From: Escherichia phage vB_EcoM_ESCO47
Sequence record: OM386662.1
Direction: 5' to 3' (one strand)
DNA: 64,000 nucleotides
Shown here: positions 1 through 64,000 of the stretch, piece after piece
Layout of the letters: each line of letters starts with the position of its first letter
Position numbering within the stretch: position 1 is the first letter of the stretch
Notes under the pieces: model-generated
Told to the model about the DNA's origin: nothing
The model's input: only the letters and a program-made list of their open reading frames with translations
The model's database searches: none
Made by a program: the position numbers and the translations under genes

Positions 1-1
1 T

Positions 2-364
2 AATCTTTGTTTTGATGTCGATGATTGCATCACGGAATGGAATAACACTCGTGATTACGTGAACTTCAAGCCAGACAGCGAAATGGTGTCTGCTATTAAT
101 GCCTTGTATGATGCAGGGCATACCATAACGCTTTACACTGCTCGCGGTATGAAGTCGGTAGGTCCTGGTCGTATAGCAATTGACATTCTCCCAAGTCTGA
201 TTCAGAACTTGGAAAACATTGGTTTGAAGTACCATAATTTGCTAACACATAAACCAGTATATGATTGGATTATCGACGACAAAGCTATGCGTCCTGACGA
301 ATTCAAAGCTCTTATGAATAAAGGCGAATTCGAAACATTTAAATCATATAAACCTAATCTATAA
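2..364 (+). CDS. HAD-superfamily phosphatase, small IIIA-like type; 5' end lies outside the window
   Basis: Frame is open from the window edge; FDVDDC nucleophile motif near the visible N-terminus and a later WIIDDK motif; the listed ORF start at 59 is an internal GTG. Confidence 0.6.
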   Translation, partial: NLCFDVDDCITEWNNTRDYVNFKPDSEMVSAINALYDAGHTITLYTARGMKSVGPGRIAIDILPSLIQNLENIGLKYHNLLTHKPVYDWIIDDKAMRPDEFKALMNKGEFETFKSYKPNL

Positions 365-421
365 TAATTTAAGTAAGACCTGCAAAAACCATCGCGTCAA
401 TTAACGTGAGATGCAAAAAAA

Positions 422-1582
422 ATGAATACTTTTAAAATCGGAACGAATTTTGATTTAGCTCTTCTTGATAAAATCGTAGAGCTCAATAAAACTTATCCTA
501 ATAGCTTAATAAACGAAGTATACGGCTCTACAAGAGAAATGGCTTTTGTAGCAGCCAGACCTGATTTTAGGCTTCCTGACGTTGACAAAAAGATGTTAGA
601 AGATTACGTTAAACGTTGTAACGAATTAGGTATTTGCTTTAACTATACACTCAACACGATAAATCCTGGTTCAAAAAGAGAACTAGTTGAGTGGAAGAAG
701 AAAGCTATTCAGGATTATGTTCAGTATCTTTGGTCAATAGGCGTATGGCGTATTACTATCGCTAACCCTGTTGTTATGGAAATTGTTCGTGAAGTCAATA
801 AAGACATTGAGATTGAAGTTTCAACAATTCTACATGTCGATGCTGTAACTCAAATCAAATACTTGCATGACCAATATAATATTAAAAAGGTCTGTTGCGG
901 AATTCATAAGAACCGTTCAGTTTCTTTCCTGAAGCGTGCAGCAGAGTTTTGCAATAAGAACAATATAATATTTGAAGTTCTTGTAAATGAGTTCTGTTCT
1001 AATGCTGGTAAAGGGTATACAACACATTGTAGTTATCGTGACTCTTGCTATATTTTCCATAGTACTGATGTTACAGTTGATGATGCTAAATCCTTAAACG
1101 GATATCCAATGCAACACTGCATTAAAGCTCGTGATACAGACCCATTTAACTGGTTGAGAACTCGTTTTGTTCGTCCTCAAGATTTGAAACTTTATAATGA
1201 TATTGGTATCACTCAATTCAAAGTTTCAGGACGTACAGGTAGCACAGACTACATTTTGAAAGTTCTTGAAGCATACGCTTCTGAAAAGTTTGAAGGTAAT
1301 TTGTTAGAACTGTGGAAGCCTTTAGAGACTATTTTCACTCTTGAAAATGAAACTGAGTTTTCACATACAGTAAATATTGAAACCTCTTTGTTAGATGGCT
1401 TTTTAGAAAAAAGGTGGTTCAGACATCCAGATTTCGATTGTGCTAATGAAATCTGCGGGACGACGTGTACATATTGTGAAAGATATTATAAACGTCAATT
1501 ATCTAAAAACGGGTTATCAGAAAATTCTATATCTATTATTGATATAACTAACTCTGATGACGCTTTGAGGTACCCGGAATGA
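422..1582 (+). CDS. U32-family-like TIM-barrel protein with Cys-rich C-terminus (putative Fe-S enzyme)
   Basis: 386 aa; NYTLNTIN, VSTILH and FEVLVNEFC...HCSYRDSC segments resemble the peptidase-U32 core; C-terminal CANEICGTTCTYC (CX4CX3CX2C). Confidence 0.45.
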   Translation: MNTFKIGTNFDLALLDKIVELNKTYPNSLINEVYGSTREMAFVAARPDFRLPDVDKKMLEDYVKRCNELGICFNYTLNTINPGSKRELVEWKKKAIQDYVQYLWSIGVWRITIANPVVMEIVREVNKDIEIEVSTILHVDAVTQIKYLHDQYNIKKVCCGIHKNRSVSFLKRAAEFCNKNNIIFEVLVNEFCSNAGKGYTTHCSYRDSCYIFHSTDVTVDDAKSLNGYPMQHCIKARDTDPFNWLRTRFVRPQDLKLYNDIGITQFKVSGRTGSTDYILKVLEAYASEKFEGNLLELWKPLETIFTLENETEFSHTVNIETSLLDGFLEKRWFRHPDFDCANEICGTTCTYCERYYKRQLSKNGLSENSISIIDITNSDDALRYPE

Positions 1583-1818
1583 TTTCTAGAAAAACTTTTA
1601 ACCACCAACTTAATGAAGAGATTTTGACTATGAAAATTAACAGCATCGAACAAATTCTTAAAAAGGCCCTTATGGGCCTGTTTGAAACTAAAGCGGCTAA
1701 AGTGATTAAAGAACCTGTTCAACTAGAATATTACGCTGATGCATTTCTTCATAGTGTTCTTGGAAGTATCGATGCTGAAGCTTTACGTTATATCAACATC
1801 GCTAAGAAATTCAAATAA
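1579..1818 (+). CDS. hypothetical protein (79 aa)
   Basis: ATGA stop/start overlap with upstream gene; no motif recognised. Confidence 0.4.
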   Translation: MISRKTFNHQLNEEILTMKINSIEQILKKALMGLFETKAAKVIKEPVQLEYYADAFLHSVLGSIDAEALRYINIAKKFK

Positions 1819-1860
1819 GCTTTATGAATTGAGTATATAATAAATTGTATTGAGGTAAAC

Positions 1861-2577
1861 ATGGGAAAACATAACACAATGAAATATATCAAAGCCGCAG
1901 ATTTTCAAGCCGCATTTAAAGCAGTCAATCGTGAAATTTTAGAAAACCCGGAATTCGTAACTGATTCTCGTATTGGTCGTTGTAATGAAATTGGGTCTAT
2001 GACAGTAGTTGTTGACACTCCATCATCATTCAAAATGACCGACCCACGTATTAACCGCATCTCTTATGAATATGCCGAAGACTTCTGGAAATTTATGATT
2101 TCTGGTGGTACTGATGCAGAAGAAGCATTTAAGGCATATCCTAACGTTGCTAAATTTATTTCTAAACCAAAATCAGATGCTTTGCCTGCGAACTTCAACA
2201 CTTTCTATGGTCCTCGCATTGCGGCCCAATTACCAACTCTTCTAAAAGAACTTAAAGAGAAGCCTAACTCTCGAAGAGTTGTGTTCCAAATTCTAGAAAG
2301 TTCTGATCAGGCTTTGCTTGATTCGGACGAAACACTTGAATATCCATGTACTGACTCGGTGACTTATTATATTCGCGATGGTAAGCTTTATACCCACTGT
2401 CATATGCGTTCTCAGAACTGTGCTGTTGTTATGCAGTTGGATTTTTATCTCCAAGGAAAATTACTTCATTATATCGCTAACGAATGTGGTGTAGAAGTTG
2501 GTGATTATACTCATACCATGGTAAGTGCCCATGTGTTTGAACGTGATTTTGATTATGTTAAAGGATTCCTTGACTAA
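1861..2577 (+). CDS. 42: deoxycytidylate hydroxymethylase-like enzyme (thymidylate synthase fold)
   Basis: NSRR, YPCTDSVTYYIRDGKL (Cys nucleophile) and RSQN motifs align with the TS family; Asp at the position of TS Asn177; sits where T4 has gene 42, upstream of uvsX. Confidence 0.75.
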   Translation: MGKHNTMKYIKAADFQAAFKAVNREILENPEFVTDSRIGRCNEIGSMTVVVDTPSSFKMTDPRINRISYEYAEDFWKFMISGGTDAEEAFKAYPNVAKFISKPKSDALPANFNTFYGPRIAAQLPTLLKELKEKPNSRRVVFQILESSDQALLDSDETLEYPCTDSVTYYIRDGKLYTHCHMRSQNCAVVMQLDFYLQGKLLHYIANECGVEVGDYTHTMVSAHVFERDFDYVKGFLD

Positions 2578-3476
2578 TGGCTATTTTCCGCGTACCTATC
2601 TTGAGTATGCGGTCTTATGAAACCGGACAGTATGCTATCCTTAAGGATGGCAACTTCCAACTTCATTTGCACCGTGCTAATCCAGGTGATGTGATTACAT
2701 ATCCACGTAATGCATCTGATATTAAAGAATGTGAACGTCTTTTCCCAGAATTTAAGTTTGTTCCATTATGGTATAAAGATAACGCGTATAACACTCGTAA
2801 ATATTTCTGGTCTGAAAATGAATTTGTGGTTGATTCATTAATTGCTTATTATGATTGTGATTTTCTAATCACAGATATCACTGGATATGATGGTGTTTTT
2901 GATGTAGAATTCAATTTCAATATCACTGCAGACCCTAATAAACCACGTTTTTATATTGACGAATTCTTAAAAACCGATATGTTGTCGGTTAATCGTTCAC
3001 TTCAAACTACTGTGTTGAATGAACGTCAAAAAGAAGTGCTGGTTAACGCAGGTGCAGATGGTAATAAGATTATCGTAACGCAGAAAGTTATACGTCCTTC
3101 CATCATGCAGCGTCTTGTAGGTGATTTGGCTCCTATTCATCTAGATGGTATTTTTCATCCATTTCGAATTAGTGACCCGTGCTATCGTTTTGAACAAGTG
3201 GTTGAATGTGCAATTCAATTAGGCCAACCACTTTATATAACCGATCCAAATAATAGCTTCGACAGAAATAAGTATCCTGAAGAAGCGCTGATTCGAATTT
3301 TTAAACCAACTAAAACTGAGTACTATCAAATTCTTAAAGGACGTCCGAAGATTCAATATTTCGAAAATCCTGAAGAAGTATTCCATCCAGGTCTTGGTGA
3401 GTTCATCTACTTTAACGCTTTAATTTCTTCGCCGTATAATATACCTAAATATGAAGATGTCGTAATCGAGGAATAA
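2577..3476 (+). CDS. hypothetical protein (299 aa) in the slot T4 uses for beta-glucosyltransferase
   Basis: TAATG stop/start overlap with gene 42; no resemblance to T4 Bgt as I recall it; no motif recognised. Confidence 0.55.
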   Translation: MAIFRVPILSMRSYETGQYAILKDGNFQLHLHRANPGDVITYPRNASDIKECERLFPEFKFVPLWYKDNAYNTRKYFWSENEFVVDSLIAYYDCDFLITDITGYDGVFDVEFNFNITADPNKPRFYIDEFLKTDMLSVNRSLQTTVLNERQKEVLVNAGADGNKIIVTQKVIRPSIMQRLVGDLAPIHLDGIFHPFRISDPCYRFEQVVECAIQLGQPLYITDPNNSFDRNKYPEEALIRIFKPTKTEYYQILKGRPKIQYFENPEEVFHPGLGEFIYFNALISSPYNIPKYEDVVIEE

Positions 3477-3477
3477 A

Positions 3478-4026
3478 ATGGCTAAAATTATTTTAGTAGA
3501 TGGCCCAGATAATGCTGGTAAAACAACTTTCATTAATGACATAATGGAAATTAGTGAAAGATATGTAAAGATTGATTTCCCTAAACGAACTGTAGATGGA
3601 CGCTTTGATGTTAAGTCTCGAAATGAAGTAGGCTGTTTCGAAACAATGCTAAATTATTTAGACCCTACTAAGATTTATCTGTTAGACCGTGGATATATTA
3701 GTAACTGGGTTTACGGACGTATTCGACAAGATGCGGACTCGGTTCTTGACGTTTATGAACAGGATTATGTTCGTCTTTGCCAAAACCATGATGTGTTCAC
3801 AATTATTTTAACACGTAACGAAATGACTGAAAGTTTTGAAGACGACCTTATCACGTTGTCTGCTCATGGCTTTAATTTTGTTATCTCACTTTTTGAAGAG
3901 TTTGCTGCTCATAATGGAATACAATCTTATCAGTTATTAAACCATGATGGTGCTAACAAAGTTATAGGATTTAATGTAAGTGAACGCAATGCATTGATTG
4001 CAGAAATTATCAAATGGGCTCGTTAA
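3478..4026 (+). CDS. P-loop nucleotide/nucleoside kinase (thymidylate-kinase / deoxynucleoside-kinase-like)
   Basis: Walker A ILVDGPDNAGKTT at N-terminus; LLDRGYIS (DR motif) as in Tmk/dNK kinases; 182 aa. Confidence 0.6.
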   Translation: MAKIILVDGPDNAGKTTFINDIMEISERYVKIDFPKRTVDGRFDVKSRNEVGCFETMLNYLDPTKIYLLDRGYISNWVYGRIRQDADSVLDVYEQDYVRLCQNHDVFTIILTRNEMTESFEDDLITLSAHGFNFVISLFEEFAAHNGIQSYQLLNHDGANKVIGFNVSERNALIAEIIKWAR

Positions 4027-4047
4027 GAGCCTATTTAAAGTTTAAAA

Positions 4048-4072
4048 TGCTGTATAACCTGTAGTATATAAT
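4048..4072 (+). promoter_or_regulatory. candidate MotA-dependent middle promoter upstream of uvsX
   Basis: MotA-box-like TGCTGTA 4048-4054, 12 bp, then -10 TATAAT 4067-4072. Confidence 0.35.
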
Positions 4073-4126
4073 CATCCTATCTTTTAAACGTGAGTAAAAT
4101 ATAATGACGCCTATGGAAAAAATACA

Positions 4127-5299
4127 ATGTCTGATTTAAAATCTCGTCTGATTAAAGCTTCTACTTCCAAAATGACCGCTGACTTGACTAAGTCTAAGCT
4201 CTTTAATAATCGTGATGAAGTCCCTACTCGTATTCCTATGTTGAATATTGCATTAGGTGGTGCATTGAATGCTGGTTTGCAGTCTGGTTTGACTATTTTT
4301 GCTGCCCCGTCTAAACACTTTAAAACATTGTTTGGGTTGACAATGGTTGCCGCATATATGAAGAAATACCCAGATGCGATCTGTTTGTTCTATGATTCAG
4401 AATTTGGTGCTTCAGAATCTTATTTCCGTTCAATGGGTGTTGATTTGGACCGCGTAGTTCACACTCCAATCCAATCAGTAGAACAACTTAAAGTTGATAT
4501 GACTAATCAGCTTGATGCAATCGAACGCGGTGAAAAGGTTATCATCTTTATTGACTCAATCGGTAACACAGCGTCTAAGAAAGAAACTGAAGATGCATTG
4601 AACGAAAAAGTTGTTGGTGATATGTCTCGTGCTAAGGCACTTAAATCTCTGTTCCGCATTGTGACCCCGTATCTGACTATTAAAGATATTCCGTGTGTTG
4701 CAATTAACCATACAGCAATGGAAATCGGCGGATTGTATCCTAAAGAGATTATGGGCGGCGGTACAGGTATTCTTTATTCTGCCAACACGGTATTTTTTAT
4801 CTCTAAACGTCAGGTTAAAGAAGGTACAGAATTGGCCGGTTATGACTTCACGTTGAAAGCAGAAAAATCTCGCACAGTTAAAGAGAAATCTACATTCCCG
4901 ATCACTGTTAATTTTGATGGTGGTATCGACCCATTCAGTGGCTTGTTAGAAATGGCAACTGAAATTGGTTTTGTAGTTAAGCCTAAAGCAGGTTGGTATG
5001 CTCGTGAATTCCTTGACGAAGAAACCGGTGAAATGGTTCGTGAAGAAAAATCCTGGCGAGCTAAAGCCACAGATTGCGTAGAATTCTGGGGACCTTTGTT
5101 TAAACACAAACCTTTCCGAGATGCAATTGAAACTAAATATAAACTAGGTGCTATCTCTTCTATTAAAGAAGTTGACGACGCAGTTAACGAATTAATCAAT
5201 GCTAAAACGTCTTCGAAAATTCCGGTAAAAGCTTCTGGTGCTCCATCTGCAGCTGATATCGAAAATGATTTAGACGATATGGAAGATTTTGATGAATAA
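4127..5299 (+). CDS. uvsX: UvsX recombinase (RecA-like)
   Basis: 390 aa; N-terminus MSDLKSRLIKASTSK and long stretches matching T4 UvsX as I recall it; RecA-type ATPase core. Confidence 0.96.
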   Translation: MSDLKSRLIKASTSKMTADLTKSKLFNNRDEVPTRIPMLNIALGGALNAGLQSGLTIFAAPSKHFKTLFGLTMVAAYMKKYPDAICLFYDSEFGASESYFRSMGVDLDRVVHTPIQSVEQLKVDMTNQLDAIERGEKVIIFIDSIGNTASKKETEDALNEKVVGDMSRAKALKSLFRIVTPYLTIKDIPCVAINHTAMEIGGLYPKEIMGGGTGILYSANTVFFISKRQVKEGTELAGYDFTLKAEKSRTVKEKSTFPITVNFDGGIDPFSGLLEMATEIGFVVKPKAGWYAREFLDEETGEMVREEKSWRAKATDCVEFWGPLFKHKPFRDAIETKYKLGAISSIKEVDDAVNELINAKTSSKIPVKASGAPSAADIENDLDDMEDFDE

Positions 5300-5633
5300 T
5301 CTTGATGATTTGAATCTAGAAATCGTTGATGAATCCCCTTCTTCGGAAGGGGAGGACATTCGCAAAGAACGTGTGTTTAATGAATCTCTTAAAGTTATCC
5401 AATCGGCAATGGAGAACGTCATTCAAGAGATTCTTATTACACTTGAAGATGGTTCTCATCATATAGTCTATATTACAAAATTAGACTGGGTTGATGGAAA
5501 AATCGTAATGGACTTTGCAGTTCTTGATCAGGACAGAAAAGCAGAACTTGTGCCGCATGTTGAAAAGTGTGTTACAATGCAAGTACAACAAGCTTTTAAT
5601 GAACGAACCAAGAAAAAATTTAAATTCTTTTAA
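5289..5633 (+). CDS. 40: gp40-like head vertex assembly protein
   Basis: 114 aa; overlaps uvsX stop and immediately precedes gene 41 as in the T4 uvsX-40-41 operon; assigned by synteny. Confidence 0.6.
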   Translation: MMNNLDDLNLEIVDESPSSEGEDIRKERVFNESLKVIQSAMENVIQEILITLEDGSHHIVYITKLDWVDGKIVMDFAVLDQDRKAELVPHVEKCVTMQVQQAFNERTKKKFKFF

Positions 5634-5642
5634 GGAGTTATC

Positions 5643-7085
5643 GTGGTAGAAATTATTTTGTCTCATCTTGTATATGACCAGACTTATTTTTCTAAAGTCT
5701 GGCCGTATATGGATTCTGAGTATTTTGAGCGTGGACCGGCAAAAAATGTCTTTAAAATTATAAAGAACCACGTTAACGAATACAGTGCTATGCCATCTAT
5801 TAACGCATTAAAGGTGGCTTTAGATAATAGTTCTTTAACCGAAAACGAGTATAAAGGAACTTCCGATTTAATCGATAAATTGGTCGATTCTCCTGAAGAC
5901 CCTGATTGGTTGGTTAAAGAAACCGAGAAATATGTCCAGCAAAAAGCAATGTATAATGCTACGTCTAAAATCATTGAGATTCAGACTAATGCTGAACTTC
6001 CACCTGAACAACGTAATAAGAAAATGCCTGACGTAGGAGCTATTCCAGACATTATGCGTCAAGCACTTTCAATCTCATTTGATAGTTATGTCGGTCATGA
6101 CTGGATGGATGACTATGAAGCTCGTTGGTTATCTTATCAGAATAAAGCACGTAAGGTCCCGTTCAAATTAAACATTTTGAATAAAATCACTAAAGGTGGT
6201 GCTGAAACCGGTACACTGAATGTTTTAATGGCTGGTGTTAACGTCGGTAAATCTTTAGGCCTTTGTTCACTTGCTGCAGATTATCTTCAAACAGGTCATA
6301 ATGTTCTTTATATTTCCATGGAAATGGCTGAAGAAGTTTGTGCTAAGCGTATAGATGCAAACATGCTTGACGTATCACTTGATGATATCGATGATGGTAA
6401 TGTATCTTATGCTGAATATAAAGCCAAGATGGAAAAATGGCGTTCAAAATCCACATTAGGACGTTTAGTAGTTAAACAGTATCCTACCGGCGGAGCTAAT
6501 GCTAATACATTCCGTGCATTACTTAACGAATTAAAACTCAAGAAGAACTTCGTTCCTTCTGTAATCATGATTGACTACTTGGGTATTTGTGGGTCTTGTC
6601 GTATCAGAGTTTACACTGAAAATAGCTACACATTAGTTAAAGCTATCGCAGAAGAACTTCGTGCTTTAGCGGTAGAATCTGAAACTGTTCTATGGACTGC
6701 AGCTCAGGTTGGTCGAGCAGCATGGGACGCTTCTGATATGAACATGAGTGATATCGCAGAATCAGCAGGTTTACCGGCGACAGCAGACTTCATGTTAGCA
6801 GTAATTGAGACCGAAGAACTTGCTCAAGCAGAACAGCAGCTCATTAAACAAATCAAATCACGGTATGGTGATAAGAACAAATGGAATAAATTCCTGATGG
6901 GTGTACGTAAAGGCAATCAGAAGTGGGTTGAAATTGAACAAGAAGGTATGAACACCACAAACACGGTAAATGAAAACGCAGGTGCTCAGATGCGTCACGC
7001 GGAAGCGAATCGTACGGAACGCGTAGGAAAAGCTAAAGCGACTAGAGCAGATTTAGACAATCTAGCCAATGAATTAAAATTTTAA
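5643..7085 (+). CDS. 41: replicative DNA helicase gp41 (DnaB-like)
   Basis: 480 aa; Walker A GVNVGKS; DnaB-family architecture; synteny with uvsX/40/61. Confidence 0.95.
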   Translation: MVEIILSHLVYDQTYFSKVWPYMDSEYFERGPAKNVFKIIKNHVNEYSAMPSINALKVALDNSSLTENEYKGTSDLIDKLVDSPEDPDWLVKETEKYVQQKAMYNATSKIIEIQTNAELPPEQRNKKMPDVGAIPDIMRQALSISFDSYVGHDWMDDYEARWLSYQNKARKVPFKLNILNKITKGGAETGTLNVLMAGVNVGKSLGLCSLAADYLQTGHNVLYISMEMAEEVCAKRIDANMLDVSLDDIDDGNVSYAEYKAKMEKWRSKSTLGRLVVKQYPTGGANANTFRALLNELKLKKNFVPSVIMIDYLGICGSCRIRVYTENSYTLVKAIAEELRALAVESETVLWTAAQVGRAAWDASDMNMSDIAESAGLPATADFMLAVIETEELAQAEQQLIKQIKSRYGDKNKWNKFLMGVRKGNQKWVEIEQEGMNTTNTVNENAGAQMRHAEANRTERVGKAKATRADLDNLANELKF

Positions 7086-7091
7086 TAAAAA

Positions 7092-7110
7092 GGAGACTTC
7101 GGTCTCCTTT
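7092..7110 (+). terminator. terminator-like hairpin after gene 41
   Basis: GGAGAC-TTCG-GTCTCC then TTT; short T tract. Confidence 0.4.
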
Positions 7111-7114
7111 CGGG

Positions 7115-7144
7115 GTTTACACCGCTCTTAAATCATGTTACTAT
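7115..7144 (+). promoter_or_regulatory. early promoter-like element
   Basis: -35 GTTTAC 7115-7120, 18-bp spacer, -10 TACTAT 7139-7144, then conserved AGACCTATCAA; ATG at 7171. Confidence 0.5.
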
Positions 7145-7170
7145 AGACCTATCAACTACTGGAGAACAAA

Positions 7171-7488
7171 ATGAAAACTATCGATTGCAAAGCAGAGTTT
7201 AAAGTTTTTTACCATGGCTCAAGCAGTGCAGCAAACATCGAAAACATGCTTTGTCCTCCTGAAGAAACAGGTGTACTGTCTGAAACCGGACGTAAGAAAA
7301 ACCTAAATCGAGTATTCTTTACTGAAGACATTGGTTTAGCAAAGATTTATGCAGGACGAGCAGCACGATCCTATGGAGGTGAACCACGTCTTTATCGAGT
7401 AATCACTCCGGTAGACGTAGTTCAAATGAATGATACTAAAGGTGCTACGGTATATCACGCCGAATGGGCCTTCTGTGAGGAAATATGA
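7171..7488 (+). CDS. hypothetical protein (105 aa)
   Basis: Preceded by an early promoter element; contains FYHGSS motif; function not recognised. Confidence 0.5.
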   Translation: MKTIDCKAEFKVFYHGSSSAANIENMLCPPEETGVLSETGRKKNLNRVFFTEDIGLAKIYAGRAARSYGGEPRLYRVITPVDVVQMNDTKGATVYHAEWAFCEEI

Positions 7489-7673
7489 GCAAATTAACTA
7501 AAGTTACTTTTATCGGTTGGTTTAAAAGCGGTGAGATGTTCACTAAAGATATCATGTTATCAGGTGATCGCGAAGAAATCGAGTGGGTTACGGTACAACT
7601 TGCTGAAGTGAACAACGCATTAGTTAAAGCATTTGTTAATGACGAGAAAGTTTTCGAAGCAGATTTTCGATAA
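7485..7673 (+). CDS. hypothetical protein (62 aa)
   Basis: Stop/start overlap with upstream ORF; no motif recognised. Confidence 0.4.
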   Translation: MSKLTKVTFIGWFKSGEMFTKDIMLSGDREEIEWVTVQLAEVNNALVKAFVNDEKVFEADFR

Positions 7674-7686
7674 TTTTAAAATAACT

Positions 7687-7716
7687 GTTTACAGGCCCCA
7701 CATACTGTGTTACTAT
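7687..7716 (+). promoter_or_regulatory. early promoter-like element
   Basis: -35 GTTTAC 7687-7692, -10 TACTAT 7711-7716, CTATCAA downstream; ATG at 7745. Confidence 0.5.
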
Positions 7717-7744
7717 CTTTCTATCAACTACAGAGGAAATTGAA

Positions 7745-8113
7745 ATGAAAAAATTAATCGCTTTAGCAATGGTATTTGGATTAACCGGATGTGGTGCCCA
7801 TGGCTTTATCCCTAATAACGTCGGCCAATTGATTTACAATCCGAATGTTAAACAGTATGACCAACCTAAAGTTGAAGTGGAAGACCCAGTTACTGTAGGT
7901 AATCGAATGATTCAAGCTGATGCTCATGCTCAACGTTATCGTGATTCTGATACTGTAGCTGTGTCAAAAGAACAGCGCGTTAAAGAACATTGCTTACAGG
8001 CTACTGAAATCGCATTCATTCGCTATGTTGAAACAACTGGTAAAGAGCCTTCCCAGAAACAAATCGCGAATAACTACGTCCAGTGTATTGAACGTTTAAA
8101 CAAATTTAATTAA
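7745..8113 (+). CDS. putative lipoprotein (122 aa)
   Basis: N-terminal signal peptide with lipobox-like LTGC; promoter element upstream. Confidence 0.55.
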   Translation: MKKLIALAMVFGLTGCGAHGFIPNNVGQLIYNPNVKQYDQPKVEVEDPVTVGNRMIQADAHAQRYRDSDTVAVSKEQRVKEHCLQATEIAFIRYVETTGKEPSQKQIANNYVQCIERLNKFN

Positions 8114-8116
8114 TTG

Positions 8117-8146
8117 GTTTACGCCAAAGTTAAAACAAGATACTAT
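8117..8146 (+). promoter_or_regulatory. early promoter-like element
   Basis: -35 GTTTAC 8117-8122, -10 TACTAT 8141-8146; ATG at 8175. Confidence 0.5.
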
Positions 8147-8174
8147 AAACATAACAAATCAAGAGGAAATTAAC

Positions 8175-8423
8175 ATGGAATTATTCGTAGCTAGTTCAGT
8201 AGCAGTTTTAATCGCAGGTATTGGTTCAATCATCATTTACATGTTGCCTTGGGTAATCGCACTTATTCGTGGCACAAAAAGCACAACAGCAATCTTCTTT
8301 GTATCTTTACTCTTTAACTGGACGATGGTTGGTTGGATTGGAACTTTAATTTGGTCTATCGTTGCCAAAAAGAAATCGGCTCAGCAGCCTCAACAAGTAA
8401 TTATTATTCGAGAAAAAGAATAA
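8175..8423 (+). CDS. imm: superinfection-immunity (Imm-family) membrane protein
   Basis: 82 aa, two predicted TM helices; LPWVIALIRG...FNWTMVGWIGTLIW matches the conserved core of the Imm superinfection-immunity family. Confidence 0.6.
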   Translation: MELFVASSVAVLIAGIGSIIIYMLPWVIALIRGTKSTTAIFFVSLLFNWTMVGWIGTLIWSIVAKKKSAQQPQQVIIIREKE

Positions 8424-8427
8424 ACTT

Positions 8428-8462
8428 GTTTACATTATAGATGGACTATAGTATAGTAGTCC
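8428..8462 (+). promoter_or_regulatory. early promoter-like element with inverted repeat around -10
   Basis: -35 GTTTAC 8428-8433, -10 TATAGT 8452-8457 inside GGACTA...TAGTCC repeat 8443-8462; ATG at 8487. Confidence 0.5.
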
Positions 8463-8486
8463 TATCAAATCAACTAAGGAGATAAA

Positions 8487-8780
8487 ATGAAAAAGTTATC
8501 ATTGGCAGCAATCTTACTTGCAGTATCATGCGCACCGGCTCCAGTTACGGCAGGTTATGATAAAGACCTCTGTGAGTGGTCAATGACTGCAAATCAAGAA
8601 GATGTTGAACAACAAATCTTCTCTGATATCATGAACATCACTAAACGAGACCGTCCTAATATGGTTAATAAAGTTGTTGAACAACTTAAGTCTGGCGGTA
8701 TCATGCAGTACAATTATGTTTTGTATTGTGACCCTAATTTTGATAACAAAGATATCGTAACCGAAATCACAGGTGAATAA
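8487..8780 (+). CDS. sp: spackle-like periplasmic protein (superinfection exclusion)
   Basis: 97 aa with signal peptide; GYDKDLCEWSMTA...QYNYVLYCD resembles T4 Sp as I recall it; adjacent to imm-like gene. Confidence 0.6.
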   Translation: MKKLSLAAILLAVSCAPAPVTAGYDKDLCEWSMTANQEDVEQQIFSDIMNITKRDRPNMVNKVVEQLKSGGIMQYNYVLYCDPNFDNKDIVTEITGE

Positions 8781-8781
8781 T

Positions 8782-9432
8782 ATGATTTATTATATGCACA
8801 AAAATGCGCCATTTAAATATGGTAAATTTCCTAATGCACAATGTTATAATATAACGCCGAATGAAAATAATAACGGATATCATCTCGGTGTAATTTTTGT
8901 AATTGTTAAAGATAACGAAATCGTCGCCTGGGCGGATTTTAAAGGTACAACATATGATGTTAATCCTGTGCCTTTCACATATTACAATATAACGGATTTG
9001 GCATATGATTATAATTGGTTTAATCATGACACGTTGGCTCATATTGAAGGTGTAGGATTTGACATCTCTTATTCTAGCTATTCATTATGTCCTATGAGCC
9101 GAGCTCACGGTAAAGATGCATCATATCTTTCAATTCGTAAACGTGTAAACTTCAAACGTAGTACAGATTATGTTGGTGGTCTCTTTGTTAAAGATAATAA
9201 AATAACCCGTATTAGTTATCCTTTAAGTGTAGGTCAAAAAGATGTTGATGTTGATTTAGACTTAACTGAAAATAACATTAATCGTATTGCTTCTGTATAT
9301 TTTGATATCGATGAAAAAATTGTAGTGTGTGGATACGAATTACCACCTGAAGAAAAGGCTGAAGCAATTGAAGTCGAATTAGAAATTTCTGTTGATGACC
9401 AAATATTTAATGCATTTATGAATCGAGGTTAA
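8782..9432 (+). CDS. hypothetical protein (216 aa)
   Basis: Listed ORF begins at GTG 8773; first ATG at 8782 follows GGTGA; no motif recognised. Confidence 0.5.
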   Translation: MIYYMHKNAPFKYGKFPNAQCYNITPNENNNGYHLGVIFVIVKDNEIVAWADFKGTTYDVNPVPFTYYNITDLAYDYNWFNHDTLAHIEGVGFDISYSSYSLCPMSRAHGKDASYLSIRKRVNFKRSTDYVGGLFVKDNKITRISYPLSVGQKDVDVDLDLTENNINRIASVYFDIDEKIVVCGYELPPEEKAEAIEVELEISVDDQIFNAFMNRG

Positions 9433-9433
9433 A

Positions 9434-9631
9434 ATGGCTACTGCAATTTGCACTGGTTCTAAAATTAGTGTTTTTACAAGTTTTGAAGATTATGAAGTTG
9501 TTTCAAAACACCAATGCCATATTAGCGTAAAAGCTAATGACGGTGTAATTTGGAATATTCCACAGTATGAAGGCACTACATATGAAGTCACAGATATAAA
9601 TGGTGACAAAGCAATCTTTGTAATTGATTAA
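9434..9631 (+). CDS. hypothetical protein (65 aa)
   Basis: Tightly packed after upstream ORF; no motif recognised. Confidence 0.4.
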   Translation: MATAICTGSKISVFTSFEDYEVVSKHQCHISVKANDGVIWNIPQYEGTTYEVTDINGDKAIFVID

Positions 9632-9650
9632 ATATACTCAGGAGGTACCT

Positions 9651-10118
9651 ATGGGTATTATTAACACCGCAATAGATTCTGTTTACGCATATAAGTTTAT
9701 TCGACTAATGCAAAAACCTTTTACCGAATGGAAAGCATACGAAGCCAAAATTATCGATGAACGTGGAAGTGTTCTTAAACGTCCTTCTACTCCCGAAGAA
9801 AAAGCGGCGTATACACCTTTTCATGCTTCAGTTCGTTCAATGAAGCGAATGATGAGCACTGTTCCGGGTCTTAATGGAATGGCCTCAATGATGTCTGCCT
9901 GGAGTGCTGTAGCTTCACGCTATAACATTACGGAAGAACAACAGAAAGAAATATTTAAAGAACTCCCTTTATTTGAGGATATGGTTGCTGGTGATTCAGG
10001 CGGCAGTCCTCAAGCTATTGCATCAGGAACAACTACAGGTGCAGTCGTAAATAAAGGTCCAGACCAAATTCCTTCCAAGAAAAGAAAGCGAATTAAAGTA
10101 AATATTAATAAGTTGTGA
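9651..10118 (+). CDS. hypothetical protein (155 aa)
   Basis: ATG at 9651 preceded by AGGAGG; listed ORF start 9624 is upstream in frame. Confidence 0.5.
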   Translation: MGIINTAIDSVYAYKFIRLMQKPFTEWKAYEAKIIDERGSVLKRPSTPEEKAAYTPFHASVRSMKRMMSTVPGLNGMASMMSAWSAVASRYNITEEQQKEIFKELPLFEDMVAGDSGGSPQAIASGTTTGAVVNKGPDQIPSKKRKRIKVNINKL

Positions 10119-10157
10119 TAAGATGGCCTTATTAATTTAAGGCCTCTGGAGAATACT

Positions 10158-11180
10158 ATGGCTGAATGGATAGATAATGAATTTGCTTATCGTGCGTTTT
10201 CTCACCTACCTCGTTTTAGACAAATCAATAATTCAAGCACATTTAAATTAACATTTCGTTGTCCAGTTTGTGGCGACTCCCAGACAGATGCAATGAAAGC
10301 CCGCGGTTGGTATTATGGCGGTACTCCTGGCAATGTACATTGTTATAACTGTCAATATCATAATACAATTTCTGGATACTTAAAAGAGTATGATGAAGAG
10401 CTTTATCGCGAATATCTAATGGAAGTTCGTAAAGAAAAAGCTAGAATGGAACCAAAGATTGAAAAGTTTCCTGAAGCTAAGCCGGAACCAGAGAAAAAGA
10501 CTATAAATTCTTTGCCGTCTTGTTCTCGTCTGGACAAGTTGCCTGAAGAGCATCCTATTGTGAAATATGTTAAGTCTCGATGCATTCCTAAAGAATCATG
10601 GAATAGACTATGGTTCACATTAGAATGGCCTAAATTGGTCAACAAGATTCAACCAGGGACATACAAGAAAGAGATTCCTGAACCACGTTTAGTGATTCCT
10701 ATTTTTAATAAAGATGGGAAGGCCGAGTCATTCCAAGGACGTGCACTTCGTAAAGATGCTCCTCAGAAATATATCACTATTAAAGCGTTTGAGACGGCAA
10801 CGAAAATATACGGTGTTGAACGTGTTAAGGAAGGAGATGTCTGGGTAATGGAAGGTCCTATTGATAGTTTATTCATACCCAATTCAATAGCTATTACAGG
10901 CGGCTCGATAGATTTAGATATGGTACCATTTAAAGAACGTCGGGTATGGGTAATGGATAATGAACCTAGGCATCCGGATACTATAGCTCGTATGAAACGT
11001 TTGGTAGATGCAGGCGAACGTGTCATGTTCTGGGATAAAGCTCCATGGAGATCAAAGGATGTGAATGATATGGTAATGAAAGAAAATGCAACACCAAATG
11101 AAATCCTTGAATATATGAAACAGAATATTTCAAGTGGGTTGCATGCTAAAATGAGATTATCTAAATATTCTAAAATTTAG
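10158..11180 (+). CDS. 61: DNA primase gp61
   Basis: 340 aa; zinc-ribbon CPVCGDS...CYNC and near-colinear match to T4 gp61 as I recall it. Confidence 0.95.
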   Translation: MAEWIDNEFAYRAFSHLPRFRQINNSSTFKLTFRCPVCGDSQTDAMKARGWYYGGTPGNVHCYNCQYHNTISGYLKEYDEELYREYLMEVRKEKARMEPKIEKFPEAKPEPEKKTINSLPSCSRLDKLPEEHPIVKYVKSRCIPKESWNRLWFTLEWPKLVNKIQPGTYKKEIPEPRLVIPIFNKDGKAESFQGRALRKDAPQKYITIKAFETATKIYGVERVKEGDVWVMEGPIDSLFIPNSIAITGGSIDLDMVPFKERRVWVMDNEPRHPDTIARMKRLVDAGERVMFWDKAPWRSKDVNDMVMKENATPNEILEYMKQNISSGLHAKMRLSKYSKI

Positions 11181-11374
11181 ACCAATCCTACTAGTGCAAA
11201 AGCAATATCAACTACTGTGTCAAGAGGCACAGAAGGAACGATAATACCGTTAGCAACTAGCAATGGAGCAATACCGAAATTCCAAGAAATGATTCCACCA
11301 ATAACAACAGCGGCTAAAATCGTTTTCTTTTTATGTCCTTTGATAGCGGCGATTAACAACGGTAACTTAAGCAT
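11177..11374 (-). CDS. small membrane protein (65 aa), antisense to the early-gene flow
   Basis: Hydrophobic; GGAG 9 nt upstream of ATG; paralogous to the adjacent minus-strand ORF. Confidence 0.5.
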   Translation of the reverse strand: MLKLPLLIAAIKGHKKKTILAAVVIGGIISWNFGIAPLLVANGIIVPSVPLDTVVDIAFALVGLV

Positions 11375-11570
11375 GCAAATTAACTCCGATTGCTTTGATT
11401 ATTGAAAGTATATGCTGTAACTCCACTTGTGGTAATATAATAGCTTGAGTTGCGGCCAATGGAACTATTACTAGATTCCATACTAAAACGTCCACAGCAA
11501 GAAAAAAGAATATCAACTTACGTGATTCTTTATTTGTTAACTTCCAGATTTGATAGAACACAGTTCCCAT
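11367..11570 (-). CDS. small membrane protein (67 aa), antisense to the early-gene flow
   Basis: AGGAGG 4 nt upstream of ATG; overlaps downstream ORF by 8 nt; shared WN(F/L)xI(A/V)PL core with its neighbour. Confidence 0.5.
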   Translation of the reverse strand: MGTVFYQIWKLTNKESRKLIFFFLAVDVLVWNLVIVPLAATQAIILPQVELQHILSIIKAIGVNLHA

Positions 11571-11598
11571 AAATCCTCCTACGTTATAGGTTTATTTA

Positions 11599-11623
11599 TG
11601 CTTTTTATCAGGTTTGGTATAAT
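11599..11623 (+). promoter_or_regulatory. candidate middle promoter upstream of gene 56
   Basis: TGCTTT 11599-11604 followed 13 bp later by -10 TATAAT 11618-11623. Confidence 0.4.
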
Positions 11624-11658
11624 TAACATCTCTTAAACATGAATTGAAAGGAAATAAA

Positions 11659-12180
11659 ATGGCGCACTTTAACGAATGTTCACAACTGATTGCTGGTGTT
11701 GATAAAGCTGAAGAAGCTTATTTTAATGCTCTTATTCACGAAGATAAAGACCCGTTGCAGGTAATGCTTGATATGCAGAAATCTTTACAGGTTCGTCTGG
11801 CAAATGACAAGCCTGAACATAACAAACATCCTGATGAATTGGCCACTGCTGGTGAAGTCGTTGATTGGCTACGCAATCAGAAAGATTATATTGACGATGA
11901 ATTCCGTGAACTTCTGACTTCTCTTGGTGGTATGAGCAATGGTGAAAAAGCCGCCAGCAGTGTATGGAAGCCGTGGAAGGCGCAACATGCTGAATATCGA
12001 AATCGTCGTATCGATGAACTGTCTCCTGAAGACCAGCTTGAAATCAAATTTGAAATGATTGATATTCTCCATTTCGTTCTGAATATGTTCCAAGGTCTTG
12101 GTCTTACTGCTGAAGAAATCTTTAAATTGTACTACCTGAAGAACAAACATAATTTTGAACGCCAGGATAATGGATATTAA
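11659..12180 (+). CDS. 56: dCTP pyrophosphatase gp56 (dCTPase/dUTPase-like)
   Basis: MAHFNEC...DPLQVMLDMQ...YYLKNK...RQDNGY matches T4 gp56 as I recall it; listed ORF starts at TTG 11644, ATG at 11659. Confidence 0.9.
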   Translation: MAHFNECSQLIAGVDKAEEAYFNALIHEDKDPLQVMLDMQKSLQVRLANDKPEHNKHPDELATAGEVVDWLRNQKDYIDDEFRELLTSLGGMSNGEKAASSVWKPWKAQHAEYRNRRIDELSPEDQLEIKFEMIDILHFVLNMFQGLGLTAEEIFKLYYLKNKHNFERQDNGY

Positions 12181-12182
12181 GA

Positions 12183-12190
12183 TATAAATA
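12183..12190 (+). promoter_or_regulatory. late promoter (TATAAATA) for soc
   Basis: Exact TATAAATA 29 nt upstream of the soc ATG. Confidence 0.7.
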
Positions 12191-12218
12191 CACCTGTAAT
12201 TAACTAAAGGAGTAAATT

Positions 12219-12470
12219 ATGGGTGGATATGTAAATATCAAAACGTTCGACCATGAAGTAGCAGGTGGTACAGTAGAAGGTACCGAGGTTTCTGTTGCAT
12301 TTGAAGTTTATTCTAATGCTCATCGAATCTCAGGTGCGCACTATCAGACTTTCCCGTCTGAAGAACCAGCCTATGATACTGTGGTTGACACCGCAGATGA
12401 TTGGGCAACAGCAAATGAAGCTATGTTTACCCCAGAACCTGCACCGGTTCCTCCAGGACCCGGTGCATAA
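12219..12470 (+). CDS. soc: small outer capsid protein Soc
   Basis: 83 aa; GYVNIKTF...VSVAF..Y...H.ISGAHYQTFPSE matches T4 Soc as I recall it; TATAAATA late promoter upstream. Confidence 0.85.
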   Translation: MGGYVNIKTFDHEVAGGTVEGTEVSVAFEVYSNAHRISGAHYQTFPSEEPAYDTVVDTADDWATANEAMFTPEPAPVPPGPGA

Positions 12471-12480
12471 GTTAATTATA

Positions 12481-12506
12481 AGGAATCCTTCGGGATTCCT
12501 TTTTTC
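12481..12506 (+). terminator. rho-independent terminator after soc
   Basis: AGGAATCC-TTCG-GGATTCCT then TTTTT. Confidence 0.7.
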
Positions 12507-12515
12507 GTTTCTACA

Positions 12516-12545
12516 GTTTACATCCTTGTAAAACAGTGTTATAGT
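12516..12545 (+). promoter_or_regulatory. early promoter-like element
   Basis: -35 GTTTAC 12516-12521, -10 TATAGT 12540-12545, then AGTCCTATCAA; ATG at 12574. Confidence 0.5.
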
Positions 12546-12573
12546 AGTCCTATCAAAACAAGAGGAGAACACT

Positions 12574-12789
12574 ATGTTAAATCGTTGGATTAAACCTAAT
12601 CAAACCTTAGATGAAGTTATTGCTCGTCAGGTTATACAGAAATATGATCTTCAACTATGGTATGCTGAAGTTGTTGTGCATTCATTCATGATGCATGCTG
12701 ATGGCTCAGTCGAATTTAATGCAGAAATCCGTAATGATTTTGAAGATGAAGGCCTGCCTAAAGTTGCATTTGTAAGAGGGTTCTTATAA
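12574..12789 (+). CDS. hypothetical protein (71 aa)
   Basis: Early promoter element and RBS upstream; no motif recognised. Confidence 0.45.
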   Translation: MLNRWIKPNQTLDEVIARQVIQKYDLQLWYAEVVVHSFMMHADGSVEFNAEIRNDFEDEGLPKVAFVRGFL

Positions 12790-13130
12790 TGTTTAAGTGG
12801 TTTAAAGAATTGTTTGCTTCCACCCCAGGACAAGGAATGGTTCCTATTGATACCCATGCACCTAAAAAAGAGTATATCTACGCGGGTGATGGTATGATGG
12901 AAGAAGTGGTTTGTCCGGCTGAAAAAGCAGATAATGTTGGACAGGTGGCATCTAGTTTAAACGCGTCAGAGTTAAAGTCTCAATTAGAAAAATTAAAAGA
13001 AGAACGTTCTCAAAGGCAAACATACATAGACGCTGCGGCAATAACGACAGTAGCTTCTGTAAGCTCATGGTCTGGGGATTCCTGTTCAAGTTCTTCTGAT
13101 TGTAGTTCAAGCTCTGGGAGCTGCGACTAA
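12789..13130 (+). CDS. hypothetical protein with Ser/Cys-rich C-terminal tail
   Basis: 113 aa; C-terminus SWSGDSCSSSSDCSSSSGSCD. Confidence 0.45.
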   Translation: MFKWFKELFASTPGQGMVPIDTHAPKKEYIYAGDGMMEEVVCPAEKADNVGQVASSLNASELKSQLEKLKEERSQRQTYIDAAAITTVASVSSWSGDSCSSSSDCSSSSGSCD

Positions 13131-13309
13131 TGAATAAAATTGTCAAGTGGTTTAAAAGTTGGAACGATGGTATTGAGCATAAAGACTGGCTTGATGTTCT
13201 TGATGAGAATTTATCTAAAGAGATTCAAGAACACGAAAAGAAGCAAGTTGAAGCCGAAGGTATCCGTCTTGTGAAACTTTATATGGGCGAACCTAGGAGA
13301 ACATTATGA
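13130..13309 (+). CDS. hypothetical small protein (59 aa)
   Basis: TAATG stop/start overlap with upstream ORF; below the ORF-track length cutoff. Confidence 0.3.
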
Positions 13310-13455
13310 CGTGTACCAAAGAAGCTGAAGCCAGAGCAAAGGAAGCTTTAGATTTGCTTCTCAAAATCGGTAGTAAAATGATGGAAGAGAACGAAAAATA
13401 CATCCAAGAAAATAAAACTCCGGATGGTCCATTAGTTGGTAAGAGGAAATCATAA
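13306..13455 (+). CDS. hypothetical small protein (49 aa)
   Basis: ATGA overlap with upstream ORF and ends exactly at the next ATG; below the ORF-track cutoff. Confidence 0.3.
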
Positions 13456-13853
13456 TGAAAGCTAATTTATACCACATACATATCGACGGTCAAAAATTCC
13501 CTATTGAAGTATTGATCCCTAGTGAGTGGTCAGCGTATAACACTGAAATGTACCGGCGCATTGAAGAACAGTTTTTAACGAGTATTTCTCCTAAAGGTTA
13601 CGAAGTAGAAATCCGACTGGCCGGTGAATTCCACTATGACCCATCTTCGCCATTTGACGTAAGTGAAATCATCATTAATAAAGGATTCGTTAGTCCTGGC
13701 AATAGTTCGTCTCTTTATGGTTACATAAACGATATCATTATCTGCGGAAATAAATTCAGTATATTCCATGAAGAAGACTTGAGAGAGTTCAAAAAGTTGG
13801 TATGGAACTACTTCGGTGAAACCGGGTTTAATTTTATTAAGGCGCCTAAATGA
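13455..13853 (+). CDS. hypothetical protein (132 aa), paralog of next gene
   Basis: Shares SSPFDVSEIIINKGFVSPGN-type block with the downstream ORF. Confidence 0.5.
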   Translation: MKANLYHIHIDGQKFPIEVLIPSEWSAYNTEMYRRIEEQFLTSISPKGYEVEIRLAGEFHYDPSSPFDVSEIIINKGFVSPGNSSSLYGYINDIIICGNKFSIFHEEDLREFKKLVWNYFGETGFNFIKAPK

Positions 13854-14332
13854 TGGCTAAAATACTCGAATTAGAATTTTATATTCGTGATAACCGTGGC
13901 CAAACTCGTCCTTATGATGACACAGTTTGCGTTATCTTAGTACCATCTGACACTAGTAACAGTTCATCTGAAAGCCTCGAAAAGGCTATTAATAGTATGG
14001 CTCTTCCTGAAAACGTTATGCTTAAAATAAAGCATAATAAAAATGTTGAGATGCAACCAGGTAGCCCATTTACAGTAGTAGAAGCATTGCTGATTAAAGG
14101 TTATAGTTATCCTAACAACAGATCAGAAGGCGAGAACTCTAAAGAAATTTTCTTTACAACTCCTGATAAAGACTGTCTCGAAGGACGAAGCTATCTTGTA
14201 GGAAGCACTTCTGACGTACTCGAAATCCAACGTCAGATCTGGACGCATTTTGATATCGGACTTCGCTTTACGTTAACAGAGTCAGCCCTTCTAGAACAAT
14301 CTCTTCGTCGACGCATGTACGGTGGTTTCTAA
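13850..14332 (+). CDS. hypothetical protein (160 aa), paralog of previous gene
   Basis: GSPFTVVEALLIKGYSYPNN block similar to the upstream ORF; ATGA overlap. Confidence 0.5.
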   Translation: MMAKILELEFYIRDNRGQTRPYDDTVCVILVPSDTSNSSSESLEKAINSMALPENVMLKIKHNKNVEMQPGSPFTVVEALLIKGYSYPNNRSEGENSKEIFFTTPDKDCLEGRSYLVGSTSDVLEIQRQIWTHFDIGLRFTLTESALLEQSLRRRMYGGF

Positions 14333-14511
14333 TGGATTTAATGAGCATGTTTGATGAGCCTGAAGTTGAGGCTCCTAAAGCACAACGTGGAGAACTCGTT
14401 GACGAACTGGACATTATTATACAGCGTCACGGGTTTAATCTTCCTATAGAAGTCCTGAAAGACCTAGCGTCTTACTACGATGATCCACCTCCTTGGGCCC
14501 CTTGGTCATAA
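14332..14511 (+). CDS. hypothetical small acidic protein (59 aa)
   Basis: TAATG overlap with upstream ORF; below the ORF-track cutoff. Confidence 0.3.
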   Translation: MDLMSMFDEPEVEAPKAQRGELVDELDIIIQRHGFNLPIEVLKDLASYYDDPPPWAPWS

Positions 14512-14596
14512 CAGTTATCCCTCCTTAACGACGTGGTATCCAACTATCACGTCGCCTCTTAGAGTATACATCACTCACAATTTAGCCGAATTTTTA

Positions 14597-14626
14597 GTGT
14601 ACATCCTTAAAGAACAGTGTTACTAT
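14597..14626 (+). promoter_or_regulatory. early promoter-like element
   Basis: -35 GTGTAC 14597-14602, -10 TACTAT 14621-14626; ATG at 14655. Confidence 0.45.
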
Positions 14627-14654
14627 TCTCCTATCAACTTCAGGAGAAATCAAA

Positions 14655-15266
14655 ATGTTTTTACCTTATAATGAATGTGAAATTGAAGAAATGGTTCGCC
14701 GAGCACAAGACCCTGTGTTCCAAGAAGACCTGCAATACAAAATTGATGAAGTGTTCAGTGATTCTGAGCAGAGCACTCTTTGGCAGTGCATGGAAAATAA
14801 ACCGGATTGCATTCAACAAGAGTTGGATTCAATCATTCGTAAAAATTGGTCATCTTCTGTGCCAACGGTCCTTTATCGTGGAATTTCTAAGAAAACTCTA
14901 AAAATGTTAGATTCTGTAGGATGTGTAGGAGCTACTATCAAGTTTGACCGAGTAATGAGCTTTAGTTCAGTATTTGGTGTAGCACGTAATTTTGCTTCAC
15001 ACAATTTTTATGGAACTAAACAAATATTCTGTGTTAAGAATGCTCCATTCGCTTTTAACTTCAGAGAAACAATGCTTGACATGATTTTGGCTGCGCCATC
15101 TTGCGAGTTCAGCGGAGCTTTCCCTGAAGCGACTAGACGGTCTAATGTTCGTTTAGTATCTGATGAGTGTGAATTTATGTTCCCGATCGGGACTACACTA
15201 CGTGTAGATTCTGTTACTGAAGAAGGAACTTATCGGATATGGAATCTGTCTATTATCGGTTACTGA
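14655..15266 (+). CDS. ADP-ribosyltransferase (ModA/ModB-like)
   Basis: R-S-ExE triad: YRG, FSS and ECEF motifs in correct order; position matches the T4 modA/modB locus between 56 and dda. Confidence 0.7.
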   Translation: MFLPYNECEIEEMVRRAQDPVFQEDLQYKIDEVFSDSEQSTLWQCMENKPDCIQQELDSIIRKNWSSSVPTVLYRGISKKTLKMLDSVGCVGATIKFDRVMSFSSVFGVARNFASHNFYGTKQIFCVKNAPFAFNFRETMLDMILAAPSCEFSGAFPEATRRSNVRLVSDECEFMFPIGTTLRVDSVTEEGTYRIWNLSIIGY

Positions 15267-15417
15267 CCGGATTGGAATAACCGGAAGGAACTCAGAACCA
15301 TTATAATACATAAATTTTTAAAGCATTTTACGAAAAAGAGTGTACAATACCTGAGAACATGATACTACAGACTTATCAGCTAAATGCCCCAACGTCCGTA
15401 AGACGGAAGAAAATATT

Positions 15418-16170
15418 ATGAAATTATCAAACATCCAAATCAAGAAAATCGAACGTCGTTTAGATCACACCAGAGCTTCTGCAAAGAGGCGCTCTAAGGA
15501 TTTTAACTTAGACTTTAATTACCTTAAAAACATTCTTGATCAAAAGGTCTGCGCTTACTCAGGTGAAACCTTTGATAACAAGGTTGAAGGTGAGAAATTA
15601 TCCTTAGAACGTTTTAATAACGATATCGGTTACATTAAAGGTAACGTTATTCCTGTCAAGAAAAAATATAACGCAGCACGTTCAGATTTTACTTTAGCCG
15701 AACTCATCGAGAAACGTGAAATAATCGCTGGACGTATCGCTACTCCTAGCGCAAAGAAAGTTGAAAAGCTTAATCTCGATGAAAAGAAATGGGCTGAAAT
15801 CAAACACACTTATACACAAATTAAAAATATCCAAAACAAACGTAAGAGCCGTATCGATCATATTGAAAAAATGACTAAAGGTAAAAGCACCTTATCTAAA
15901 GAAGACCAATTAAAAGTTGTCGGATTAAAAGCCCGCATCGATGGTTCCAGAGTTGCCGAAGGACGTGAAGTAACAAAGTTAAATGTTCTTCTTAAAGGTT
16001 CTGATTGGAAAACTAAAACCAAGTTATCCGACGCAGAAACGCTTTTTGATACATATGATAAAGTTATCCAAGGATTACAACGTTTCGAAAAGATTGGTTT
16101 CATCGGTAAATTAAAATTGAAACGTGGTTTACCACTTAACACTTCTATCTTTAAATTGATTAAAGGTTGA
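15418..16170 (+). CDS. hypothetical protein (250 aa), Srd-like by position
   Basis: Lys-rich; lies between the mod-like gene and dda where T4 has srd; no diagnostic motif. Confidence 0.4.
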   Translation: MKLSNIQIKKIERRLDHTRASAKRRSKDFNLDFNYLKNILDQKVCAYSGETFDNKVEGEKLSLERFNNDIGYIKGNVIPVKKKYNAARSDFTLAELIEKREIIAGRIATPSAKKVEKLNLDEKKWAEIKHTYTQIKNIQNKRKSRIDHIEKMTKGKSTLSKEDQLKVVGLKARIDGSRVAEGREVTKLNVLLKGSDWKTKTKLSDAETLFDTYDKVIQGLQRFEKIGFIGKLKLKRGLPLNTSIFKLIKG

Positions 16171-16171
16171 T

Positions 16172-16483
16172 ATGATGTATTATGCTTATTCAATAGCTTA
16201 TCGGGATTTCGAAGGATTCGTCCAACCGGTTCAGCTAGACTCTGAAAAACCGGCAATATTTTTTAAAAAGGAAGTTGCTGACAAAGTTTTCGATTATATT
16301 AAAAAGGAATACAAACAGGCTTTACGCATGGGAAGAATGAAAATGGTGGTTACACCTCGTAAGTTTTGGTTTGATAAAGTCGAAATGAAACATATAAAAT
16401 TAGATGAGGAGACTGAAAAATTATACCGACGAATTCTTGAAACAGGACGAGTCATTCGTGTACAGGTGGCAGGATTATTATGA
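16172..16483 (+). CDS. hypothetical protein (103 aa), dda.1 position
   Basis: Immediately upstream of dda with overlap; assigned by position only. Confidence 0.45.
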   Translation: MMYYAYSIAYRDFEGFVQPVQLDSEKPAIFFKKEVADKVFDYIKKEYKQALRMGRMKMVVTPRKFWFDKVEMKHIKLDEETEKLYRRILETGRVIRVQVAGLL

Positions 16484-17793
16484 AATTTGATGATTTGACG
16501 GACGGCCAGAAAAACGCCTTTAATGTTGTTATGAAGGCAATCAAAGAAAAGAAACACCATGTAACTATTAATGGTCCGGCTGGTACAGGTAAAACAACAC
16601 TCACACGGTTTATTGTTGAAGCTCTTATTTCAGCAGGTGAATCAGGTGTTATCTTAGCAGCCCCGACTCACGCCGCCAAAAAGGTTCTAAGTAAATTGGC
16701 CGGACAAGAAGCATCTACTATCCATAGTATTCTTAAAATCAACCCAACAACATACGAAGAAAACGTGTTATTTGAACAGAAACAGGCTCCTGATCTGGCA
16801 CTATGTCGAGTATTAGTGTTTGATGAAGCATCGATGTGTGATCGAAAACTTTTCCAGATTATGTTGGCAAGTATTCCAAAATGGTGTACAGTAATTGGCG
16901 TAGGTGACAGATGTCAGATTCGTCCTGTTGACCCAGGTGAAACAACAGCATATTTGAGCCCATTCTTTACGCATAAAGATTTTGTCCAATGTGACCTTAC
17001 AGAAGTCAAACGTAGTAATGCACCAATTATTGATGTTGCTACCGATATTCGTAATGGTAAATGGATTTATGATAAAATTGTTGACGGACATGGCGTTCAT
17101 GGCTACACTGATTTAAAATCATATATGATGAACTATTTTAATATCGTCAAAACGCCGGAAGACCTTTTCGAAAATCGAATGATGGCCTTCACAAATAAAT
17201 CTGTGGATAAATTAAATTCTGTTATTCGACGTAAGCTTTATCAAACAGAAGCTCCATTTATTAAAGATGAAGTTATTGTCCTTCAAGAACCTGTCACCAA
17301 GTCGTATAAACTCGATGGCAAAAATATGACTGAAATGCTTTTCAATAATGGCCAATTCGTTCGTATTAGAGACGCAGTTGAAACGTCCACATTTGTTAAA
17401 GCAAAGGGTGTTCCAGGCGAATATATGATACGATACTGGAATCTTAGTATTGAAACCTACGGTGATGATGAAGAATATAACAGAGAAGATATAAAGGTTA
17501 TTTCTTCGGATGAAGAGCTTTACAAATTTAATCTATTTTTAGCAAAAACAGCTGAAACGTATAAGTTCTGGAATAAAGGCGGTAAAGCTCCTTGGAATGA
17601 TTTCTGGGATGCTAAGCGAATGTTCACAAAGGTTAAAGCCCTTCCGGTATCAACCTTCCATAAAGCACAAGGTATGTCTGTTGATACGGCCTTTGTTTAT
17701 ACACCGTGTATCCATTACGCTGATTCTGAATTAGCAAAACAACTTCTGTACGTCGGTGCCACTCGTGGACGATTTGACGTCCATTATATTTGA
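16480..17793 (+). CDS. dda: Dda DNA helicase (SF1)
   Basis: 437 aa; Walker A GPAGTGKTT; near-colinear match to T4 Dda as I recall it. Confidence 0.95.
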   Translation: MKFDDLTDGQKNAFNVVMKAIKEKKHHVTINGPAGTGKTTLTRFIVEALISAGESGVILAAPTHAAKKVLSKLAGQEASTIHSILKINPTTYEENVLFEQKQAPDLALCRVLVFDEASMCDRKLFQIMLASIPKWCTVIGVGDRCQIRPVDPGETTAYLSPFFTHKDFVQCDLTEVKRSNAPIIDVATDIRNGKWIYDKIVDGHGVHGYTDLKSYMMNYFNIVKTPEDLFENRMMAFTNKSVDKLNSVIRRKLYQTEAPFIKDEVIVLQEPVTKSYKLDGKNMTEMLFNNGQFVRIRDAVETSTFVKAKGVPGEYMIRYWNLSIETYGDDEEYNREDIKVISSDEELYKFNLFLAKTAETYKFWNKGGKAPWNDFWDAKRMFTKVKALPVSTFHKAQGMSVDTAFVYTPCIHYADSELAKQLLYVGATRGRFDVHYI

Positions 17794-18482
17794 TTGAGGA
17801 AATTATGAATAATGATGTTATTATAGACTTTGAAACATTCGGTAATACGTCTAAAGCTGCGGTTATTGACCTTGCAGTTATTGCGTATAATTCCAACCCT
17901 GAAGTCGTAGAGACGTTTGAAGAACTCGTTCAACGTGGTAAACGAATTAAATTTAATCTTGCTTCACAGAAAGGAAAACGTGTTTTTGCTAAGACTACTA
18001 TGAAATGGTGGAAAGAGCAGTCAGATGAAGCTCGCAAAAACTTGGCACCAACTGAAGACGATGTTACCACTTTAGAGGGTATTAAAATCTTTTTGGACTA
18101 TTGCCGAGATAATAAAGTGGACCAATGGAAATCACAGATGTGGTGTCGTGGTATGAGCTTTGACTTTCCGATTCTGGTTGATTTAATTCGAGATCTTTAT
18201 CGTGACGAAGGTGTCCCAGAAGCAGAAATCGATACTGATAAACTTGAACCGGTTAAATTCTGGGCTCAACGTGACATCCGTACTGCAATTGAAGCTTACT
18301 CGTTGACGCGTGGATTAAGTATGTGTCCATTGCCAATGGGTACATTAAAAGGATTCGTTGCCCACGACAGTATTCATGATTGTGCTAAAGATATTTTGAT
18401 GTTAAAATATGCTCAACGTTATGCACTTGGACTTGAAGATGTGCCCGAGAATCCAGACCCATTAAGTGTAAAACAACGATAA
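17790..18482 (+). CDS. dexA: exonuclease A (DEDD 3'-5' exonuclease)
   Basis: IIDFETFG exo motif I near N-terminus; follows dda as in T4. Confidence 0.75.
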   Translation: MIEEIMNNDVIIDFETFGNTSKAAVIDLAVIAYNSNPEVVETFEELVQRGKRIKFNLASQKGKRVFAKTTMKWWKEQSDEARKNLAPTEDDVTTLEGIKIFLDYCRDNKVDQWKSQMWCRGMSFDFPILVDLIRDLYRDEGVPEAEIDTDKLEPVKFWAQRDIRTAIEAYSLTRGLSMCPLPMGTLKGFVAHDSIHDCAKDILMLKYAQRYALGLEDVPENPDPLSVKQR

Positions 18483-18486
18483 AACA

Positions 18487-18536
18487 GTTTACATCCTCTG
18501 TAGATATGTTATAATTCGTTCTATCAACTACAGAGG
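18487..18536 (+). promoter_or_regulatory. early promoter-like element with inverted repeat
   Basis: -35 GTTTAC 18487-18492, -10 TATAAT 18510-18515; arms CCTCTGTAG 18495-18503 and CTACAGAGG 18528-18536. Confidence 0.5.
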
Positions 18537-18556
18537 TAAGTAATACGATTACTGAT

Positions 18557-19048
18557 ATGGATCTAGCAAGTATGTACGGCACTCTTATTAAACCATTAAA
18601 AATTAAGGAACCAAAAATGGCTATCAAAATCGGCAAAACCTACAAACTGGTTGAACCTGAAATTAAAACTCCTGTACTGGTCGCTTCATATCATACTTTA
18701 AGCCTCCTTTTAGGTGATGAAGATTTCGAAATCGTATCTTTTAAAAGACATGTTTGGTTTGAAGGTTATGAAATAACGACTCGTCATCGTTCTTCAGGCC
18801 GAGTGGAAAATATTACTGTTTATACACACGAACTCGAGTTGTTTGAAGAATTGGTTCAAAAAGTTGTTGAAGACCCCACCGATCTTCTGTGTAAAGCAGT
18901 AAGCATTCGTCGTCCATTTGATAATCGTCGGATTTGTGGATGGGTAACTGATCAGTGGATTGAAGATGGTGTTGAGCTCTTGAACGTGGTCCATGATGGT
19001 GATTTTACTGTATGTCCACGTAGTGCAGTGGTTAATGTATTGAATTAA
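18557..19048 (+). CDS. hypothetical protein
   Basis: Alternative start ATG 18617 has AAGGAA RBS (143 aa); promoter element upstream. Confidence 0.45.
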   Translation: MDLASMYGTLIKPLKIKEPKMAIKIGKTYKLVEPEIKTPVLVASYHTLSLLLGDEDFEIVSFKRHVWFEGYEITTRHRSSGRVENITVYTHELELFEELVQKVVEDPTDLLCKAVSIRRPFDNRRICGWVTDQWIEDGVELLNVVHDGDFTVCPRSAVVNVLN

Positions 19049-19051
19049 TAG

Positions 19052-19099
19052 TTTTACTTCTCCTCTAGACATGATACTATAAACTTATCAACTAGAGGA
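19052..19099 (+). promoter_or_regulatory. early promoter-like element with inverted repeat
   Basis: -35 TTTTAC 19052-19057, -10 TACTAT 19075-19080; arms TCCTCTAG 19061-19068 and CTAGAGGA 19092-19099; ATG at 19107. Confidence 0.45.
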
Positions 19100-19106
19100 G
19101 AATAAT

Positions 19107-19634
19107 ATGTTAGTTTATCGAGTAGAACGTAGTTTTTGTACCCAAAGAGAATATTTGCCTTCAGTCGGATACGAAAACGGTGAAATGGTTCGTACCTGGG
19201 AGATATCCTGGAATAAAGAACCACGCTCACCTTACGGATGGTCTGGCACCGACAACTCTGAAGAAACCTGGGAATTCCTTGATAAACACGGGATATTGTC
19301 AGGCAACTTCTATCATAACGACGGCAATATAAACGCCCCTAATCGTCCTACAATCAAAAATGATCACCTCTTATCAAAAAATATTTTAAAACAAAATAAC
19401 CTTGATTTCATAGACCAAATAGCTGATTGGTTAGAGACAGGTGAATTTTACTTTGCGTTTGATACGGTCGACACGGTGTACCGATGGTTTGATAACTCCG
19501 ATGACATAGAACTCTTGAAGGCTAAAGGTTACTACATCGCGGTCTATGATGCTCCTGACGTCATTTTAGGCGACTCTCAACTTTTGTTCAAACGTTCTTC
19601 GGCAGAACAAGTTGATTTTATTTTAATAAAATGA
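19107..19634 (+). CDS. hypothetical protein (175 aa)
   Basis: Promoter element and GAGGAG RBS upstream; no motif recognised. Confidence 0.5.
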   Translation: MLVYRVERSFCTQREYLPSVGYENGEMVRTWEISWNKEPRSPYGWSGTDNSEETWEFLDKHGILSGNFYHNDGNINAPNRPTIKNDHLLSKNILKQNNLDFIDQIADWLETGEFYFAFDTVDTVYRWFDNSDDIELLKAKGYYIAVYDAPDVILGDSQLLFKRSSAEQVDFILIK

Positions 19635-19663
19635 TGTACAAACTGATAGTATTTTGTTACTAT
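19635..19663 (+). promoter_or_regulatory. early promoter-like element
   Basis: -35 TGTACA 19635-19640, -10 TACTAT 19658-19663, then AGACCTATCAA; ATG at 19692. Confidence 0.45.
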
Positions 19664-19691
19664 AGACCTATCAAAACAAGAGGAGAACATT

Positions 19692-19886
19692 ATGAAAACT
19701 TTATTAACTCAAGATCAATTTGAAGATATCCTTTTCGACCCAGAATTAGTTGTTGTTCAAAAAGAAATTACTAGTGGTCTTGAACACCATTCTTACGTAT
19801 ACGTTTATGAAAATGACAAACCAGTTATGGTTGCAGTACGTCACATCACAGGCGAAGGCACAACTTACTGGAAGGAAGCAATCTAA
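19692..19886 (+). CDS. hypothetical protein (64 aa)
   Basis: Promoter element and AGGAG RBS upstream. Confidence 0.45.
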
Positions 19887-20308
19887 TGGCTATTAAATTT
19901 GAAGTTAACAAATGGTACCAATTTAAAGATAAACGTGCCCAAGAAGAGTTTATTAAAGACCACACTGATAATGGGATTTATGCACGACGTCTTGGCATGG
20001 AACCATTTAAAGTATTAGATGTTGACCATCTTGGTCGTCCTACTAAAATTGTGACATCTACTGGCATGGTTGGATACGCAACAGGCGGTGATATCCTTGA
20101 TGAAAACTTTATCTGGCTCTCCACGAATGAAGCAGAGTTCTTTGTCGAAGTTGGAAATCCATACCAGGCAGCTGAAGAACAAGAACATGAAGAGCAAGAA
20201 CCAATGCCAGAATTGACTGAGTTCCCTTTACTGAAAGTTACTATTGAAAATAATGAACAAGCATGGTCTTTGTATCAAATGTTGAAAGCTCACTTTAAGG
20301 AACAATAA
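19886..20308 (+). CDS. hypothetical protein (140 aa)
   Basis: Stop/start overlap with upstream ORF; acidic C-terminal half. Confidence 0.5.
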
Positions 20309-20487
20309 TGCCGTTATACGACTATAAATGCCAATCTGAAGATTGTGGTCATGAATATGAAAAAATTAAAAGAATTTCTGAACGAGAAAACGATGTTTGC
20401 CCTGAATGTCATCGTCTGTCTACTCGTCGGGTTTCTGCTCCTAAACATGTGAACGGTGGTTTTTACGACTTACTTAAGAAGGATTGA
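20308..20487 (+). CDS. zinc-ribbon protein (FmdB-like, 59 aa)
   Basis: [18 protein letters not shown]...CPECHRLS: two CxxC pairs typical of FmdB-family Zn ribbons; below the ORF-track cutoff. Confidence 0.45.
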   Translation: MPLYDYKCQSEDCGHEYEKIKRISERENDVCPECHRLSTRRVSAPKHVNGGFYDLLKKD

Positions 20488-20489
20488 TT

Positions 20490-20915
20490 ATGGCTTTTAA
20501 AGGTTTTGAAGTTGGTAAGAAATATCGTATTATCAAAGGACAGGAAGATAATTTCTTGAGAATTCTTAATACGACTGGTAAACGTCTTAATACTAATCTG
20601 CATACTACTTTATTGTCCAAAGATTTTATTGTGGAAGAGATGATTGGTTATGGTGTTTCGATTATTGCTGTAGAAGCTGTAGGCGATTACGGCCGAACTA
20701 TTCATAGTATGCAAGGTGATATTCTGCTTTATGGTGCAGAATTTAAATTCTTTGAAGAAGTTCCGGAACCAGATACAGCTGTCGATTTCAAAAAAGGCTC
20801 TATAGAATTTGTTGATGGTTCGGTGATCGTATCAGGCGATGTGGTCATTACAGTTAAAAGTGAACAAGGGCGTTTGGCTGCAATTGATGCACTTCAGAAA
20901 ATTAAATTTAAATAA
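20490..20915 (+). CDS. hypothetical protein (141 aa)
   Basis: ATG 20490 preceded by AAGGA; listed ORF begins at TTG 20484; terminator follows. Confidence 0.5.
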   Translation: MAFKGFEVGKKYRIIKGQEDNFLRILNTTGKRLNTNLHTTLLSKDFIVEEMIGYGVSIIAVEAVGDYGRTIHSMQGDILLYGAEFKFFEEVPEPDTAVDFKKGSIEFVDGSVIVSGDVVITVKSEQGRLAAIDALQKIKFK

Positions 20916-20933
20916 GGGCTTCGGCCCTTTTTG
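20914..20933 (+). terminator. rho-independent terminator
   Basis: AAGGGC-TTCG-GCCCTT then TTT directly after stop at 20915. Confidence 0.6.
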
Positions 20934-20956
20934 CTTTAGATTTCGGATGATAGAAT
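20932..20956 (+). promoter_or_regulatory. candidate MotA-dependent middle promoter upstream of gene 39
   Basis: MotA box core TGCTTTA 20932-20938, 12-bp spacer, -10 TAGAAT 20951-20956. Confidence 0.5.
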
Positions 20957-20978
20957 ACCTTCATAACGAGGAGACAAC

Positions 20979-22796
20979 ATGATTAAAAATGAAATTAAAG
21001 TATTATCAGACGTAGAACATATTAAGAAACGTAGTGGTATGTATATTGGTTCTTCGGCTAAAGAAGCACATGAGCGTTTTTTGTTTGGTAAATATCAACA
21101 AGTTGAATATGTTCCTGGTCTGGTTAAATTAATCGATGAGATTATTGACAACTCGGTTGATGAAGCTATTCGTACATCATTTAAGTTCGCAAATAAAATT
21201 GATGTGCAAATTAAAAATAATCAAGTTTCGGTGGAAGATAACGGACGTGGTATTCCTCAAGGTTTAGTTACCGACCAAACAGGTGAACAAATTCCTGGGC
21301 CTGTAGCAGCCTGGACTATTCCAAAGGCCGGCGGTAACTTTGGCGATGACTCTGAACGCAAGACCGGTGGTATGAACGGCGTCGGGAGTAGTTTAACTAA
21401 TATCTTCTCTACGTTGTTTACAGGCATCACGTCAGATGGCGAAAATGAAATCACTGTTAATTGTTCAAACGGAATGGAAAACAAATCATGGTCTTCTAAG
21501 AAATCTAAAGGTAAAGGAACTAAAGTAATCTTCACTCCTGATTTCTCTTCATTTGAAGAGCATAATTTATCTCAAATTTATTTAGATATTACTTTAGACC
21601 GACTTCAAACATTGGCAGTCGTTTATCCTGATATCAAGTTCACATTTAATGGTAAAAAGGTTGATGGTAATTTTAAACGATTTGCTAAACAATTTGGCGA
21701 AGATAACATCATTCAAGAAAACGATAAAGTGTCAATCGCATTCACAACATCGCCTGACGGTTTTCGACATTTGACGTATGTGAACAACATTCATACTAAA
21801 AATGGTGGACATCATGTTGAATGTGTAATGGATGATATCTGCGAACATCTTTTGCCCGGTATTAAAAAGAAATATAAGGGTATTGAGGTAACTAAAGCTC
21901 GTGTTAAAGAATGTCTCACGATGCTGATGTTTATTCGTGATATGAGCAACATGCGTTTTGATTCTCAGACTAAAGAACGTTTAACGTCAACGTATGGTGA
22001 TATTCGTAATCATATCCAATTAGATGCTAAGAAAATTGCTCAGTCACTTCTTAAAAATGAAGCTCTGATTATGCCTATTGTTGAAGCAGCATTAGCTCGT
22101 AAATTAGCAGCAGAAAAGGCCGCCGAAACTAAAGCAGCTAAAAAGGCCACTAAAGCAAAAGTTCATAAGCATATTAAAGCTAATCAATGTGGTAAAGATG
22201 CAGATACGACATTGTTCTTAACAGAAGGTGATTCGGCAATTGGTTATCTCATTGATGTTCGTGACCGTGAACTACACGGCGGATTCCCATTACGTGGTAA
22301 GGTGATGAATAGCTGGGGTATGTCATATGCTGATATGATGAAGAACAAAGAGCTCTTTGATATCTGTGCTATCACAGGTCTTATTCTCGGTGAAAAGGCA
22401 GAGAACACGAACTATCGTAATATCGCAATTATGACCGATGCCGATCATGACGGTCTTGGAAGTATCTATCCGGCTTTGCTTGCTTTCTTTAGTAATTGGC
22501 CTGAATTGTTTGAACAAGGACGTATTCGCTTTGTTAAAACTCCGGTAATTATTGCACAAATTGGCAAAACACAAAAATGGTTTTATACTGTAGCTGAGTA
22601 TGAAGAAGCTAAAGAATCATTACCAAAACACGGTATTCGATATATTAAAGGACTTGGTTCACTTGAAAAATCCGAATACCGTGAAATGATTCAGAATCCA
22701 GTTTATGACGTAGTTAAATTGCCTGAAAACTGGAAAGAGTTGTTTGAAATGTTGATGGGTAATGACCCGGATCTTCGTAAAGAATGGATGTCCTAA
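20979..22796 (+). CDS. 39: DNA topoisomerase II large (ATPase) subunit, fused gp39+gp60 equivalent
   Basis: 605 aa GyrB-like; continuous frame with no bypass gap or inserted element. Confidence 0.92.
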   Translation: MIKNEIKVLSDVEHIKKRSGMYIGSSAKEAHERFLFGKYQQVEYVPGLVKLIDEIIDNSVDEAIRTSFKFANKIDVQIKNNQVSVEDNGRGIPQGLVTDQTGEQIPGPVAAWTIPKAGGNFGDDSERKTGGMNGVGSSLTNIFSTLFTGITSDGENEITVNCSNGMENKSWSSKKSKGKGTKVIFTPDFSSFEEHNLSQIYLDITLDRLQTLAVVYPDIKFTFNGKKVDGNFKRFAKQFGEDNIIQENDKVSIAFTTSPDGFRHLTYVNNIHTKNGGHHVECVMDDICEHLLPGIKKKYKGIEVTKARVKECLTMLMFIRDMSNMRFDSQTKERLTSTYGDIRNHIQLDAKKIAQSLLKNEALIMPIVEAALARKLAAEKAAETKAAKKATKAKVHKHIKANQCGKDADTTLFLTEGDSAIGYLIDVRDRELHGGFPLRGKVMNSWGMSYADMMKNKELFDICAITGLILGEKAENTNYRNIAIMTDADHDGLGSIYPALLAFFSNWPELFEQGRIRFVKTPVIIAQIGKTQKWFYTVAEYEEAKESLPKHGIRYIKGLGSLEKSEYREMIQNPVYDVVKLPENWKELFEMLMGNDPDLRKEWMS

Positions 22797-22818
22797 GCTC
22801 CTTCGGGAGCTTTATTTT
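22796..22818 (+). terminator. rho-independent terminator after gene 39
   Basis: AGCTCC-TTCG-GGAGCT then TTTATTTT. Confidence 0.6.
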
Positions 22819-22838
22819 AATTTTAATAAGGCTTAATT

Positions 22839-23939
22839 ATGAAAGTTATGTTTATCCCATCTCGTGCAGTCCCATTTAATCCTGACCGTGTACAAGGTGG
22901 TCTTGAAGCGGTACATTTAAATGTGTTGAAATATTTAGTTTCTATCGGTGCCGATATTGATTATATCGGTTTTGATAACGACACATTTGGTGATTGGAAA
23001 GTTACACACCATCCTGTTGGCCATCTTACTAAATTCAGTCTAGGTATGAGTTATACTATGGCTCGTAAGATTGTTGAACTGGCCGGCATCCATGAATACG
23101 ATTTTGTTGTTACTATGGAACCGACTAAACTAACCGTTCAGGCAATTAAAGACGCAGGTCTCTCTAAAGTTCATAAGAATTTTATGGCAACACCATTTGA
23201 ACCTGTATCTCGTGGCATTGTTCAAATTTGGGACCAGACTATTCAAATTCATAAGAACGGTGGTAAGAGTTATGCTCCTACTAAAGCCTTCCGTGAATTT
23301 GAACGCAAATATTGTCATATGACTTCAGGTCTGACAGACAAAATTGATTATGATTATTGGCGAGCAAATCCGTTGTTTGAAGCCGAAGATTATCCGGTTA
23401 TTTGTTTGAATGAGAAACCTGAAGTTCTTCCAGCAACTGATCTGATTATTAGTGCACAACGTTATGACACTAAAATGCGTCGTACTGATGTTGCTCTTGA
23501 AGCGATTAAAGCGCTCGGCGAAAATGGTGCAGGATACTGTCCTAGTAAATGGGCACCACCGGCTAAGTATCCAGTAACTATTGATGCTCCACATAGTGAA
23601 ATCATGGAACGCCTTAAAACAGCTAAAGCACTTATCAATACGTGTCCTGACACCGGCACGGTAGAGAATAGTTCTATTGAAGCTATTTCTAAAGGTGTAC
23701 CTGTGATTCAGCTAGTCTTTAAAGATTATCCACATGCTACGTTTGAATATGACCCTGACACGGTACGTGTAGAGATTGATGCTTCCACCCCTAAGAAAGA
23801 AGTAGTTATGCTTTACACAAAAGCTGTATTAGAATTCACTGACACATACGAATCACGAGTCAAACGTGCAGAATATGTATGGCAAAAGTATAATCGGGAT
23901 GCAGTTGTAGCGATGTGGGATAAAATCTTCACAGCGTAA
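22839..23939 (+). CDS. GT-B fold glycosyltransferase (candidate DNA hmC glycosyltransferase)
   Basis: 366 aa; C-terminal TGTVENSSIEAISKGVPVIQ resembles the nucleotide-sugar binding motif of GT-B enzymes; T4 has no such gene between 39 and rIIA. Confidence 0.55.
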   Translation: MKVMFIPSRAVPFNPDRVQGGLEAVHLNVLKYLVSIGADIDYIGFDNDTFGDWKVTHHPVGHLTKFSLGMSYTMARKIVELAGIHEYDFVVTMEPTKLTVQAIKDAGLSKVHKNFMATPFEPVSRGIVQIWDQTIQIHKNGGKSYAPTKAFREFERKYCHMTSGLTDKIDYDYWRANPLFEAEDYPVICLNEKPEVLPATDLIISAQRYDTKMRRTDVALEAIKALGENGAGYCPSKWAPPAKYPVTIDAPHSEIMERLKTAKALINTCPDTGTVENSSIEAISKGVPVIQLVFKDYPHATFEYDPDTVRVEIDASTPKKEVVMLYTKAVLEFTDTYESRVKRAEYVWQKYNRDAVVAMWDKIFTA

Positions 23940-24031
23940 ATCCTGAATAGCCTGAGGCACTATTACACATAAGATGATAAATTATATGGTCTTTGGTAAT
24001 AGTGTCATAGGAATCTACTGAAGAGAATATT

Positions 24032-24232
24032 ATGAGAACATATAACGTGGACTTGGAACTTTTTGATAAAGCGGTGCTCCGGGAATTCCGGCTTATCCAA
24101 AGATTTTTTGATATCGAGTCAGCAGAGTCCTTTAAAGAACGCTTTAAAGAAATTCGATATAAAATACAAACCGATACAGCTACTAAAGAAGAACTTCTTG
24201 AAGTAGCAGAAATTTTTAAACGTAACTTGTGA
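24032..24232 (+). CDS. hypothetical protein (66 aa)
   Basis: Immediately upstream of rIIA; no motif recognised. Confidence 0.45.
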   Translation: MRTYNVDLELFDKAVLREFRLIQRFFDIESAESFKERFKEIRYKIQTDTATKEELLEVAEIFKRNL

Positions 24233-24244
24233 CGAGAGAAAAAT

Positions 24245-26458
24245 ATGATTATTGAAACGGCTAAAGAAACGATTATTGGTTCAGGCGGTAAGAGCACAGC
24301 ATTCACTATTCAAGCAAACAGTAAAGTGTATAAGATTCTTTCTAACGATCTTTACACAAACAAAGAACGAGCTTGTGTACGTGAATTAATCACAAACTGT
24401 ATTGATGGGCAAATTCTTAATGGCTGCACTGATAAGTTTATTGTTCAGGCACCAGGTCGTTTAGACCCACGTTTTGTAGTTCGAGACTTTGGTCCTGGTA
24501 TGAGTGATTTCACCATTCGAGGTAATGACGAAGAGCCAGGAATTTATAACTCATATTTTGCTTCAACTAAAACATCGAGTAACGATTTCATTGGTGGATT
24601 CGGACTCGGTTCTAAAGCTCCATTAGCATATACTGATACGTTTAACATTACTTCTTATCATAATGGTGAAGTTCGTGGTTATGTAATTTATCAAGATGAC
24701 AGTGGTCCACAGATTAAGCCAACCTTCGTAGATAAGATGGGTCCTGATGACCGGACCGGTGTTGAAGTAGTTGTGCCTGTTAACCCAGAAGATTTTGAAA
24801 AGTTCGCATCCGAAATTGCTTATGTTATGCGTCCTCTCGGCGATATTGCAGAAGTTCGTGGTGTTAAAGATATCAAATACTTCCCTGATTTCGACGACGT
24901 TTATCTGGCCAAGGATGCTCCATGGGGTGAACGTGGTAACATCATGGCTGTTTATGGTGGTATTGTATATCCTATCAGTGACGCTATTAAAGAACAAACA
25001 TGGATGATGACGCGATGCACTACAGCTTATATTAAATTCCCCATGGGTGAACTAGATGTAGCCCCGTCTCGTGAAGCATTGTCATTTGATAAACGTACAG
25101 TAGCAAATATCCATAAACGTGTTGCAGAAATTGATGCAAAATTATTTGCTGAAGATTCTAAGAAATGGATTGATTGTGAATATCCACGTCATGTATTCCG
25201 TGAAATCGATTCTCTTGGTTACTCTGCTCGTAAATACATGGAAAAAGCTGGTTCTAATATTGAATCACTGAAATATTCTAAAGAACAGCTAACTTATTCT
25301 GAGTTGTACAAACGTTTTAAAATGGGTCCTGAATGGTGCAACCTTGGTGTTGTATACGATATCGTTTCAGACCCACGTCTTCGTCGTATTCGTGAAAGCG
25401 GAAGCTCGTCTGCAACTATTTCAATTAATAGCCTGCTAGGTATTAGCCGTAAGCATATTGATATTGTTATTGACGATGTGAAAGGCCGCGTACCAATGAT
25501 GCGTGCTCTGAACGATGCTTTGACTTCCACTGATGCATCAACACTCGTTGATAAGGTTCCTTCCGGATGGGGTAGTAGCGTATTATTCATTAACCCGGAA
25601 GATGAAGTTGCAATGAAACTTCTAGAACGATTAAAGGTTATTTTCGCTGGGGATAGCCTTAAATTTTATAAGACATCTGAAATTCTTGCATTAGTTAAAC
25701 CGTGGATTGAAGTTAAAGAACGTTCATCGCAGCCTCGTCCTAAATCCCCAAGTGCTCATCGGTTCTTTAAGAATGAAAACGATGTTTGGGTATCAGAAGA
25801 TCTCTTTATTCCAGCGAGTGAAGCTGATGAAATCCAAGGTTATGCTATAGTTCGTAATCGTTCTAATGCTGAATGTCTTGACGCAGATAAAGGTTGGTTG
25901 AACTATGACTCCAATTTCTTGACCCGTATTGCTGATTTGTCAGGTATTAAAGAGTTCACTGTAGTCCGTCCACAGATTGCTAAGAAAGTTCGTAAACTTG
26001 GTGAAGTAGAATGCTTGTTCGAAAAATCAATTAATGACTATATTACGCTAATTGATAAAGTGGATTATGATGAGTATGTATCACCAAGTCGTAGAGCACA
26101 GCCTTATTTGAATCATATTACTCGTAATGAAGAGCTTAACTTCCTTAGTAAGTATTTTAGCTCTAAGAACAAAGAAATCAGTAAAGATTTTGCAAAACTT
26201 TCAACAGTAAATAATCGTTGGGGATGGAATCGATTCTCAGGTGTTACTAACAGAGAACTGAATAAGAAGTTGGAATTGTGTGCTAAAATTTTCGATAAGC
26301 TTAAAGATAATGCTTACGATAATGATGATAAAATGGTTATTGAATTCGAAACCAATTATCATATTGTGTCAGACTACATGGGACGACGTGGTACTCTTTC
26401 CAAAGAACAGGTCGCTCAAATCGTTAAATTCATGAAGGCCGTGGAAGCGGCCAAATAA
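24245..26458 (+). CDS. rIIA: rIIA membrane-associated protein (GHKL ATPase-like N-domain)
   Basis: 737 aa; Bergerat-fold motifs ELITNCIDG, DFGPGM, GGFGLGSKA; followed by rIIB. Confidence 0.9.
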   Translation: MIIETAKETIIGSGGKSTAFTIQANSKVYKILSNDLYTNKERACVRELITNCIDGQILNGCTDKFIVQAPGRLDPRFVVRDFGPGMSDFTIRGNDEEPGIYNSYFASTKTSSNDFIGGFGLGSKAPLAYTDTFNITSYHNGEVRGYVIYQDDSGPQIKPTFVDKMGPDDRTGVEVVVPVNPEDFEKFASEIAYVMRPLGDIAEVRGVKDIKYFPDFDDVYLAKDAPWGERGNIMAVYGGIVYPISDAIKEQTWMMTRCTTAYIKFPMGELDVAPSREALSFDKRTVANIHKRVAEIDAKLFAEDSKKWIDCEYPRHVFREIDSLGYSARKYMEKAGSNIESLKYSKEQLTYSELYKRFKMGPEWCNLGVVYDIVSDPRLRRIRESGSSSATISINSLLGISRKHIDIVIDDVKGRVPMMRALNDALTSTDASTLVDKVPSGWGSSVLFINPEDEVAMKLLERLKVIFAGDSLKFYKTSEILALVKPWIEVKERSSQPRPKSPSAHRFFKNENDVWVSEDLFIPASEADEIQGYAIVRNRSNAECLDADKGWLNYDSNFLTRIADLSGIKEFTVVRPQIAKKVRKLGEVECLFEKSINDYITLIDKVDYDEYVSPSRRAQPYLNHITRNEELNFLSKYFSSKNKEISKDFAKLSTVNNRWGWNRFSGVTNRELNKKLELCAKIFDKLKDNAYDNDDKMVIEFETNYHIVSDYMGRRGTLSKEQVAQIVKFMKAVEAAK

Positions 26459-26467
26459 GGAAACATT

Positions 26468-27403
26468 ATGTACAATATCAAATGCTTGTCCCAAGAAGAA
26501 CAGTTAGAAGCTTACGGCCTGGTTGAATCAGGCAAATGGACCCGTAAAGAAATTGCCGATTACTTTGACATTTCAACAGATACTCTTCGTAAGATTGTTA
26601 AGAATTTTAAAGCTGAAGAGAAAGCCTCTGAATTTGAAGACGAAGAACAGGTCCCAGAAAATAATGAACCTATTATTACAGGTCATCGTCCAGAAATCGT
26701 ATGGAACGCGTCGTCTAAATTTATTTCAATTATTGAAGGACGCGATTCATATAATGCGACACCAACAAGCCATGCGAATTTTGAAGAAATTAAAGCTAAT
26801 TTGGTCGCAGGAAACTTTGCTAAAGCTATCGAACTTATTAACCTCAAGAAAGCTATTACTAAGTATGTTGATGGTAATATTATTATTGAAGGTGGTCGCC
26901 TATTTTATCAAGGAATAGAAATTCGTTCAGGACTTGTCGATCGTATTATCGACTCTATGGAAAAAGGCGAAGACTTTAAATTTTATCTGCCATTCCTTGA
27001 AAACTTGTTAGAAAACCCAAGTGAAAAAGCAGTTCAACGCTTATTCGACTTCTTGGTTGCAAACGATATTGAAATCACTGAAGACGGTCATTTCTACGCA
27101 TGGAAAGTAGTTCGTAAAGACTATTTAGATTGCTATAGTGGCACATTTGATAACTCGCCTGGTAAAGTTGTTTCAATGCCTCGTACTCGTGTTAACGATG
27201 ATGATACTCAAACTTGTTCCAGTGGTCTACATGTTTGTGCTAAATCATATATTCGTTACTTTGGTTCTAGCTCAGATAAAGTTGTTAAGGTTAAAGTTCA
27301 TCCACGTGATGTTGTATCCATCCCAGTTGACTACGGTGATGCTAAGATGCGTACTTGTCGTTATGAAGTAATTTCAGACGTTACTGAATTATTTGCAGAA
27401 TAA
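26468..27403 (+). CDS. rIIB: rIIB protein
   Basis: 311 aa; MYNIKCL... and C-terminal half closely match T4 rIIB as I recall it. Confidence 0.93.
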   Translation: MYNIKCLSQEEQLEAYGLVESGKWTRKEIADYFDISTDTLRKIVKNFKAEEKASEFEDEEQVPENNEPIITGHRPEIVWNASSKFISIIEGRDSYNATPTSHANFEEIKANLVAGNFAKAIELINLKKAITKYVDGNIIIEGGRLFYQGIEIRSGLVDRIIDSMEKGEDFKFYLPFLENLLENPSEKAVQRLFDFLVANDIEITEDGHFYAWKVVRKDYLDCYSGTFDNSPGKVVSMPRTRVNDDDTQTCSSGLHVCAKSYIRYFGSSSDKVVKVKVHPRDVVSIPVDYGDAKMRTCRYEVISDVTELFAE

Positions 27404-27408
27404 TAATT

Positions 27409-27431
27409 GGGGACTTCGGTCCCCTTTTTTC
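27409..27431 (+). terminator. rho-independent terminator after rIIB
   Basis: GGGGAC-TTCG-GTCCCC then TTTTTT. Confidence 0.75.
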
Positions 27432-27444
27432 TTTAGGGGTAATT

Positions 27445-27732
27445 ATGATTCATCCATTTGACGTATCAGAATCCAAAATTGCTAATCTTCGCGGTCATCA
27501 TAAGTGTAAATCAGTTTATTGTGCTAAATTGGTAAAACATCCTGGCGATGCACACTACGGCTGGTTAGAATGTGACGAAGTTGTTATTGAAATCCCTCCT
27601 GTGGATGCAGAATACCTTGAAGAAGGTGATCGCATTTATTTAGGTGAACTACATATTAGAGGTATCTATGGTAAAGACGAACTTGGGACTACTGAGACTG
27701 AAGAGTCTTCCGACATTTATCCTGTCGAATGA
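27445..27732 (+). CDS. hypothetical protein (95 aa)
   Basis: Follows rIIB terminator; Cys/His-containing N-terminal half. Confidence 0.5.
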   Translation: MIHPFDVSESKIANLRGHHKCKSVYCAKLVKHPGDAHYGWLECDEVVIEIPPVDAEYLEEGDRIYLGELHIRGIYGKDELGTTETEESSDIYPVE

Positions 27733-27748
27733 GTTTCTGACTAGCGAA

Positions 27749-28225
27749 ATGAAGGTAAAGATCGCGGATACAGCCAAGTATTCTCTTAGTCAAGACCCTG
27801 ATCAAATCAAAGAAGACGTAGTTCGTCGTTGTAAGGTTGCAGTCTTTGCCGAGTATGTAGTCGCTAATTGGTTAGATGGATATGTTAATAAAGGCATTGA
27901 AGATGTTGAAGACCCTTACACGTATGCATGGGATGTTCTAGCTCATCCTAAATACTGTGGATTGCGTGTAGAAGTCAAGACTCATCAGATGGACTCACGT
28001 TGGATTTCAGTCACTACAGGATATAGTGGCGATTATCCGGGTGGTAATGGAATCAATATAGGGCCCTTCTTGAATCATCGAGTCGCAGATTGCATTATTA
28101 TATTAAATGCCAAAGAAACCTCACCTGACGTCTTCTCTTATTCTATAAAGTTCGCGGGAGACCATGAAGACCTAAAGAAAATCGTCCGCAAGAGCAACTA
28201 CAACGGGTGGTATCTTCATCTTTAA
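27749..28225 (+). CDS. putative PD-(D/E)xK-type nuclease (DenB position)
   Basis: D...EVK-like motif WDVLAHPKYCGLRVEVKT; start ambiguous (GTG 27644, ATG 27668 with AGAGG, or ATG 27749). Confidence 0.4.
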   Translation: MKVKIADTAKYSLSQDPDQIKEDVVRRCKVAVFAEYVVANWLDGYVNKGIEDVEDPYTYAWDVLAHPKYCGLRVEVKTHQMDSRWISVTTGYSGDYPGGNGINIGPFLNHRVADCIIILNAKETSPDVFSYSIKFAGDHEDLKKIVRKSNYNGWYLHL

Positions 28226-28237
28226 TTTCATAAAAGT

Positions 28238-28273
28238 GTTTACAGCTAAGTAGGACTATGATATAGTAGTCCT
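28238..28273 (+). promoter_or_regulatory. early promoter-like element with inverted repeat
   Basis: -35 GTTTAC 28238-28243, -10 TATAGT 28262-28267; arms AGGACTA 28252-28258 and TAGTCCT 28267-28273; ATG at 28294. Confidence 0.5.
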
Positions 28274-28293
28274 ATCTAAAGGAGGATAACATC

Positions 28294-28557
28294 ATGAAAT
28301 TTAAATTTTTCTACGCAAAACATAAAGTGACCGGTGAGTTTGTTTCAATGTACAACACCGCAGATGACGAAGGGATGATTTATACCCATTTGGGTCTATC
28401 TCATTGGGATTCAGACGTGCCTTATATGTCATCTGAAGCCGAAATAACTCGTCTGGTTAATGGACATATGAACGACCATTTTGGTGTTATTCTTTCTAAA
28501 GACCTTAAAGAGGTTATCAACAAAGGATATATGGAACTCGCGGAAGTTGAGATATGA
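28294..28557 (+). CDS. hypothetical protein (87 aa)
   Basis: Promoter element and GGAGGA RBS upstream. Confidence 0.5.
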   Translation: MKFKFFYAKHKVTGEFVSMYNTADDEGMIYTHLGLSHWDSDVPYMSSEAEITRLVNGHMNDHFGVILSKDLKEVINKGYMELAEVEI

Positions 28558-28640
28558 GCTCTAAAATGTGGATAGGAATATGGTTGCTTAGTATCCCAAT
28601 GATTTGTATAATATTTTCAATTGCATTGAGGTACTTATGA
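28554..28640 (+). CDS. hydrophobic micro-protein (28 aa)
   Basis: ATGA-coupled to upstream ORF; single predicted TM segment. Confidence 0.25.
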   Translation: MSSKMWIGIWLLSIPMICIIFSIALRYL

Positions 28641-28747
28641 AAAATGCACTTCTTATTGTACTAAGAACAATTTGTGATACGGGTTTTTACATTGCATGTT
28701 CGTTCACTGGAACATGGTTGGCTTTAACATATTTTAATGTAATTTAA
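28637..28747 (+). CDS. hydrophobic micro-protein (36 aa)
   Basis: ATGA-coupled to preceding micro-ORF; hydrophobic. Confidence 0.25.
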   Translation: MKNALLIVLRTICDTGFYIACSFTGTWLALTYFNVI

Positions 28748-28749
28748 TT

Positions 28750-28779
28750 GTTTACATCAAGGTAGGATTATGGTATAGT
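28750..28779 (+). promoter_or_regulatory. early promoter-like element
   Basis: -35 GTTTAC 28750-28755, -10 TATAGT 28774-28779, then AGTCCTATCAA; ATG at 28808. Confidence 0.5.
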
Positions 28780-28807
28780 AGTCCTATCAAAATATGAGGA
28801 ACACAAA

Positions 28808-29008
28808 ATGACTAAGCTTTTTAAAGATGTTGAAATTGGTGAAAAATTTGTCCTGAATAATGGTCAGCAGCTTATTCGTGTAGCTTCTATAGCCGGACAA
28901 ACTCATAACTGCATCGCCCCGACGTATTGGACCCGATTCTTTATTGAGGATGACACCGAATGTTTAACTGTTGAAGAGCTTTTTGAACGTTCTGATATAA
29001 CCGAATAA
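28808..29008 (+). CDS. hypothetical protein (66 aa)
   Basis: Promoter element and GAGGAA RBS upstream. Confidence 0.45.
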   Translation: MTKLFKDVEIGEKFVLNNGQQLIRVASIAGQTHNCIAPTYWTRFFIEDDTECLTVEELFERSDITE

Positions 29009-29010
29009 AA

Positions 29011-29046
29011 TTGTACAAACTCCTGAGAGCAGAGTATAATGCTCTC
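29011..29046 (+). promoter_or_regulatory. promoter-like element (TTGTAC type) with inverted repeat
   Basis: TTGTAC 29011-29016, -10 TATAAT 29035-29040; arms GAGAGCA 29025-29031 and TGCTCTC 29040-29046; near-identical copy at 56780; ATG at 29085. Confidence 0.5.
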
Positions 29047-29084
29047 ATGGATTACAAAACATCAACTTACTTGAGGAAATTTAT

Positions 29085-29534
29085 ATGAACAATTACATGA
29101 CTCGTCGCGATATCCTGGCAGCTGGTGGTACTACGGTTGCTTACGTTCAGAATGGTAAATACCAGTCAGGTGAACCATCTAAAGCGGTTGCAGCACAACC
29201 TGGATTCTACTTCTTTGTTAAAGGTTTTAGTAACTCTCGTGTAGTAGCTGCCCGGTTTTATGTAGGTAATCAACGTTCTAAACAGGGACTTGATGGTATT
29301 GTAGCTAATATCCGTAAACAACGTTCTCAAGCTGCTCGCACCATGGCCACCAACAACGTAATTTACGAAGTGTTATACGTCCCAGCATCTAAGATGAAAC
29401 CTCTGACAACCGGCATTGGTAAAAGACAGTTAGTGATGGCTTTCACTCGCAATCACAGTTCAGATCTACAGACACTGGAAGAAATGAACCGAATTCTGGC
29501 CGACAACTTTAAATTCATCTTACAGAGTTACTAA
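29085..29534 (+). CDS. ndd: nucleoid disruption protein Ndd-like
   Basis: 149 aa; [13 protein letters not shown]...[12 protein letters not shown]...TLEEMNR.LADNFKF matches T4 Ndd as I recall it; position between rIIB and 52. Confidence 0.6.
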
Positions 29535-29576
29535 TCCGGTAATAAAACGGCGTCTTAGGACGCCACTGGGGAAATT

Positions 29577-29741
29577 ATGCAACCGATTTTAACTTTTATC
29601 TGGTTAGTGACTGTTATTGTGTTGGTAACCCTTTTTGCAGCAGGTGTATGGGTTCCAGGTCCTTTTGTTGTTGGATTTATTTGTGTGTGGTTCATACTAG
29701 ACGCAATCGTTAAATTTTTAGTAACGGTATTTAACCGATGA
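29577..29741 (+). CDS. small membrane protein (54 aa)
   Basis: Hydrophobic; between ndd and 52 where T4 carries small peptides (stp/ac region). Confidence 0.4.
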   Translation: MQPILTFIWLVTVIVLVTLFAAGVWVPGPFVVGFICVWFILDAIVKFLVTVFNR

Positions 29742-29878
29742 TTAAACAAATCTTTGGCTACTCGATAGCCCTTGCTGCTTTATTAGTGGCATTATATTAT
29801 GGTGTTATGTTCGGGCTAATCCAAGTCGTGCTTTTCATTTCTGATGTTATTATGGCACTACATTCACTAGTATGGTAA
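29738..29878 (+). CDS. small membrane protein (46 aa)
   Basis: ATGA-coupled to upstream ORF; hydrophobic. Confidence 0.35.
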   Translation: MIKQIFGYSIALAALLVALYYGVMFGLIQVVLFISDVIMALHSLVW

Positions 29879-29882
29879 ATTT

Positions 29883-31208
29883 ATGCAACTGAATAATCGT
29901 GATTTAAAAAGTATTATTGATAATGAAGCACTAGCGTATGCAATGTATACGGTTGAAAACCGTGCAATCCCAAACATGATTGATGGGTTTAAACCGGTTC
30001 AACGATTTGTTATTCATCGTGCATTGGACTTGGCTCGTGGAAACAAAGAAAAATTCCATAAACTGGCTTCAATCGCTGGTGGTGTAGCTGATCTCGGTTA
30101 TCACCACGGTGAATCTTCAGCACAAGATGCCGGTGCTCTGATGGCTAACACATGGAATAACAACTATCCATTATTAGATGGACAAGGCAACTTTGGTTCA
30201 CGAACGGTTCAAAAGGCTGCAGCATCTCGTTATATTTTTGCTCGTATCAGTAAAAATTTCTATAACGTCTATAAAGATTCTGAGTATGCTCCAGAACATG
30301 AAGATAAAGAACACGTTCCACCAAAATTCTATCTTCCAATTATCCCGACGGTTCTATTGAACGGTGTTTCTGGTATCGCAACCGGGTATGCAACAAGCAT
30401 TCTGCCTCATAGTTTTAAATCTGTTAAGAAGGCTGTATTACAAGCTCTTCAAGGTAAAAATATCACTAAGCCTAAAGTTGAATTCCCAGAGTTTCGCGGC
30501 GAAGTGCATGAAGTTGAAGACCGATATGAAATTCACGGCACATATAAATTCACATCTCGGACTCAAATGCAAATCACCGAGATTCCATATAAATTTGATC
30601 GTGAAACGTATGTGAGTAAAGTTCTCGACCCGTTAGAAGATAAAGGGTTGATTACATGGGAAGATGACTGCGGTGAACATGGTTTCGGATTTAAGGTGAA
30701 GTTCCGTAAAGAGTATTCGCTTCCGGACGATGAAGCTCTTCGTCATGAGAAAATCATGAAAGACTTTAGTCTTATTGAACGTCGTTCCCAGAACATTACT
30801 GTTATCAATGAAAAAGGCAAGTTGGCTGTATATGATAACGTTGTTGATTTGATTAAAGATTTTGTTGAAGTCCGTAAGACTTACGTTCAAAAACGTATTG
30901 ACAACAAAATCGTTGAATCAGAAAAAGCTTTTAAACTAGCTTTTGCCAAGGCGCATTTTATCAAGAAAGTTATTGCCGGTGAAATCGTGATTCAAGGCAA
31001 GACTCGTAAAGCTTTGACCGAAGAGTTATCACAAGTGGAAATGTATAAAGAACATGTAGACAAGTTAGTAGGTCTTAACATCTTCCATATCACATCAGAT
31101 GAAGCACGTAAACTAGCAGAAGAAGCTAAAGCTAAGAAAGAAGAAAATGAGTACTGGAAATCTACAGATGTCGTAGCAGAGTACACTAAAGACCTGGAGT
31201 CTCTATGA
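29883..31208 (+). CDS. 52: DNA topoisomerase II medium subunit gp52 (GyrA-like)
   Basis: 441 aa; MIDGFKPVQRFV motif. Confidence 0.93.
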   Translation: MQLNNRDLKSIIDNEALAYAMYTVENRAIPNMIDGFKPVQRFVIHRALDLARGNKEKFHKLASIAGGVADLGYHHGESSAQDAGALMANTWNNNYPLLDGQGNFGSRTVQKAAASRYIFARISKNFYNVYKDSEYAPEHEDKEHVPPKFYLPIIPTVLLNGVSGIATGYATSILPHSFKSVKKAVLQALQGKNITKPKVEFPEFRGEVHEVEDRYEIHGTYKFTSRTQMQITEIPYKFDRETYVSKVLDPLEDKGLITWEDDCGEHGFGFKVKFRKEYSLPDDEALRHEKIMKDFSLIERRSQNITVINEKGKLAVYDNVVDLIKDFVEVRKTYVQKRIDNKIVESEKAFKLAFAKAHFIKKVIAGEIVIQGKTRKALTEELSQVEMYKEHVDKLVGLNIFHITSDEARKLAEEAKAKKEENEYWKSTDVVAEYTKDLESL

Positions 31209-31288
31209 GCTTCACAGGCCTAGCCCTCGGGTTCTTGGTCACAGTCACATTGTTAGTCATCTTACTTCTATGGTTAGACCGTGAATGA
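31205..31288 (+). CDS. hydrophobic micro-protein (27 aa)
   Basis: ATGA-coupled to gene 52 stop; ends at the terminator hairpin. Confidence 0.25.
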   Translation: MSFTGLALGFLVTVTLLVILLLWLDRE

Positions 31289-31310
31289 GGAGCCTTCGGG
31301 CTCCTTTTTG
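31288..31310 (+). terminator. rho-independent terminator after gene 52 region
   Basis: GGAGCC-TTCG-GGCTCC then TTTTT. Confidence 0.7.
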
Positions 31311-31329
31311 TGCATTTTTACACAAAACA

Positions 31330-31358
31330 GTTTACATGCGCGTCAAGCATGATATTAT
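31330..31358 (+). promoter_or_regulatory. early promoter-like element upstream of motA
   Basis: -35 GTTTAC 31330-31335, -10 TATTAT 31353-31358; CATGC...GCATG repeat in spacer; ATG at 31397. Confidence 0.5.
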
Positions 31359-31396
31359 AGACCTATCAAAACAAAACAACCATTTGGAGAAATAAA

Positions 31397-32029
31397 ATGT
31401 CTAAAGTTACTTACATCATCAAAGCTTCTGAAAACGTCCTGAATGAAAAAACCGCTGCGATAATGGTTTATATCATTAAGAACAACTTCTGCACCGCTGC
31501 TGATGTCCGTGAAGCCCTGGAAGCAGAATACAATGCATCAATTGTTAACTCTAACATTGGTGTACTGATTAAGAAAGGTTTAATCGAAAAATCAGGTGAT
31601 GGACTTGTAGCAACTGGTGAAGCAATGGATATAGTCCAGAAAGCAGCTGATCTGTTTGCTCAAGAAAATGCACCGGAACTTCTGCGGAAACGTAACACTC
31701 GTAAAGCTCGCGGAGTTACTCCTGAGATGCAAGTTCTTGCAGATTTTGTTTTCGAAAATATTAAAGACAAAGTTGAAGTTAAAGAAATTGGTGAAAACCG
31801 TAGTAACTTAGAAGTTCGATTCGCAAAACGAGTTTTAGGTATTCGTCAAATTGAAATTCGTCGAGATGGATGTCTTCGTATCTTTGCATACAACATGACA
31901 GAAACCGAGTCAAAACTGTTTACTTCTCTTGAAAACGGTGTTAAGATAAAAGTCGGTGGTAAATATACCTACATTGATTTCCCTAATGTAACAAAAGAAA
32001 TCATTACTCTTGTAACTAACGTACTGTGA
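31397..32029 (+). CDS. motA: middle-transcription activator MotA
   Basis: 210 aa; MSKVTYIIKAS...NSNIGVLIKKGL.EKSGDGL matches T4 MotA as I recall it. Confidence 0.9.
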   Translation: MSKVTYIIKASENVLNEKTAAIMVYIIKNNFCTAADVREALEAEYNASIVNSNIGVLIKKGLIEKSGDGLVATGEAMDIVQKAADLFAQENAPELLRKRNTRKARGVTPEMQVLADFVFENIKDKVEVKEIGENRSNLEVRFAKRVLGIRQIEIRRDGCLRIFAYNMTETESKLFTSLENGVKIKVGGKYTYIDFPNVTKEIITLVTNVL

Positions 32030-32039
32030 GGAATACACG

Positions 32040-32369
32040 ATGAATAAGTTGAATATTGTTAATGAACTTCGTAAATGTGCAGAACCTACTCAGGAAGGAT
32101 GGGATATTTGGTACCACGGTGCTTATCTTGGAACTATTGTAAAGATTAAAGCTGGTAAATATATGATTCTTCGTGAAGATAAGGATGCTCCAGTAGGTAT
32201 TCGCAATAACTTCATGGCTGCAATTGGTTCATTCGTTGATGCTGCATACGAAGTGTATAAAGAAGATTACAAAGAACTTATGGAATCACAACCAGTTATT
32301 CGTTCGATTGGCGTTAACAAAGTTCAACAGAAAAGCCTATGGCAACGTGTTAAAGGATGGTTCAAATGA
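32040..32369 (+). CDS. hypothetical protein (109 aa)
   Basis: Directly downstream of motA. Confidence 0.5.
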
Positions 32370-32827
32370 AAACCTTTGAAGAACGTTTAGCTTTGTTAGA
32401 TAAAGCCCTATCACGTGAGACCCCTGAAAGTCTGGCTGCTAAATTACAGTCATATGGATACGAATATACGAAACAAGATGTTTTAGATGAAGTTCCTGAA
32501 ATTTGTTGGGAAATTGGTCATTGGTGTAATGACCAGAAATTCCAACGACGAATTGTCTGTGCAGCCAACCGATTTAAATTAAAGGATGGTGGAACACTTG
32601 TTATTCCAGGTGCTCGTCATTATTCTAAAGATATGGCTGCGGTATTAGATGCAGTTGAAGATAAGGTTGTTTCATGTCAGGTTTGTGGCGACGACCAAGG
32701 CTTTATCGACCAGTATAGCAATTATTGGACTCGTAAAGAAGCAATGATTATTGCTACTTATGCCGGTCAGGTACGTATTGAACGCGGTGGTCGTGAAGAC
32801 GAACTTTATTCAGAGGACCTTTACTAG
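32366..32827 (+). CDS. hypothetical protein (153 aa)
   Basis: ATGA coupling at 32366; listed ORF starts at 32357; Cys pairs CWEIGHWC and CQVC. Confidence 0.5.
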
Positions 32828-33105
32828 TGAATCTTAAACAAATGCAGATTGATGATATTGAAACCCATATTAATCATATCAACCGCGGGAATGCCATGGT
32901 GGAAGATAATTGGGGAACTTATGTTAACCAACCTGCATGGGACGCTTTAGATCACGAATATATAAACAATATTTCTCCTATTGACATTCACAAAAATATG
33001 AACGGTTTAAAACCATTTTTACGTGATATGTATATTGCTACAAACAAAGAAATTATTAGTTCGTTGGAATATCAATTAAGGAAACTAAAAGATGAGGACT
33101 CTTGA
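32827..33105 (+). CDS. hypothetical protein (92 aa), Arn position
   Basis: Between motA and asiA where T4 has arn; by position only. Confidence 0.45.
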   Translation: MNLKQMQIDDIETHINHINRGNAMVEDNWGTYVNQPAWDALDHEYINNISPIDIHKNMNGLKPFLRDMYIATNKEIISSLEYQLRKLKDEDS

Positions 33106-33301
33106 TTCAAAGTCGGAATATTTTAATTCTTTAAATGACAAAACCAAAGCTTTAATACGTCATTTTATAGTTGAAATGGGCTATACCAACTCAAGCGACC
33201 TTAGAGAACATATAATTGAATGTGGTGTAGCCAAGAAATTCTCATTCACTGGAAAATGTTTAAACGTGGTAATTGCCCATTATGAACAATCTTGTAGCTA
33301 A
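33092..33301 (+). CDS. hypothetical protein (69 aa)
   Basis: Overlaps upstream ORF end. Confidence 0.45.
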   Translation: MRTLDSKSEYFNSLNDKTKALIRHFIVEMGYTNSSDLREHIIECGVAKKFSFTGKCLNVVIAHYEQSCS

Positions 33302-33390
33302 GCACAACTTCAATAAGGCTTCCGTCCACAAAGACAAGAAGAAAAACTTTAAAGAGTCTAACCGTAAGCAGAAACATAAAGGGAAAGGCT

Positions 33391-33678
33391 ATGATTACTA
33401 AGATCAAAGAACTACCGGCAACTGAACTTGTTCTGCACTGCGAATTGTTAGCCGAGTTATATTCCGTCAATAAAAATGTCTACCGTAGTGTCATTGTTGA
33501 TATGGAAGATGAAGTGTGTTCTCGCGTCAGGTTTCCTGTCGAGTTTAGTTACCATCCACCAGGTAACATTACGGTTGTTTTTGGTTCTGATTTTACCGAA
33601 GAAGAGGTCTTAGCAAAGCTCAAAGAAGAAATTGAAGCCTTTGAATTGCAAGATTATATTGACGACTATAGAGGGTAA
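33391..33678 (+). CDS. hypothetical protein (95 aa)
   Basis: No motif recognised. Confidence 0.5.
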   Translation: MITKIKELPATELVLHCELLAELYSVNKNVYRSVIVDMEDEVCSRVRFPVEFSYHPPGNITVVFGSDFTEEEVLAKLKEEIEAFELQDYIDDYRG

Positions 33679-33681
33679 AGT

Positions 33682-33840
33682 ATGAGCCATAACTTAGAGA
33701 ACGTAGTAGATGCCGAACGTGAAAGGGAAGCCTTAGTCTATAATGAACTATTATCTCATCTTACTACCTTACACTCGTATGAGCAGGAAGACTATACAAA
33801 ATATGTAGAAAGTGTAGAAAAATATGTTTACAATCCGTAA
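33682..33840 (+). CDS. hypothetical small protein (52 aa)
   Basis: GAGGG RBS 5 nt upstream of ATG; below the ORF-track cutoff. Confidence 0.35.
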   Translation: MSHNLENVVDAEREREALVYNELLSHLTTLHSYEQEDYTKYVESVEKYVYNP

Positions 33841-33854
33841 GGATATGTTAATAT
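33826..33854 (+). promoter_or_regulatory. early promoter-like element upstream of asiA
   Basis: -35 GTTTAC 33826-33831, 17-bp spacer, -10 TAATAT 33849-33854, CCTATCAA downstream; ATG at 33889. Confidence 0.45.
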
Positions 33855-33888
33855 ACACCTATCAACTAAATGGAATGAATAAAACATT

Positions 33889-34164
33889 ATGACTACCAAA
33901 AATATTGAAATCGTCCGTGAAATTATTACTGTTGCTTCTATTCTGATGAAATTTTCAAGGGAAGACATTGTTGAGGATCGTCAAACATTTATCGAATTCT
34001 TGAATGAGATAGGAATTAGAAATGATGGCCGACAGTTAAATCAAAACTCATTTAAAAAGCTAGTTTCGAATTTAACTGTCGAAGAAAAGAAAACACTGAT
34101 CAGTGAATTCAATGAGGGTTACGAAAATATTTATCGTCATTTAGTGATGCATTCTAACAATTGA
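33889..34164 (+). CDS. asiA: anti-sigma70 factor AsiA
   Basis: 91 aa; IEIVREIITVASILMKFSREDIV...LNEIG matches T4 AsiA as I recall it. Confidence 0.9.
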   Translation: MTTKNIEIVREIITVASILMKFSREDIVEDRQTFIEFLNEIGIRNDGRQLNQNSFKKLVSNLTVEEKKTLISEFNEGYENIYRHLVMHSNN

Positions 34165-34169
34165 TTCAA

Positions 34170-34829
34170 TTATTTAGCCCTTCCTAAAATCCTGGCCGCT
34201 TGGTTACAAATAGAAGCTAAGCGGTCTTCTCCTATTATTTTAGTCCCCTTATACCAATACATTGAAACAGCCCCAGCATATACGTTGTCCAAATTAAAAT
34301 AAGGGCAACTATACATGTAGTTTAGTTCCTCAGTTTTAGACTTTGTTGGCAGAAATGCGAACTCTGTTTTAGAATCAAAGTGCCTTCCACTTAAATGAAT
34401 TAAATATTCATTCATAGTCTTATCCACCGGAAATCCACCTAAAGACTTCTCGGAAATGGTAGTAGGTAGTTTACCCTCATATGCAATAAGGTCCACAAAA
34501 TAATTTAAATTTTTAGGGCGGAAAGAATACACTGCACTAAAATCTGCACCGGAAGAGATATGAACTATCTGTAATTGTTCTAAAGCCGCAGATTCAAAAC
34601 GTTGGTCTCTTTCCTTTTGTATAACTTCTGTGTATGTGTCATATTTGGCTCTCACATAATAGTCGAGGAATATAGTTCCTTTATACCATATCAAAGCCAT
34701 AATGAATAAAAGAACAACAACGGCCACACGAGAAACAAGAACTTTCCCGGTGGCATTATCTTTGAAAATACGATCTAACAACCCAAATAGAATATCACTA
34801 GGAGAGAATGATACTCTAGGCGCTGCCAT
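34170..34829 (-). CDS. t: holin T
   Basis: 219 aa; MAAPRVSFSPSDILFG...single TM...C-terminal periplasmic domain matching T4 T as I recall it. Confidence 0.93.
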   Translation of the reverse strand: MAAPRVSFSPSDILFGLLDRIFKDNATGKVLVSRVAVVVLLFIMALIWYKGTIFLDYYVRAKYDTYTEVIQKERDQRFESAALEQLQIVHISSGADFSAVYSFRPKNLNYFVDLIAYEGKLPTTISEKSLGGFPVDKTMNEYLIHLSGRHFDSKTEFAFLPTKSKTEELNYMYSCPYFNLDNVYAGAVSMYWYKGTKIIGEDRLASICNQAARILGRAK

Positions 34830-34839
34830 AATACCTCCT

Positions 34840-35391
34840 TTATCTGAAGATATTTATCACTCTTTTAAAAAATGATTTTCGTTCTTTTTCTGGCCATGCC
34901 GGGAATTCGCCACCTAAATGCTCATGCTTTTCATAAAGAGCAAAGAAACGTTTAAGATTCTGGTAATAGAATTTCTCGTCTTTATTTGCAACAGAAGCTT
35001 CAACCAAATTAGACAAGACTTGGTACTCTTTAAAAAGTTGATCAAGTTTTCTATTTCTAAGAGTCAAACGTTTATAACACTCATCCTCTTTCCAGCCGCC
35101 ATCTATCCAAAGATCAAACTCGCCAGGCTCATCAAATGTTGCACCCTGTAAGCTTCCTATACTATCAATTTTAACGGGTTGTTTATCGAAGGTCCAAGCT
35201 AGTTTACCGCGATGATCTTCTTCGTAAATCCAATCTTGAATGCGTTCGTCAAAAACAATCGCATATCCTTCTTTATGATCAAGTGGTTTTTTAGTTGTAG
35301 AATGCGCCGGGAGCCCAATGCCTTTAACAGGTTTATATGTTTCTTCTTTATAAAATTCTTTAGTGTCAAAATAGTAGTGGTAAATTTTCAT
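34840..35391 (-). CDS. 38: tail fibre assembly protein gp38 (T4-type)
   Basis: 183 aa; MKIYHYYFDTKEFYKEE...HLGGEFP matches T4 gp38 as I recall it. Confidence 0.9.
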   Translation of the reverse strand: MKIYHYYFDTKEFYKEETYKPVKGIGLPAHSTTKKPLDHKEGYAIVFDERIQDWIYEEDHRGKLAWTFDKQPVKIDSIGSLQGATFDEPGEFDLWIDGGWKEDECYKRLTLRNRKLDQLFKEYQVLSNLVEASVANKDEKFYYQNLKRFFALYEKHEHLGGEFPAWPEKERKSFFKRVINIFR

Positions 35392-35399
35392 TATTATAA

Positions 35400-35415
35400 A
35401 GGGCCCGAAGGCCCT
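35400..35415 (-). terminator. hairpin between genes 37 and 38 (minus strand)
   Basis: Minus-strand AGGGCC-TTCG-GGCCCT with weak U tract; likely attenuator or stability element. Confidence 0.35.
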
Positions 35416-35419
35416 CTCC

Positions 35420-38400
35420 TTAAGCTAAACGAACGATATAGTTAAACGCAACGTTTTTAACAGTGTTCTCTGTATTACCTGTTGCGTTAACTGTTATTGT
35501 GTGACTATGTGAGCCTAATGCAACGGTGTGTGTATGAGCACCAATACCTACAGTATGCGTATGAGCACCAACGGCCACGTTATGTGTATGTGCTCCAGCC
35601 GAAGCAGCAGTACCAGATAAAGAGTGACTGTGGTTGCCCTGACTGTCTGTTTTCGCACAATAACCAGCTCCCTGCTGGTTGGTTCCTTTAACCGTGGATA
35701 CACTTGCCGGAATGGTTACTGTTCCGTATTGGCTCCAACCACTACTGCTCATCCTTAAACCATCTGTGTGAGCATGGGCGCCGGTTGAGTTTGTGGAACC
35801 GCTCAGACTATGTGTATGCGCACCAGCTGAAGCAGCAGATTTGGTACCGTAGTCAAAACTCGAACTTGTCTTAGTACCGTAGTCAAAACTTGACGACGTT
35901 TTTGTACCTAGATCAACCGAGTTAGAAGAAGCACTATGGGTATGAGATTTAACACCATCTGCTTCTGTACTCAACACTGCACGACCACTCGGTTTACCTT
36001 TAATAGTTTGTCCACGCATATCAGGAATAGTTCCTGAAGTATATACTGCACCTAATTTAGGATACGCCGCTTTGTCAAAAGTCTGGCCTTCCATAATAGC
36101 ATAACCCACAGGAGGTGTATCAGTTGGCCATGGAATCGGAGCACCAATCGGATAACTAGAGATGATATCCGTCTTAAGACTATTTATCGTCGTATTTAGG
36201 TTAGCAAAGTTACCAGTACCACCTGTGATATTACCATCAGTACCAATTATAACGGTATTAATTTCAATTTTATTAGGTGAACGGAACGAGCCATCACGTC
36301 TAAATTGCCATGCTAAATCCGCCTTTTGTGGACCTGTTGAATCATTATCACCGCCTTCATGATAGTGAATTCTAAAATCACCCGTACTAATTAATGTACC
36401 CAAAGAATAACAACTATCGCCCTGGACATATCGTTGTTTCAAAATAGGAACGTAAGTACTTGTATCTGTACGATTAATATTCATGTAGAATGGGGCACGA
36501 ACATTTTCATTATTTTGCGAGACAAATGAACCAGCCCCTGCTGGTTTAACAATATCAGTACATTCAGCATCAATATATGTCGACTGCCCTAATTGCATAC
36601 GGAAATTAGGACTTATACGCGAATTAGTGGTCAACACAACGAGTTTTGTATCATTGTCTACGGTGACCATATTACCGCCGGCACCATCATCACCTAATGT
36701 AACGGTATGACGCATTTGTACCATGCCATTATTAAGACTAATACTTAATGGGCGGAGATTACTTATTCCACCGCTTTCACCAGCATCTTTGGGAGTTGGA
36801 ATAATATGCAATGCTGCTTCAGAGCGGCGGAAAATAGCACCGTATTCGGCATTCCAAATTCTTAATGCATCATTAGTTCCACCAATTTTAACTTGACCAC
36901 TAATAGAAGAACCGCCTGTTAAACTAAGTCCATTGCTCATGGTAACTGCACCATTTAAAGTGCTCAAACCATCAACTTTAAGACTTCCTGCAGTGTTAAT
37001 AGAGCCGTTAGCATTAACTTGTCCATTGAACTGGGATACAACAGGCCCAGTAGTTTCAGAGCCACTTGGAGCCATACGCTGTGAATAAAAATAATATCCT
37101 TGTCCATCAGAAACTTCGAATACTGTTTCGCGCGCTTTGTCACCGGTAGCATTAAAACTATTACCCCAAGCTTTAACAGTCACATAACTTTTATTCTGTC
37201 CTGCTCTAGAACCAGCTTCCCACAAGATTTGTTTTGTGCCGTCTACCCCTGTAGGAGCTTTAAATGTTAAAGCCGACGTATTATCGTCACCTGCAAAATA
37301 CATGCCGGATCGTATAGAAATACGTTGGGTTGAATAGATGGTACCATCAGCCCTAAGATTTAATTCATTATTACCGGTTTTGATGTTTAATATGCCAGGT
37401 TCAACAATAAGACCCTCGGACATAGATACTGCCATACGTCCTGTGCCACGGAAATAATGATAAAACTTACCATTACTATTATACCCAAGATGAGTTTGTC
37501 CATCACCGTTAGCATTACCATCAGGAGTTGTTTGAATTGTTAAAACAGAAGCGTTATTTCCAGGCATTACCCAGGTGGCACCAGAGTCATCTGAGCGACC
37601 GACAGTCAAACGTTTCGTACTTAAAAATACCCCATTTGTTAAAGTCGCAGTAGAAGTACCTTGTGCAACAAAATCAATTTTACCTGAAGCGATAGATTTG
37701 AATCCAGTAGATGGGTCCCCTAGAACTATATAACATTCGCCCATAGCGCCAGTTGAACCATAGTTATTAATGTTTTCATCTGCGGTAATTGTGCCAATTG
37801 CGAGAGAACGACGTAATACTAAAGATCCATCATTACGAAGACCCATCCGTTTATTAATCGCGGTGTCACCTGTCCACCAAGAAATCTCTTCGCTTTTACC
37901 AGTTTGTGAAGAAACTAATTCATGATAAATCGTGCCGCCGGATTTTGCGCGGAATTTACGAAGATAGTTAATACCGTTTTCTTCACCTGTGCCAGGATAA
38001 ACATACTGAACTAATGATTGCGAATCGTATTGTCCAAATGCTTTTGTGTCTAAAACAATGGTTTTCGTATTAACTTGTGGAGCAGAAACTATACCAGTAG
38101 CGGAGTTAATATTGCCTGACGCAGAAATATTACCTGTTGCAACAACCAAGCTACCAGAATCAACCGTAAATCCACCATCGCGTCGGAAAGTCCAATATTT
38201 CGAAGTGCCTGTTTCATCAATATAATGCATCTTCATTGAGCCTTCATTAACTAAGGTCCCTAATGAGAAAGTACCATCTTTATAACGTTGCTTAATTAAC
38301 GGGTTATATTCTGAAGTAGCGGTTGATGCGGAAATATCCATGAAAATAGGGGCTTTTGCCGTGTGTTGACCGGCCCAAGAACCAACTCCGGTGCCCTTAT

Positions 38401-38674
38401 AAGCAAATTCGATATATCCACCTGATGCAACATTTTGTGAGCCTATTAAATTAAATGTACCTGTCTGAGTATAGTTACCTACATGAGTTACATTACCATT
38501 AATATCCCCACCTTTAGCGAACCCAAGGTTAATAATATTGCCTAAATCATCTTTTGTAAAAATAGTACGATCTTTTAAGTTTATAGCCAATTCACCTTCG
38601 GCTAATTGCGCAGCTGTTGGATTAACACCAGCTACTTTGCTTCTTTTAAATTGTATTTGCTTAATAGTAGCCAT
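35420..38674 (-). CDS. 37: long tail fibre distal subunit gp37
   Basis: 1084 aa; C-terminal His boxes GAHTHN/GAHTHT/GAHTHT/GSHSHT and terminal [11 protein letters not shown]. Confidence 0.9.
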
Positions 38675-38688
38675 AAGTCCTCTTTAAC

Positions 38689-39351
38689 TTAATAATAGCC
38701 GAAATCTTGTACAGAATCTTTAATAACAATTTGGTCAAAACGAGGAACGTGTGAAGGATCTGACGCAGGGTTCTGGGAGAAAAAGTTTGGAGCTGTTAAT
38801 GCACCAATCATAGTATCGCCTGAACGAAGTACACGGCTGTTTGCGTTATTATTAACTGTATTTATTTGCCCATCAACATAATCTTTACGAGTAAGGTCAT
38901 TAGCCGCGATAGGAGCAACTGCATTACTTCTTATTTGACCTACTGCTGTCACAACGCCTTTTGTACTAATATCACCATTACGTGCATTAATTACAACAGT
39001 TCGGTCTGCTGAACCTTGTGATGATTTAAAACCAATACCATTCCACGAAACGATGTCGATATTTGCCATATCAAAAGTAGCTGAATCACCGTTACCTGGA
39101 TAAACACCACACTGTTGACTACTACCTACGGTAGGAACATGTACGCCTCCATTAAATCGAACAGTTGCAGCGTAAGTACCACCATTAGCTTTAGAAACGA
39201 AATCGTTATCAGCCGCTTGTGGTTTGTTATATTCAGAATATAATTTAAACGTTTTGTATAAGATGTCGTCGCCAGCTGGCATTAAAGGGAAATTACCTTG
39301 GTGCCAAATGACCGAACCACCTGTTGTTGAACCTGCTTTTAAATCTGCCAT
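38689..39351 (-). CDS. 36: long tail fibre protein gp36
   Basis: 220 aa; size and position between 35 and 37. Confidence 0.85.
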   Translation of the reverse strand: MADLKAGSTTGGSVIWHQGNFPLMPAGDDILYKTFKLYSEYNKPQAADNDFVSKANGGTYAATVRFNGGVHVPTVGSSQQCGVYPGNGDSATFDMANIDIVSWNGIGFKSSQGSADRTVVINARNGDISTKGVVTAVGQIRSNAVAPIAANDLTRKDYVDGQINTVNNNANSRVLRSGDTMIGALTAPNFFSQNPASDPSHVPRFDQIVIKDSVQDFGYY

Positions 39352-39377
39352 TATTTGGCCTCCTTATAAGTATACCG

Positions 39378-39385
39378 TATTTATA
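39378..39385 (-). promoter_or_regulatory. late promoter (TATAAATA) for gene 36
   Basis: Plus strand TATTTATA = minus TATAAATA, about 27 nt upstream of the gene 36 start codon at 39351. Confidence 0.7.
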
Positions 39386-39410
39386 CAAAAATGGGAGACC
39401 GAAGTCTCCC
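39386..39410 (-). terminator. rho-independent terminator after gene 35 (minus strand)
   Basis: Minus-strand GGGAGAC-TTCG-GTCTCCC then ATTTTTG; immediately precedes the gene 36 late promoter. Confidence 0.6.
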
Positions 39411-39414
39411 TAAA

Positions 39415-40542
39415 TTATTCCGATGCTTCTCTAAATTCTTGACCAAATACTTTACCCGTATCAGTTGAAGATTGGGTAGGGAACGTCATAATATCTGGAG
39501 GACTTAAAGATTCTGAAACATAATTTACACGAATACCATTTACACCAAATTCTGCGGCCTTCGGTATACTTCCATTACACGAAACTTCAGTGAATATAAT
39601 ATTTCGTAATCCACCTTGACCGGCTGCCGCAGTTCGATAACAATAAATTGTGAACCCGTCAGCATCAGCAGGAATTTTAGTATACTCTTCAAATATCTTC
39701 CATTGTCCTGCTGTTCCATCAAAGTTTAAATCTTTAAATGAAATAGGAGACGTTGAAGGAGATTTAAAGAAACGTATAGAAAGTCTTGTGGTTCCTTGAG
39801 CTAACAAATCAGCGTCAGCCATCATCTGGAATTTCGTATAAAGAAAATCACCAGGCTTTAAATTGTAGTTAGCAAGAGGAGTCACTAGTGATGTTGTAGG
39901 CATCCTTTTAACTTCATTATTAGTTCCACCAACGGTAGATAAAAATGTATCCGTCGATTCAAATGTGCGAACAGGGAAACCGGTAGCACCTATATCATCA
40001 ATTGTATCATAAACGACTTCTAACGGAGTGCTATAATCAGCACGAGACTTTTTATTTCCATATTTTATATGCTCTAAAGCAATAGCGTTCTTTCCTGACA
40101 CATAAAACGCGGAATATGAAATGTCCACGATATTTAACACCGGTTGAGCCATAGGAATAACTGAACTACCTGCTTTAGTGAACCAAGTTAAAACTTCAGG
40201 CGGGAAGTTAGTCTTATTATTTGTCACAAAAGCAAATATGAATCCGGGAGCGTAAGAGTTCATAAATGCAACAAAAGCATTTGAAGTTGCGTCGTTTACA
40301 GTAGAAAAATTATAAACTTTACTTTCTACTATGGCACCTGACGACGGATTTATAATGCGAACATTTAATCCAACTGCGAAAACTTGACCACCGAGCGGAC
40401 TATCCTGAAAATTTATATACGGGTTTGTAGTTGAAAGCGGGCATGAACCCGCTATACTTAATTTAAATCTTACTGAATTGCTTTCCGATAAAAATGGCGT
40501 TTGGACGTATCCTTGTCCAAACTTAGCCATAAATTTTTCCAT
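39415..40542 (-). CDS. 35: long tail fibre hinge protein gp35
   Basis: 375 aa; size and position between 34 and 36. Confidence 0.85.
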   Translation of the reverse strand: MEKFMAKFGQGYVQTPFLSESNSVRFKLSIAGSCPLSTTNPYINFQDSPLGGQVFAVGLNVRIINPSSGAIVESKVYNFSTVNDATSNAFVAFMNSYAPGFIFAFVTNNKTNFPPEVLTWFTKAGSSVIPMAQPVLNIVDISYSAFYVSGKNAIALEHIKYGNKKSRADYSTPLEVVYDTIDDIGATGFPVRTFESTDTFLSTVGGTNNEVKRMPTTSLVTPLANYNLKPGDFLYTKFQMMADADLLAQGTTRLSIRFFKSPSTSPISFKDLNFDGTAGQWKIFEEYTKIPADADGFTIYCYRTAAAGQGGLRNIIFTEVSCNGSIPKAAEFGVNGIRVNYVSESLSPPDIMTFPTQSSTDTGKVFGQEFREASE

Positions 40543-40550
40543 AATACCTC

Positions 40551-43500
40551 TTATTCAATCCATTCGAATTTAACGGTTTTATTAATTGGATCTGGAACAA
40601 TTCTAACATTACCTATACGCAAGAAGTCACGAATAGTAAGGTTACCAATTACCGCGTTATCTGAAGGCAGAGCACCGACATCTGACGGTGAAGGTGGGTT
40701 ACCACTATCAAACACCATAGCAAAAGACGTCCAAGCATCTTTATTTCTCTGCCAGGTTCTAGTGTAACGTATACTACCGCCATTAGCTCCTGTCGGATAA
40801 CAAATCCAATCTTGATAAAGAGAATTTAAACTATTACCGAATTGGGTTAATGTGCCTGGATATTTAATTTCTTGAACACGATTACCTGCAGCATCCCTAG
40901 TCCAATAACCTGGGAACTGAGTATATGTCGCTTCATCATTAATATCGATAGACCAGAATCCAACCGTGCCTTCGGTAGGTTTACGAGTATAAAGATCAGC
41001 CGTTTTAGAGCCACTAGAAATGATTCGACTGTTTACAGTTAAACCACCTGAAGTAATAGTAGCACCATTTGTTATCTGTACACCGTTATCTAATCTAACC
41101 AGACCTGTAGCATTATTGATAGTCAATGGGCGTAATGAGTTAAATGTCCCAGACTGATTACCAGAATCGGTTAAAACGAAATATGAACTATTTCCGGCGT
41201 TATGAATCATAAAGCCGTAGTTACCATTAATCGCTCTAAATGCTATAGGAGATCGAGAAACAATTTCACCATTAGACGAAATAGAACCGGTAGAAGTGGT
41301 CGTACCTGTCACAGTCAAATTACCTGTTGCATTAAGGTTTACGGATGTCAATCCACCATTAACGTTCATCTGGATATTGCCAAGATTATTTCTCTGAGTA
41401 TAGAAATGATGGCTTGTTTCATCACTAACTTCAAATACTGTAGCTCGTGTTTTATCAGCACCGCTGCCAAACGTATTACCAAAAACTCGAATAGAAACGT
41501 TTTCTGTTGAACTTGTGGCGTACTGATTTCCCTTTTCGAAAATTAGACGCGGAGCAGTATCGGTATTAGCAATAGTTAATGTACTATTTGCGGATACTGA
41601 ACCACCAAAGAATCCGGTGCTTGTAGATACTAAAGGAGCACTCAGGTTCAATTGTTTAGTCAGACTTAAAGAACCATTAACTGTCTGGTCGATATCTCTA
41701 CGGATAAACTGAAGAGAATCCAGGCCATCTAACAACTCAGTATCAGCGGCTTTTGCTTTCAATGGTAAATAGTTAGCAAGCACACGGTTAAATTCATAAG
41801 GAGAAATAGCATAACTATTTTTCTCGTATAAGTTTAGATCCTGAGTATTGCCTTGTGTATCATTACCAACAAAAGTGATAGAACCGGATGAAGTTTTAAC
41901 GAATCCGCGAATCGCCGTAGTAGCAGCCCATGTTGGTTCATTCTGGACAATCCATTTTAAATTCTTAGGAGATACAGCGGTATTAGCTGAAGTACCAGTA
42001 ACTGTTTCTGCTTGGGTGGCGACTTTAATTACACCTTCAGAAGTTTCAGTGGACTTAGTCCCTAAAAGCTTTTTAGGAGTAATAAGAACATCATCTAAAG
42101 TTCCTGCATTAGATTCTGCCTGGGTCGCTACGCGAAGTGTACCACGTTGTGTTTCATTTGCTTTAGAAATATCGAGAGTATAATGGTTCCACAAGGTTCC
42201 TTCTTCAATAAGTCCGGAATCAGAATTAACACCAGTACGGTCAGAAGAATCAAAATGAGTTTTAACTTTCAAGGGAGTTGAAATTCGAGTATCATCAGTC
42301 CCAGCATCAAATTCAACTTGAGTTGCAATCTCTGCAATACCACTTAAAGCTTCTGTAGCTTTCCTGTCATTTAACGTTTTAGGCGTTACCGCACGAGTAT
42401 AATCAGTCCCAGCATCAGTCTCTGCTTGCGTAGCAATTTCAATTAAACCAATACGTCCGTCTGTAGAAGTTTTCTTATGCAGAGTTTCGGGGGTGACAAC
42501 AGCATGAGAATAACCAGCTTGAGATTGACCTGCAATTACTTCACTTTCAAGAGCCAGAATAGTAGCACCCTGTTGAGTAGAAGTCGCTTTATACTGATCG
42601 AGAGCTTTAGGCGAAATAGTTAACGTAGTTGTGTCTTTATTATAAACGTTAGTGCCTGCAGTCCCACGAGTAGCAGCAGGAGTAGCTGAAGCAGTCGATA
42701 CATATTTAACTATACCTGATAGAGTTTCTGAACCCTGACGTGCCTGTAATTTCTTAGGAGTGATAATAGTTGTATCATCGGTCCCAGCATCAGTCTCTGC
42801 TTGAGTAGCTATTTCTGCTAAACCGCGACGAGTTTCAGTCGCTGTACGCTCATTTAATTTCTTAGGTGTAACAATTGTATCATCAACAAATGTTGCAGTA
42901 GAATCCTGATTAACTTGAGCGGTAGTAGCAGTTTTTGCAATACCACGTCGAGTTTCAGTCGCTGTACGATTAGCTAATGTCTCTGGGGTAATTGCAACTT
43001 CTTTAGCCGGAGAATTTTCTAAATCAACATTTGCTTGTGCTTGGTTAGCCAAAGCAATAACACCTACACGAGCACGAGTAGTATCATTTAATGAATCAAC
43101 ACGTTCTACAGTCGGTATGTTTTGTTGAACAATCCAATAGTTGTTTCTACCGGCTTCTTCGATATAAGCTAATTCAATTACAGGAACATAAGAAGTAGTC
43201 CCATTAAATTCTAACTCTGTAACGGAAACCCAATCGGCATCAGGTGGATATTCTGAACGTTTAGGGAACTGAAGAAGTTCTACACTACTATAAATTGTAT
43301 CGGTACTTGCGGCTTTAATTTTAACCGTTTGACCTTTACGCATATAGTTTAATGAAATTTTAACAGTGTCTCCACTCAAAATTCCGGTAGGAAGAGTAAG
43401 ATTCACAGTTGATACTGAAGCATTGTTAGCACCAAACACGAGAATTTCTTCGTTAGGGCTAATTACGGTGTCAGTTCGTACAATGCGCAGTCGTGATTTC

Positions 43501-44396
43501 TGGTCACCTTCCCATACTCTCCACAAACTAGATGCTGCATCAAAAATAAAAAGAGCATCAGCAAAATTACGACCTTCAGCGATATGTGTCCCAACTTCAC
43601 GGATAGAAGTCGTATCATCAAATGTTTTAACAATTGTATGATACAAAGGGTTTAATTTATCCAAATCGACGAGATTAATTACGTCACCGTTATTAGCGTT
43701 GCGTGGCAATGTAATATTAATAGGAGCTGCACTGGTAAAACGACGAATAATAAAATCATTAGCTTGCGCCTGATAAGGTGCCGCTGGAGTTACTATAGTA
43801 GATTTGTTACCATAATCAACAAGATACATGTGCCATAAACGATTGCTGAAAACTAAAACAATCTGAGATTTAGGGTGAGTCATTAAAACCGAACGAACCT
43901 GTTCGCCTTTAAAGTTCACAATACTCTGAACTGAAGCGTTGATTTGCACTTTAACTGTGCCTGGTTTGCCACCAATATCCGCTAAAACGATTGTATCACC
44001 ATCAACAGGAGAGCTAGGCAAAGTGAAGTCCATGTCATTCCCGGCGGCTGTATTAACAGAAATCGATTCACCTGATGCTAATTGATATGACCCAGTAGAA
44101 ACGGTTATCCACTGTGCATCTGTACGAACTGCACGCCACAGACCTAAATTGAAATTACCTGCCGGAGAAGGAATATCATTAATTGCTTGATATAAGCGGT
44201 TATCATAAAGAACAACAAACCCGCGCACGTATCCGCGTGTATTACTATAATTCTGTACGGTGTTTTCTTGTACCAGGAAGTCAACGTTTACGCCATCAGT
44301 ACCAACTGTACGGTCGGCTAATGCTACGTTAACAATCTTGTCGCCACCGGCGTCCAGTCCGTCTTCGGCTCTGAACTTACGTTTGATGTCGGCCAT
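40551..44396 (-). CDS. 34: long tail fibre proximal subunit gp34
   Basis: 1281 aa; internal repeats of roughly 30 aa (ATQAETDAGTDDT...TPKKL type). Confidence 0.9.
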   Translation of the reverse strand: MADIKRKFRAEDGLDAGGDKIVNVALADRTVGTDGVNVDFLVQENTVQNYSNTRGYVRGFVVLYDNRLYQAINDIPSPAGNFNLGLWRAVRTDAQWITVSTGSYQLASGESISVNTAAGNDMDFTLPSSPVDGDTIVLADIGGKPGTVKVQINASVQSIVNFKGEQVRSVLMTHPKSQIVLVFSNRLWHMYLVDYGNKSTIVTPAAPYQAQANDFIIRRFTSAAPINITLPRNANNGDVINLVDLDKLNPLYHTIVKTFDDTTSIREVGTHIAEGRNFADALFIFDAASSLWRVWEGDQKSRLRIVRTDTVISPNEEILVFGANNASVSTVNLTLPTGILSGDTVKISLNYMRKGQTVKIKAASTDTIYSSVELLQFPKRSEYPPDADWVSVTELEFNGTTSYVPVIELAYIEEAGRNNYWIVQQNIPTVERVDSLNDTTRARVGVIALANQAQANVDLENSPAKEVAITPETLANRTATETRRGIAKTATTAQVNQDSTATFVDDTIVTPKKLNERTATETRRGLAEIATQAETDAGTDDTTIITPKKLQARQGSETLSGIVKYVSTASATPAATRGTAGTNVYNKDTTTLTISPKALDQYKATSTQQGATILALESEVIAGQSQAGYSHAVVTPETLHKKTSTDGRIGLIEIATQAETDAGTDYTRAVTPKTLNDRKATEALSGIAEIATQVEFDAGTDDTRISTPLKVKTHFDSSDRTGVNSDSGLIEEGTLWNHYTLDISKANETQRGTLRVATQAESNAGTLDDVLITPKKLLGTKSTETSEGVIKVATQAETVTGTSANTAVSPKNLKWIVQNEPTWAATTAIRGFVKTSSGSITFVGNDTQGNTQDLNLYEKNSYAISPYEFNRVLANYLPLKAKAADTELLDGLDSLQFIRRDIDQTVNGSLSLTKQLNLSAPLVSTSTGFFGGSVSANSTLTIANTDTAPRLIFEKGNQYATSSTENVSIRVFGNTFGSGADKTRATVFEVSDETSHHFYTQRNNLGNIQMNVNGGLTSVNLNATGNLTVTGTTTSTGSISSNGEIVSRSPIAFRAINGNYGFMIHNAGNSSYFVLTDSGNQSGTFNSLRPLTINNATGLVRLDNGVQITNGATITSGGLTVNSRIISSGSKTADLYTRKPTEGTVGFWSIDINDEATYTQFPGYWTRDAAGNRVQEIKYPGTLTQFGNSLNSLYQDWICYPTGANGGSIRYTRTWQRNKDAWTSFAMVFDSGNPPSPSDVGALPSDNAVIGNLTIRDFLRIGNVRIVPDPINKTVKFEWIE

Positions 44397-44426
44397 TCGT
44401 TTTTCCTTTATTGTTTCAATAATACT

Positions 44427-44434
44427 TATTTATA
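44427..44434 (-). promoter_or_regulatory. late promoter (TATAAATA) for gene 34
   Basis: Plus strand TATTTATA = minus TATAAATA, about 30 nt upstream of the gene 34 start codon at 44396. Confidence 0.7.
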
Positions 44435-44437
44435 CCA

Positions 44438-44467
44438 GTTTACGCTTTCAAACGGTTATGTTACTAT
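44438..44467 (+). promoter_or_regulatory. early promoter-like element upstream of rnh
   Basis: -35 GTTTAC 44438-44443, -10 TACTAT 44462-44467; ATG at 44500. Confidence 0.5.
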
Positions 44468-44499
44468 AGACAAGTTGACTAACTGAACAAGAGGTTCAT

Positions 44500-45417
44500 A
44501 TGGATTTAGAAATGATGTTGGATGAAGATTATAAAGAAGGTGTTGTGCTTGCAGACTTTAGTAACATCGCGTTAGCTGCAGCATTAAACAACTTTGAAGA
44601 CGGTGATAAGATCACAGTACCTATGGTTCGCCATGTAATCTTGAATTCTATTCGTAAAAACGTTGTGATGTTTCGTAAACAAGGTTATTCAAAATTTGTT
44701 CTATGTATGGATAACGCTACTTCGGGTTACTGGCGACGTGACTTTGCATACTACTACAAGAAAAACCGTAAAACTGATCGCGAAGCTTCAAAATGGGATT
44801 GGGAAGGTTATTTCACTGCTCTCCGTCAAGTTGTTGATGAGCTAAAGAAATATATGCCTTATGTTGTAATGGACATTGACAAATATGAAGCGGATGACCA
44901 TATTGGTGTTCTTTCTAAACACTTATCCCTTTTAGGATATAAAGTTCTCATCGCTGCATCTGATGGTGACTTTACACAATTGCACAAATATCCTAACGTA
45001 AAACAATGGTCTCCACCACAGAAAAAATGGGTTAAAACTAAGAATGGTTCTGCTGAAATCGATTGCATGACCAAAATTCTTAAAGGTGACCGTAAGGATG
45101 GTGTCGCATCGGTTCGAGTTCGTGGTGATTTCTGGTTCACACGTCTTGAAGGTGAACGAACTCCAAGCATGAAAACAAGCATTATTGAAGCTATTGCTAA
45201 TGATCGTAGTCAAGCCGAAGTGCTTCTTAGCGCTGAAGAATATAAACGTTATCAAGAAAACTTGGTTTTAATTGATTTCGATTATATTCCTGACAATATT
45301 GCTTCAAACATTATAGAGTATTATAACTCTTACAAACCACAACCTAAAGGCAAGATTTATTCATATTTCGTTAAATCAGGTCTTTCTAAATTAACAAGCG
45401 TAATTAATGAATTCTGA
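44500..45417 (+). CDS. rnh: RNase H (5'-3' exonuclease, FEN family)
   Basis: 305 aa; MDLEMMLDEDYKEG... near-colinear with T4 RNase H as I recall it. Confidence 0.93.
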   Translation: MDLEMMLDEDYKEGVVLADFSNIALAAALNNFEDGDKITVPMVRHVILNSIRKNVVMFRKQGYSKFVLCMDNATSGYWRRDFAYYYKKNRKTDREASKWDWEGYFTALRQVVDELKKYMPYVVMDIDKYEADDHIGVLSKHLSLLGYKVLIAASDGDFTQLHKYPNVKQWSPPQKKWVKTKNGSAEIDCMTKILKGDRKDGVASVRVRGDFWFTRLEGERTPSMKTSIIEAIANDRSQAEVLLSAEEYKRYQENLVLIDFDYIPDNIASNIIEYYNSYKPQPKGKIYSYFVKSGLSKLTSVINEF

Positions 45418-45424
45418 GGTAAAC

Positions 45425-45694
45425 ATGGCTAAGAAAGAAGCAGTCGAATTTAATCAAGATGTACACGGTGAAGAACTGGCGAAACTGGTCAAGGAAGCTT
45501 CCGATAATAAACTTAAAATTTCTGGGTATAACGAACTGATTAAAGACATTCGTATTCGTGCTAAAGACGAACTTGGCGTCGATGGTAAAATGTTTAATCG
45601 TTTGCTGGCTCTTTATCATAAAGATGCTCGCGATCAATTTGAAGCCGAAACCGAAGAAGTGGTGGAATTATATGACACTGTTTTCACTAAGTGA
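45425..45694 (+). CDS. dsbA: double-stranded DNA-binding protein DsbA
   Basis: 89 aa from ATG 45425 (GAGG RBS); listed ORF begins at 45407. Confidence 0.8.
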   Translation: MAKKEAVEFNQDVHGEELAKLVKEASDNKLKISGYNELIKDIRIRAKDELGVDGKMFNRLLALYHKDARDQFEAETEEVVELYDTVFTK

Positions 45695-46010
45695 TATTAA
45701 ACCGGTCGATGAGGCCGGTCTCTCCGAAAAAGAGTTAGCGGTAAAACAAGACAAAGATGATATTGCTAAACTCCTTGATCGCCAAGAAAATGGCTTCTTA
45801 ATCGAGTCTATGGTAAATCAGTACGGTATGACTTATTTAGAAGCAACGACTGCTTTTCTGGAAGAGAACTCTATTCCTGAAACCCAGTTTGCTAAATTTA
45901 TTCCATCAGGAATTATTGAAAAAATTACAAGCGAAGCCGTTGATGAGAATATGCTTCGCCCTTCAATTGCTCGCGGTGAAAAAACTAATACGTTAGATTT
46001 CTTATTATGA
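45672..46010 (+). CDS. 33: late transcription co-activator gp33
   Basis: 112 aa from ATG 45672; ...LDRQENGF...EATTAFLEENSIPETQFAKFIPSGIIEKI matches T4 gp33 as I recall it. Confidence 0.8.
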   Translation: MTLFSLSDIKPVDEAGLSEKELAVKQDKDDIAKLLDRQENGFLIESMVNQYGMTYLEATTAFLEENSIPETQFAKFIPSGIIEKITSEAVDENMLRPSIARGEKTNTLDFLL

Positions 46011-46660
46011 TTAAAATACGCATGCCTCCTGATGGAGAACGTTATATTAATGGAAAATCGGTATACAAACTATACTTGATGTGCAAACAACATTTCAACG
46101 GTCGGTATGACGTAATCAAATATAACTGGTGCATGCGTGTTTCGGATAATGCATATCAAAAACGCCGAGATAAATATTTCTTTGAGAAACTAGCAGAGAA
46201 ATATAAGTTAAAGGAACTCACTCTGATATTCATTAGTAACTTAGTTGCTAACCAAGATGCTTGGATTGGTGAGATATCAGACGCTGATGCATTAGTTTTT
46301 TATAGGGAATATATTGGACGTCTTAAACAAGCCAAGGAGTCGTTCGCTGAAGACGTACGTAACATCTACTATTTCAGTAAGAAAGTGGAAGTTAACGCGC
46401 TTCAAGAAATATTTGATTATAATAATAAAGTTCAGTCGAGCTACATATTCAAACTACTACAAAGTAGTATAATTTCATTTGAGACCTTCTTGTTGTTGGA
46501 CTCATTCCTGAATATTATAGATAAGCATGACGAACTAACCGATAATTTAGTCTGGCAAAACTATTCTACCAAATTAAAGGCATATCGAAAAATACTTCAA
46601 ATCGATAGTAATGCCGCTAAGAAATTGTTCATAGAAACAATCAAATCTTGTAAATATTAA
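46007..46660 (+). CDS. 59: helicase loader gp59
   Basis: 217 aa; near-colinear with T4 gp59 as I recall it. Confidence 0.93.
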   Translation: MIKIRMPPDGERYINGKSVYKLYLMCKQHFNGRYDVIKYNWCMRVSDNAYQKRRDKYFFEKLAEKYKLKELTLIFISNLVANQDAWIGEISDADALVFYREYIGRLKQAKESFAEDVRNIYYFSKKVEVNALQEIFDYNNKVQSSYIFKLLQSSIISFETFLLLDSFLNIIDKHDELTDNLVWQNYSTKLKAYRKILQIDSNAAKKLFIETIKSCKY

Positions 46661-46690
46661 GCTTTATGCTTTGTGTGATAAAATTTATCG

Positions 46691-46698
46691 TATAAATA
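46691..46698 (+). promoter_or_regulatory. late promoter (TATAAATA) upstream of gene 32
   Basis: Exact TATAAATA in the gene 32 leader. Confidence 0.6.
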
Positions 46699-46708
46699 AA
46701 ACATACCA

Positions 46709-46734
46709 GCTACGAGGTGTAGTGTCGTAGCACC
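46709..46734 (+). promoter_or_regulatory. candidate gene 32 leader pseudoknot (translational operator)
   Basis: Stem GCTACG 46709-46714 / CGTAGC 46726-46731; loop GGTG 46716-46719 can pair with CACC 46731-46734; followed by A/U-rich leader to the RBS. Confidence 0.4.
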
Positions 46735-46769
46735 AACTGTAAAATTTAATAATCTAAAAGGTAAATATA

Positions 46770-47678
46770 ATGTTTAAACGTAAATCTACTGCTGACCTCG
46801 CTGCTCAAATGGCTAAACTGAATGGTAATAAAGGTTTCTCTTCAGAAGATAAAGGCGAATGGAAGCTGAAGCTAGATGCATCAGGTAATGGTCAGGCGGT
46901 AATTCGTTTCTTGCCAGCAAAAACTGATGATGCACTACCATTTGCAATTCTTGTTAACCACGGTTTCAAGAAAAATGGTAAATGGTATATTGAAAATTGC
47001 TCTTCTACACATGGTGATTACGACTCTTGTCCTGTATGTCAGTACATTAGTAAAAATGACCTGTACAATACCAACAAAACCGAATATTCTCAACTGAAAC
47101 GTAAAACTTCTTATTGGGCTAATATTCTGGTTGTTAAAGACCCTCAAGCTCCAGATAACGAAGGTAAAGTATTTAAATATCGTTTCGGTAAAAAGATTTG
47201 GGACAAAATCAATGCAATGATTGCTGTTGATACCGAAATGGGTGAAACTCCGGTTGATGTTACTTGTCCTTGGGAAGGTGCTAACTTTGTTCTTAAAGCC
47301 AAGCAGGTTTCTGGTTTCAGTAACTACGATGAATCTAAATTCTTGGGTCAATCTGAAATTCCTCGTATTAACGACGAATCTTTCCAGAAAGAATTGTTTG
47401 ACCAGATGGAAGACCTGTCTGAAATGACTGCTAAAGACAAGTTCAAGTCCTTTGAAAAATTGACTGAATCTTTTGTTAAGGTTCTTGGTACTGCAGCAAT
47501 GGGTGGTGCAGCAGCTGCCGCAGCTAGTGTTGCAGATAAAGTTGCTTCTGATCTTGATGATTTTGATAAAGACATGGAAGCATTCAATACAACATCCACC
47601 AAATCCGCTGATGATTTCATGAGTTCTAGCACATCTTCTGATGATGGCGACCTCGATGACCTGTTAGCTGGTCTATAA
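46770..47678 (+). CDS. 32: single-stranded DNA-binding protein gp32
   Basis: 302 aa; zinc-site CxxC...C region and acidic C-terminal tail. Confidence 0.95.
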
Positions 47679-47684
47679 TAAATC

Positions 47685-47706
47685 GGGAGACTTCGGTCTC
47701 CCTTTT
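47685..47706 (+). terminator. rho-independent terminator after gene 32
   Basis: GGGAGAC-TTCG-GTCTCCC then TTTT. Confidence 0.75.
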
Positions 47707-47732
47707 GAGTATCTGTAAATTGCCGAAAAGTT

Positions 47733-47761
47733 GTTTACTTCTTCCCTGGATGTGTTAGTAT
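47733..47761 (+). promoter_or_regulatory. early promoter-like element
   Basis: -35 GTTTAC 47733-47738, -10 TAGTAT 47756-47761, then AGACCTATCAA; ATG at 47791. Confidence 0.5.
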
Positions 47762-47790
47762 AGACCTATCAACAACATGAGGAAATCAAA

Positions 47791-48183
47791 ATGGAAATCG
47801 GAAAATCTTATATCATTAACCCTTTATTTAAAGACGACTTTGTTCAAGAAGCACCGCACAATAACGCTAAGATGTTAAAATTGATTGAACTCCATGGGCC
47901 CAGTTTTGTTGTAAACGGAATGGAACCTGATTATGATAGCGATACGCTAAACGTAGTAAGTGTAACTATGGAAGACGGTACTGTATGTTCTGCCGGCGGT
48001 GAAATTGAAACTTATTTTGAGATTTATTACGATGAGTTCAAATACTTTACTGAGGTAGATTTAGTAAAGCCTCAACCTACTAACAAAGGTATAGCTTTAG
48101 GTGTAACAAAAATCCATTGTATCGTAGATGAAACCAATGTCGACGAAGTCATCGAACTTTTGCAAAAAACTTTTAAAAAGTAG
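47791..48183 (+). CDS. hypothetical protein (130 aa)
   Basis: Promoter element upstream; no motif recognised. Confidence 0.5.
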   Translation: MEIGKSYIINPLFKDDFVQEAPHNNAKMLKLIELHGPSFVVNGMEPDYDSDTLNVVSVTMEDGTVCSAGGEIETYFEIYYDEFKYFTEVDLVKPQPTNKGIALGVTKIHCIVDETNVDEVIELLQKTFKK

Positions 48184-48222
48184 TTTATAACAAGATAGGG
48201 CTATGTTATAGTAGCCCTATCT
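48183..48222 (+). promoter_or_regulatory. early promoter-like element with long inverted repeat
   Basis: -35 GTTTAT 48183-48188, -10 TATAGT 48207-48212; 11-bp arms AGATAGGGCTA 48193-48203 and TAGCCCTATCT 48212-48222; ATG at 48247. Confidence 0.5.
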
Positions 48223-48246
48223 AATAAAAGTGAAGAGGAGAATAAA

Positions 48247-49926
<1,680 letters not shown>

Positions 49927-50181
49927 ATGATTTTACGTTTTATTAATTCATATGGCACCACAATTTTTGAAATAAAAAATCCTACCGAACTAGATATCCC
50001 TTCACCGAATAGTGAAATCACAGTTAAAGGTGAACGATTCATTTGTTATTCACACGAACGAATTTATGAATATCGCGAATTTTGTGGTGGTTACGGTATG
50101 GAAAAAGAACCATTGGTTTATTTCGATATCACGGTCTTGACACCTAAAGAATACAAAGAAATTATTGCTGAGGATAATTAA
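49927..50181 (+). CDS. hypothetical protein (84 aa)
   Basis: Between td and nrdA. Confidence 0.5.
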   Translation: MILRFINSYGTTIFEIKNPTELDIPSPNSEITVKGERFICYSHERIYEYREFCGGYGMEKEPLVYFDITVLTPKEYKEIIAEDN

Positions 50182-50268
50182 CGCTTCAGTTTAAAAGTGT
50201 ATAATAAATTAACGGGATAAATACTATCCCGTTTGGAGTAATGATTACCAACCTATGCTGAGGAATAT

Positions 50269-52524
50269 ATGCAAGTAACTAAGAGCAGTGGTGTATCCCA
50301 AAATTTTGATGCACAGAAAATTATTCAAGTCTTAACTTGGCAATGTGAAGGAACACAAATTGACCCATATGAATTGTACGAAGAAATTAAGACCCATCTT
50401 GTCGACGGGATGAGCACCAAAGATATCCAGAAGATTTGTATTAAAGTTGCAGCTAACTCGATTTCTGTCGAAGAACCTGATTATCAGTATGTCGCTGCCA
50501 AAGGGCTAATGTTTGCACTTCGTAAAGATGTATATGGGCAGTTTGAACCGCCTGCTTTTATCGACCATATTTCTTATTGTGTTAATGAAGGCAAATATGA
50601 TCCTGAGTTGTTGTCTAGATATTCTGCAGAAGAAATCATTTATCTTGATTCTCGGATTAAACATGAGCGAGATTTTGATCTGACTTATGCTGGTGCTATG
50701 CAGCTTAAAGAAAAATACCTGGTTAAAGATAAAACAACTGGTAAGATTTATGAAACTCCACAGTTTGCTATCATGGCTATCGGTATGGCCTTACATCAAG
50801 ACGAAACTCATGACCGTTTGAAACATATTATTCGTTTTTATGATGCCGTTTCTACTCATCAAGTTTCATTGCCTACTCCAATTATGGCAGGTGCTCGTAC
50901 TCCGACTAGACAGTTTTCCAGCTGTGTAGTTATTGAATCCGGTGATTCGTTGAAGTCTATTAACAAAACGTCAGCATCAATTATCGAATATATTTCCAAA
51001 CGAGCTGGTATTGGTATTAACGTTGGTATGCTTCGCGCTGAAGGTTCTAAAATTGGCATGGGTGAAGTGCGTCATACAGGTGTTATTCCGTTCTGGAAAC
51101 ATTTCCAAACAGCAGTAAAATCTTGTTCTCAAGGTGGTATTCGTGGTGGTGCTGCAACCGCATATTATCCGATGTGGCATTTGGAAGTAGAGAACCTGTT
51201 AGTTCTTAAAAATAACAAAGGTGTTGACGAAAACCGTATCCGTCATATGGACTATGGAATTCAGATTAATGACCTTATGATGGAACGCCTTGGTAAAAAT
51301 GATTATATTACTTTATTTAGCCCTCACGAAATGTCCGGCGAATTGTATTACTCGTTCTTTGAAGACCAAGATAAGTTCCGTGAGCTTTATGAAAAAGCAG
51401 AAAAAGACCCGGCAATCAGAAAGAAACGAATCAAAGCATTAGAACTTTTTGAATTGTTTATGACTGAACGTTCAGGTACTGCTCGAATTTATCCACAGTT
51501 TGTTGATAACACGAATAACTACACTCCGTTTATTCGTGAAAAAGCTCCAATTCGTCAGAGTAACTTATGTTGTGAAATCGCTATTCCGACTAATGATGTT
51601 AACAGTCCTGACGCTGAAATTGGTTTATGCACGTTATCTGCTTTTGTATTAGATAAATTTGATTGGCAAGACCAAGATAAAATTAATGAACTTGCTGAAG
51701 TACAAGTACGTGCACTTGATAACCTGTTAGACTATCAAGATTATCCGGTTCCAGAAGCTTTAAAAGCTAAAAAGCGTCGAAATCTCGGTGTCGGTGTTAC
51801 TAACTATGCAGCTTGGTTAGCTTCTAACTTTGCCTCATATGAAGATGCTAACGATTTGACCCACGAATTATTTGAGAGATTACAGTATGGACTCATTAAA
51901 GCTTCAATCAAGTTGGCCAAAGAAAAAGGACCTTGCGAGTATTATTCAGACACTAAATGGTCTCGAGGCGAATTACCTATCGACTGGTACAATAAAAAGA
52001 TTGACCAAATCGCAGCTCCAAAATACGTTTGTGACTGGTCGGGGCTACGTGAAGACCTTAAGCTCTTTGGCATTCGCAACAGCACATTATCAGCTCTTAT
52101 GCCATGTGAATCAAGCAGCCAGGTTTCCAACTCTACAAACGGTATCGAGCCTCCACGTGGTCCGGTAAGTATTAAAGAATCTAAAGAAGGTAATTTCCGC
52201 CAGGTAGTTCCTAATATCGAACACAACATTGGTCTTTATGACTACGCCTGGAAACTTGCTAAGAAAGGTAATAAACCTTATTTGACTCAAGTTGCTATTA
52301 TGTTGAAATGGGTATGTCAATCGGCTTCAGCCAATACGTACTACGACCCAGAGAATTACGAGAAAGGTAAAGTGCCAATGTCTGTAATGCTTGACGATTT
52401 GCTTTACTTCTGGTACTTCGGCGGTAAAAACCTCTACTATCATAATACTCGCGATGGTTCTGGTACTGACGACTATGAACTAGAAACTCCAAAAGTTGAT
52501 GATTGTTCAGCTTGTAAGCTTTAA
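50269..52524 (+). CDS. nrdA: ribonucleotide reductase class Ia large subunit
   Basis: 751 aa; N-terminal ATP-cone; catalytic core. Confidence 0.95.
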   Translation: MQVTKSSGVSQNFDAQKIIQVLTWQCEGTQIDPYELYEEIKTHLVDGMSTKDIQKICIKVAANSISVEEPDYQYVAAKGLMFALRKDVYGQFEPPAFIDHISYCVNEGKYDPELLSRYSAEEIIYLDSRIKHERDFDLTYAGAMQLKEKYLVKDKTTGKIYETPQFAIMAIGMALHQDETHDRLKHIIRFYDAVSTHQVSLPTPIMAGARTPTRQFSSCVVIESGDSLKSINKTSASIIEYISKRAGIGINVGMLRAEGSKIGMGEVRHTGVIPFWKHFQTAVKSCSQGGIRGGAATAYYPMWHLEVENLLVLKNNKGVDENRIRHMDYGIQINDLMMERLGKNDYITLFSPHEMSGELYYSFFEDQDKFRELYEKAEKDPAIRKKRIKALELFELFMTERSGTARIYPQFVDNTNNYTPFIREKAPIRQSNLCCEIAIPTNDVNSPDAEIGLCTLSAFVLDKFDWQDQDKINELAEVQVRALDNLLDYQDYPVPEALKAKKRRNLGVGVTNYAAWLASNFASYEDANDLTHELFERLQYGLIKASIKLAKEKGPCEYYSDTKWSRGELPIDWYNKKIDQIAAPKYVCDWSGLREDLKLFGIRNSTLSALMPCESSSQVSNSTNGIEPPRGPVSIKESKEGNFRQVVPNIEHNIGLYDYAWKLAKKGNKPYLTQVAIMLKWVCQSASANTYYDPENYEKGKVPMSVMLDDLLYFWYFGGKNLYYHNTRDGSGTDDYELETPKVDDCSACKL

Positions 52525-52575
52525 GAATTTTAATTATAATTGACTCATGGATGAGTCACTATTGAGAGAATATAA

Positions 52576-53754
52576 ATGAGTACAGTTTTTAATACACAAC
52601 AAGTTGATGTTTTGAACGAACCTATGTTCTTCGGTTCAGGTCTCGGTCTTGCACGTTACGATATTCAACGACATAAAGTTTTTGAAGAGCTTATCGAAAA
52701 GCAGCTCTCGTTCTTTTGGCGTCCCGAGGAAGTAAACTTGATGTTGGATTCAGCCCAGTTTAATAAGCTTCCACAGTTCCAACAGGACATCTTTACCAAC
52801 AACCTTAAGTATCAATCATTATTAGATTCTATCCAAGGCAGAGCACCATCTGCGGTACTTATGTCATTGCTTTCAGACCCTTCATTAGATACATGGGTCG
52901 CTACATGGACTTTCAGTGAAACTATTCACTCTCGTTCATATACTCATATTATGCGAAATCTTTATACAGATCCATCGAAAGTATTTGATGAGATTGTATT
53001 AGATGACGCAATTATGAAGCGTGCCGAATCTATCGGACGATATTATGATGATGTTCTGGTTAAAACTCGAGCTTGGGAAAATTCTAAAGAATTTGTAGAA
53101 CAAGCTAAAGAATCTCCTGATGCCGACCTTCGTTTAAACCAAGCTATTAAACAAGAGTCTGAAGCTAAACGAGACCTAATGAAATCTCTTTATCTTTGTT
53201 TGCATGTCATCAATGCATTGGAAGCTATTCGTTTTTACGTGTCTTTTGCTTGTACTTTCAACTTCCATAAGAATATGGAAATTATGGAAGGCAATGCGAA
53301 GATTATGAAGTTCATTGCTCGTGATGAACAGCTCCACCTCAAGGGCACTCAATATATTATTCGTGCTTTACAAGACGGTGAAGACGGTGATGAATGGGTC
53401 AAAATTGCTCAAGAGTGTGAACAAGAAGCAGTTGATATTTTCATGGAAGTTAACGCTCAAGAAAAAGAATGGGCTGAACACTTGTTTAAAGATGGTGCTC
53501 TTCCAGGCCTAAATGTTAAAATCCTAAGTGAATTTGTAGATTATCTAACCGTGTCTCGTATGCGTAGTTGCGGTCTACCATGTCCTCTTAAAGACATATC
53601 AACTCGTCATCCTATTCCATGGATTCGTGAGTATTTGAACTCTGATTTGGTTCAAGCTGCACCACAAGAAGTTGAGATCAGTTCTTATCTTGTCGCTCAA
53701 ATTGATAATGACGTCAACCAAGATGTAATAAATTCATACAAAAAATATTTCTAA
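52576..53754 (+). CDS. nrdB: ribonucleotide reductase class Ia small subunit (uninterrupted)
   Basis: 392 aa continuous; di-iron/tyrosyl radical protein pattern. Confidence 0.95.
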   Translation: MSTVFNTQQVDVLNEPMFFGSGLGLARYDIQRHKVFEELIEKQLSFFWRPEEVNLMLDSAQFNKLPQFQQDIFTNNLKYQSLLDSIQGRAPSAVLMSLLSDPSLDTWVATWTFSETIHSRSYTHIMRNLYTDPSKVFDEIVLDDAIMKRAESIGRYYDDVLVKTRAWENSKEFVEQAKESPDADLRLNQAIKQESEAKRDLMKSLYLCLHVINALEAIRFYVSFACTFNFHKNMEIMEGNAKIMKFIARDEQLHLKGTQYIIRALQDGEDGDEWVKIAQECEQEAVDIFMEVNAQEKEWAEHLFKDGALPGLNVKILSEFVDYLTVSRMRSCGLPCPLKDISTRHPIPWIREYLNSDLVQAAPQEVEISSYLVAQIDNDVNQDVINSYKKYF

Positions 53755-53757
53755 GGA

Positions 53758-53773
53758 AGGGACTTAGGTCCCT
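53758..53773 (+). terminator. hairpin between nrdB and denA
   Basis: AGGGAC-TTAG-GTCCCT; weak T tract. Confidence 0.3.
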
Positions 53774-53781
53774 CTTATATT

Positions 53782-54192
53782 ATGAAAGATATCGCCGCAG
53801 AATATTCTTTTATTAAATATACAGAGTTAGAATTATTGGAAGACGCGACAATTAAAACGGTTGAAGTCCCTAATAAGAAAAACGTTATCTATGCGATTGT
53901 AATAGATGATGAACTCATGTATATTGGTAAAACTAAGAATCTAAAGAAACGCATTAACTATTATCGAACTGCTATAAATCGAAAAGACCAGACTTCAGAC
54001 TCTAGAAAATCTTTAATGATTTTAGACGCGTTAATGCAAGGTCTAAAGGTCGAATTCTGGGCCCGCCAATGTTTCGACCTATCGGTCACCAACGAACTCG
54101 GTTCTATGACCATCGCAACGATGGACCTTGAAGAGCCACTGTTTATTAAGAAGTTCAACCCGCCTTGGAATATCCAATACAAGAAAAAGTAG
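53782..54192 (+). CDS. denA: endonuclease II (GIY-YIG family)
   Basis: 136 aa; YAIVIDDELMYIGKTKNLKKRINYY GIY-YIG-like motif; position after nrdB. Confidence 0.8.
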   Translation: MKDIAAEYSFIKYTELELLEDATIKTVEVPNKKNVIYAIVIDDELMYIGKTKNLKKRINYYRTAINRKDQTSDSRKSLMILDALMQGLKVEFWARQCFDLSVTNELGSMTIATMDLEEPLFIKKFNPPWNIQYKKK

Positions 54193-54221
54193 TTTACATA
54201 CCACATGGACTGTGGTATAAT
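54192..54221 (+). promoter_or_regulatory. early promoter-like element upstream of rnlA
   Basis: -35 GTTTAC 54192-54197, -10 TATAAT 54216-54221; CCACA...TGTGG repeat in spacer; ATG at 54248. Confidence 0.5.
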
Positions 54222-54238
54222 TTTTAAAAATCAAATGA

Positions 54239-55372
<1,134 letters not shown>

Positions 55373-55374
55373 TG

Positions 55375-55404
55375 GTTTACAAACGCCAAGGATGGTGTTA
55401 CTAT
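55375..55404 (+). promoter_or_regulatory. early promoter-like element upstream of alc
   Basis: -35 GTTTAC 55375-55380, -10 TACTAT 55399-55404; ATG at 55433. Confidence 0.5.
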
Positions 55405-55432
55405 GGACATATCAATTACCTAGGAGAACATT

Positions 55433-55933
55433 ATGAACATGCAATTGATTACTAATGATATGGTTGTAGCAGCATTTGGGGATTCAACCGACGGCATCCA
55501 AGTCTTTAAGAAAGGACGTGCAGTTGGTTACCTCACTGATCTTCGTACTACCCTGGCTAAAAATGCTAAAAAGAAGGTGAAGCAAAAGGAATACTCTACA
55601 CGATATGTTGAAGAAAAACGCGAAGCAATGCCGGAAGCAGTAAACGCAATGGTAGAGTTCCTTCAAAACAATCTGTCTAAATATGACGCTAATGTGTTCA
55701 TTAATATTAGTCAACCTAATGTTCATATTGCTGATAACAAATTTTATATCATTTGCGATCCTTTGTCTGATAAATTCAATCGTCTCGGAATTTCAAGCCC
55801 TTATCATACAGCAGAAGAGTTGTGTGTACTGTTTGAGACTTATAAAATCCAATGTGATGGTCCTAAGACAGTCTTGATTAATGGTTTGTCCCGAGACGAA
55901 ATCATTGAGATTATTGAAAAATGCTTAAAGTAA
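55433..55933 (+). CDS. alc: Alc-like transcription termination protein (by position)
   Basis: 166 aa; between rnlA and pseT as in T4; no diagnostic motif. Confidence 0.6.
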   Translation: MNMQLITNDMVVAAFGDSTDGIQVFKKGRAVGYLTDLRTTLAKNAKKKVKQKEYSTRYVEEKREAMPEAVNAMVEFLQNNLSKYDANVFINISQPNVHIADNKFYIICDPLSDKFNRLGISSPYHTAEELCVLFETYKIQCDGPKTVLINGLSRDEIIEIIEKCLK

Positions 55934-56277
55934 ATCCGATTTATGCTGTCATCGGAGCATTTGCTCTGGTTTCAGTGGTTACAATAGTTTTCTTAAATCA
56001 TAAAGTTGACTCGTTAACAACCGAATTGACCACAGTTAAACAGGTCGCTAAAAACAACGCTGAAGCGTTAGATTCATTCAAGATTCAATATGAGTCCATT
56101 AAAACCATGACTTATAAGAATCAGGCATTAGTTGAGCAAATTAAGGCTGAAAATGAAAAACTCCGGAAGGATGCGAAGAAGAGCAGCGTGGTGGCAAAGA
56201 AACCAGGACTCGTCGAGAACCAAATCAACAAGTCCTTTAACGCCTATGCAGAAGACCTCAGGAAGCTTTCAGAATGA
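55921..56277 (+). CDS. inner-membrane spanin-like protein
   Basis: N-terminal TM anchor followed by coiled-coil-type sequence; precedes lipoprotein gene. Confidence 0.55.
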   Translation: MLKVNPIYAVIGAFALVSVVTIVFLNHKVDSLTTELTTVKQVAKNNAEALDSFKIQYESIKTMTYKNQALVEQIKAENEKLRKDAKKSSVVAKKPGLVENQINKSFNAYAEDLRKLSE

Positions 56278-56564
56278 TTAAATTATCTGTACTTGTATTA
56301 TCTATTGGTCTTTTGGTTGGATGTGCTCAGGACATTCCTGTAAGCCCTAAAGAGACTTTACACCCATCATGGCCTAGTCCTATTGCAGAGTATAACCAAA
56401 AATGGCAAGTTAAAGTCATTGACGGTATTCCATGGGTAGGTATGCCTTTTGAAGACTCTCAAGAATTCCGAATCTGGATGAATGACGTAAAAAGATATGT
56501 ACATGACCAGAAAACTATGATATGTTATTATCGTAGTGGTTTAAAAGAGGACAAATGCAAATGA
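56274..56564 (+). CDS. outer-membrane spanin-like lipoprotein
   Basis: Signal peptide with lipobox LLVGC; ATGA coupling to the upstream i-spanin-like gene. Confidence 0.55.
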   Translation: MIKLSVLVLSIGLLVGCAQDIPVSPKETLHPSWPSPIAEYNQKWQVKVIDGIPWVGMPFEDSQEFRIWMNDVKRYVHDQKTMICYYRSGLKEDKCK

Positions 56565-56779
56565 CACCTACTCAACTAGAACATCTTAAAGGGTTGATCT
56601 ATGAGTCTGAAATGGCCGCAATGATTTACGGACGGCAGATTCAACGTTTAGAATCTTTACCTCCTTCAGGTGACCCACTGATAGTTCAGTCTAGAGCTAA
56701 TCTTAAAAATGAGTACCAAAACAAGTGGGGCAAAGCGGCCAATGCACTTCATGAGTACATTCAAACTCTAGTAAAATAG
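56555..56779 (+). CDS. hypothetical protein (74 aa)
   Basis: Immediately upstream of pseT. Confidence 0.45.
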   Translation: MQMTPTQLEHLKGLIYESEMAAMIYGRQIQRLESLPPSGDPLIVQSRANLKNEYQNKWGKAANALHEYIQTLVK

Positions 56780-56814
56780 TTGTACAAACTCTTGGGAGCA
56801 GAGTATAATGCTCC
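56780..56814 (+). promoter_or_regulatory. promoter-like element (TTGTAC type) with inverted repeat, upstream of pseT
   Basis: TTGTAC 56780-56785, -10 TATAAT 56804-56809; arms GGAGCA 56795-56800 and TGCTCC 56809-56814; near-identical to element at 29011. Confidence 0.5.
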
Positions 56815-56826
56815 TATGGACAATAA

Positions 56827-57743
<917 letters not shown>

Positions 57744-57744
<1 letters not shown>

Positions 57745-57935
57745 TGAAACTATTATATGAAGTGATTGAGGCCATCGAACAGCATAAAGAATATTTGTTT
57801 GTAGCCTGGCCTTTAGTAAATGGACAGTTCGGTATTGATGTGCTGGACTATGAGCATGAAGAACGTTTGGACGGTGGTATATTTGATAACGTCGACCAGG
57901 CAATTGAATGGTTAAATGAAAACTATGTACGATAA
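57744..57935 (+). CDS. hypothetical protein (63 aa)
   Basis: Overlaps pseT stop. Confidence 0.4.
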
Positions 57936-58140
57936 ACATCATGAAATCGAAGATGAAGCATACAAAATGCTTCGTAAACTAGTGGGACTTAATATGAGTC
58001 CTACATTAATCAACAAACTCGCAGGAATTCGTAATGATCTGAATACTCGTTACAAAGGCGAATATCATGTAGAGTTTGTTCCTGTAGGTGAACCGACCGA
58101 GCGATTTGTTGTTCGAGTTAAAGTAAATACTGTACACTGA
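57916..58140 (+). CDS. hypothetical protein (74 aa)
   Basis: Overlaps upstream ORF. Confidence 0.4.
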   Translation: MKTMYDKHHEIEDEAYKMLRKLVGLNMSPTLINKLAGIRNDLNTRYKGEYHVEFVPVGEPTERFVVRVKVNTVH

Positions 58141-58147
58141 GGTAATT

Positions 58148-58423
58148 ATGTTCCCAACTTATTCTGAAATTGTAAAGGTAGTCTTCAGTCAGATTATTGC
58201 TAATAATATGTTTGAAGTGCTTGATAATGCAGCCGAACTCAGAGTTCATGCTCAACTAACTCATGTACTCAATGCTTTGCTCCCGGACCAAGTAGATTCT
58301 ATTGCTATTACTCTTCTCCCTGGGTCTGCACACGTCATAGTGGTATTTGATCTTGACGGCGATTTAGTTATCCAATGTGATATCAATTTCGGTACACAAA
58401 AAATTGAATGCAAAGCAATTTAA
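58148..58423 (+). CDS. hypothetical protein (91 aa)
   Basis: No motif recognised. Confidence 0.45.
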   Translation: MFPTYSEIVKVVFSQIIANNMFEVLDNAAELRVHAQLTHVLNALLPDQVDSIAITLLPGSAHVIVVFDLDGDLVIQCDINFGTQKIECKAI

Positions 58424-58425
58424 TG

Positions 58426-58455
58426 GTTTACAACATGGTGGAGTTGTGATACTAT
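58426..58455 (+). promoter_or_regulatory. early promoter-like element
   Basis: -35 GTTTAC 58426-58431, -10 TACTAT 58450-58455; ATG at 58484. Confidence 0.5.
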
Positions 58456-58483
58456 AACTCTACCAACAAATGAGGAAATAGAA

Positions 58484-58720
58484 ATGCTAAGTGAAAACCC
58501 AATTACAGTACACGAATTTCAGATTAAAGTAAAAGAATTTGCTCAAGCACTCATCAATAAAGTGTCTGAACGTTTCCAAGATGCAACATTACGAGTTATT
58601 CAAGAATCTCCACGTTCTTTTCTCATAATCGTTAATCCTAAAGACGGTGACCAAATTACTAATCTTAAATTAGGCAGTGATGGTCTTGTTGAAGCAACTC
58701 GAGTATATGGAACACTATAA
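58484..58720 (+). CDS. hypothetical protein (78 aa)
   Basis: Promoter element and GAGGAA RBS upstream. Confidence 0.45.
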   Translation: MLSENPITVHEFQIKVKEFAQALINKVSERFQDATLRVIQESPRSFLIIVNPKDGDQITNLKLGSDGLVEATRVYGTL

Positions 58721-58828
58721 TGAGAGCTATCTCATTACTATCGAGAATGGTCATAAATCTGAGCACTACCAACTTAGCCTGTCTAATCCGGTTAAAGGTA
58801 TTGTTGTTTATATCTCCTAAGGATTGTT

Positions 58829-59821
58829 ATGTTACCTGTCATCAGAAAACTTATTTCTCCAAAAGAACTGGCTGAGATTATTCCTTTGTCGGAAGCTTAC
58901 GCATCACAAGTGGCTTCTCATCGCGAACAAGTTAATTCGATTATGAACGGTGAAGACCCACGCAAACTTATTGTTGTAGGTCCTTGTTCAATTCATGACC
59001 CTATTGCTGCTGTTGAATACGGCAAACGTCTGGCTGAACTTCAAACTCGTCTTCCTAATGTTCTGTTAGTGATGCGCGTTTATTTTGAAAAGCCTCGAAC
59101 TACCGTAGGTTGGAAAGGTCTTGTAAATGATCCATATCTTGACGGAAGTTTTGATATGAACCACGGTCTTATAGTTGCACGAACATTGTGTCGTAAACTT
59201 CTGCGTATGGGACTTCCATTAGCAACTGAAGTATTAGACCCATTCACGATTAAGTATCTTTCTGGTATTTTCTCATGGGTTGCTATTGGCGCCCGTACGA
59301 CTGAAAGTCAGACACATCGTGAAATTGCTTCAGGTCTACCGATGTGCGTAGGCTTCAAGAACGCAACCAATGGTTCTATTAAAGTAGCTACAGACGCGAT
59401 GTATAGTGCCGCCCAGCCTCATCGGTATATGGGTATGGACGTCGATGGTACTGTAGGCATTGTTGAAGCTGAAGGTAATCAGAATACGCATATCGTATTG
59501 CGTGGTGGGACTAACGGTCCGAACTATCATTCTTCTGATATTCAAGAAGCTTCTAACAAAGCAAGTGCGGTAGGTCTGAATCATTATGTAATGGTTGACT
59601 GTAGCCATGCAAACGCTGGTGGGTATTATAGCAATCAAATTGATATTGGTAAAAATTTAGCAGCTAATGATTTGGTCAAAGGAATTATGATAGAATCATT
59701 CCTACATGAAGGAAATCAAAAAATTTCTGATAATATGTCCTATGGCGTTTCCATTACCGATGCGTGCATCAGTTGGGAACAAACTAAAGAGCTGTTAACT
59801 TATATTAATAAGGTTCAATAA
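58829..59821 (+). CDS. 3-deoxy-D-arabino-heptulosonate-7-phosphate (DAHP) synthase, class I AroG/AroF/AroH-like
   Basis: 330 aa; hallmark motifs GPCSIHD, RVYFEKPRTTVGWKGL, GARTTESQ, GFKN and ESFLHEGNQ; AAGGA RBS. Confidence 0.85.
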   Translation: MLPVIRKLISPKELAEIIPLSEAYASQVASHREQVNSIMNGEDPRKLIVVGPCSIHDPIAAVEYGKRLAELQTRLPNVLLVMRVYFEKPRTTVGWKGLVNDPYLDGSFDMNHGLIVARTLCRKLLRMGLPLATEVLDPFTIKYLSGIFSWVAIGARTTESQTHREIASGLPMCVGFKNATNGSIKVATDAMYSAAQPHRYMGMDVDGTVGIVEAEGNQNTHIVLRGGTNGPNYHSSDIQEASNKASAVGLNHYVMVDCSHANAGGYYSNQIDIGKNLAANDLVKGIMIESFLHEGNQKISDNMSYGVSITDACISWEQTKELLTYINKVQ

Positions 59822-60402
59822 TGAAAGCTAGCACATATCTTCAAATTGCTTATTTGATTTCTCAAGAATCAAAATGTTGTTCATGGAAAGTTGGTGCCGT
59901 CATTGAAAAAGATGGACGCATTATCTCTACTGGATATAATGGTTCACCTGCAGGTGGCGTTAACTGTTGCGAACAGGCATCCGAAAATGGTTGGTTGAAG
60001 AATAAACCGAGTCCGGTCATCGTTGCTGGACATAAAGAAGGCACTACGGCATTTGGACGGGCAGATAATTTTGTTTTGGCTAAAGAACATCGAGCGGCTC
60101 ATAGTGCATGGTCTGCTAATAATGAAATCCATGCTGAACTGAATGCAATTTTATTTGCAGCTCGTAAAGGTAATTCTATTGAAGGTGCTACGTTGTATAC
60201 GACGCTTTCTCCGTGTCCTGATTGCACTAAAGCTATTACACAGTCGGGTATTAAAAAGGTTGTATACGCAGAATTATATGACAGATCTCCTGAAAATTGG
60301 GCAGACATTCTTAAACAAGCTGGTATTGAAGTAATTCAGTACTCTCGTAATAATCTTCGTTCTCTGAATTGGGAACAAATCCGAAACTTTTGTGGTGAAT
60401 AA
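59821..60402 (+). CDS. cd: dCMP deaminase
   Basis: 193 aa; zinc-binding HAELNAI and SPCPDCT motifs. Confidence 0.9.
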   Translation: MKASTYLQIAYLISQESKCCSWKVGAVIEKDGRIISTGYNGSPAGGVNCCEQASENGWLKNKPSPVIVAGHKEGTTAFGRADNFVLAKEHRAAHSAWSANNEIHAELNAILFAARKGNSIEGATLYTTLSPCPDCTKAITQSGIKKVVYAELYDRSPENWADILKQAGIEVIQYSRNNLRSLNWEQIRNFCGE

Positions 60403-60403
60403 T

Positions 60404-60700
60404 ATGATTTTAACTGAACAAGAAACTACGGTTCTTCGTGAACGTATTAAAACTATTCTGTCTGTAGGCGTTCATTGTGTTGTATTTGAAAAGGCTAATG
60501 GTGATGTTCGTACGATGTTTGCCTCCCGCGATGAACTTGAAGTCAAATATGAAAATAGAAATCCGGCAACAGAAGTTCGTTCTGAACCTCGTGAATCAGT
60601 TCGAGCATTCGATACCAAGTTAGGTCAGTGGCGTTCTTTTCGCCTTGATAAAGTAATTTCGGTTGATGGTACTCCGGTAGAACGTTTGCTTCTTCTGTAA
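60404..60700 (+). CDS. hypothetical protein (98 aa)
   Basis: ATG 60404 just after cd stop; listed ORF begins at GTG 60392. Confidence 0.5.
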   Translation: MILTEQETTVLRERIKTILSVGVHCVVFEKANGDVRTMFASRDELEVKYENRNPATEVRSEPRESVRAFDTKLGQWRSFRLDKVISVDGTPVERLLLL

Positions 60701-60702
60701 TT

Positions 60703-60727
60703 TGCTTTACGTTTAATATGTTATTAT
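60703..60727 (+). promoter_or_regulatory. candidate MotA-dependent middle promoter upstream of gene 31
   Basis: MotA box core TGCTTTA 60703-60709, 12-bp spacer, -10 TATTAT 60722-60727. Confidence 0.45.
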
Positions 60728-60757
60728 TAATCTATCGTTAAACAAAAAGGAAATAAG

Positions 60758-61090
60758 ATGTCTGAAGTACAACTCCCAATTCGTGCTGTTGGTGAATATG
60801 TTATTCTGGTTTCTGAACCCGCTCAAGCAGGTGATGAAGAAGTTACCGAATCAGGACTTGTGATTGGTAAACGTGTTCAAGGTGAAGTTCCTGAACTATG
60901 TGTAGTTCATTCTGTAGGTCCTGATGTTCCTGAAGGTTTCTGTGAAGTTGGTGATTTGACTCCACTACCAGTTGGACAAATTCGAAATGTTCCACATCCA
61001 TTTGTGGCTTTAGGACTTAAACAACCTAAAGAAATTAAACAGAAATTTGTCACTTGTCATTACAAAGCAATCCCGTGTCTTTATAAGTGA
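60758..61090 (+). CDS. 31: co-chaperonin gp31 (GroES-like)
   Basis: 110 aa; matches T4 gp31 as I recall it. Confidence 0.9.
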
Positions 61091-61098
61091 TATAAATA
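61091..61098 (+). promoter_or_regulatory. late promoter motif (TATAAATA) downstream of gene 31
   Basis: Exact TATAAATA immediately after the gene 31 stop, upstream of the rIII-like gene. Confidence 0.5.
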
Positions 61099-61216
61099 AT
61101 AATATGAATTGAGTTCCAATTCTATGAGGTAGTCTACAACTGAGAGATCTGTCGAAAGAAGATGAAATTCAGAAGAACGTGACTACCAAGTTTTAATCTC
61201 TAACGAGAATTTTTAA

Positions 61217-61465
61217 ATGATTAAACAATTACAACACGCTCTCGAACTGCAACGCTCTGCATGGAACAACGGTCACGAAAACTACGGTGCATCAATTGAT
61301 GTTGAAGCCGAAGCACTGGAAATCCTGCAGTATTTCAAACATCTGAATCCTGTCCAAGCTGATCTTCGTGATGTTCTGGCTCAGAAAGATGAACTGAAAT
61401 ATGCTAAGCCTCTGGCTTCTGCCGCACGTAAAGCAGTTCGTCATTTTGTTATTACTTTGAAATAA
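61217..61465 (+). CDS. rIII: rIII-like lysis inhibition accessory protein
   Basis: 82 aa; position after gene 31; MIKQLQHALELQR... resembles T4 rIII as I recall it. Confidence 0.65.
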   Translation: MIKQLQHALELQRSAWNNGHENYGASIDVEAEALEILQYFKHLNPVQADLRDVLAQKDELKYAKPLASAARKAVRHFVITLK

Positions 61466-61628
61466 TTGCTATCATGCGTCAGCAAAAGGTTAGCTGTGTA
61501 AGTCATGGTAGGTATGATGACAGGTTTATGGTTATCCTGTCGGTAAATATACAAAACCTATGTTCCCCTCGAGGGCTTACGCAGGCAATGTCAATAAGTC
61601 CTGCATTTTCATTTAAAGAGAATTTATA

Positions 61629-61808
61629 ATGGCAAAACAAGCTAAAGCAAAGAAAGCAGTTGAAAAGAAAGTTGATGGTACCTCTAAACGCGCTGGATAC
61701 AAGCGTGGGTCGAACTCTCGTATTAATCAAACCGTTGAGAAGATCATGCGCAGAGCACGTGCAGTTCTTCGAGATGATGCTTCTCGTTTTGGAAAGGTTG
61801 TTGCATAA
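61629..61808 (+). CDS. small basic protein (59 aa)
   Basis: Lys/Arg-rich; followed by a strong terminator; weak RBS; below the ORF-track cutoff. Confidence 0.4.
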   Translation: MAKQAKAKKAVEKKVDGTSKRAGYKRGSNSRINQTVEKIMRRARAVLRDDASRFGKVVA

Positions 61809-61813
61809 TTTTA

Positions 61814-61836
61814 GGGAGACTTCGGTCTCCCTTTTG
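61814..61836 (+). terminator. rho-independent terminator
   Basis: GGGAGAC-TTCG-GTCTCCC then TTTT; same hairpin sequence as at 47685. Confidence 0.75.
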
Positions 61837-61872
61837 TGCGTTTAGGGCAGAAAAAGTTTAAAAAAAAAAGAT

Positions 61873-61902
61873 GTTTACTCTCCTGTAGGATGTGTTACTA
61901 TA
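61873..61902 (+). promoter_or_regulatory. early promoter-like element
   Basis: -35 GTTTAC 61873-61878, -10 TACTAT 61897-61902; ATG at 61943. Confidence 0.5.
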
Positions 61903-61942
61903 GACTTGTACCACCTAATCAATAAAACAACCGGAGAATAAA

Positions 61943-62314
61943 ATGAACACTATCAATTTAAATGCTACAATTAAATGCCGTGACCATGATGGATATAAAT
62001 CTCAAGTTGTTAACGAGTTACAGTGGATGGTTCGTTCAGTTCAAGGTGATGTGGTTTATTGTACAACTCCTGATGGCCCTTCAGACGATTTTTGTTATCA
62101 TATCGAAATCGAAAACTTTTTCACTGGTGAAATTTACCGTCTGAATTCTACAGTTTATGGCTGTATTCGTTCTAAAACTTACGAAGATGAAGAAACTGGT
62201 TACTCTGAAGATGTTGTATGGTACGAAAACGCCAGAAATCGCGCAGAGACATTAATCGAGAAGATTAAAGCAAAAGGTGTTATTGATTCAGCTAAGTGGA
62301 CAAAAATCAAATAA
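61943..62314 (+). CDS. hypothetical protein (123 aa)
   Basis: Promoter element and GGAG RBS upstream. Confidence 0.5.
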   Translation: MNTINLNATIKCRDHDGYKSQVVNELQWMVRSVQGDVVYCTTPDGPSDDFCYHIEIENFFTGEIYRLNSTVYGCIRSKTYEDEETGYSEDVVWYENARNRAETLIEKIKAKGVIDSAKWTKIK

Positions 62315-62318
62315 AAAT

Positions 62319-62358
62319 GTTTACTTTGGTACAGGATATGTTATTATATACCTGTACC
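62319..62358 (+). promoter_or_regulatory. early promoter-like element with inverted repeat
   Basis: -35 GTTTAC 62319-62324, -10 TATTAT 62342-62347; arms GGTACAGG 62328-62335 and CCTGTACC 62351-62358; ATG at 62389. Confidence 0.5.
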
Positions 62359-62388
62359 AACAAACAACTTAAACATCTGGAGAATAAA

Positions 62389-62754
62389 ATGAACTACACC
62401 AACTTCGAACGCAAATATGTTTCTAACGGTATCGCTGGTTCTATTGATACGATTTGCTTATGGAAACATAACAATGGTTCAGTATGTGAAATTGAGCAGT
62501 ATATGACACCTAATTATGTTTATATGCGATTTGAAAATGGTATCACCCTTTCAATTACAATGGAAGGTTCCAACTTCAAAATCGCTCTGGATGATGACTT
62601 CCGTCAACGTGATTTAGGTACTCATCCTTGTTGGAATGGTGATAATCGTAAGCTTCTGGTTAAAACTTGGATTCGCCATATTCTGAGTAATAGAGCTAAA
62701 CCTGAACATCTTGAAGCAATCTTTGATGTAGTTCTTAACGAATTCGATATTTGA
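62389..62754 (+). CDS. hypothetical protein (121 aa)
   Basis: ATG 62389 with GGAG RBS and promoter element upstream; listed ORF start 62296 lies inside that promoter element. Confidence 0.5.
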   Translation: MNYTNFERKYVSNGIAGSIDTICLWKHNNGSVCEIEQYMTPNYVYMRFENGITLSITMEGSNFKIALDDDFRQRDLGTHPCWNGDNRKLLVKTWIRHILSNRAKPEHLEAIFDVVLNEFDI

Positions 62755-62764
62755 TCTAACAAAC

Positions 62765-62780
62765 AGGGGCTTCGGCCCCT
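62765..62780 (+). terminator. terminator-like hairpin
   Basis: AGGGGC-TTCG-GCCCCT; weak T tract. Confidence 0.35.
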
Positions 62781-62795
62781 ATTGAGGAAATTAAA

Positions 62796-62990
62796 ATGAA
62801 TTTATTTGTATCGCAAACTGTCCGGTTAAAAGGCGATGGAATTCCCGGAATGATTTCTAAAGTGTTACCTGCATTTAAATTGGGAGATATTCAGATCAAA
62901 GAAACCTATGTGGTCTTATGGGTAGACGGTACTGAAGATGTTCGTATGGGTTCTGAATTAGCAGTAATCAAATGTTTAAAGCGAGGATAA
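62796..62990 (+). CDS. hypothetical protein (64 aa)
   Basis: GAGGAA RBS upstream. Confidence 0.45.
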   Translation: MNLFVSQTVRLKGDGIPGMISKVLPAFKLGDIQIKETYVVLWVDGTEDVRMGSELAVIKCLKRG

Positions 62991-63115
62991 TATGATTAAG
63001 AAGCTAATCCAAAAATTGCTTGGCACTGAAATAGTTGAAGTTACTTATCGTGTGACTGACGTAAGCCCACGGACCCGAAATATTGGACCGTACTAAAACA
63101 ATTGAGAGATTCATT

Positions 63116-63952
63116 ATGAAACCCGTGATTTTAACCGATATTGATGGAGTATGTTTGAGCTGGCAGTCAGGTCTTCCATATTTTGCACAAAAATATAATC
63201 TGCCTTTAGAACATATCCTTAAAATGATTCAAGACGAAAAGTTTATTGCTCCTGGTAAACTTTTCAATACTGACGATAATCTTGGTAAACAATTAATCGA
63301 AAAATATAATTGTTCTGATTTTATTCGTTATTTAGCTCCATATACTGACGCTTTGCGTGTAATCAATAAGCTCAAATCCGACTACAATTTTGTAGCTGTA
63401 ACGGCTCTAGGTGATTCAATTGATGCCCGTTTGAATAGACAATTTAATCTAAACGCATTGTTCCCTGGCGCTTTCTCAGAAGTTATGATGTGCGGTCATG
63501 ATTCTTCAAAGGAACAATTGTTTAAAAAGGCTAAAGAGAAATATAATATTGTATGTTATGTCGATGATTTGGCTCACCACTGTGACCATGCATCAGAAAT
63601 TCTTAATGTGCCGGTATACTGGTTAGCTCGTGGTGAACGTGATGCAATTCCACGTACTGCACAACGTGTTTATACGTGGGACGATATTGAGCATCGTTTG
63701 GTTCCACCCGAGCATAATTCAGATTCAGATCGTGAAGACCTTTTAAAACGATTGGCGGATTTGCTTAAAGAATCCGGTGCAACAAGTCCAGGTGCGTGGC
63801 CTAATCAAATTGGCGCTCCGTCGAATCCGTATACCTGGCGAACCCCAGGACCAACCGATATGCAGCCTCATTGGCGATACACTAATGTAGGCGAACATCC
63901 TGTTCCTCCGTATTGGGCAGTTCCACAAGGTTACGGCACAACTAAGGGTTAA
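63116..63952 (+). CDS. HAD-family 5'(3')-deoxyribonucleotidase-like protein with Pro/Trp-rich C-terminal extension
   Basis: ATG 63116; VILTDIDGV nucleophile motif; C-terminal 80 aa Pro-rich (PGPTDMQPHWRY...PPYWAVPQGYG). Confidence 0.55.
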   Translation: MKPVILTDIDGVCLSWQSGLPYFAQKYNLPLEHILKMIQDEKFIAPGKLFNTDDNLGKQLIEKYNCSDFIRYLAPYTDALRVINKLKSDYNFVAVTALGDSIDARLNRQFNLNALFPGAFSEVMMCGHDSSKEQLFKKAKEKYNIVCYVDDLAHHCDHASEILNVPVYWLARGERDAIPRTAQRVYTWDDIEHRLVPPEHNSDSDREDLLKRLADLLKESGATSPGAWPNQIGAPSNPYTWRTPGPTDMQPHWRYTNVGEHPVPPYWAVPQGYGTTKG

Positions 63953-64000
63953 TTATGTTTGTAGTTCATGATATTACAGACGGCAAAAACACAACGCGTG

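Follow-up and report, generated by a model that had tools for sequence, protein, structure and literature searches.

In T4-type phages other than RB69, cassettes that combine a promoter with a stem-loop (PeSLs) were reported in 2010 and 2014, and a catalogue of the RB69 early promoters was published in 2006; the RB69 early promoters and the arrangement of promoter plus inverted repeat are thus already known. A PeSL contains a sigma-70-type early promoter with an AT-rich stretch upstream and a stem-loop, followed by a Shine-Dalgarno sequence (SD) and ATG, and the stem-loop is mostly located between the -35 box and the -10 or overlaps the latter (PMC2839356). In a phi1 reporter, one PeSL stem-loop placed between promoter and lacZ reduced expression to the same degree as the terminator rrnB T1 (PMC2839356), and the authors speculated that some protein binds the stem-loop DNA. 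A precedent for an SD-hiding hairpin that contains a promoter is found in the T4 genes e, soc, 49 and I-TevI (PMC3014915).

The DNA analysed here is a stretch of 64,000 nucleotides from Escherichia phage vB_EcoM_ESCO47 (OM386662.1), hereafter the window, which shares about 87-88% identity with RB69-group phages. Its source is an RB69-like (Mosigvirus-type) relative of T4 and the elements under study are its ordinary sigma-70-type early promoters, which fit the published PeSL description (PMC2839356), as an earlier note on this DNA had suggested. They share the consensus GTTTAC, a spacer of 17-18 nt, TAnnnT and then AG(A/T)CCTATCAA. In the window the strict pattern GTTTAC-N16-19-TAYWRT has 15 matches, every one on the + strand, against 0.49 expected, and CCTATCAA has 9 matches against 2.2 expected. 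An iterated two-block phage-specific matrix, applied to both strands, gave cleanly bimodal scores: 22 sites on the + strand score above 20, all remaining ones reach at most 10, and no minus-strand site exceeds 9.5. The intergenic sites 56780 (pseT) and 60700 (gene 31) are weaker, and RB69/T4 have promoters or orthologous genes there. With these two there are 24 elements, all on the + strand, where at least 23 had been proposed, and every one of them precedes a gene orthologous to an early gene of T4/RB69 (including imm, sp, modA, srd, motA, asiA, rnh, frd.1, rnlA, alc, pseT and cd.2), in agreement with their proposed nature as early promoters. With the same matrix, neither the window nor two RB69 segments nor 47 IMG/VR loci gave an antisense match, and a T4 segment scanned with the threshold lowered gave none either. 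The putative start, 7 nt past the -10, is an A in 97 of 123 promoters and is preceded by C/C/T at -3 to -1, a pattern that agrees with the report of Nolan et al. on RB69 promoters (PMC1524935); AG(A/T)CCTATCAA would comprise the discriminator, followed by the +1 A and the start of the transcribed sequence.

Two pairing registers were distinguished, and in both of them the promoter's own putative start falls inside the repeat. In class A the extended -10 sits in a loop of 8 nt (range 6-16 nt) directly flanked by the arms, of which the 3' one runs from -7 to about +7. In class B the 5' arm begins right after the -35, the 3' arm is the downstream SD and the loops measure 16-43 nt; in the window this register is strong at 19052 alone and weaker at 14597, 61873 and 12516. 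The 24 promoters are the following, where z is the folding score against shuffled sequences:

7115-7151, + strand: early promoter of an RB69 ORF040c-like gene; -35 7115-7120, -10 7139-7144, putative start about 7151; no hairpin (z=+0.65); preceded by a UUCG terminator (7091-7108)
7687-7723, + strand: imm.1 early promoter, found by the matrix; no significant hairpin (z=+1.8)
8117-8153, + strand: imm early promoter, found by the matrix; no hairpin in the shuffle test
8428-8466, + strand: sp early promoter, class A; arms 8440-8449 GATGGACTAT and 8456-8466 GTAGTCCTATC, one bulge; -11.1 kcal/mol, z=-2.9
12516-12552, + strand: mrh.2 early promoter; weak anti-SD pairing alone (CTTGT/ACAAG plus TCC/GGA), z=+0.6; preceded by a UUCG terminator (12480-12501)
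14597-14648, + strand: modA early promoter; weak SD-occluding hairpin, 14626-14632 TTCTCCT (the discriminator) with 14642-14648 AGGAGAA; z=-0.9, alone not significant
15340-15375, + strand: srd early promoter, found by the matrix; hairpin around the -10 absent (folding without shuffle control)
18487-18536, + strand: early promoter of a motB-like gene; 9-bp repeat 18495-18503 CCTCTGTAG and 18528-18536 CTACAGAGG, z=-3.2
19052-19102, + strand: motB.2 early promoter, class B; 19058-19068 TTCTCCTCTAG and 19092-19102 CTAGAGGAGAA (the SD); -18.9 kcal/mol, z=-5.5
19634-19670, + strand: cef early promoter, found by the matrix; no significant hairpin (z=-0.8)
28238-28275, + strand: early promoter of an RB69 ORF270c-like gene, class A; 28250-28259 GTAGGACTAT and 28266-28275 GTAGTCCTAT, z=-2.4; arms identical in the RB69 ortholog
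28750-28788, + strand: ndd.1 early promoter, class A with G.U pairs; 28761-28771 GGTAGGATTAT and 28778-28788 GTAGTCCTATC, z=-4.6
31330-31365, + strand: motA early promoter; no hairpin (z=+0.4); terminator-like hairpin upstream
33826-33861, + strand: asiA early promoter, found by the matrix; hairpin absent (folding without shuffle control)
44438-44474, + strand: rnh early promoter, divergent from gene 34 and thus with no gene of its own strand upstream; hairpin absent (folding without shuffle control)
47733-47768, + strand: frd.2 early promoter; no significant hairpin (z=+0.3); preceded by a UUCG terminator (47685-47702)
48183-48222, + strand: frd.1 early promoter, the strongest class A; 48193-48204 AGATAGGGCTAT and 48211-48222 GTAGCCCTATCT; -19.8 kcal/mol, z=-6.3
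54192-54228, + strand: rnlA early promoter; hairpin in spacer and -10, 54198-54205 ATACCACA and 54211-54218 TGTGGTAT, then TTTTT; z=-1.9 (marginal), terminator-like
55375-55411, + strand: alc early promoter; class B hairpin absent here and in RB69 (z=-1.2)
56780-56820, + strand: weaker pseT early promoter (-35 TTGTAC, matrix score 10), class A; 56790-56800 TCTTGGGAGCA and 56809-56820 TGCTCCTATGGA, z=-4.0; RB69 has a copy
58426-58465, + strand: cd.2 early promoter, class A; 58436-58448 TGGTGGAGTTGTG and 58453-58465 TATAACTCTACCA, z=-5.6
60700-60734, + strand: weak promoter-like site before gene 31 (score 9.6); hairpin absent (folding without shuffle control)
61873-61937, + strand: 30.8 early promoter; weak long-range anti-SD/SD pairing, 61879-61886 TCTCCTGT and 61930-61937 ACCGGAGA; z=-0.4, alone not significant
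62319-62360, + strand: 30.7 early promoter, class A; 62326-62335 TTGGTACAGG and 62351-62360 CCTGTACCAA, stem continuing inward; -18.2 kcal/mol, z=-5.4

The 3' arm at 18487 resembles an SD but is not followed by a start codon, as the ORF begins 21 nt beyond, at 18557; the leader TCTATCAACTACAGAGG is common to this promoter and 7687, and similarity of the region to RB69 ends at 18496.

The three arm pairs quoted in the earlier note (48193, 62328 and 18495) are exact at these positions, and arm complementarity exceeds chance in a permutation test as well as in folding against shuffles. Of 22 promoters, 5 have perfect repeats of at least 8 bp around the -10; exchanging left and right halves among promoters predicts 0.65, and none of 5000 such permutations reached 5. 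Folding z scores from -2.4 to -6.3 were obtained for 9 of the 24 promoters (the class A members, 18487 and 19052), with at most 3 of 200 shuffles equally stable, while 14597, 61873 and eight other tested promoters fold no better than shuffles. Robust repeats are thus present in about 38% of the elements, and the proposed "about half" holds only if three marginal cases are included. Among 118 promoter cores unselected for pairing, the class A register has 49.9% paired cells, where shuffles have 45.2 +/- 0.9; it reaches a covariation score of 0.237 (shuffles 0.182), and 203 of its cells are changed on both sides (shuffles 134). None of 500 shuffles attains any of these values and slid registers are all lower, although shuffling exaggerates significance in this and the other comparisons, the sequences being related. 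An independent count found runs of at least 6 pairs in 15 of 123 promoters (1.7 expected), in the class A register only.

The family consensus is itself partly self-complementary, with GGA in its spacer and TCC in its discriminator. It thereby contributes some of the class A pairing and lifts the paired fraction of shuffled sequences to 45%. This would be compatible with arms devoid of function, by-products of templated (quasi-palindrome) mutation, of repeated cassette recombination or of the partly palindromic consensus, as would the resemblance of 18487 to a recombinant leader with an orphan SD. Gain and loss point the same way: the RB69 and L005 orthologs of 7115 have a class B hairpin of 11-14 bp, TTCTCCAGTAG(TTG)/(CAA)CTACTGGAGAA, that is absent from the window copy, and the reverse pattern is seen at alc, where 13 other lineages including T4 have an SD-occluding hairpin of 9-17 bp. 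Such an origin is nevertheless quite improbable considering the large excess over shuffles and slid registers, and orthologous promoters of distant genera that pair with different arms, as had been claimed for copies within this genome. At alc the native folds of the 13 lineages average -20.5 kcal/mol against -10.9 for cross-lineage chimeras. The motB.2 promoter of RB69, L005 and L009 has TTCTCCTCTGGTT/AACCAGAGGAGAA, a compensatory A-T to G-C change relative to the window, and that of T4-like phages pairs through different arms. In other genera the frd.1 orthologs retain a class A hairpin, formed by different arms (e.g., GGTGTAAGAT, GGTGTAGAGG, GTTGATAGGGT); T4 cd.2 has GGTAGAGTT/AGCTCTACC, with the wobble pair placed differently from the window; at 30.7 the arms of RB69 and T4 match those of the window and those of L030, L033, L036 and L037 differ; and the 30.8 orthologs show TTCTCC...GGAGAA. 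Moreover, arms are the same in window and RB69 beside differing leaders, and functionless arms do not predict the scarcity of hairpins after terminators described below.

The evidence favours, with reasonable though not high confidence, early promoters of an RB69-like phage of which about 9-12 of 24 encode an RNA hairpin that can fold only in RNA started upstream and that, in class B, hides the SD. The 5' arm would lie in the spacer, upstream of the promoter's own start, and the 3' arm downstream of the -10, so the own-start transcript, missing the 5' arm, could not fold, and a transcript from an upstream promoter would contain both arms and fold. Given this restriction to read-through RNA, the repeat would distinguish two mRNA forms of one gene; the start position, the existence of read-through transcripts and all functional consequences are what we infer from sequence. 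In class B an anti-SD run after the -35 would pair with the SD of the downstream gene and hide its ribosome-binding site, and translation would therefore proceed mainly from the gene's own early promoter. The logic is the same as in T4 e, soc, 49 and I-TevI, except that there the hairpin contains a late promoter and here an early one. For class A the least certain step is its role, most likely insulation or attenuation of read-through RNA, or 3'-end stabilisation of the upstream RNA (the "attenuator" idea of the PeSL literature).

Predicted accessibilities are consistent with this reading. The probability of an unpaired SD in class B is 0.60 in own-start and 0.03 in read-through RNA (0.82 and 0.00 at 19052, 0.84 and 0.00 at 61873, 0.07 and 0.01 at modA), and scrambling the 5' arm raises the read-through value to 0.21 (P=8e-6); in class A the predicted value is 0.50, the ribosome site being open. 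Among 120 promoters with an identified SD, 32.5% of the read-through forms strongly occlude it, against 11-13% once the upstream part is shuffled or random genomic sequence takes its place (P=0.001 and 0.003), and CTCC, CCTC and TCCT are enriched 7- to 10-fold in the spacer's first 12 nt. Upstream halves swapped between promoters occlude the SD as well as native ones (0.36 and 0.35, respectively), so the anti-SD is a generic promoter feature, and the constraint behind it could be one on promoter function instead of translation.

Just after an intrinsic terminator, 2 of 16 cases have a class A or B hairpin, compared with 50 of 107 elsewhere (P=0.013), and the window promoters without same-strand read-through from upstream (7115, 12516, 47733 and 44438) have no significant hairpin. 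This depletion is expected if the hairpins act on read-through RNA and not for a property of promoter DNA. It would also be expected if hairpin and terminator were redundant, as in the published interpretation that PeSL stem-loops terminate or attenuate polymerase arriving from upstream and serve cassette-shuffling recombination, with no translational role. That interpretation, which is possible but doubtful for the present elements, draws on the phi1 reporter effect equal to rrnB T1 (PMC2839356), on the SD left untouched by class A hairpins and on the TTTTT after the 54192 hairpin. However, the drop in lacZ does not separate termination from other effects, and among 52 hairpins of class A or B there is none with at least 5 T within 8 nt past it, the tails being A-rich; these hairpins are therefore not canonical intrinsic terminators. 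In addition, all 19 class B hairpins have the SD as their 3' arm (by class definition) and the pairing specifically reaches SD-flanking bases, which would be superfluous for a plain terminator.

As to recombination, the proposal that the elements mark module boundaries is partly supported: 4 of 5 whole-gene indels relative to RB69, a small sample, end in or right beside a promoter, as cassette shuffling would have it; in RB69 an additional gene, ORF245c, comes right after the counterpart of the 47733 promoter. The ORF041c indel has both ends within promoter spacers, with its junction at 7121/7139 in the hairpin-less promoter 7115, and shared promoter sequence therefore suffices to account for the recombination.

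The earlier note had also considered a DNA-structure-dependent regulatory site, that is, cruciform or hairpin extrusion in supercoiled or single-stranded phage DNA that modulates promoter melting or is the target of a recombination protein or nuclease. The class A register, fixed relative to the -10 with this box in an 8-nt loop, and the speculation of the PeSL authors on a DNA-binding protein would suit it. The wobble asymmetry is compatible as well: interior mismatches are G.T:A.C = 14:8 and flanking ones 40:25, and in 44 of 68 cases the sense RNA folds more stably than the antisense, a bias shared by random genomic windows (P=0.31). Large loops disfavour cruciform extrusion, and those of class A and particularly class B, too large for this role, are unfavourable; the stems are rich in G.T pairs and extrusion would change the -35/-10 geometry needed by sigma-70. 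The involvement of the SD, meaningful only in RNA, and the depletion after terminators have no rationale at the DNA level. The claim is not supported, such an element being highly improbable.

Altogether, what the present hairpins add to the known PeSLs is the existence of two registers, the promoter's own start within the repeat and the pairing of orthologs with changed arms, as well as the lack of U tracts, the scarcity after true terminators and, in class B, a predicted occlusion of the SD that would be limited to read-through RNA.

According to nucleotide searches, the window belongs to the RB69 group of T4-type coliphages, with ~87% identity over 79% of positions 7000-20000 and ~88% identity over 95-99% of positions 44400-64000. 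The RB69 record runs in the reverse orientation, the early genes of the window being located on the + strand. Few close relatives of the window were available in IMG/VR, and the RB69 and T4 records were taken from the phage collection.

A strict early promoter pattern matched the + strand of the window 15 times vs 0.49 expected, and CCTATCAA was matched 9 times vs 2.2 expected. With an iterated matrix, 22 sites scored above 20, all others scored 10 or less and the top antisense score was 9.5. Addition of the weaker intergenic sites 56780 and 60700 (promoters are named by the first base of the -35) brings the total to 24 promoters (22 strong and 2 weak), all on the + strand and with the -35 and -10 boxes 17-18 nt apart (16 nt at 60700), confirming the early promoter family described in the earlier note. 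The phage matrix retrieved 209 promoters (186 unique sequences) from the window and 49 fetched loci and a later scan of a T4 segment added 12 more, with zero antisense sites in both. A scan with the generic sigma-70 consensus showed no enrichment over shuffles (71 vs 67.6; 58 vs 60.8), evidencing that the consensus of the family, which is separated by the phage-specific matrix and not by the generic scan, is phage-specific. The genes behind the promoters, named by tblastn against RB69 and T4, are ORF040c-like, imm.1, imm, sp, mrh.2, modA, srd, motB-like, motB.2, cef, ORF270c-like, ndd.1, motA, asiA, rnh, frd.2, frd.1, rnlA, alc, pseT, cd.2, 31, 30.8 and 30.7.

The 22 nt upstream of the -35 contain 76% A+T vs 62% window-wide, with an A-rich stretch from -8 to -3 relative to the hexamer. 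In a non-redundant set of 123 promoters drawn from many T4-like lineages, 97 carry an A at the 7th base past the -10, with C, C, T in front of it. This agrees with the consensus of RB69, for which 57 early promoters with C at -3 to -1 were predicted (Nolan et al., 2006; PMC1524935); based on this agreement, AG(A/T)CCTATCAA can be read as the putative discriminator, +1 base and first transcribed bases. The family also shares with the RB69 and T4 early promoters GTTTAC at -35, TAnnnT at -10, an A-rich UP-like region and C at -3 to -1 (PMC1524935, PMC2988021), and many of the RB69 promoters lie upstream of the same genes as in the window (PMC1524935). Inverted repeats, hairpins and stem-loops are not mentioned by Nolan et al. 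(PMC1524935). An ATG is located 44-65 nt past the start of the -10 hexamer in 24/24 promoters of the window, in most cases preceded by a Shine-Dalgarno (SD)-like motif, which is absent at 33826 and weak at 18487. Regarding base composition, examined in all promoters at positions -6 to +8 and -16 to -13, G is nearly absent from the 4th to the 14th base after the -10 (no more than 2/123 at most positions) and C is absent from the four bases preceding the -10.

Perfect repeats of at least 8 bp bracketing the -10 were found in 5 of 22 promoters, compared with 0.65 expected when left and right halves were recombined between promoters. The variable inverted repeats of the earlier note, whose three quoted arm pairs are exact, exist therefore beyond chance, but in a subset only: folding was significant in 9/24 promoters (z -2.4 to -6.3), 54192 was marginal, 10 promoters were no better than shuffles and 4 were folded without a shuffle control, the copies other than the significant ones being plain promoters. 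The loops of the embedded repeats range from 6 to 43 nt and their tails are A-rich. A search of the whole window with Rfam 15 at the gathering score gave no match. An operator for a dimeric protein was ruled out on the grounds that the arm sequences vary from copy to copy.

The repeats are embedded in two registers. In class A the 5' arm lies in the spacer (positions 4 to ~14 ahead of the -10), the 3' arm extends from the last -10 base to ~+7 and the loop of ~8 nt contains the extended -10. In class B the 5' arm begins 1-3 nt past the -35 with an anti-SD run (e.g., TTCTCC) and the 3' arm is the SD of the downstream gene.

Early promoters of the window assigned to the two registers (first base of the -35, strand, class)
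8428, + strand, class A
28238, + strand, class A
28750, + strand, class A
48183, + strand, class A
56780, + strand, class A
58426, + strand, class A
62319, + strand, class A
19052, + strand, class B, clear
14597, + strand, class B, weaker
61873, + strand, class B, weaker
12516, + strand, class B, weaker

The 123 non-redundant promoters comprise 33 class A, 19 class B and 17 other cases, and runs of at least 6 pairs in the class A register occur in 15/123 vs 1.7 expected, in this register only. Covariation was assessed with 500 shuffles of 118 promoter cores not chosen for pairing. In the class A register 49.9% of the cells were paired vs 45.2 +/- 0.9 in shuffles, the covariation score was 0.237 vs 0.182 and 203 vs 134 cells were altered on both sides; 0/500 shuffles reached these values and every slid register was lower, although the statistics overstate independence because of sequence relatedness and because the signal is partly a palindromy of the consensus (GGA in the spacer, TCC in the discriminator). 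Class A hairpins combine a purine-rich 5' arm resembling an SD (GGAG, AGGA) with a 3' arm resembling an anti-SD (CTCC, TCCT).

That the pairing is kept while the arm sequences vary, as the earlier note had proposed, was also observed across orthologs. The alc promoter, downstream of rnlA, carries a 9-17 bp SD-occluding hairpin in 13 lineages including T4, with variable arms (TCTCCATTTGGTTG, ATCCTCATCAG, CCTCGTTTGTT, CCTCTCGTTTTTG); this hairpin is absent from the window and RB69 copies. RNAalifold returned no structure from a MAFFT alignment of 20 alc-promoter orthologs, as the arms change register among lineages, and native folds were compared instead with cross-lineage chimeras (mean -20.5 vs -10.9 kcal/mol). 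In the motB.2 hairpin a compensatory A-T to G-C change distinguishes the window from RB69, and class A hairpins persist at the frd.1, 30.7 and cd.2 promoters of distinct genera despite changed arm sequences; the positions of wobble pairs in class A orthologs differ between the window and T4. T4 carries both classes, its alc promoter being a strong example. The T4 promoters at 136336 (upstream of alc) and 123093 (alt.-3/alt.-2 region) have identical -35, spacer and -10 and nearly identical leaders (AAGTCCCTCGTGTTGTGT TATAGT AGTCTTACT.ACATAACATGAGGA), which on sequence grounds represents a putative duplication of the cassette to two distant sites.

The 5' arms, located in the spacer or discriminator, always precede the inferred start (placed 7 nt past the -10), meaning that a transcript from the promoter's own start would be unable to form the hairpin, which is available to RNA started upstream (read-through RNA). 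For class B, the predicted probability that the SD is unpaired was 0.60 in the short RNA vs 0.03 in the read-through RNA, and rose to 0.21 in the latter when the 5' arm was scrambled; at the clear class B promoter 19052 the values were 0.82 for the short form and 0.00 for the long form. Among 120 promoters with an identified SD, strong occlusion was predicted in 32.5% of the read-through forms and fell to 11-13% when the upstream part was shuffled or replaced by random genomic sequence; these controls were used in place of half-swapping between promoters, which gave no information, a generic anti-SD being present in every promoter. Directly after the -35, anti-SD tetramers show a 7- to 10-fold enrichment. 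In class A the SD is predicted to be accessible (0.50 unpaired vs 0.43 with the 5' arm scrambled, P=0.04), and it may be speculated that this class frees the SD by tying up the anti-SD-like discriminator. Altogether, a well-supported refinement is that the repeats would act only on read-through mRNA, one class gating translation.

A comparable arrangement is found in the T4 genes e, soc, 49 and I-TevI, whose long transcripts from upstream have the SD and/or AUG in paired form and whose internal promoter generates a shorter, translated RNA without the 5' arm; this promoter is late (gp55) and the effect is delayed expression (PMC3014915). As in these genes, in class B the SD is predicted to be paired in the long form and the inferred start lies between the arms or in the 3' arm. 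The difference resides in the promoter, a late gp55 promoter (TATAAATA) in those genes and an early sigma-70 promoter in class B, which inside the hairpin would confine translation to the early transcript. By analogy, class B would work like the e/soc/49/I-TevI group, and it lies outside this group because the promoter class differs.

The alternative, considered in the earlier note, that the repeats constitute a DNA-structure-dependent element found no support. Two comparisons intended to tell RNA from DNA, wobble asymmetry (G.T vs A.C) and sense vs antisense stability, both lean to sense RNA, but genomic controls are equally biased. The promoters of the N4 virion RNA polymerase consist of DNA hairpins (stem of 5-7 bp, loop of 3 nt) that the phage polymerase reads on single-stranded DNA. 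The family resembles them in combining a promoter with an inverted repeat and differs in being standard sigma-70 duplex promoters with loops of at least 6 nt (4 nt with a wobble-extended stem).

The closest described elements are the promoter-early stem-loops (PeSLs) of phi1/RB49 (Arbiol et al., 2010; PMC2839356) and of PST/T4 and nt-1/KVP40 (Comeau et al., 2014; PMC4122927), with the stem-loop mostly between -35 and -10 or overlapping the -10. The resemblance to PeSLs suggested from the sequence holds for the layout of the cassette: a strong early promoter of the sigma-70 type whose -35 and -10 are ~17 nt apart, an AT-rich upstream region, a stem-loop between these boxes or overlapping the -10 with G-T pairs tolerated, followed by SD and ATG, in many copies per genome. 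PeSLs are also located at insertion, deletion or replacement junctions of related phages, which may hold for the window as well. The stems of the window differ in that they are not of the GGGG...CCCC type of phi1/RB49, are not upstream of the promoter as drawn for PST and are not followed by a U tract. In both PeSL papers RB69 is not mentioned, the words "translation", "ribosome" and "sequester" do not appear and neither the two fixed registers, nor the overlap of the 3' arm with the SD, nor a start inside the repeat is described (PMC2839356, PMC4122927). Early-promoter hairpins of this type are not described in the T4 transcription review either, and full-text searches, which did not cover all of the older T4 literature, retrieved no paper on SD occlusion by such hairpins.

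Termination or attenuation of transcription arriving from upstream and the formation of mini-circles are further traits ascribed to PeSLs. One PeSL stem-loop acted as a strong terminator in a lacZ reporter (PMC2839356), and intrinsic terminators are, as the embedded repeats, stable sense-strand intergenic RNA hairpins. A U tract (at least 5 T in the next 8 nt) follows 0/33 class A and 0/19 class B hairpins, and these 52 hairpins are therefore not canonical terminators. Hairpins with UUCG tetraloops are common as terminators in the intergenic regions of T4-type phages. Six G+C-rich hairpins followed by a T run were detected in the window which, by sequence, are putative classic T4-type intrinsic terminators.

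G+C-rich hairpins followed by a T run (coordinates, strand, loop)
7091-7108, + strand, UUCG tetraloop
12480-12501, + strand, UUCG tetraloop
20914-20929, + strand, UUCG tetraloop
22795-22812, + strand, UUCG tetraloop
47685-47702, + strand, UUCG tetraloop
53758-53773, + strand, UUAG

Unlike the embedded repeats, the true terminators (e.g., 12480-12501 and 47685-47702) are G+C-rich, have a UUCG loop and a T run and lie upstream of the -35. Three terminators are located directly upstream of the promoters 7115, 12516 and 47733, which lack an embedded hairpin, and class A/B hairpins are rarer directly downstream of true terminators (2/16 vs 50/107, P=0.013), in keeping with an action on read-through RNA. 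The hairpin at 54198-54218 within the rnlA promoter (ATACCACA/TGTGGTAT) is the sole, atypical exception to the lack of a U tract, being terminator-like and followed by TTTTT; it could represent a genuine overlap of terminator and promoter for denA and rnlA. In the RB69 copy the stem is kept and the T run is not.

The proposal that the elements mark module boundaries is plausible in part. In one pairwise comparison with RB69, 4/5 whole-gene indels adjoin a promoter, while ~1/4 of all gene junctions carry one. Both ends of the ORF041c indel fall within promoter spacers (window 7121 and 7139), the gp61.4, ORF245c and ORF230c/231c indels adjoin the promoters 7687, 47733 and 56780, and replacement blocks start or stop at 14588, 18496 and 19053. 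On the other hand, the insertion of a DAHP synthase gene and several other junctions involve no promoter. On sequence grounds the junction pattern fits recombination between conserved promoter sequences, for which the hairpin would not be required.

Other differences from RB69 and a leader shared by two promoters were noticed. A 330-aa ORF of the DAHP synthetase I family (58829-59821, + strand; Pfam E=1e-75) lies between cd.2 and cd, in a block (58736-59817) without an RB69 counterpart that is annotated as aldolase or DAHP synthase in other RB69-group phages and has no early promoter at either boundary. The distal long-tail-fibre region with the gene 37/38 equivalents (34845-38469, - strand genes) shares no nucleotide similarity with RB69, as if a host-range module had been replaced. 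Such similarity is also missing from the block 13308-14331, in which two proteins of the T4 MRH-like family are encoded in tandem (13455-13853 and 13850-14332); the mrh region (12.7-14.6 kb) is highly diverged throughout. The promoters 18487 and 7687 share the leader TCTATCAACTACAGAGG (18516-18557 and 7717-7745). At 18487 the SD-like AGAGG, which has a perfect 9-bp partner in the promoter spacer, is not followed by a start codon, and the motB-like ORF begins 21 nt later with a poor SD; this leader resembles a remnant of cassette shuffling.

As promoters these elements are textbook, and stem-loop cassettes of this kind have already been published, the main addition being that an RB69-like phage joins the PeSL catalogue; the mechanistic extra is a repeat layout that would let only read-through RNA fold, with one class predicted to cover the ribosome-binding site. 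It can be tentatively hypothesized, as a possibility that we do not yet favor, that a sizeable fraction of T4-type early promoters are mRNA-form-specific switches. An anti-SD run in the untranscribed spacer would silence the downstream gene on every transcript entering from upstream, and the affected proteins (Alc in T4, MotB.2 in the window) would be made only from their own immediate-early promoter, their synthesis ending once the early promoters are shut off. Class A hairpins would provide these read-through RNAs with another device, which could, for instance, sequester the anti-SD-like discriminator or insulate cistrons. If true, this would add to temporal control a general layer, hitherto undescribed, that is encoded in promoter DNA and acts in RNA. 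Confirmation of the read-through layout would provide annotators with a rule to predict the translated mRNA form of an early gene, and would help to explain why some proteins of T4-type phages are limited to the first minutes of infection despite continued transcription from upstream early and middle promoters.

Follow-up and report, generated by a model that had tools for sequence, protein, structure and literature searches.

The closest described relatives of the gene analysed here are the p0068-like ADP-ribosyltransferases (ARTs), a family of the H-Y-[EDQ] clade that is counted among the commonest viral ARTs in the accessible part of a recent paper (Iyer, Burroughs, Anantharaman, Aravind, Viruses 2022 14:1977, PMC9503650). 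In phages of Escherichia, Shigella and Salmonella the same paper describes a p0068 ART with Dmd after it, and it proposes that the p0068-like ART is a toxin and Dmd its antitoxin (PMC9503650). The rifampin ARTs of Microbacterium, Gordonia and Sinorhizobium phages are grouped there apart from the p0068-like family (PMC9503650). Dmd itself is described as an antitoxin-like inhibitor of the host toxins RnlA and LsoA, a role that is independent of the ART (PMC9503650; HIDEN-SEQ preprint). The family is apparently named after p0068 of Acinetobacter phage ZZ1, a link suggested by the name and by the published description of Dmd-linked coliphage members. ZZ1p0068 (P0065) aligns to the protein studied here with 70% identity over 93% of the query (E 3.6e-39), and nothing in sequence sets the latter apart from the p0068-like family, of which it is a member. 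In the searchable literature no activity, target or phenotype has been reported for a p0068-like protein.

ADP-ribosylation is central to the conflict between phages and bacteria, to which phages contribute Alt, ModA and ModB, and hosts DarT, CmdT and NAD-depleting systems. The p0068-like family is of interest in this setting for its abundance, very small size and atypical catalytic residues, and T4-like phages of the therapeutic type that infect E. coli, Klebsiella, Acinetobacter and Aeromonas carry it by the hundreds. If its target were found, the T-even toolkit would gain a fourth ART and the minimal catalytic ART core would be defined, and it would be settled whether Dmd has a second, phage-internal partner.

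The gene lies in a stretch of 64,000 nucleotides from Escherichia phage vB_EcoM_ESCO47 (OM386662.1), hereafter the window. The window is a T4-like coliphage segment that shares, over 3.9 kb, ∼95% identity with phages AV109 and phiE142 of Escherichia and JK42 of Shigella, and the source of the ART gene is a Mosigvirus-like T4-type phage. The upstream neighbour of the ART gene is the gene 41 helicase (5643..7085), and the following features lie between the end of gene 41 and the end of dmd:

7089..7110, + strand: stem-loop AAAGGAGAC-TTCG-GTCTCCTTT, just 3′ of the gene 41 stop, read from the sequence
7116..7144, + strand: promoter-like site TTTACA-N17-TACTAT with TG before the -10 hexamer, from the promoter scan
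7161..7164, + strand: ribosome-binding site GGAG, 6 nt 5′ of the ATG, from the sequence
7171..7488, + strand: coding sequence of the ART gene, an ATG-to-TGA open reading frame of 105 codons (105 residues)
7485..7488, + strand: ATGA overlap of the ART TGA stop and the dmd ATG, from the sequence
7485..7673, + strand: dmd, 62 aa (Pfam Dmd 3.1e-20; PHROG 2102 4.9e-33)

The hairpin at 7089..7110 has the core GGAGAC-TTCG-GTCTCC, and three flanking A-T pairs extend the stem. It was left unscored by the terminator scan because its T run is only 3 long, and it is probably a transcript-end or stability element that divides gene 41 from the next early unit. The promoter-like site at 7116..7144 resembles T4 promoters of the early type. 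The same architecture appears again at 7688..7716 and, with TATAGT and lacking the TG, at 8429..8457, and these repeats precede the downstream genes at 7745 and 8487. Judged from these signals, the ART gene would be transcribed early. Since the ART stop and the dmd start overlap in ATGA, the two genes are expected to be co-transcribed and are probably translationally coupled.

Downstream of dmd lie genes for a DUF5481 lipoprotein, imm and sp, then adfA, two small ORFs and the primase gene 61, with adfA (anti-DarT factor A) identified by Pfam at 3e-118. The ART gene is therefore enclosed by an anti-defence and superinfection-exclusion cluster of dmd, imm, sp and adfA. In T4 the order is 41, dmd, 61.4, sp, with no ART gene in between, and since T4 has no gene between 41 and dmd, the ART ORF is an extra gene in the variable 41-61 early region.

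The translation of the ORF at 7171..7488 (+) opens MKTIDCKAEFKVFYHGSSS..., and the 105-aa product, which starts MKTIDCKAEFKVFYHGSSSAANIE..., includes FKVFYHGSSS at residues 10-19. A sequence-only reading of the window had picked out this ORF for its FYHGSSS motif, and the gene was confirmed by its ribosome-binding site and promoter-like site, its homologues and its substitution pattern. By tblastn, homologues occur in 609 phage records, most of them full length and 60-99% identical, from phages of Escherichia, Klebsiella, Acinetobacter, Aeromonas, Enterobacter, Cronobacter and Vibrio. The protein also matches PHROG 2110, a group without an assigned function, end to end (6e-60). Against the Yersinia phage orthologue dN/dS is 0.10, and against more distant orthologues dS is saturated, yet 64-71% of residues are kept. 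The ART gene is thus real and under purifying selection.

Three alignments were used in the comparisons, representing the close family (A1), a broadened set of 39 homologues (A2) and 44 multidomain homologues (A3). The tripeptide H-G-[ST] occurs three times in the 19,305 residues of the window's long ORFs, or ∼0.016 times per 105 aa, and alone it means little; its conservation is what counts. Across the 39 diverse homologues of A2, H15 and G16 never vary and are always followed by Ser or Thr at position 17, and in the 44 further multidomain homologues of A3 the equivalent His and Gly are invariant, with Thr at the next position in at least 90%.

Two AF2 models, built from alignments of 27 and 39 sequences, gave pLDDT values of 85.3 and 85.9 with a pTM of 0.77, and contain the same six strands (residues 13-18, 48-51, 72-81, 84-87, 94-97 and 99-104) and one long helix (54-68). 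Both thus show the core topology of ARTs, in which strand 2 of a split sheet of about six strands leads into a helix. For both models the top Foldseek matches in the PDB are the Arr structures 9iaf and 2hw2 (probability 1.00, TM 0.59-0.65), at modest E-values of about 1e-2. The next matches of the second model are KptA/Tpt1, ParT, Arr-2, RES toxin and pertussis S1, and with the first model ParT and the Plt/typhoid toxins appear amid weak unrelated matches. In BFVD, a 94-aa phage protein named ‘Rifampin ADP-ribosyl transferase’ was matched with E 4.6e-8 and TM 0.72.

At the sequence level, the only Pfam match of the 105-aa protein alone is Arr-ms (PF12120), with 13.5 bits and E 0.086 over model positions 1-59 of 99, a partial domain below the gathering cut-off of 25 bits. 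A PDB sequence search gave no match with the protein alone or with profile A1, and NCBIfam and PADLOC gave none for the 105-aa protein. Profile A2, when searched against the PDB, retrieved Arr-ms (E 0.001) and Arr-2 (E 0.013), and in the pairing with Arr H15 falls on H19, F49 on Y49, T51 on T51, E38 on E40 and R41 on R43. Comparison of A2 with Arr-2 by hhalign gave a probability of 94.7% and E 5.9e-8 over 75 columns, covering Arr-2 residues 13-89 of 150, and the shallow A1 profile gave a weak 47%. An exhaustive HMM search with the close-family profile collected 231 cluster representatives, many of which are domains in larger proteins, the longest having 3,924 aa. The Arr-ms cut-off is exceeded (27-30 bits vs 25) by several homologues whose match to the family profile has E ≤ 1e-22, including P0133 with 29.7 bits and P0149 with 29.4 bits. 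Arr-ms is found at E ≤ 1e-3 in 31 of the 44 multidomain homologues (best 1.8e-9), and 14 of the 39 A2 homologues match it.

Because the window protein itself scores below the Arr-ms cut-off and several of its homologues score above it, it belongs to a related family and is not an Arr orthologue. Taken together, the models and profiles show an ART fold for the 105-aa protein and homology to the N-terminal two-thirds of Arr. The sequence-only reading had likened the H-G-S/T motif to the NAD-binding motif of ART-fold enzymes and had rated the likeness as weak, and this idea gains support from the first rank of Arr in Foldseek, the hhalign result and the homologues above the Arr-ms cut-off. It had named the lack of any such fold match as the outcome that would speak against it; structure prediction and profile comparison instead returned ART-fold matches. 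The window protein also resembles Arr, solved as PDB 2HW2, 9IAF and 9IBA, in that Arr is its best structural match, that profile homology runs from strand 1 to strand 3, and that both are unusually small ARTs. The p0068-like family is thus closest to Arr in our comparisons, a likeness that the accessible passages of Iyer et al. do not mention (PMC9503650).

The family-wide conserved positions in A2 and A3 are H15, G16, [ST]17, P29, E38, R41, F49, T51, A57, Y60, A61, G69, G70 and P80, and the T4-like subgroup also keeps S37, K43, N44, D53, R63, G91, F101 and E103. The codons of the residues discussed below are placed as follows:

7213..7221, + strand: H15-G16-S17 on strand 1, the predicted NAD-binding His motif, which pairs with H19-G-T of Arr-ms
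7279..7293, + strand: S37-E38-T39-G40-R41, in the loop between strands 1 and 2, from conservation and the HMMER alignment with profile A2, in which E38 pairs with E40 and R41 with R43 of Arr-ms
7315..7323, + strand: F49-F50-T51 on strand 2, with F49 at the position of Arr-ms Y49 and T51 at that of Arr-ms T51
7348..7350, + strand: Y60, in the helix that follows strand 2, invariant in A3 and kept by at least 90% of A2
7477..7479, + strand: E103, in the final strand, invariant among T4-like members only

From the alignment of F49 with Arr Y49 it follows that Phe takes the place of Tyr on strand 2. The spacing between F49 and Y60 is X10, which gives an aromatic strand-2 residue and a second Tyr as in the ART superfamily, and is reminiscent of the Y-X10-Y spacing in ARTs of the diphtheria-toxin type. 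R41 is nearly invariant and E38 is the sole acid kept family-wide, and this conservation suggests that the E38/R41 loop may have a catalytic role; the loop, S-E-x-G-R-K-K-N, is also the least confident part of the model (mean pLDDT per 10-residue block 57-84). A canonical strand-5 acid (Glu, Asp or Gln) is not conserved across the A2 and A3 homologues. Near strand 5, position 93 is T, S or E, D88 varies, and E103 is invariant in the T4-like subgroup only. The column opposite Arr D84 holds C/Q85 or M/L86 by sequence alignment (counted by hand), with no conserved acid. The earlier remark that other catalytic elements were not evident stands only for the strand-5 acid, which is still not identifiable; F49, T51 and Y60 are present.

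Other ARTs resemble the window protein in part. KptA/Tpt1 RNA 2′-phosphotransferase is the third-best Foldseek match of the second model (9ldi, probability 0.98, E 1.6e-2), but its TM is only 0.43, there is no match at the sequence level, and strand 1 here reads Y-H-G. The catalytic set of Tpt1 comprises one His and several Arg, and a set of this type is not evident in the window protein. One ART homologue is fused to a 2H phosphoesterase, which recalls the pathway of Tpt1 and cyclic phosphodiesterase.

T4 Alt, ModA and ModB are likewise phage-encoded ARTs, used for host takeover at or soon after infection, but they belong to the R-S-E clade, have about 200-680 aa and are unrelated to the window protein in sequence. 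The R-S-E features are a strand-1 Arg, a strand-2 S-T-S and a strand-5 E-x-E; the window protein has His on strand 1 and no E-x-E. PHROG 832 (RNA polymerase ADP-ribosylase) matches another gene of the window and not the 105-aa protein, a Mod-like ART gene is present at 14655..15266, and Srd is present as well. Because this phage already carries a Mod-like ART, the 105-aa protein is an additional ART, and its role may be redundant or specialised.

A further group, ART-PolyVal (PF18760, Tox-ART-HYD2 clade), is a separate Pfam family to which the window protein gives no match, although the same giant proteins carry p0068/Arr-like domains. These giant polyvalent proteins contain the homologous domain together with ART-PolyVal, NUDIX, GNAT, Toprim and DUF7178. 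The domain also occurs in a portal-protein fusion, the one that carries the 2H/Acb1-like phosphoesterase, and in a giant protein with a minor-tail (PhageMin_Tail) domain. Polyvalent-type proteins have been described as effectors that are injected with the DNA (Iyer et al., 2017; PMC5512222). By analogy, ART-PolyVal and the p0068-like proteins may share the logic of an effector delivered into the host. Stand-alone homologues were found in a 110-kb metagenomic phage contig (L005), near NADAR and Acb2/Tad1-like genes, and in a few Patescibacteria chromosomes, where no partner or antitoxin is evident beside them. A tblastn search of PLSDB with the polyvalent-type domain found no plasmid copy, and carriage on conjugative plasmids is without support.

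Taken together, the gene probably encodes an early, stand-alone, minimal Arr-like mono-ADP-ribosyltransferase that acts on a host or defence target, and it is this reading that we favour. We infer both the catalytic activity and the nature of the target. In the proposed mechanism, the gene would be transcribed early from its own promoter, together with dmd, and would yield an NAD+-binding ART-fold enzyme of the phage p0068-like family with a core of ∼93 aa. The NAD+ pocket would be formed by H15-G16-S17 on strand 1, F49 and T51 on strand 2, and Y60 on the following helix. Nicotinamide would be released and ADP-ribose passed to a target of the host or of its defence system at the start of infection, so that the protein would serve as a host-takeover or counter-defence effector, working solo and without any fixed dependence on Dmd. 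An effector role is backed by the presence of the domain in giant polyvalent, portal and tail proteins, by the company of dmd, imm, sp and adfA in the window, and by the NADAR and Acb2/Tad1-like neighbours of the L005 copy. Against the favoured reading speak the absence of a conserved strand-5 acid, the low Arr-ms score and lack of a direct PDB sequence match for the protein alone, and the modest Foldseek E-values.

Proteins, nucleic-acid ends and small molecules are all candidate targets. A rifamycin is unlikely because the C-terminal region of Arr has been lost and Arr is matched over part of its sequence only. The conserved basic loop G-R41-K-K-N points the same way, making a phosphate-bearing target plausible. 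Together with the structural likeness to KptA/Tpt1, the basic loop leaves room for a phosphate-bearing target of the nucleic-acid type. A bolder version of the favoured reading can be offered as a tentative possibility: that the ∼93-residue domain, smaller than Arr, is fully active, that its catalytic set is non-canonical, with the strand-1 His, the strand-2 Phe and Thr, the helix Tyr, and the loop residues Glu38 and Arg41 standing in for a strand-5 acid, and that the target is not a protein but a terminal phosphate or hydroxyl of RNA or DNA, or a small-molecule immune signal. If true, this would be a new chemical class of early phage counter-defence effector, which T4-like phages use solo and injected polyvalent proteins carry as a module.

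It has to be considered whether the fold is catalytically dead. The protein would then only bind a ligand (NAD+, ADP-ribose or a signal derived from ADPr) or mislead a host ART toxin, for instance DarT, as its decoy. The lack of a conserved canonical catalytic acid and the very small size of the protein are what such a binder would lead one to expect, and genes for binding-type inhibitors lie nearby, namely Dmd and AdfA in the window and the Acb2/Tad1-like sponge in L005. However, the residues that are conserved (H-G-[ST], the aromatic-x-T and the Tyr) are those that ARTs use for NAD+ positioning and catalysis, and the domain is fused to other enzymes in the polyvalent proteins. Arr, moreover, is active without a strand-5 Glu. 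We regard a dead fold as unlikely.

In the published proposal the ART and Dmd form a type II toxin-antitoxin pair of the phage, in which Dmd is the antitoxin dedicated to the ART (PMC9503650). The window itself fits this arrangement, in that the ART stop overlaps the dmd start and one promoter is common to both, and wherever Dmd lies near an ART it is directly downstream. In an iterative jackhmmer analysis, however, Dmd was within 3 kb in 10 of 66 distinct IMG/VR ART loci and absent from the other 56. In all ten Dmd-bearing loci Dmd directly follows the ART, as it does in many coliphage records, and the ARTs of these loci share 87% identity or more with the window protein; among relatives at 83-88% Dmd is already missing. 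Dmd was found in none of 11 further ART loci, and it is absent from the Klebsiella, Acinetobacter, Aeromonas, Vibrio, Cronobacter and Yersinia phage ART loci examined. Clustering of the neighbouring ORFs revealed no partner family in more than 29% of the 66 loci, a result in favour of a solo gene, and the commonest real neighbours, gene 41, uvsX, gene 40 and gene 61, mark map position only.

The two genes also differ in their distribution. Phages of Escherichia, Shigella, Yersinia and Salmonella account for nearly all of the 800 phage records with Dmd, and about 567 of the 800 have less than 60% identity to the window Dmd, the band into which T4 and its close relatives fall; T4 itself carries dmd but no ART. 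ART records and Dmd records overlap only in part in their hosts: at least half of the ART records come from hosts missing in the Dmd list, such as Klebsiella (116 records), Acinetobacter (68), Aeromonas (62), Enterobacter (29), Cronobacter (14) and Vibrio (14). Small ORFs overlapping or following the ART in Klebsiella phage Miro and Aeromonas phiAS4 were considered as hidden Dmd analogues and rejected, having no Pfam match; the Miro ORF that overlaps the ART stop encodes a 58-aa hydrophobic, possibly membrane peptide with no BLASTP similarity to Dmd.

The ATGA overlap itself carries little weight against this distribution, as overlaps of this kind are common in the tightly packed early units of T4, and Dmd has its own established role against RnlA and LsoA. 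An obligate toxin-antitoxin pair with Dmd is disputed because the linkage is seen in a minority of loci only, and we consider it improbable, though conceivable for coliphages. Our conclusion is that the ART stands alone as a gene and lies next to dmd in particular lineages only.

Much less credible is a true Arr that inactivates rifamycin-type antibiotics and so protects the host RNA polymerase on which the phage depends. Arr is indeed both the closest solved structure and the closest Pfam family. The match is nevertheless confined to model positions 1-59 of 99 and to Arr-2 residues 13-89 of 150, and stays at 13.5 bits where the cut-off is 25. Arr has 140-150 aa as opposed to 105 here, and its last ∼40 residues, the C-terminal third, have no counterpart in the window protein. 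That C-terminal region presumably contributes to rifampin binding. Arr also has Tyr on strand 2 where the window protein has Phe, and it lacks the conserved S-E-x-G-R-K-K-N loop, with its G-R-K-K-N stretch, and the R63 of the window family. Arr is encoded in resistance cassettes and the window protein by a phage early gene, and the accessible text of Iyer et al. sets the phage rifampin ARTs apart from the p0068-like family (PMC9503650).

Last, the H-G-S tripeptide might have arisen by chance in a small protein that has nothing to do with ARTs. One might cite for this the non-significant Pfam match of the protein itself and the expectation of ∼0.016 such tripeptides in a protein of this size, but it is contradicted by the fold, profile and conservation evidence and has a negligible probability.

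In some GenBank entries for phages of Acinetobacter, Cronobacter, Pantoea and Vibrio the product is already named ‘putative ADP-ribosyl transferase’. Given these annotations and the paper of Iyer et al., the ART-fold assignment and the ART-dmd gene pair are published predictions (PMC9503650), and the present finding is a correct call of an already predicted family, not a discovery. Almost all genome records, and the PHROGs, label the protein ‘hypothetical’ or of unknown function.

Homologues of the window ART, the 105-aa p0068/Arr-like protein, are found in several settings. The p0068/Arr-like domain occurs as a module in the giant phage proteins P0135, P0136, P0144, P0147 and P0165 (P0135, 3735 aa; P0144, 1955 aa; P0147, 3924 aa; P0165, 954 aa). 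In one setting it is combined with a second, unrelated ART (ART-PolyVal) and a NUDIX domain, in another it forms part of a portal-ART-2H/Acb1-like fusion, and in a further one it shares its polypeptide with a PhageMin_Tail domain. The presence of two distinct ART families within a single polypeptide suggests two distinct targets. Another homologue, P0279 (117 aa), is encoded in the 110-kb metagenomic phage contig L005, with a NADAR gene ∼1.6 kb upstream, and both an Acb2/Tad1-hairpin gene and an RNA ligase gene nearby. This region (3980..6354) resembles a counter-defence island whose genes deal with NAD/ADPr and cyclic nucleotides. Candidate-phyla-radiation bacteria also carry stand-alone homologues of 143-148 aa, on two Patescibacteria chromosomal contigs:

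L013 5001..5447, stand-alone ART homologue
L015 5001..5432, stand-alone ART homologue

A transposase adjoins one of these homologues, and no conserved neighbour was seen at the L013 and L015 loci.

Within the window, a Mod-like ADP-ribosyltransferase gene is followed by the Srd gene:

14655..15266 (+), Mod-like ADP-ribosyltransferase (PHROG 832, E 3e-39)
15418..16170 (+), Srd anti-sigma factor (PHROG 1400)

The Mod-like enzyme is present besides the p0068/Arr-like ART, and the phage thus has at least two unrelated ARTs inside 8 kb. The window also encodes AdfA (anti-DarT factor A), the T4 gp61.2 orthologue, at 8773..9432 (+) (Pfam PF23813, E 3e-118). Where T4 AdfA reads NIINHIAS, the window protein reads NNINRIAS, the arginine being residue 164 when the Met of MHKN is counted as translation start. 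This makes window AdfA the RB69-type allele, which is reported not to neutralise DarT1 (PMC11825919).

Three near-identical copies of a promoter-like motif, TTTACA-N17-TA(C/T)(T/A)(A/G)T, lie on the + strand at 7116..7144, 7688..7716 and 8429..8457, each upstream of one of three consecutive small transcription units, and the first two have TG ahead of the -10 hexamer. This arrangement suggests a run of putative independent early promoters. The stretch 7745..8780 (+) reads:

7745..8113 (+), DUF5481 lipoprotein
8175..8423 (+), imm, superinfection immunity
8487..8780 (+), spackle (sp)

T4 has dmd, 61.4 and sp at the corresponding stretch and lacks imm there, whereas imm in the window sits between the lipoprotein gene and spackle, placing two exclusion genes side by side.

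In the region 1861..4026 (+), two genes lie between a thymidylate-synthase-family gene, which from its position is probably gene 42 (dCMP hydroxymethylase), and uvsX:

within 1861..4026 (+), 299-aa product, function unknown (PHROG 3891)
within 1861..4026 (+), 182-aa thymidylate kinase-like P-loop protein (PHROG 761)

In T4, this place is taken by beta-glucosyltransferase. Lastly, two T4 MRH-like paralogues (PF24070) lie in tandem at 13455..14332 (+), the stop of the first overlapping the start of the second:

13455..13853 (+), MRH-like paralogue
13850..14332 (+), MRH-like paralogue

What the first reader, a model, noticed from the sequence alone, without database searches (positions are those of the whole stretch)
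8175..8780. Imm-like and spackle-like superinfection-exclusion genes adjacent, between genes 41 and 61
A two-TM Imm-family protein (8175..8423) is followed by a 97-aa signal-peptide protein resembling spackle (8487..8780). In T4 these two exclusion factors are at separate loci (imm near gene 42, sp between 61 and 56). Here they form a contiguous pair inside a run of small genes that includes a lipoprotein, suggesting a consolidated exclusion/envelope module.
Basis: partly seen in the sequence, partly recalled or inferred. Interest (0 to 1): 0.4.

Follow-up and report, generated by a model that had tools for sequence, protein, structure and literature searches.

The report
RB69-type imm.1–imm–sp exclusion gene cluster
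These are true copies of the phage T4 superinfection-exclusion genes imm and spackle sitting side by side, but this layout is the normal one, annotated since the RB69 reference genome, for the whole RB69 group of T4-like coliphages, so it is ordinary.

Summary
Both ORFs are real and correctly identified. ORF 8175-8423 is the single-copy ortholog of T4 Imm (63% identity over the full length; PF14373). ORF 8487-8780 is Spackle (66% identity to T4 Sp; PF25676 E 1e-42; PDB 6x6o E 1e-39; disulfide cysteines and named gp5-contact residues conserved).

The window comes from a Mosigvirus, an RB69-like T-even coliphage.

The "lipoprotein" at 7745-8113 is the homolog of T4 Imm.1, which is imm's upstream neighbour in T4. 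The imm.1-imm cassette lies between genes 43 and 42 in T4-type phages. In RB69-type phages it lies just upstream of sp.

The RB69 reference genome annotates exactly this imm.1-imm-sp block. It is contiguous at 95-99% nucleotide identity in 154 GenBank phage records. Tequatrovirus, Gaprivervirus and Klebsiella-type relatives keep imm next to gene 43, and the Dhakavirus-type relatives sampled have no imm beside sp, so the adjacency is one lineage-specific relocation.

Each of the three genes has its own T4-type early promoter motif. Nothing indicates a fused or co-dependent module. Verdict: already known, low interest.

The parts
7687..7716 (+). T4-type early promoter motif (GTTTAC-N18-TACTAT) upstream of imm.1
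   Evidence: The pattern has 11 hits in the window, all on the + strand, against 0.23 expected by chance. This is a consensus match only. Transcription was not measured.
7745..8113 (+). imm.1 homolog: 122-aa exported protein with lipobox LTG|C (predicted lipoprotein), Pfam DUF5481, function unknown
   Evidence: PF17578 E 3.1e-9. PHROG 1754. 32% identity to T4 Imm.1 over 125 aa, E 1e-18, with the lipobox Cys aligned. No similarity to T4 gp61.4. Annotated imm.1 in RB69.
8117..8146 (+). T4-type early promoter motif (GTTTAC-N18-TACTAT) upstream of imm
   Evidence: The same 61-bp spacer, differing at one base, is present in RB69. In T4 the imm.1-imm spacer is only 11 bp.
8175..8423 (+). imm: ortholog of T4 superinfection immunity protein, 82 aa, two hydrophobic segments
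   Evidence: It is single-copy in the window and in all 1061 phage records with a match.
8428..8457 (+). T4-type early promoter motif (GTTTAC-N18-TATAGT) upstream of sp
8487..8780 (+). sp (spackle, gene 61.3): periplasmic inhibitor of the gp5 tail lysozyme, 97-aa precursor with a 22-residue leader
   Evidence: Cys29, Cys81, Ser32-Ala35, Gln37 and Asn76 are conserved (residues as named in PMC7677548).
7485..7673 (+). dmd (context, upstream boundary of the block)
   Evidence: PF17587 E 3e-20. 56% identity to T4 Dmd.
8782..9432 (+). adfA / gene 61.2 (context, downstream boundary). It starts 1 nt after the sp stop codon.
   Evidence: PF23813 AdfA E 3e-118. 65% identity to T4 gp61.2.

Best explanation
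This is the standard RB69-type (genus Mosigvirus) version of the T-even early region between helicase gene 41 and primase gene 61. It carries three small envelope-directed early genes in a row.

- imm.1 encodes an exported, probably lipidated protein of unknown function.
- imm encodes an inner-membrane protein. By orthology to T4 Imm, it prevents the DNA of a later-arriving T-even phage from crossing the inner membrane.
- sp encodes a protein that is secreted to the periplasm and loses its 22-residue leader. By orthology to T4 Spackle, it binds the lysozyme domain of the incoming phage's gp5 tail spike 1:1 and inhibits it.

sp is in its ancestral position. The imm.1-imm cassette lies just downstream of DNA polymerase gene 43 in T4-type phages. 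In the Mosigvirus ancestor it was relocated to a site just upstream of sp. In RB69-type phages the 43-42 interval holds sugar-nucleotide/arabinose-type genes instead.

Each of the three genes is preceded by its own T4-type early sigma-70 promoter motif, so all should be switched on within the first minutes of infection, independently of one another.

What is shown here: gene identities, single-copy status, synteny and its phylogenetic distribution, promoter motifs, and conservation of the Sp/gp5 contact residues. What is inferred: the exclusion activities themselves (from T4 work), the direction of the relocation, and promoter activity.
For: Identity of the genes.

The window is a Mosigvirus: 96-97.5% nucleotide identity to NHEP36, AV109 and others.

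T4 gene order is 41-dmd-61.4-sp-61.2-61.1-61 and 43-imm.1-imm-42. RB69 order is 41-...-dmd-61.4-imm.1-imm-sp-61.2, annotated as such.

The imm.1-imm-sp block is contiguous at 95-99% identity in 154 records, including RB69 at 98.0%. The T4 imm.1-imm block is contiguous in 502 records. 154 + 502 = 656, which is every record with an Imm.1 match. Imm occurs once per genome in 1061 of 1061 records.

In 19 IMG/VR loci Sp always lies between 41 and 61. Imm lies after gene 43 in the Tequatrovirus-, Gaprivervirus- and Klebsiella-type loci, and next to Sp only in the two Mosigvirus-type loci.

A footprint remains at the old site. RB69ORF054c, still in the 43-42 interval, is homologous to the small ORF in the T4 imm-42 spacer (71% over 115 nt, E 3e-10).

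Promoter motif GTTTAC-N18-TAYWRT: 11 hits, all on the + strand, against 0.23 expected. Four of them precede ORF 7171, imm.1, imm and sp.

RB69 gp5 retains R181, R182, R187, K189, R312, K321, G322 and R326, the Sp-binding residues (residues from PMC7677548).

N-terminal sequencing showed that T4 Sp loses its first 22 residues in the periplasm (PMC7650644).
Against: No experiment on this phage's proteins is available, so function rests on 63-66% identity to the T4 proteins.

The last nine residues of Sp, part of the gp5 interface, differ at 4 of 9 positions from T4 (DIVTEITGE vs NIIAEVVGE). gp5 residue 188 differs in RB69 (L to D). Specificity could therefore differ.

The promoter pattern was partly derived from the four sites it is then used to support. 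The independent support is the other seven + strand hits.

The direction of the relocation is inferred by outgroup comparison, not from a rooted tree.
Confidence: 0.9

Rival explanations
1. The adjacency is a selected functional consolidation. On this view imm.1, imm and sp form one co-regulated, co-inherited envelope-spanning exclusion module (outer-membrane lipoprotein, periplasmic inhibitor, inner-membrane protein) that works better together than apart.
For: The three genes are adjacent in 154 of 154 Mosigvirus-type records. All three products are envelope-directed. Imm.1 accompanies Imm in all 656 records that have it and moved with it.
Against: Conservation within a group that is 95-99% identical at this locus only reflects shared ancestry, so it counts as one evolutionary event.

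Imm is not beside Sp in any other lineage sampled. They lie about 5-6 kb apart in Tequatrovirus-, Gaprivervirus- and Klebsiella-type phages, and no Imm lies within 8 kb upstream of Sp in the Dhakavirus-type loci.

Each gene keeps its own promoter motif and Shine-Dalgarno sequence, with 61-63 bp spacers and no overlap or coupling.

Gaprivervirus- and Klebsiella-type phages have imm and sp without imm.1.
Confidence: 0.07
2. The 82-aa gene is not the functional imm. It would be a diverged PF14373 paralog with another membrane role, with the true imm lying elsewhere in the genome.
For: Its genomic position differs from T4 imm. PF14373 is a broad family, with matches in Klebsiella, Pseudomonas, Burkholderia and siphophage genomes.
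Against: It is 63% identical to T4 Imm over all 83 residues, including the C-terminal QVIIIREKE tail. There is exactly one match per genome in all 1061 records, including the roughly 153 Mosigvirus-type ones, and one in the window. It is preceded by the homolog of imm's T4 neighbour imm.1.
Confidence: 0.02
3. The RB69-type order (imm next to sp) is ancestral, and the T4-type position next to gene 43 is derived.
For: No rooted phylogeny was built here. T4-type and RB69-type phages are sister-like groups.
Against: Imm lies directly after gene 43 in three further lineages: Gaprivervirus PSD2001 and loci L011, L012, L020; Klebsiella-type loci L024-L026; and Salmonella phage Melville, where it is next to dCMP hydroxymethylase. 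RB69 retains a homolog of the T4 imm-42 spacer ORF in the 43-42 interval.
Confidence: 0.03

Closest known systems
Phage RB69 (Mosigvirus RB69, NC_004928 / AY303349) genes imm.1 (RB69p037), imm (RB69p036), sp (RB69p035)
   Same: Same three genes in the same order and orientation, with the same 61- and 63-bp spacers and the same promoter motifs; each spacer differs at one base. The block is 98.0% identical in nucleotides over 1036 bp. Both have sugar-modification genes in the 43-42 region.
   Different: The window lacks RB69's gene 61.4 between dmd and imm.1, where there is only a 71-bp spacer. It also lacks RB69ORF041c after gene 41. No record in the phage collection is identical over 7100-10200; the best is 97.5%.
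Phage T4 Imm (gene imm, NP_049660) and its upstream neighbour Imm.1
   Same: Imm has the same length (82 vs 83 aa) and is 63% identical, with two hydrophobic segments and the same C-terminal tail. Imm.1 is 32% identical and shares the lipobox. The gene order imm.1 then imm is preserved.
   Different: In T4 the pair lies between genes 43 and 42, about 6 kb from sp, with an 11-bp spacer and no promoter motif between the two genes. Here the pair lies between dmd and sp, with a 61-bp spacer carrying a promoter motif. Imm.1 has diverged much more (32%) than Imm (63%) or Sp (66%).
Phage T4 Spackle (gp61.3; PDB 6x6o, 6xc0, 6xc1, 7cn6, 7cn7)
   Same: 97 aa with an ungapped alignment, 66% identical overall and 72% in the mature part. 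It has the same leader length, the Cys29-Cys81 pair and the contact residues S32-A35, Q37 and N76. Its position between 41 and 61, directly upstream of 61.2/adfA, is also the same.
   Different: The upstream neighbour is imm rather than 61.4. The C-terminal nine residues differ at 4 positions.

Membership tests
Imm superinfection immunity protein (Pfam PF14373; T4 Imm) | Match to the family profile above the curated threshold | tested here: met
   PF14373 E 1.8e-15, 57 bits against a cut-off of 27.9, covering profile positions 1-42 of 42. PHROG 1039 E 1.8e-30.
Imm superinfection immunity protein (Pfam PF14373; T4 Imm) | Full-length similarity to the experimentally characterised T4 Imm | tested here: met
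   52 of 83 residues identical, E 2e-36, with one 1-residue gap.
Imm superinfection immunity protein (Pfam PF14373; T4 Imm) | Small (~83 aa) membrane protein with two hydrophobic segments | tested here: met
   Kyte-Doolittle 19-residue windows reach 1.6 or more across residues 1-34 and 40-59. Topology was not determined.
Imm superinfection immunity protein (Pfam PF14373; T4 Imm) | Blocks DNA entry of superinfecting T-even phage when expressed alone | not testable with these tools
   This needs plasmid expression and plating or DNA-injection assays.
Spackle (Pfam PF25676; T4 gp61.3) | Match to the family profile and to the solved T4 protein | tested here: met
   PF25676 E 1.1e-42, 145 bits against a cut-off of 27, profile positions 1-96 of 96. 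6x6o_A E 1.4e-39 and 7cn6_A E 1.1e-33.
Spackle (Pfam PF25676; T4 gp61.3) | Cleavable N-terminal export signal of 22 residues, with the mature protein starting GYDKD | tested here: met
   MKK followed by a hydrophobic stretch at residues 4-22, ending VTA|GYDKD and aligned to T4 AMA|GYDKD. Cleavage after residue 22 was shown for T4 by N-terminal sequencing (PMC7650644). It is inferred here.
Spackle (Pfam PF25676; T4 gp61.3) | Cys29-Cys81 disulfide and the gp5-lysozyme contact residues | tested here: met
   C29, S32, M33, T34, A35, Q37, N76 and C81 are all identical to T4 (residues named in PMC7677548). The partner residues in RB69 gp5 are conserved.
Spackle (Pfam PF25676; T4 gp61.3) | Inhibits gp5 tail lysozyme but not the endolysin | not testable with these tools
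   This needs binding and activity assays with the purified proteins.
Imm.1 (Pfam DUF5481, PF17578) | Profile match, similarity to T4 Imm.1, and position immediately upstream of imm | tested here: met
   PF17578 E 3.1e-9, 37.6 bits against a cut-off of 27. 32% identity to T4 Imm.1, E 1e-18. It is adjacent to imm in all 656 records that carry it.
Bacterial lipoprotein (for Imm.1) | Lipobox [LVI][ASTVI][GAS]C at the end of a signal peptide | tested here: inconclusive
   LTG|C16 in the window and LAG|C in T4 fit the pattern. One 45%-identical homolog (P0002) has Phe in place of the Cys, so lipidation is not universal in the family.

The most novel reading that the evidence does not exclude
Imm.1 may be a functional partner or specificity determinant of Imm rather than a bystander.

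It is found next to imm in all 656 phage genomes that carry it. It moved with imm as a unit when the cassette changed locus. It has diverged far more between the T4 and RB69 groups (32% identity) than Imm (63%) or Sp (66%).

If so, RB69-type phages would carry a three-layer envelope exclusion set in one 1-kb block: an outer-membrane or periplasmic Imm.1, periplasmic Sp and inner-membrane Imm. Imm.1 divergence could then contribute to the group-specific exclusion between T4 and RB69.
Probability: 0.15. Interest if true: 0.4.

Novelty: already known. Interest (0 to 1): 0.08.

Why it matters
It matters little as a discovery. The gene pair and its arrangement are already annotated in the RB69 reference genome and in many of the 154 other records that carry the block. 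The functions of Imm and Sp are textbook T4 biology with solved Sp structures.

The useful outcome is a corrected picture. sp has not moved. The imm.1-imm cassette has moved, once, in the Mosigvirus lineage, and imm.1 always travels with imm. That last point offers a cheap, testable lead on a T4 gene of unknown function.

Tried and rejected
- Compared the lipoprotein (7745-8113) with T4 gp61.4, the gene that occupies that slot in T4. No similarity was found. It is Imm.1 instead.
- Looked for a second imm, a gene 5 or a 61.4 in the window. There is none. The only trace is a weak 61.4-like hit at 34921-35046, E 0.013.
- PDB sequence searches for Imm.1 and Imm found no hits at E up to 5.
- PADLOC defence-system models gave no hits for any of the small ORFs.
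- Rfam at E up to 1 on 5000-12500, both strands, found nothing.
- The terminator scan of 7000-10300 found none.
- The large protein-database search with Imm.1 returned only 3 proteins. The resulting 3-sequence AlphaFold model was poor: mean pLDDT 62.5, with only the C-terminal helical hairpin at about residues 75-120 confident. No fold search was run on it because the matches would be meaningless.
- Literature searches for imm.1, and for Mosigvirus together with spackle, found no study of the arrangement. One comparative paper lists Imm.1 as a T4-group marker absent from the RB69 group (PMC5885020). That listing is probably an effect of the 32% divergence rather than true absence; this is an inference, not tested.
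- Antisense ORFs inside the block (8237-8368, 8580-8684, 8594-8713, 8714-8812, 8767-9042, all on the - strand) lie inside well-supported + strand genes. They were not searched separately and were dismissed as frame noise.

Full report
**What is in the sequence.**
The region is a run of + strand genes:
- uvsX (4127-5299), gene 40 (5289-5633), helicase gene 41 (5643-7085)
- a 105-aa ORF (7171-7488)
- dmd (7485-7673)
- a 122-aa ORF (7745-8113)
- the 82-aa ORF of the finding (8175-8423)
- the 97-aa ORF of the finding (8487-8780)
- adfA/61.2 (8782-9432)
- a 65-aa ORF (9434-9631)
- a 61.1-like ORF (9651-10118)
- primase gene 61 (10158-11180)

Both flagged ORFs start with ATG behind a good Shine-Dalgarno sequence.

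**Identity of the two genes.**
The 82-aa protein matches Pfam Imm_superinfect (PF14373) at E 1.8e-15, 57 bits against a cut-off of 27.9. It matches PHROG 1039 'immunity to superinfection'. It aligns to T4 Imm over its whole length with 63% identity, E 2e-36, including the C-terminal QVIIIREKE tail. It has two hydrophobic segments.

The 97-aa protein matches Pfam T4_Spackle (PF25676) at E 1.1e-42. It aligns without gaps to the crystallised T4 Spackle (6x6o E 1.4e-39; 7cn6 E 1.1e-33). Identity is 66% overall and 72% in the mature part.

The disulfide pair Cys29/Cys81 is unchanged, as are Ser32-Ala35, Gln37 and Asn76, the residues named as contacting the gp5 lysozyme domain (PMC7677548). The leader ends VTA|GYDKD, aligned to the T4 site. 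For T4, N-terminal sequencing showed removal of the first 22 residues (PMC7650644).

**Where the window comes from.**
The 3.1 kb between genes 41 and 61 is 96-97.5% identical to many coliphages: NHEP36, AV109-AV118, JK42/45, mar005P1, the LF82 series and others. Those with a taxonomy line are Mosigvirus, the RB69 genus.

Upstream of uvsX the window carries a dCMP-hydroxymethylase-like gene flanked by a peptidase-like gene, a kinase and other genes, as in RB69. The T4 beta-glucosyltransferase is absent.

**Comparison with T4 corrects the premise.**
In the T4 reference record the order is 41, dmd, 61.4, sp, 61.2, 61.1, 61. imm.1 and imm lie between genes 43 and 42. The gene that has changed place is imm.

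The 'lipoprotein' just upstream (7745-8113; lipobox LTG|C) shows no similarity to T4 gp61.4. It is the homolog of T4 Imm.1: 32% identity over 125 aa, E 1e-18, with the lipobox aligned, Pfam DUF5481. Imm.1 is imm's upstream neighbour in T4. What sits next to sp here is therefore the whole imm.1-imm cassette.

**The arrangement is already on record and is lineage-wide.**
The RB69 reference genome annotates dmd, 61.4, imm.1, imm, sp, 61.2 in this order.

| Query | Records | Note |
|---|---|---|
| Window imm.1-imm-sp block (1036 bp) | 154 contiguous | 95-99% identity; includes RB69 at 98.0% |
| T4 imm.1-imm block | 502 contiguous | |
| Imm.1 | 656 with any match | equals 154 + 502 |
| Imm | 1061, one place each | RB69-type phages have no second copy |
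| Imm in the window | one copy | |

**Direction of the change.**
I fetched 19 IMG/VR loci around Sp homologs and mapped marker proteins onto them. Sp lies between 41 and 61 in all 19.
- The five Tequatrovirus-type loci have 43-imm.1-imm-42.
- The three Gaprivervirus-type and three Klebsiella-type loci have imm directly after 43, without imm.1.
- The six Dhakavirus-type loci have no imm within 8 kb upstream of sp.
- Only the two Mosigvirus-type loci have imm.1-imm next to sp.

Annotated records agree: PSD2001, dhaeg, and Melville, where imm abuts dCMP hydroxymethylase. Klebsiella phage JEC has imm and sp 5.5 kb apart.

RB69 also keeps, in its 43-42 interval, a small ORF (RB69ORF054c) homologous to the small hydrophobic ORF in the T4 imm-42 spacer (71% over 115 nt, E 3e-10). 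This looks like a footprint of the old site.

The simplest reading is one relocation of the cassette on the Mosigvirus branch. The alternative, that the RB69 order is ancestral, would need several independent moves to the same place.

**Expression signals.**
Each of the four intergenic spacers before ORF 7171, imm.1, imm and sp contains GTTTAC-N18-TA(C/T)(T/A)(A/G)T, followed by a Shine-Dalgarno sequence. The pattern occurs 11 times in the 64-kb window, always on the + strand, against 0.23 expected by chance.

The pattern was written from those four sites, so the independent support comes from the seven other hits, all co-oriented. The spacers differ from RB69's at only one base each. In T4 the imm.1-imm spacer is only 11 bp with no such motif.

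No terminator-like site and no Rfam match lie in the block. The genes therefore appear to be separately promoted early genes. They do not overlap and show no sign of translational coupling.

**Mechanism.**
By orthology, Imm in the inner membrane prevents DNA of a later-arriving T-even phage from entering the cytoplasm. Sp in the periplasm binds and inhibits the lysozyme domain of the incoming gp5 tail spike. This is established T4 biology (structures and assays in PMC7677548 and PMC7650644).

The window does not contain gene 5. In RB69, used as a proxy, gp5 keeps every residue named at the Sp interface: R181, R182, R187, K189, R312, K321, G322 and R326. Only L188 changes, to D, and the lysozyme domain is 76% identical. 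The Sp-gp5 interaction is thus plausibly preserved and may cross-react between groups.

These functional statements are inferences for this phage. Nothing here tests activity.

**Is it a 'consolidated module'?**
The adjacency is real, but the evidence for selection on it is weak. It has a single origin, and conservation among genomes 95-99% identical at this locus is uninformative. Each gene has its own promoter, and in every other lineage sampled imm is not beside sp.

The one observation that goes beyond annotation is that imm.1 never separates from imm (656 of 656 records) and moved with it. Imm.1 has also diverged much more (32%) than Imm or Sp. That is compatible with Imm.1 being a partner or specificity factor of Imm, but equally with plain hitch-hiking of a neighbour.

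Attempts to learn more about Imm.1 failed. There was no PDB hit and no PADLOC hit. Only three database homologs turned up, and the AlphaFold model was poor. One homolog lacks the lipobox cysteine, so lipidation is not a fixed feature of the family.

**Verdict.**
The arrangement is already known from the RB69 genome annotation, and the block is present in 154 GenBank records. Interest is low.

Noticed in passing
window 7171-7488 (+): A 105-aa ORF (RB69ORF040c homolog, PHROG 2110, unknown function) overlaps the dmd start by 4 nt (ATGA), which suggests translational coupling to the antitoxin-like Dmd. It has a sub-threshold Pfam hit to Arr-ms rifampin ADP-ribosyltransferase (E 0.086, 13.5 bits against a cut-off of 25). 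It is present upstream of dmd in the Mosigvirus-, Dhakavirus- and Gaprivervirus-type loci but in none of the Tequatrovirus- or Klebsiella-type loci.
   Followed up: partly
window 7674-7744 and 7086-7170: Relative to RB69, this phage lacks gene 61.4 between dmd and imm.1, where there is only a 71-bp spacer. It also lacks RB69ORF041c after gene 41. NHEP36 and the LF82 phages, which match the query from its first base just after gene 41, share the second deletion.
   Followed up: partly
window 11177-11374 (-) and 11367-11570 (-): Two tandem small hydrophobic ORFs (65 and 67 aa) lie on the opposite strand between primase gene 61 and gene 56. They are weakly similar to each other (35% over 31 aa, E 6e-6). 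The first corresponds to RB69ORF029w. Only one is annotated in related records. There are no PADLOC hits.
   Followed up: partly
window 8487-8555 (Sp leader), alignment A3: Cys15 inside the Sp signal peptide is invariant across four genera. In T4 (LAS|C) and in PSD2001/dhaeg (VAS|C) it forms a canonical lipobox. Published N-terminal sequencing of the soluble periplasmic fraction shows cleavage after residue 22 (PMC7650644). Whether a lipidated, membrane-bound form also exists was not addressed there.
   Followed up: partly
window 9651-10118 (+): The 61.1-like protein is 155-164 aa here, against 54 aa in T4. Only its C-terminal ~40 residues are homologous to T4 gp61.1 (73% identity). RB69's annotation splits the region into two ORFs.
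   Followed up: no
window 7089-7110 (+): A perfect hairpin, AAAGGAGAC-TTCG-GTCTCCTTT, lies directly after the gene 41 stop codon and just before the early-promoter motif at 7115. It is not followed by a T-run, so the terminator scan did not call it.
   Followed up: no
window 1-4026 (+): Upstream of uvsX the window carries the RB69-type cluster: a peptidase-like 386-aa gene, a gene 42-like dCMP hydroxymethylase, a 299-aa ORF and a thymidylate-kinase-like gene. T4's imm.1/imm, beta-glucosyltransferase and segA are absent. This is the interval that imm.1-imm vacated.
   Followed up: partly
window 8773-8784: The mechanical ORF list starts adfA at GTG 8773, overlapping sp. The ATG at 8782, 1 nt after the sp stop, matches the T4 gp61.2 N-terminus and the annotations of related phages. 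This gives 216 aa.
   Followed up: yes

Follow-up and report, generated by a model that had tools for sequence, protein, structure and literature searches.

Two overlapping genes between genes 61 and 56 of Escherichia phage vB_EcoM_ESCO47 as a probable late operon for diverged small membrane proteins

Between genes 61 and 56 of Escherichia phage vB_EcoM_ESCO47 (OM386662.1), within the 64,000-nucleotide stretch of DNA that we analyzed (the window), lie two overlapping minus-strand genes. In the reading that we somewhat favor, they form a two-gene operon, probably expressed late in infection, that encodes two diverged paralogues of a conserved family of small membrane proteins. An initial annotation, made from the sequence alone, had described an operon of paralogous ORFs of 67 and 65 residues behind strong ribosome-binding sites, and this description holds up well: both ORFs and both binding sites are present (Table 1), and the operon arrangement is supported by a start/stop overlap, a single promoter motif and homology between the two products. 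The pair is not peculiar to ESCO47: it represents, in this genome, a conserved locus that recurs in no fewer than ten genera or unclassified lineages of T4-like phages.

Table 1 Features of the small-gene pair and its flanks (window positions)
Feature	Position	Strand	Evidence or remark
Gene 61 (DNA primase), convergent flank of the pair	10158..11180	+	PHROG 47, E 2.7e-101
Downstream gene, type-1, 65 aa (ESCO47_00130)	11177..11374	-	PHROG 2024, E 2e-24; 100% database match
Upstream gene, type-2, 67 aa (ESCO47_00131)	11367..11570	-	PHROG 2024, E 8e-20; 100% database match
GGAG ribosome-binding site of the downstream gene	11384..11387	-	9 nt before ATG; within the 3' end of the upstream gene
Shine-Dalgarno AGGAGG of the upstream gene	11575..11580	-	4 nt before ATG; read in sequence
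Late-promoter-like motif CATAAATA	11593..11600	-	7/8 match to the gp55 late promoter of T4, TATAAATA; 22 nt before the first ATG
Possible MotA-type middle promoter for gene 56	11596..11623	+	TTATGCTTT, 13 nt, TATAAT; read in sequence
Gene 56 (dCTPase/dUTPase), divergent flank of the pair	11659..12180	+	PHROG 173, E 8.6e-46; annotated homologues

The gene pair and its upstream region

The pair fills the 463-nt gap between gene 61 and gene 56. As read in the sequence, the two genes overlap by 8 nt, from the ATG of the downstream gene to the stop codon of the upstream one (ATGCTTAA, 11367–11374), and at the other end the stop of the downstream ORF overlaps the stop codon of the convergent gene 61 by 4 nt (11177–11180), an overlap that had also been noted initially. 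Both products are labeled hypothetical proteins in the databases. Because several minus-strand ORFs of 80–93 residues occur inside the neighboring plus-strand genes, the ORF length of the pair alone is not above chance. Both genes are real and under purifying selection: in the minus-strand frames dN/dS was 0.04–0.12 for all pairs with an estimable dS, with values of 0.06–0.11 for the type-2 gene and 0.04–0.12 for the type-1 gene, for which dS was saturated and hence yielded no ratio in 3 of 15 pairs. Plus-strand coding in relatives, which the initial annotation had named as a finding that would count against the pair, was looked for at the homologous place in T4, and no conserved plus-strand ORF was found there.

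T4-type late genes are recognized by a TATAAATA-type promoter that lies ~6 nt upstream of the transcription start and close to the gene. A single motif resembling this promoter, CATAAATA, would serve both genes of the pair and suggests, by its sequence, late expression. Conservation of the first T of the late-promoter motif is reported to be poor in T4-like phages (PMC1524935). Against late expression, the 2006 late-promoter prediction for RB69 placed none on the ORF029w strand near the ORF029w locus (PMC1524935). In the window, ATAAATA is depleted (12 sites versus 28 ± 4.8 expected), and 4 of the 11 sites other than that of the pair precede known late genes, namely holin t, 34, 36 and soc. 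The layout upstream of holin t, GATAAATA-N21-ATG, matches that of the pair. The soc gene is a late gene in the early region, with its own TATAAATA at 12183–12190, 600 nt away, but it shares the strand of the early genes, and its product is a soluble capsid protein. The pair had been described as antisense to the surrounding early operons; it does lie on the opposite strand, but this is merely the late-gene orientation, which holin t and the tail-fiber genes 34 and 36 share.

The ATAAATA motif is kept across relatives despite diverging flanking sequence. In 10 of the 12 loci examined it precedes the start codon of the single or first gene by 13–22 nt, as it does in the three Gaprivervirus-type loci. 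The ribosome-binding site is AGGAGG or GGAGG in 8 of the 11 other single-gene or first-gene loci, with variants in PhAPEC2 (AAGGAG), ZX14 (GGAGGT) and PM2 (AGGAG). A scan for sigma-70 promoters returned 3 matches versus 3.7 expected, and a match within the upstream gene (11435–11407, minus strand) was set aside as chance level. The minus-strand late motif stands back-to-back with, and overlaps, a candidate MotA-type promoter, which by eye resembles the T4 middle-promoter consensus. For the pair itself, transcription would start at CATAAATA through the phage late sigma factor gp55, and translation of the second gene would be coupled to that of the first at the ATGCTTAA overlap.

The protein family and its predicted architecture

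The type-1 protein matches the PHROG 2024 profile over its full length (residues 1–65 of 65) and the type-2 protein over residues 1–61. This family (RB69ORF029w-like) has no function assigned in PHROGs. Its two subtypes are distinguished by the patterns MLKLP..IAAIKG.KKK...WNF..APLLVA.G..VP.VPLDTVVD.AFA.VGLV (type-1) and MGxxFYQIWKL...WNL..VP.AATQ..LPQV (type-2), and the two ESCO47 proteins are ~22% identical overall. The common hydrophobic core noted initially is confirmed by the stretches WNFGIAPL and WNLVIVPL and by a BLASTP alignment with 35% identity over 31 residues (E 6e-6). Across three family alignments (A2, A3 and A4), the core of the 60–75-residue protein consists of W31-N32, P37, G43, P47 and V49; no alignment shows a substitution at W31, N32 or P37, and P47 is likewise without exception in A2 and A4 and conserved at 90% or more in A3. 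The type-1 protein holds all six core residues and the type-2 protein five, with Ala for Gly at position 43, a column that is only nearly invariant in the family alignments.

As the initial annotation had supposed, both products are predicted to be small membrane proteins with one transmembrane helix each. AlphaFold models contain helices at residues 4–12, 17–41 and 51–62 in the type-1 protein (pLDDT 83.6) and at residues 2–11, 14–41 and 51–61 in the type-2 protein, and hydropathy peaks at 1.9–2.4 in both. Each protein is predicted to begin with a short amphipathic helix and a basic cluster, followed by the single transmembrane helix of ~25 residues that bears the invariant W-N, a proline-containing loop and an acidic amphipathic helix of ~12 residues. 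The C-termini read ...DTVVDIAFALVGLV and ...HILSIIKAIGVNLHA; charges cluster near the N-terminus instead. By the positive-inside rule, this charge distribution and the models indicate a single-pass membrane protein with a cytoplasmic N-terminus and a periplasmic C-terminus. An independent 2006 prediction for RB69ORF029w likewise gave a transmembrane segment, at residues 21–41, and no signal peptide.

A profile search run exhaustively over 1.8 billion representative proteins returned 17 clusters, all of small family proteins, and no link to a characterized family. Members were found in phages only, and where a host is named it belongs to the Enterobacterales. When the two proteins, three distant members and the T4 copy described below were scanned against Pfam, NCBIfam and PADLOC, no meaningful match emerged; neither the PADLOC defence profiles nor Pfam and NCBIfam, including their holin families, produced a match at E ≤ 1. 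The best hits in the PDB were at E 0.11 by sequence profile and E 4.6 by Foldseek, and a Foldseek search of BFVD returned family members only. A literature search that included T4 ribosome profiling and T4-like temporal RNA-seq found nothing on an RB69ORF029w-like gene. Two family entries carry the unverified names "Holin" and "holin family protein".

The locus in other phages and the origin of the tandem

In every T4-like locus examined, the family gene lies at the 3' end of gene 61 on the opposite strand. The locus is present in Mosigvirus, Tequatrovirus (T4 among them, where the copy is unannotated), Dhakavirus, Marfavirus, Kanagawavirus, Gelderlandvirus, Mosugukvirus and Gaprivervirus, as well as in the unclassified Straboviridae phage Ursula and in Klebsiella phage kv_tblp2, whose record lineage gives Viruses and nothing lower. 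RB69ORF029w and RB32ORF030w resemble the ESCO47 proteins in size, in the W-N..P..G..P.V pattern and in their position convergent with gene 61, and the ESCO47 type-1 protein is 83% identical to the RB69ORF029w-like Mosigvirus copy. RB69-type and T4-type phages have a single type-1 gene, whereas in ESCO47 an extra type-2 gene is inserted upstream. Most phages sampled carry one subtype only, and among the loci sampled single genes are commoner than tandems; hundreds of phage records match one subtype query, and few appear in both match lists.

Tandems are known in both orders. In Gaprivervirus, VR7ORF033w and its neighbor (VR25 gp031/gp032) likewise form a type-1/type-2 tandem between genes 56 and 61 with a single CATAAATA before the first gene; there, however, type 1 precedes type 2 with an 8-nt spacer instead of the 8-nt overlap of ESCO47, and the alleles are ~45–65% identical to those of ESCO47. 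The GGAG junction of the ESCO47 pair recurs in NC-G and the 8-nt gene overlap in L014–L017. In NC-G and VR20-like genomes one copy is broken and the other has no sign of loss. Because most sampled relatives carry one subtype and copies are broken in these genomes, any cooperation of the two subtypes is not obligatory.

The T4 copy is an ORF of 66 residues on the plus strand of NC_000866 (17738–17938), between dam and 61. It is a type-1 gene whose product is 48% identical to the ESCO47 downstream protein, and it shares the late-type layout, GATAAATA-N21-ATG with AGGAGG, and the 4-nt convergent overlap with gene 61; it differs from the ESCO47 pair in being a single copy and in having dam, not gene 56, as its other neighbor. 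The RefSeq annotation of T4 lacks this ORF, and its exact sequence occurs in databases in raw-read assemblies only. Few phage genomes are annotated as well as that of T4, yet its RefSeq record misses a conserved, selected small membrane-protein gene that relatives have in the same position. Being unannotated, the T4 copy has likely been overlooked by gene-by-gene studies and by family catalogues based on that annotation.

Sequence comparisons of the two ESCO47 genes point to different histories. Over the type-2 gene and its promoter region, ESCO47 is 87–98% identical to phages with unrelated backbones, which indicates that this segment has been exchanged horizontally between phage backbones. 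In particular, the ESCO47 type-2 protein is 94–96% identical to the L014 and L016 copies, while the primases are 63–64% identical. By these comparisons, the pair consists of different subtypes joined by recombination. A fresh local tandem duplication was rejected, as the copies are ~22% identical overall and the type-2 segment has a phylogenetic affinity unlike that of its flanks. No close relative of the type-2 allele turned up when IMG/VR was scanned.

Distant homologues occur in unrelated phages without a primase neighbor. Those in unrelated siphophage or prophage contigs are found where a tail-gene cluster ends, at its far side, and are co-directional with the tail genes. Three lie ~0.5–3.5 kb from a lysozyme gene, a loose association with the lysozyme on the other strand, and some adjoin DUF3800 or RelA_SpoT genes, presumably of a kind known from defence regions. 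An analysis of the neighbors of distant homologues against PHROGs and Pfam gave sub-threshold coiled-coil noise only, and a bacterial genome scan for the distant subgroup returned nothing.

Possible roles of the pair

We would guess that the proteins are late inner-membrane modulators of envelope or lysis events and neither a canonical holin nor a toxin/immunity pair, although we hold this with appreciably less confidence than the operon itself. Lysis timing and exclusion, both raised in the initial annotation, may each apply. The proteins would act late in the inner membrane through helix-helix contacts with a larger membrane protein; their likeliest role would be to tune envelope or lysis events, and the subtypes may provide alternative or complementary specificities. 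A more specific version, which is speculative, is that the two subtypes represent a previously unrecognized late inner-membrane module of T-even phages that times holin T triggering or lysis inhibition, or shields the envelope of the infected cell, with both subtypes together making it effective against more hosts or competitors. A role in lysis timing, in exclusion or at a host membrane target would make the family a new component of a textbook system, and the single 200-nt gene of T4 makes this cheap to test.

It is also possible, if unlikely, that the pair is a late exclusion or protection factor that blocks DNA entry or envelope damage by superinfecting or re-adsorbing progeny phage, with the subtypes covering different competitors. 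Small inner-membrane proteins with a conserved loop that is predicted to face the periplasm would suit this function, the alleles have diverged far beyond their flanks and move horizontally between phages, a pattern expected of conflict genes, and the position of distant members after tail genes at prophage ends, beside DUF3800 or RelA_SpoT genes, is typical of accessory and exclusion genes. T4 Imm and Spackle are likewise small envelope proteins of T-even phages; however, the pair shows no similarity to Imm or Spackle (PF14373 and PF25676), and Imm and Spackle are encoded separately near the locus in relatives. Moreover, these T4 exclusion genes are expressed early, whereas the locus described here has a late-type motif.

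Somewhat less probable is an action on a host inner-membrane protein that the pair would regulate or inhibit, be it as an anti-defence protein that counters an abortive-infection effector acting at the membrane or as a modulator of a host transporter or protease, comparable to many bacterial small membrane proteins. The lone transmembrane helix, its invariant W-N..P face and the lack of an enzymatic domain are consistent with this role, as are the finding of the family in phages only, with named hosts that are all Enterobacterales, and the exchange of subtypes between phages of different hosts. Against it, PADLOC and the other scans gave no match, and late timing would be too late to counter most defences.

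We consider it improbable that the pair provides a second canonical holin or pinholin, or a holin/antiholin pair, that permeabilizes the membrane. Like the holins T4 T, phage 21 S68 and lambda S, the proteins are small, membrane-embedded and expected late, and their promoter layout is that of holin t in the window; the two family entries with unverified holin names point the same way. They share no sequence or profile similarity with these proteins, however, and match no Pfam or NCBIfam holin family. Their C-termini are hydrophobic and acidic, lacking the charged cytoplasmic tail typical of holins, no endolysin gene adjoins any T4-like locus examined, and ESCO47 already has holin T. T4 t mutants are not known to lyse, which gives no sign of a back-up holin in T4.

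The initial annotation had also raised a toxin/immunity-type function, in which one small protein would be toxic and the other neutralizing. Two overlapping genes for small membrane proteins recall such a system, but we regard it as highly improbable because the two paralogues have the same architecture, most sampled phages carry one gene, with few records in both subtype match lists, and one copy has become a pseudogene in some lineages with no sign of loss in the other; the gene order is also reversed in Gaprivervirus. For ESCO47, a therapeutic-candidate coliphage, the pair represents two accessory genes without sign of a toxin or virulence role.

The least probable reading, that the ORFs arose by chance or that the region in truth yields an antisense RNA, made late and directed against gene 61, is largely refuted by the conservation pattern, namely the low dN/dS, invariant residues across distant genera, strong ribosome-binding sites, an overlap with gene 61 of just 4 nt and the homologues that lack a primase neighbor. 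In its favor, any transcript from the putative promoter would continue into gene 61 in the antisense direction. From the stop codon of the downstream gene to the lower limit of the scan (10900–11176) there is no terminator-like site, and the only minus-strand terminator candidates in the scan are within the downstream ORF and ahead of the operon.

The two genes and their family

The 463-nt gap between genes 61 and 56 of Escherichia phage vB_EcoM_ESCO47 is occupied by two ORFs on the minus strand, and the sequence bears out the lengths and positions in the initial annotation. Both of the strong ribosome-binding sites claimed for them are present, an AGGAGG 4 nt ahead of the first ATG and a GGAG 9 nt ahead of the second. 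The stop of the first ORF overlaps the start of the second as ATGCTTAA, and the second ORF ends convergently with gene 61, the two stops overlapping by 4 nt. The DNA of the flanking genes is ~92% identical to that of Mosigvirus phages, e.g. PhAPEC2 and JS09.

Features of the interval between genes 61 and 56 (window coordinates)
Feature	Position	Strand	Remark
Primase gene 61	10158-11180	+	flank, convergent with the pair
Downstream ORF, 65 aa	11177-11374	-	hypothetical protein ESCO47_00130 in public databases
Upstream ORF, 67 aa	11367-11570	-	hypothetical protein ESCO47_00131 in public databases
Late-promoter-like motif CATAAATA	11593-11600	-	22 nt before first ATG
MotA-box-like TTATGCTTT, 13 nt, TATAAT	11596-11623	+	upstream of gene 56
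dCTPase gene 56	11659-12180	+	flank on the other side of the pair

The identity of both proteins is established by their match to one catalogued family, PHROG 2024 (E 2e-24 and 8e-20). Aligned with each other they are 35% identical over the core (E 6e-6), which, with the common family match, confirms that they are paralogous. Selection acts in both reading frames: in comparisons with several relatives dN/dS is 0.04-0.12 in every pair for which dS was estimable; saturation left three of the 15 type-1 pairs without a ratio. W31, N32 and P37 do not vary in any of the three family alignments; P47 is fixed in two of these and reaches at least 90% conservation in the other, and G43 and V49 are nearly invariant. 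ORF length by itself proves nothing, because longer minus-strand ORFs exist within neighbouring genes. T4 carries no rival ORF at the corresponding site on the strand of gene 61. We regard the evidence that both ORFs are real genes as decisive, and the original observation is correct. Both were already on record as hypothetical genes, their family is widespread, and the tandem form already exists in published genomes. What is of interest, which we rate as modest, is that T4 itself has an unannotated, conserved and probably late membrane-protein gene, that phages exchange and sometimes stack the two subtypes of the family, and that a function could be assigned through simple experiments.

A conserved locus with two subtypes

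The gene 61-adjacent locus is conserved and is not peculiar to ESCO47. A single homologue lies on the opposite strand to gene 61, at its 3' end, in Mosigvirus (RB69ORF029w type), Tequatrovirus RB32 (RB32ORF030w), Dhakavirus JS10, Marfavirus, Kanagawavirus, Gelderlandvirus, Mosugukvirus, the unclassified Straboviridae phage Ursula, Klebsiella phage kv_tblp2 (whose record lineage stops at Viruses) and one more metagenomic T4-like contig. The T4 copy (66 aa; NC_000866.4 17738-17938(+), or 4239-4439 of the T4 locus L004) lies between dam and 61 and is preceded by GATAAATA and AGGAGG. No feature is annotated for it in the T4 RefSeq record, and the exact protein sequence occurs only in raw-read assemblies, being absent from NCBI and UniProt proteins. 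Every one of the 34 named members listed in the T4-type and Mosigvirus clusters is annotated as hypothetical. A few members are evidently mislabelled, as 'DNA packaging ATPase' (MY02, SAKp28) or 'dCTP pyrophosphatase' (UniRef name for SEA1), and two carry unverified holin labels, 'Holin' (OE5505, UniProt) and 'holin family protein' (EAWsc9); no profile match was found to back any of these four public-record names.

The family falls into two subtypes. Type 1 (MxKLPxLIxAIKGxKKK ... WNF ... PLDTVVDxAFAxxGL) is that of Tequatrovirus and Mosigvirus, while type 2 (MGxIFYQIWKL ... WNL ... AATQG..LPQV..EH) is found in Dhakavirus, Marfavirus, Kanagawavirus, Gelderlandvirus, Mosugukvirus and several Klebsiella phages; tblastn relatives occur in 701 and 108 phage records, respectively. 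In ESCO47 type 2 precedes type 1, and this tandem recurs with the identical 8-nt overlap in Phage NC-G (MK310184) and, intact with an 8-nt overlap, in the metagenomic contigs L014/L015 and L016/L017; the tandem of contig L013 differs in its type-2 allele and has a 9-nt spacer. Gaprivervirus-type genomes (34 records, VR7, VR25 and VR26 included) carry a Gaprivervirus type-1 gene, and in the loci examined type 1 comes before type 2, the reverse of the ESCO47 order. The type-2 copy of NC-G (L003 2793-2995) lacks 1 nt in an A-run, which is either a genuine frameshift or a sequencing artefact, and that of a VR20-like genome (L039 1609-1815) is broken by a frameshift as well as a nonsense codon at position 2 (ATG TGA). 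The type-1 partner is intact in both.

The mosaic origin of the ESCO47 pair is evident from sliding DNA comparison, which gives sharp boundaries. Segment 11365-11640, comprising the type-2 gene and its upstream region, shares 87-98% identity with NC-G, L014 and L016 and is missing from PhAPEC2, the Mosigvirus whose gene 61 and 56 proteins are 98% identical to those of ESCO47. At the protein level the type-2 product matches the L014 and L016 copies at 94-96% identity, while the primases that go with these copies share just 63-64% with the ESCO47 primase. The DNA of the type-1 gene shows only 71-82% identity with Mosigvirus copies, compared with ~93% for flanking genes 61 and 56. Since identity levels and boundaries differ between the type-2 segment, the type-1 gene and the flanks, the pair was assembled through recombination between phages, and the whole locus evolves via allele swapping. 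The distinct affinities of the type-2 segment and the flanks rule out a recent local duplication. The type-1 gene is also a local divergence hotspot despite a dN/dS of ~0.1.

A putative late promoter

The pair does run opposite to the early operons, as first noted, but this is merely the late orientation, since the minus strand of the window also carries t, 34 and 36. The only promoter-like feature ahead of the pair, CATAAATA, matches the T4 late promoter TATAAATA at 7 of 8 positions; a sigma-70-like match within the upstream gene is at chance level. In 10 of 12 loci the lone gene, or the first of a tandem, has ATAAATA 13-22 nt ahead of its ATG despite diverged surroundings, and the full TATAAATA is found in Marfa, ZX14 and kv_tblp2. 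ATAAATA also precedes the first gene in the three Gaprivervirus-type loci, and in tandem loci it stands before the first gene only. Within the window ATAAATA is strongly depleted on both strands (12 sites versus 28 +/- 4.8 in shuffles, all 100 of which held at least 12), and the full TATAAATA has 5 occurrences where 7 were expected. Five of the 12 sites, the pair's included, lie 21-30 nt before an ATG, and the other four precede holin T, tail-fibre gp36, gp34 and Soc, which are all orthologous to classic late genes. Four of these five have a canonical GGAG-type RBS, the gp34 site only a weak purine-rich AAGGAAAAA. The remaining seven sites (34134-, 36187-, 38865-, 46170+, 46692+, 50217+, 61092+) are not followed within 45 nt by the start of any ORF of 40 aa or more. 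The conserved placement, the depletion and the known late genes at the other ATG-proximal sites suggest that CATAAATA is functional, and we infer gp55-dependent late transcription of the pair, with translational coupling of the second gene to the first. The RB69 late-promoter list of Nolan et al. 2006 (PMC1524935) has no entry for the ORF029w strand in the vicinity of that gene, which makes the assignment new and putative. The same authors found the first T of the motif to be poorly conserved in T4-like phages (PMC1524935). Holin t (34170-34829(-), PF11031, E 6e-92), a classic late gene, has GATAAATA instead of TATAAATA, a non-canonical first position, and its layout, GATAAATA-N21-ATG, matches that before the pair.

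No terminator-like site was found in 10900-11176, from the downstream stop codon to the lower limit of the scan, and late transcripts would therefore enter gene 61 antisense; terminator candidates on the minus strand are confined to the downstream ORF and to sequence ahead of the operon. In NC-G a perfect hairpin, TAGGGAGGAAACTCCCTA (L003 2582-2600), lies where gene 61 and the small gene converge, between their stops. Because these genes do not overlap in Dhakavirus-backbone genomes, the hairpin may be a bidirectional terminator, missing from ESCO47. On the other side of the pair, the MotA-box-like element stands back-to-back with the late motif and overlaps it, and middle and late promoters of divergent genes may thus share the same few bases.

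Protein architecture and possible function

AlphaFold models built on the family alignments give both proteins a common three-helix plan, with helices at 4-12, 17-41 and 51-62 in type 1 (pLDDT 83.6) and 2-11, 14-41 and 51-61 in type 2 (pLDDT 74.6). The hydrophobic maximum of each is its single long helix, which agrees with the membrane location first proposed. A basic cluster of 4-5 residues directly precedes this helix and conserved acidic residues lie in the tail; by the positive-inside rule the N-terminus is predicted to be in the cytoplasm and the C-terminus in the periplasm. For RB69ORF029w, a prediction published in 2006 also found a lone transmembrane segment (21-41), with no signal peptide.

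An exhaustive profile search of 1.8 billion representative proteins returned only 17 clusters, all of 33-80 aa, and no relatives were found in Pfam, NCBIfam, PADLOC, PDB sequences or PDB folds. The most distant members, confirmed as PHROG 2024 (E 1.3e-8), are on unrelated siphophage/prophage contigs, codirectional with the tail genes and at the far end of their cluster; an endonuclease VII gene and a small coiled-coil protein with a transmembrane segment often precede them. A lysozyme gene on the opposite strand lies within ~0.5-3.5 kb of three of these members. Scans of the neighbours around distant members gave nothing firm.

Any function proposed here is a guess: a single-pass inner-membrane protein, presumed late, with a conserved helix face would most plausibly act by binding a larger membrane protein. 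The family would then tune lysis or envelope events late in infection, our first choice among functions from the presumed timing and the context of the distant relatives, and a tentative one. A late exclusion or protection role ranks second and is doubtful; a host-target or anti-defence role, ranked third, is less probable still. A canonical holin is unlikely, since the two proteins lack a charged C-terminal tail, have no holin-family match and belong to a phage that already has holin T. The toxin/immunity pair initially suggested is very unlikely, given that the partners are paralogous, most sampled phages have one gene only, one genus shows the opposite gene order, and some genomes have a decayed copy.

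Some distant members adjoin DUF3800 or RelA_SpoT genes at a prophage end, neighbours that we take to be of a kind familiar from defence regions. In the prophage-like contigs L018-L020, L022 and L023, members adjoin a DUF3800 or RelA_SpoT-domain gene and DUF2188, just ahead of host genes (bssR/yliI-like), and these tail-cluster-end sites resemble a hotspot for accessory or defence genes.
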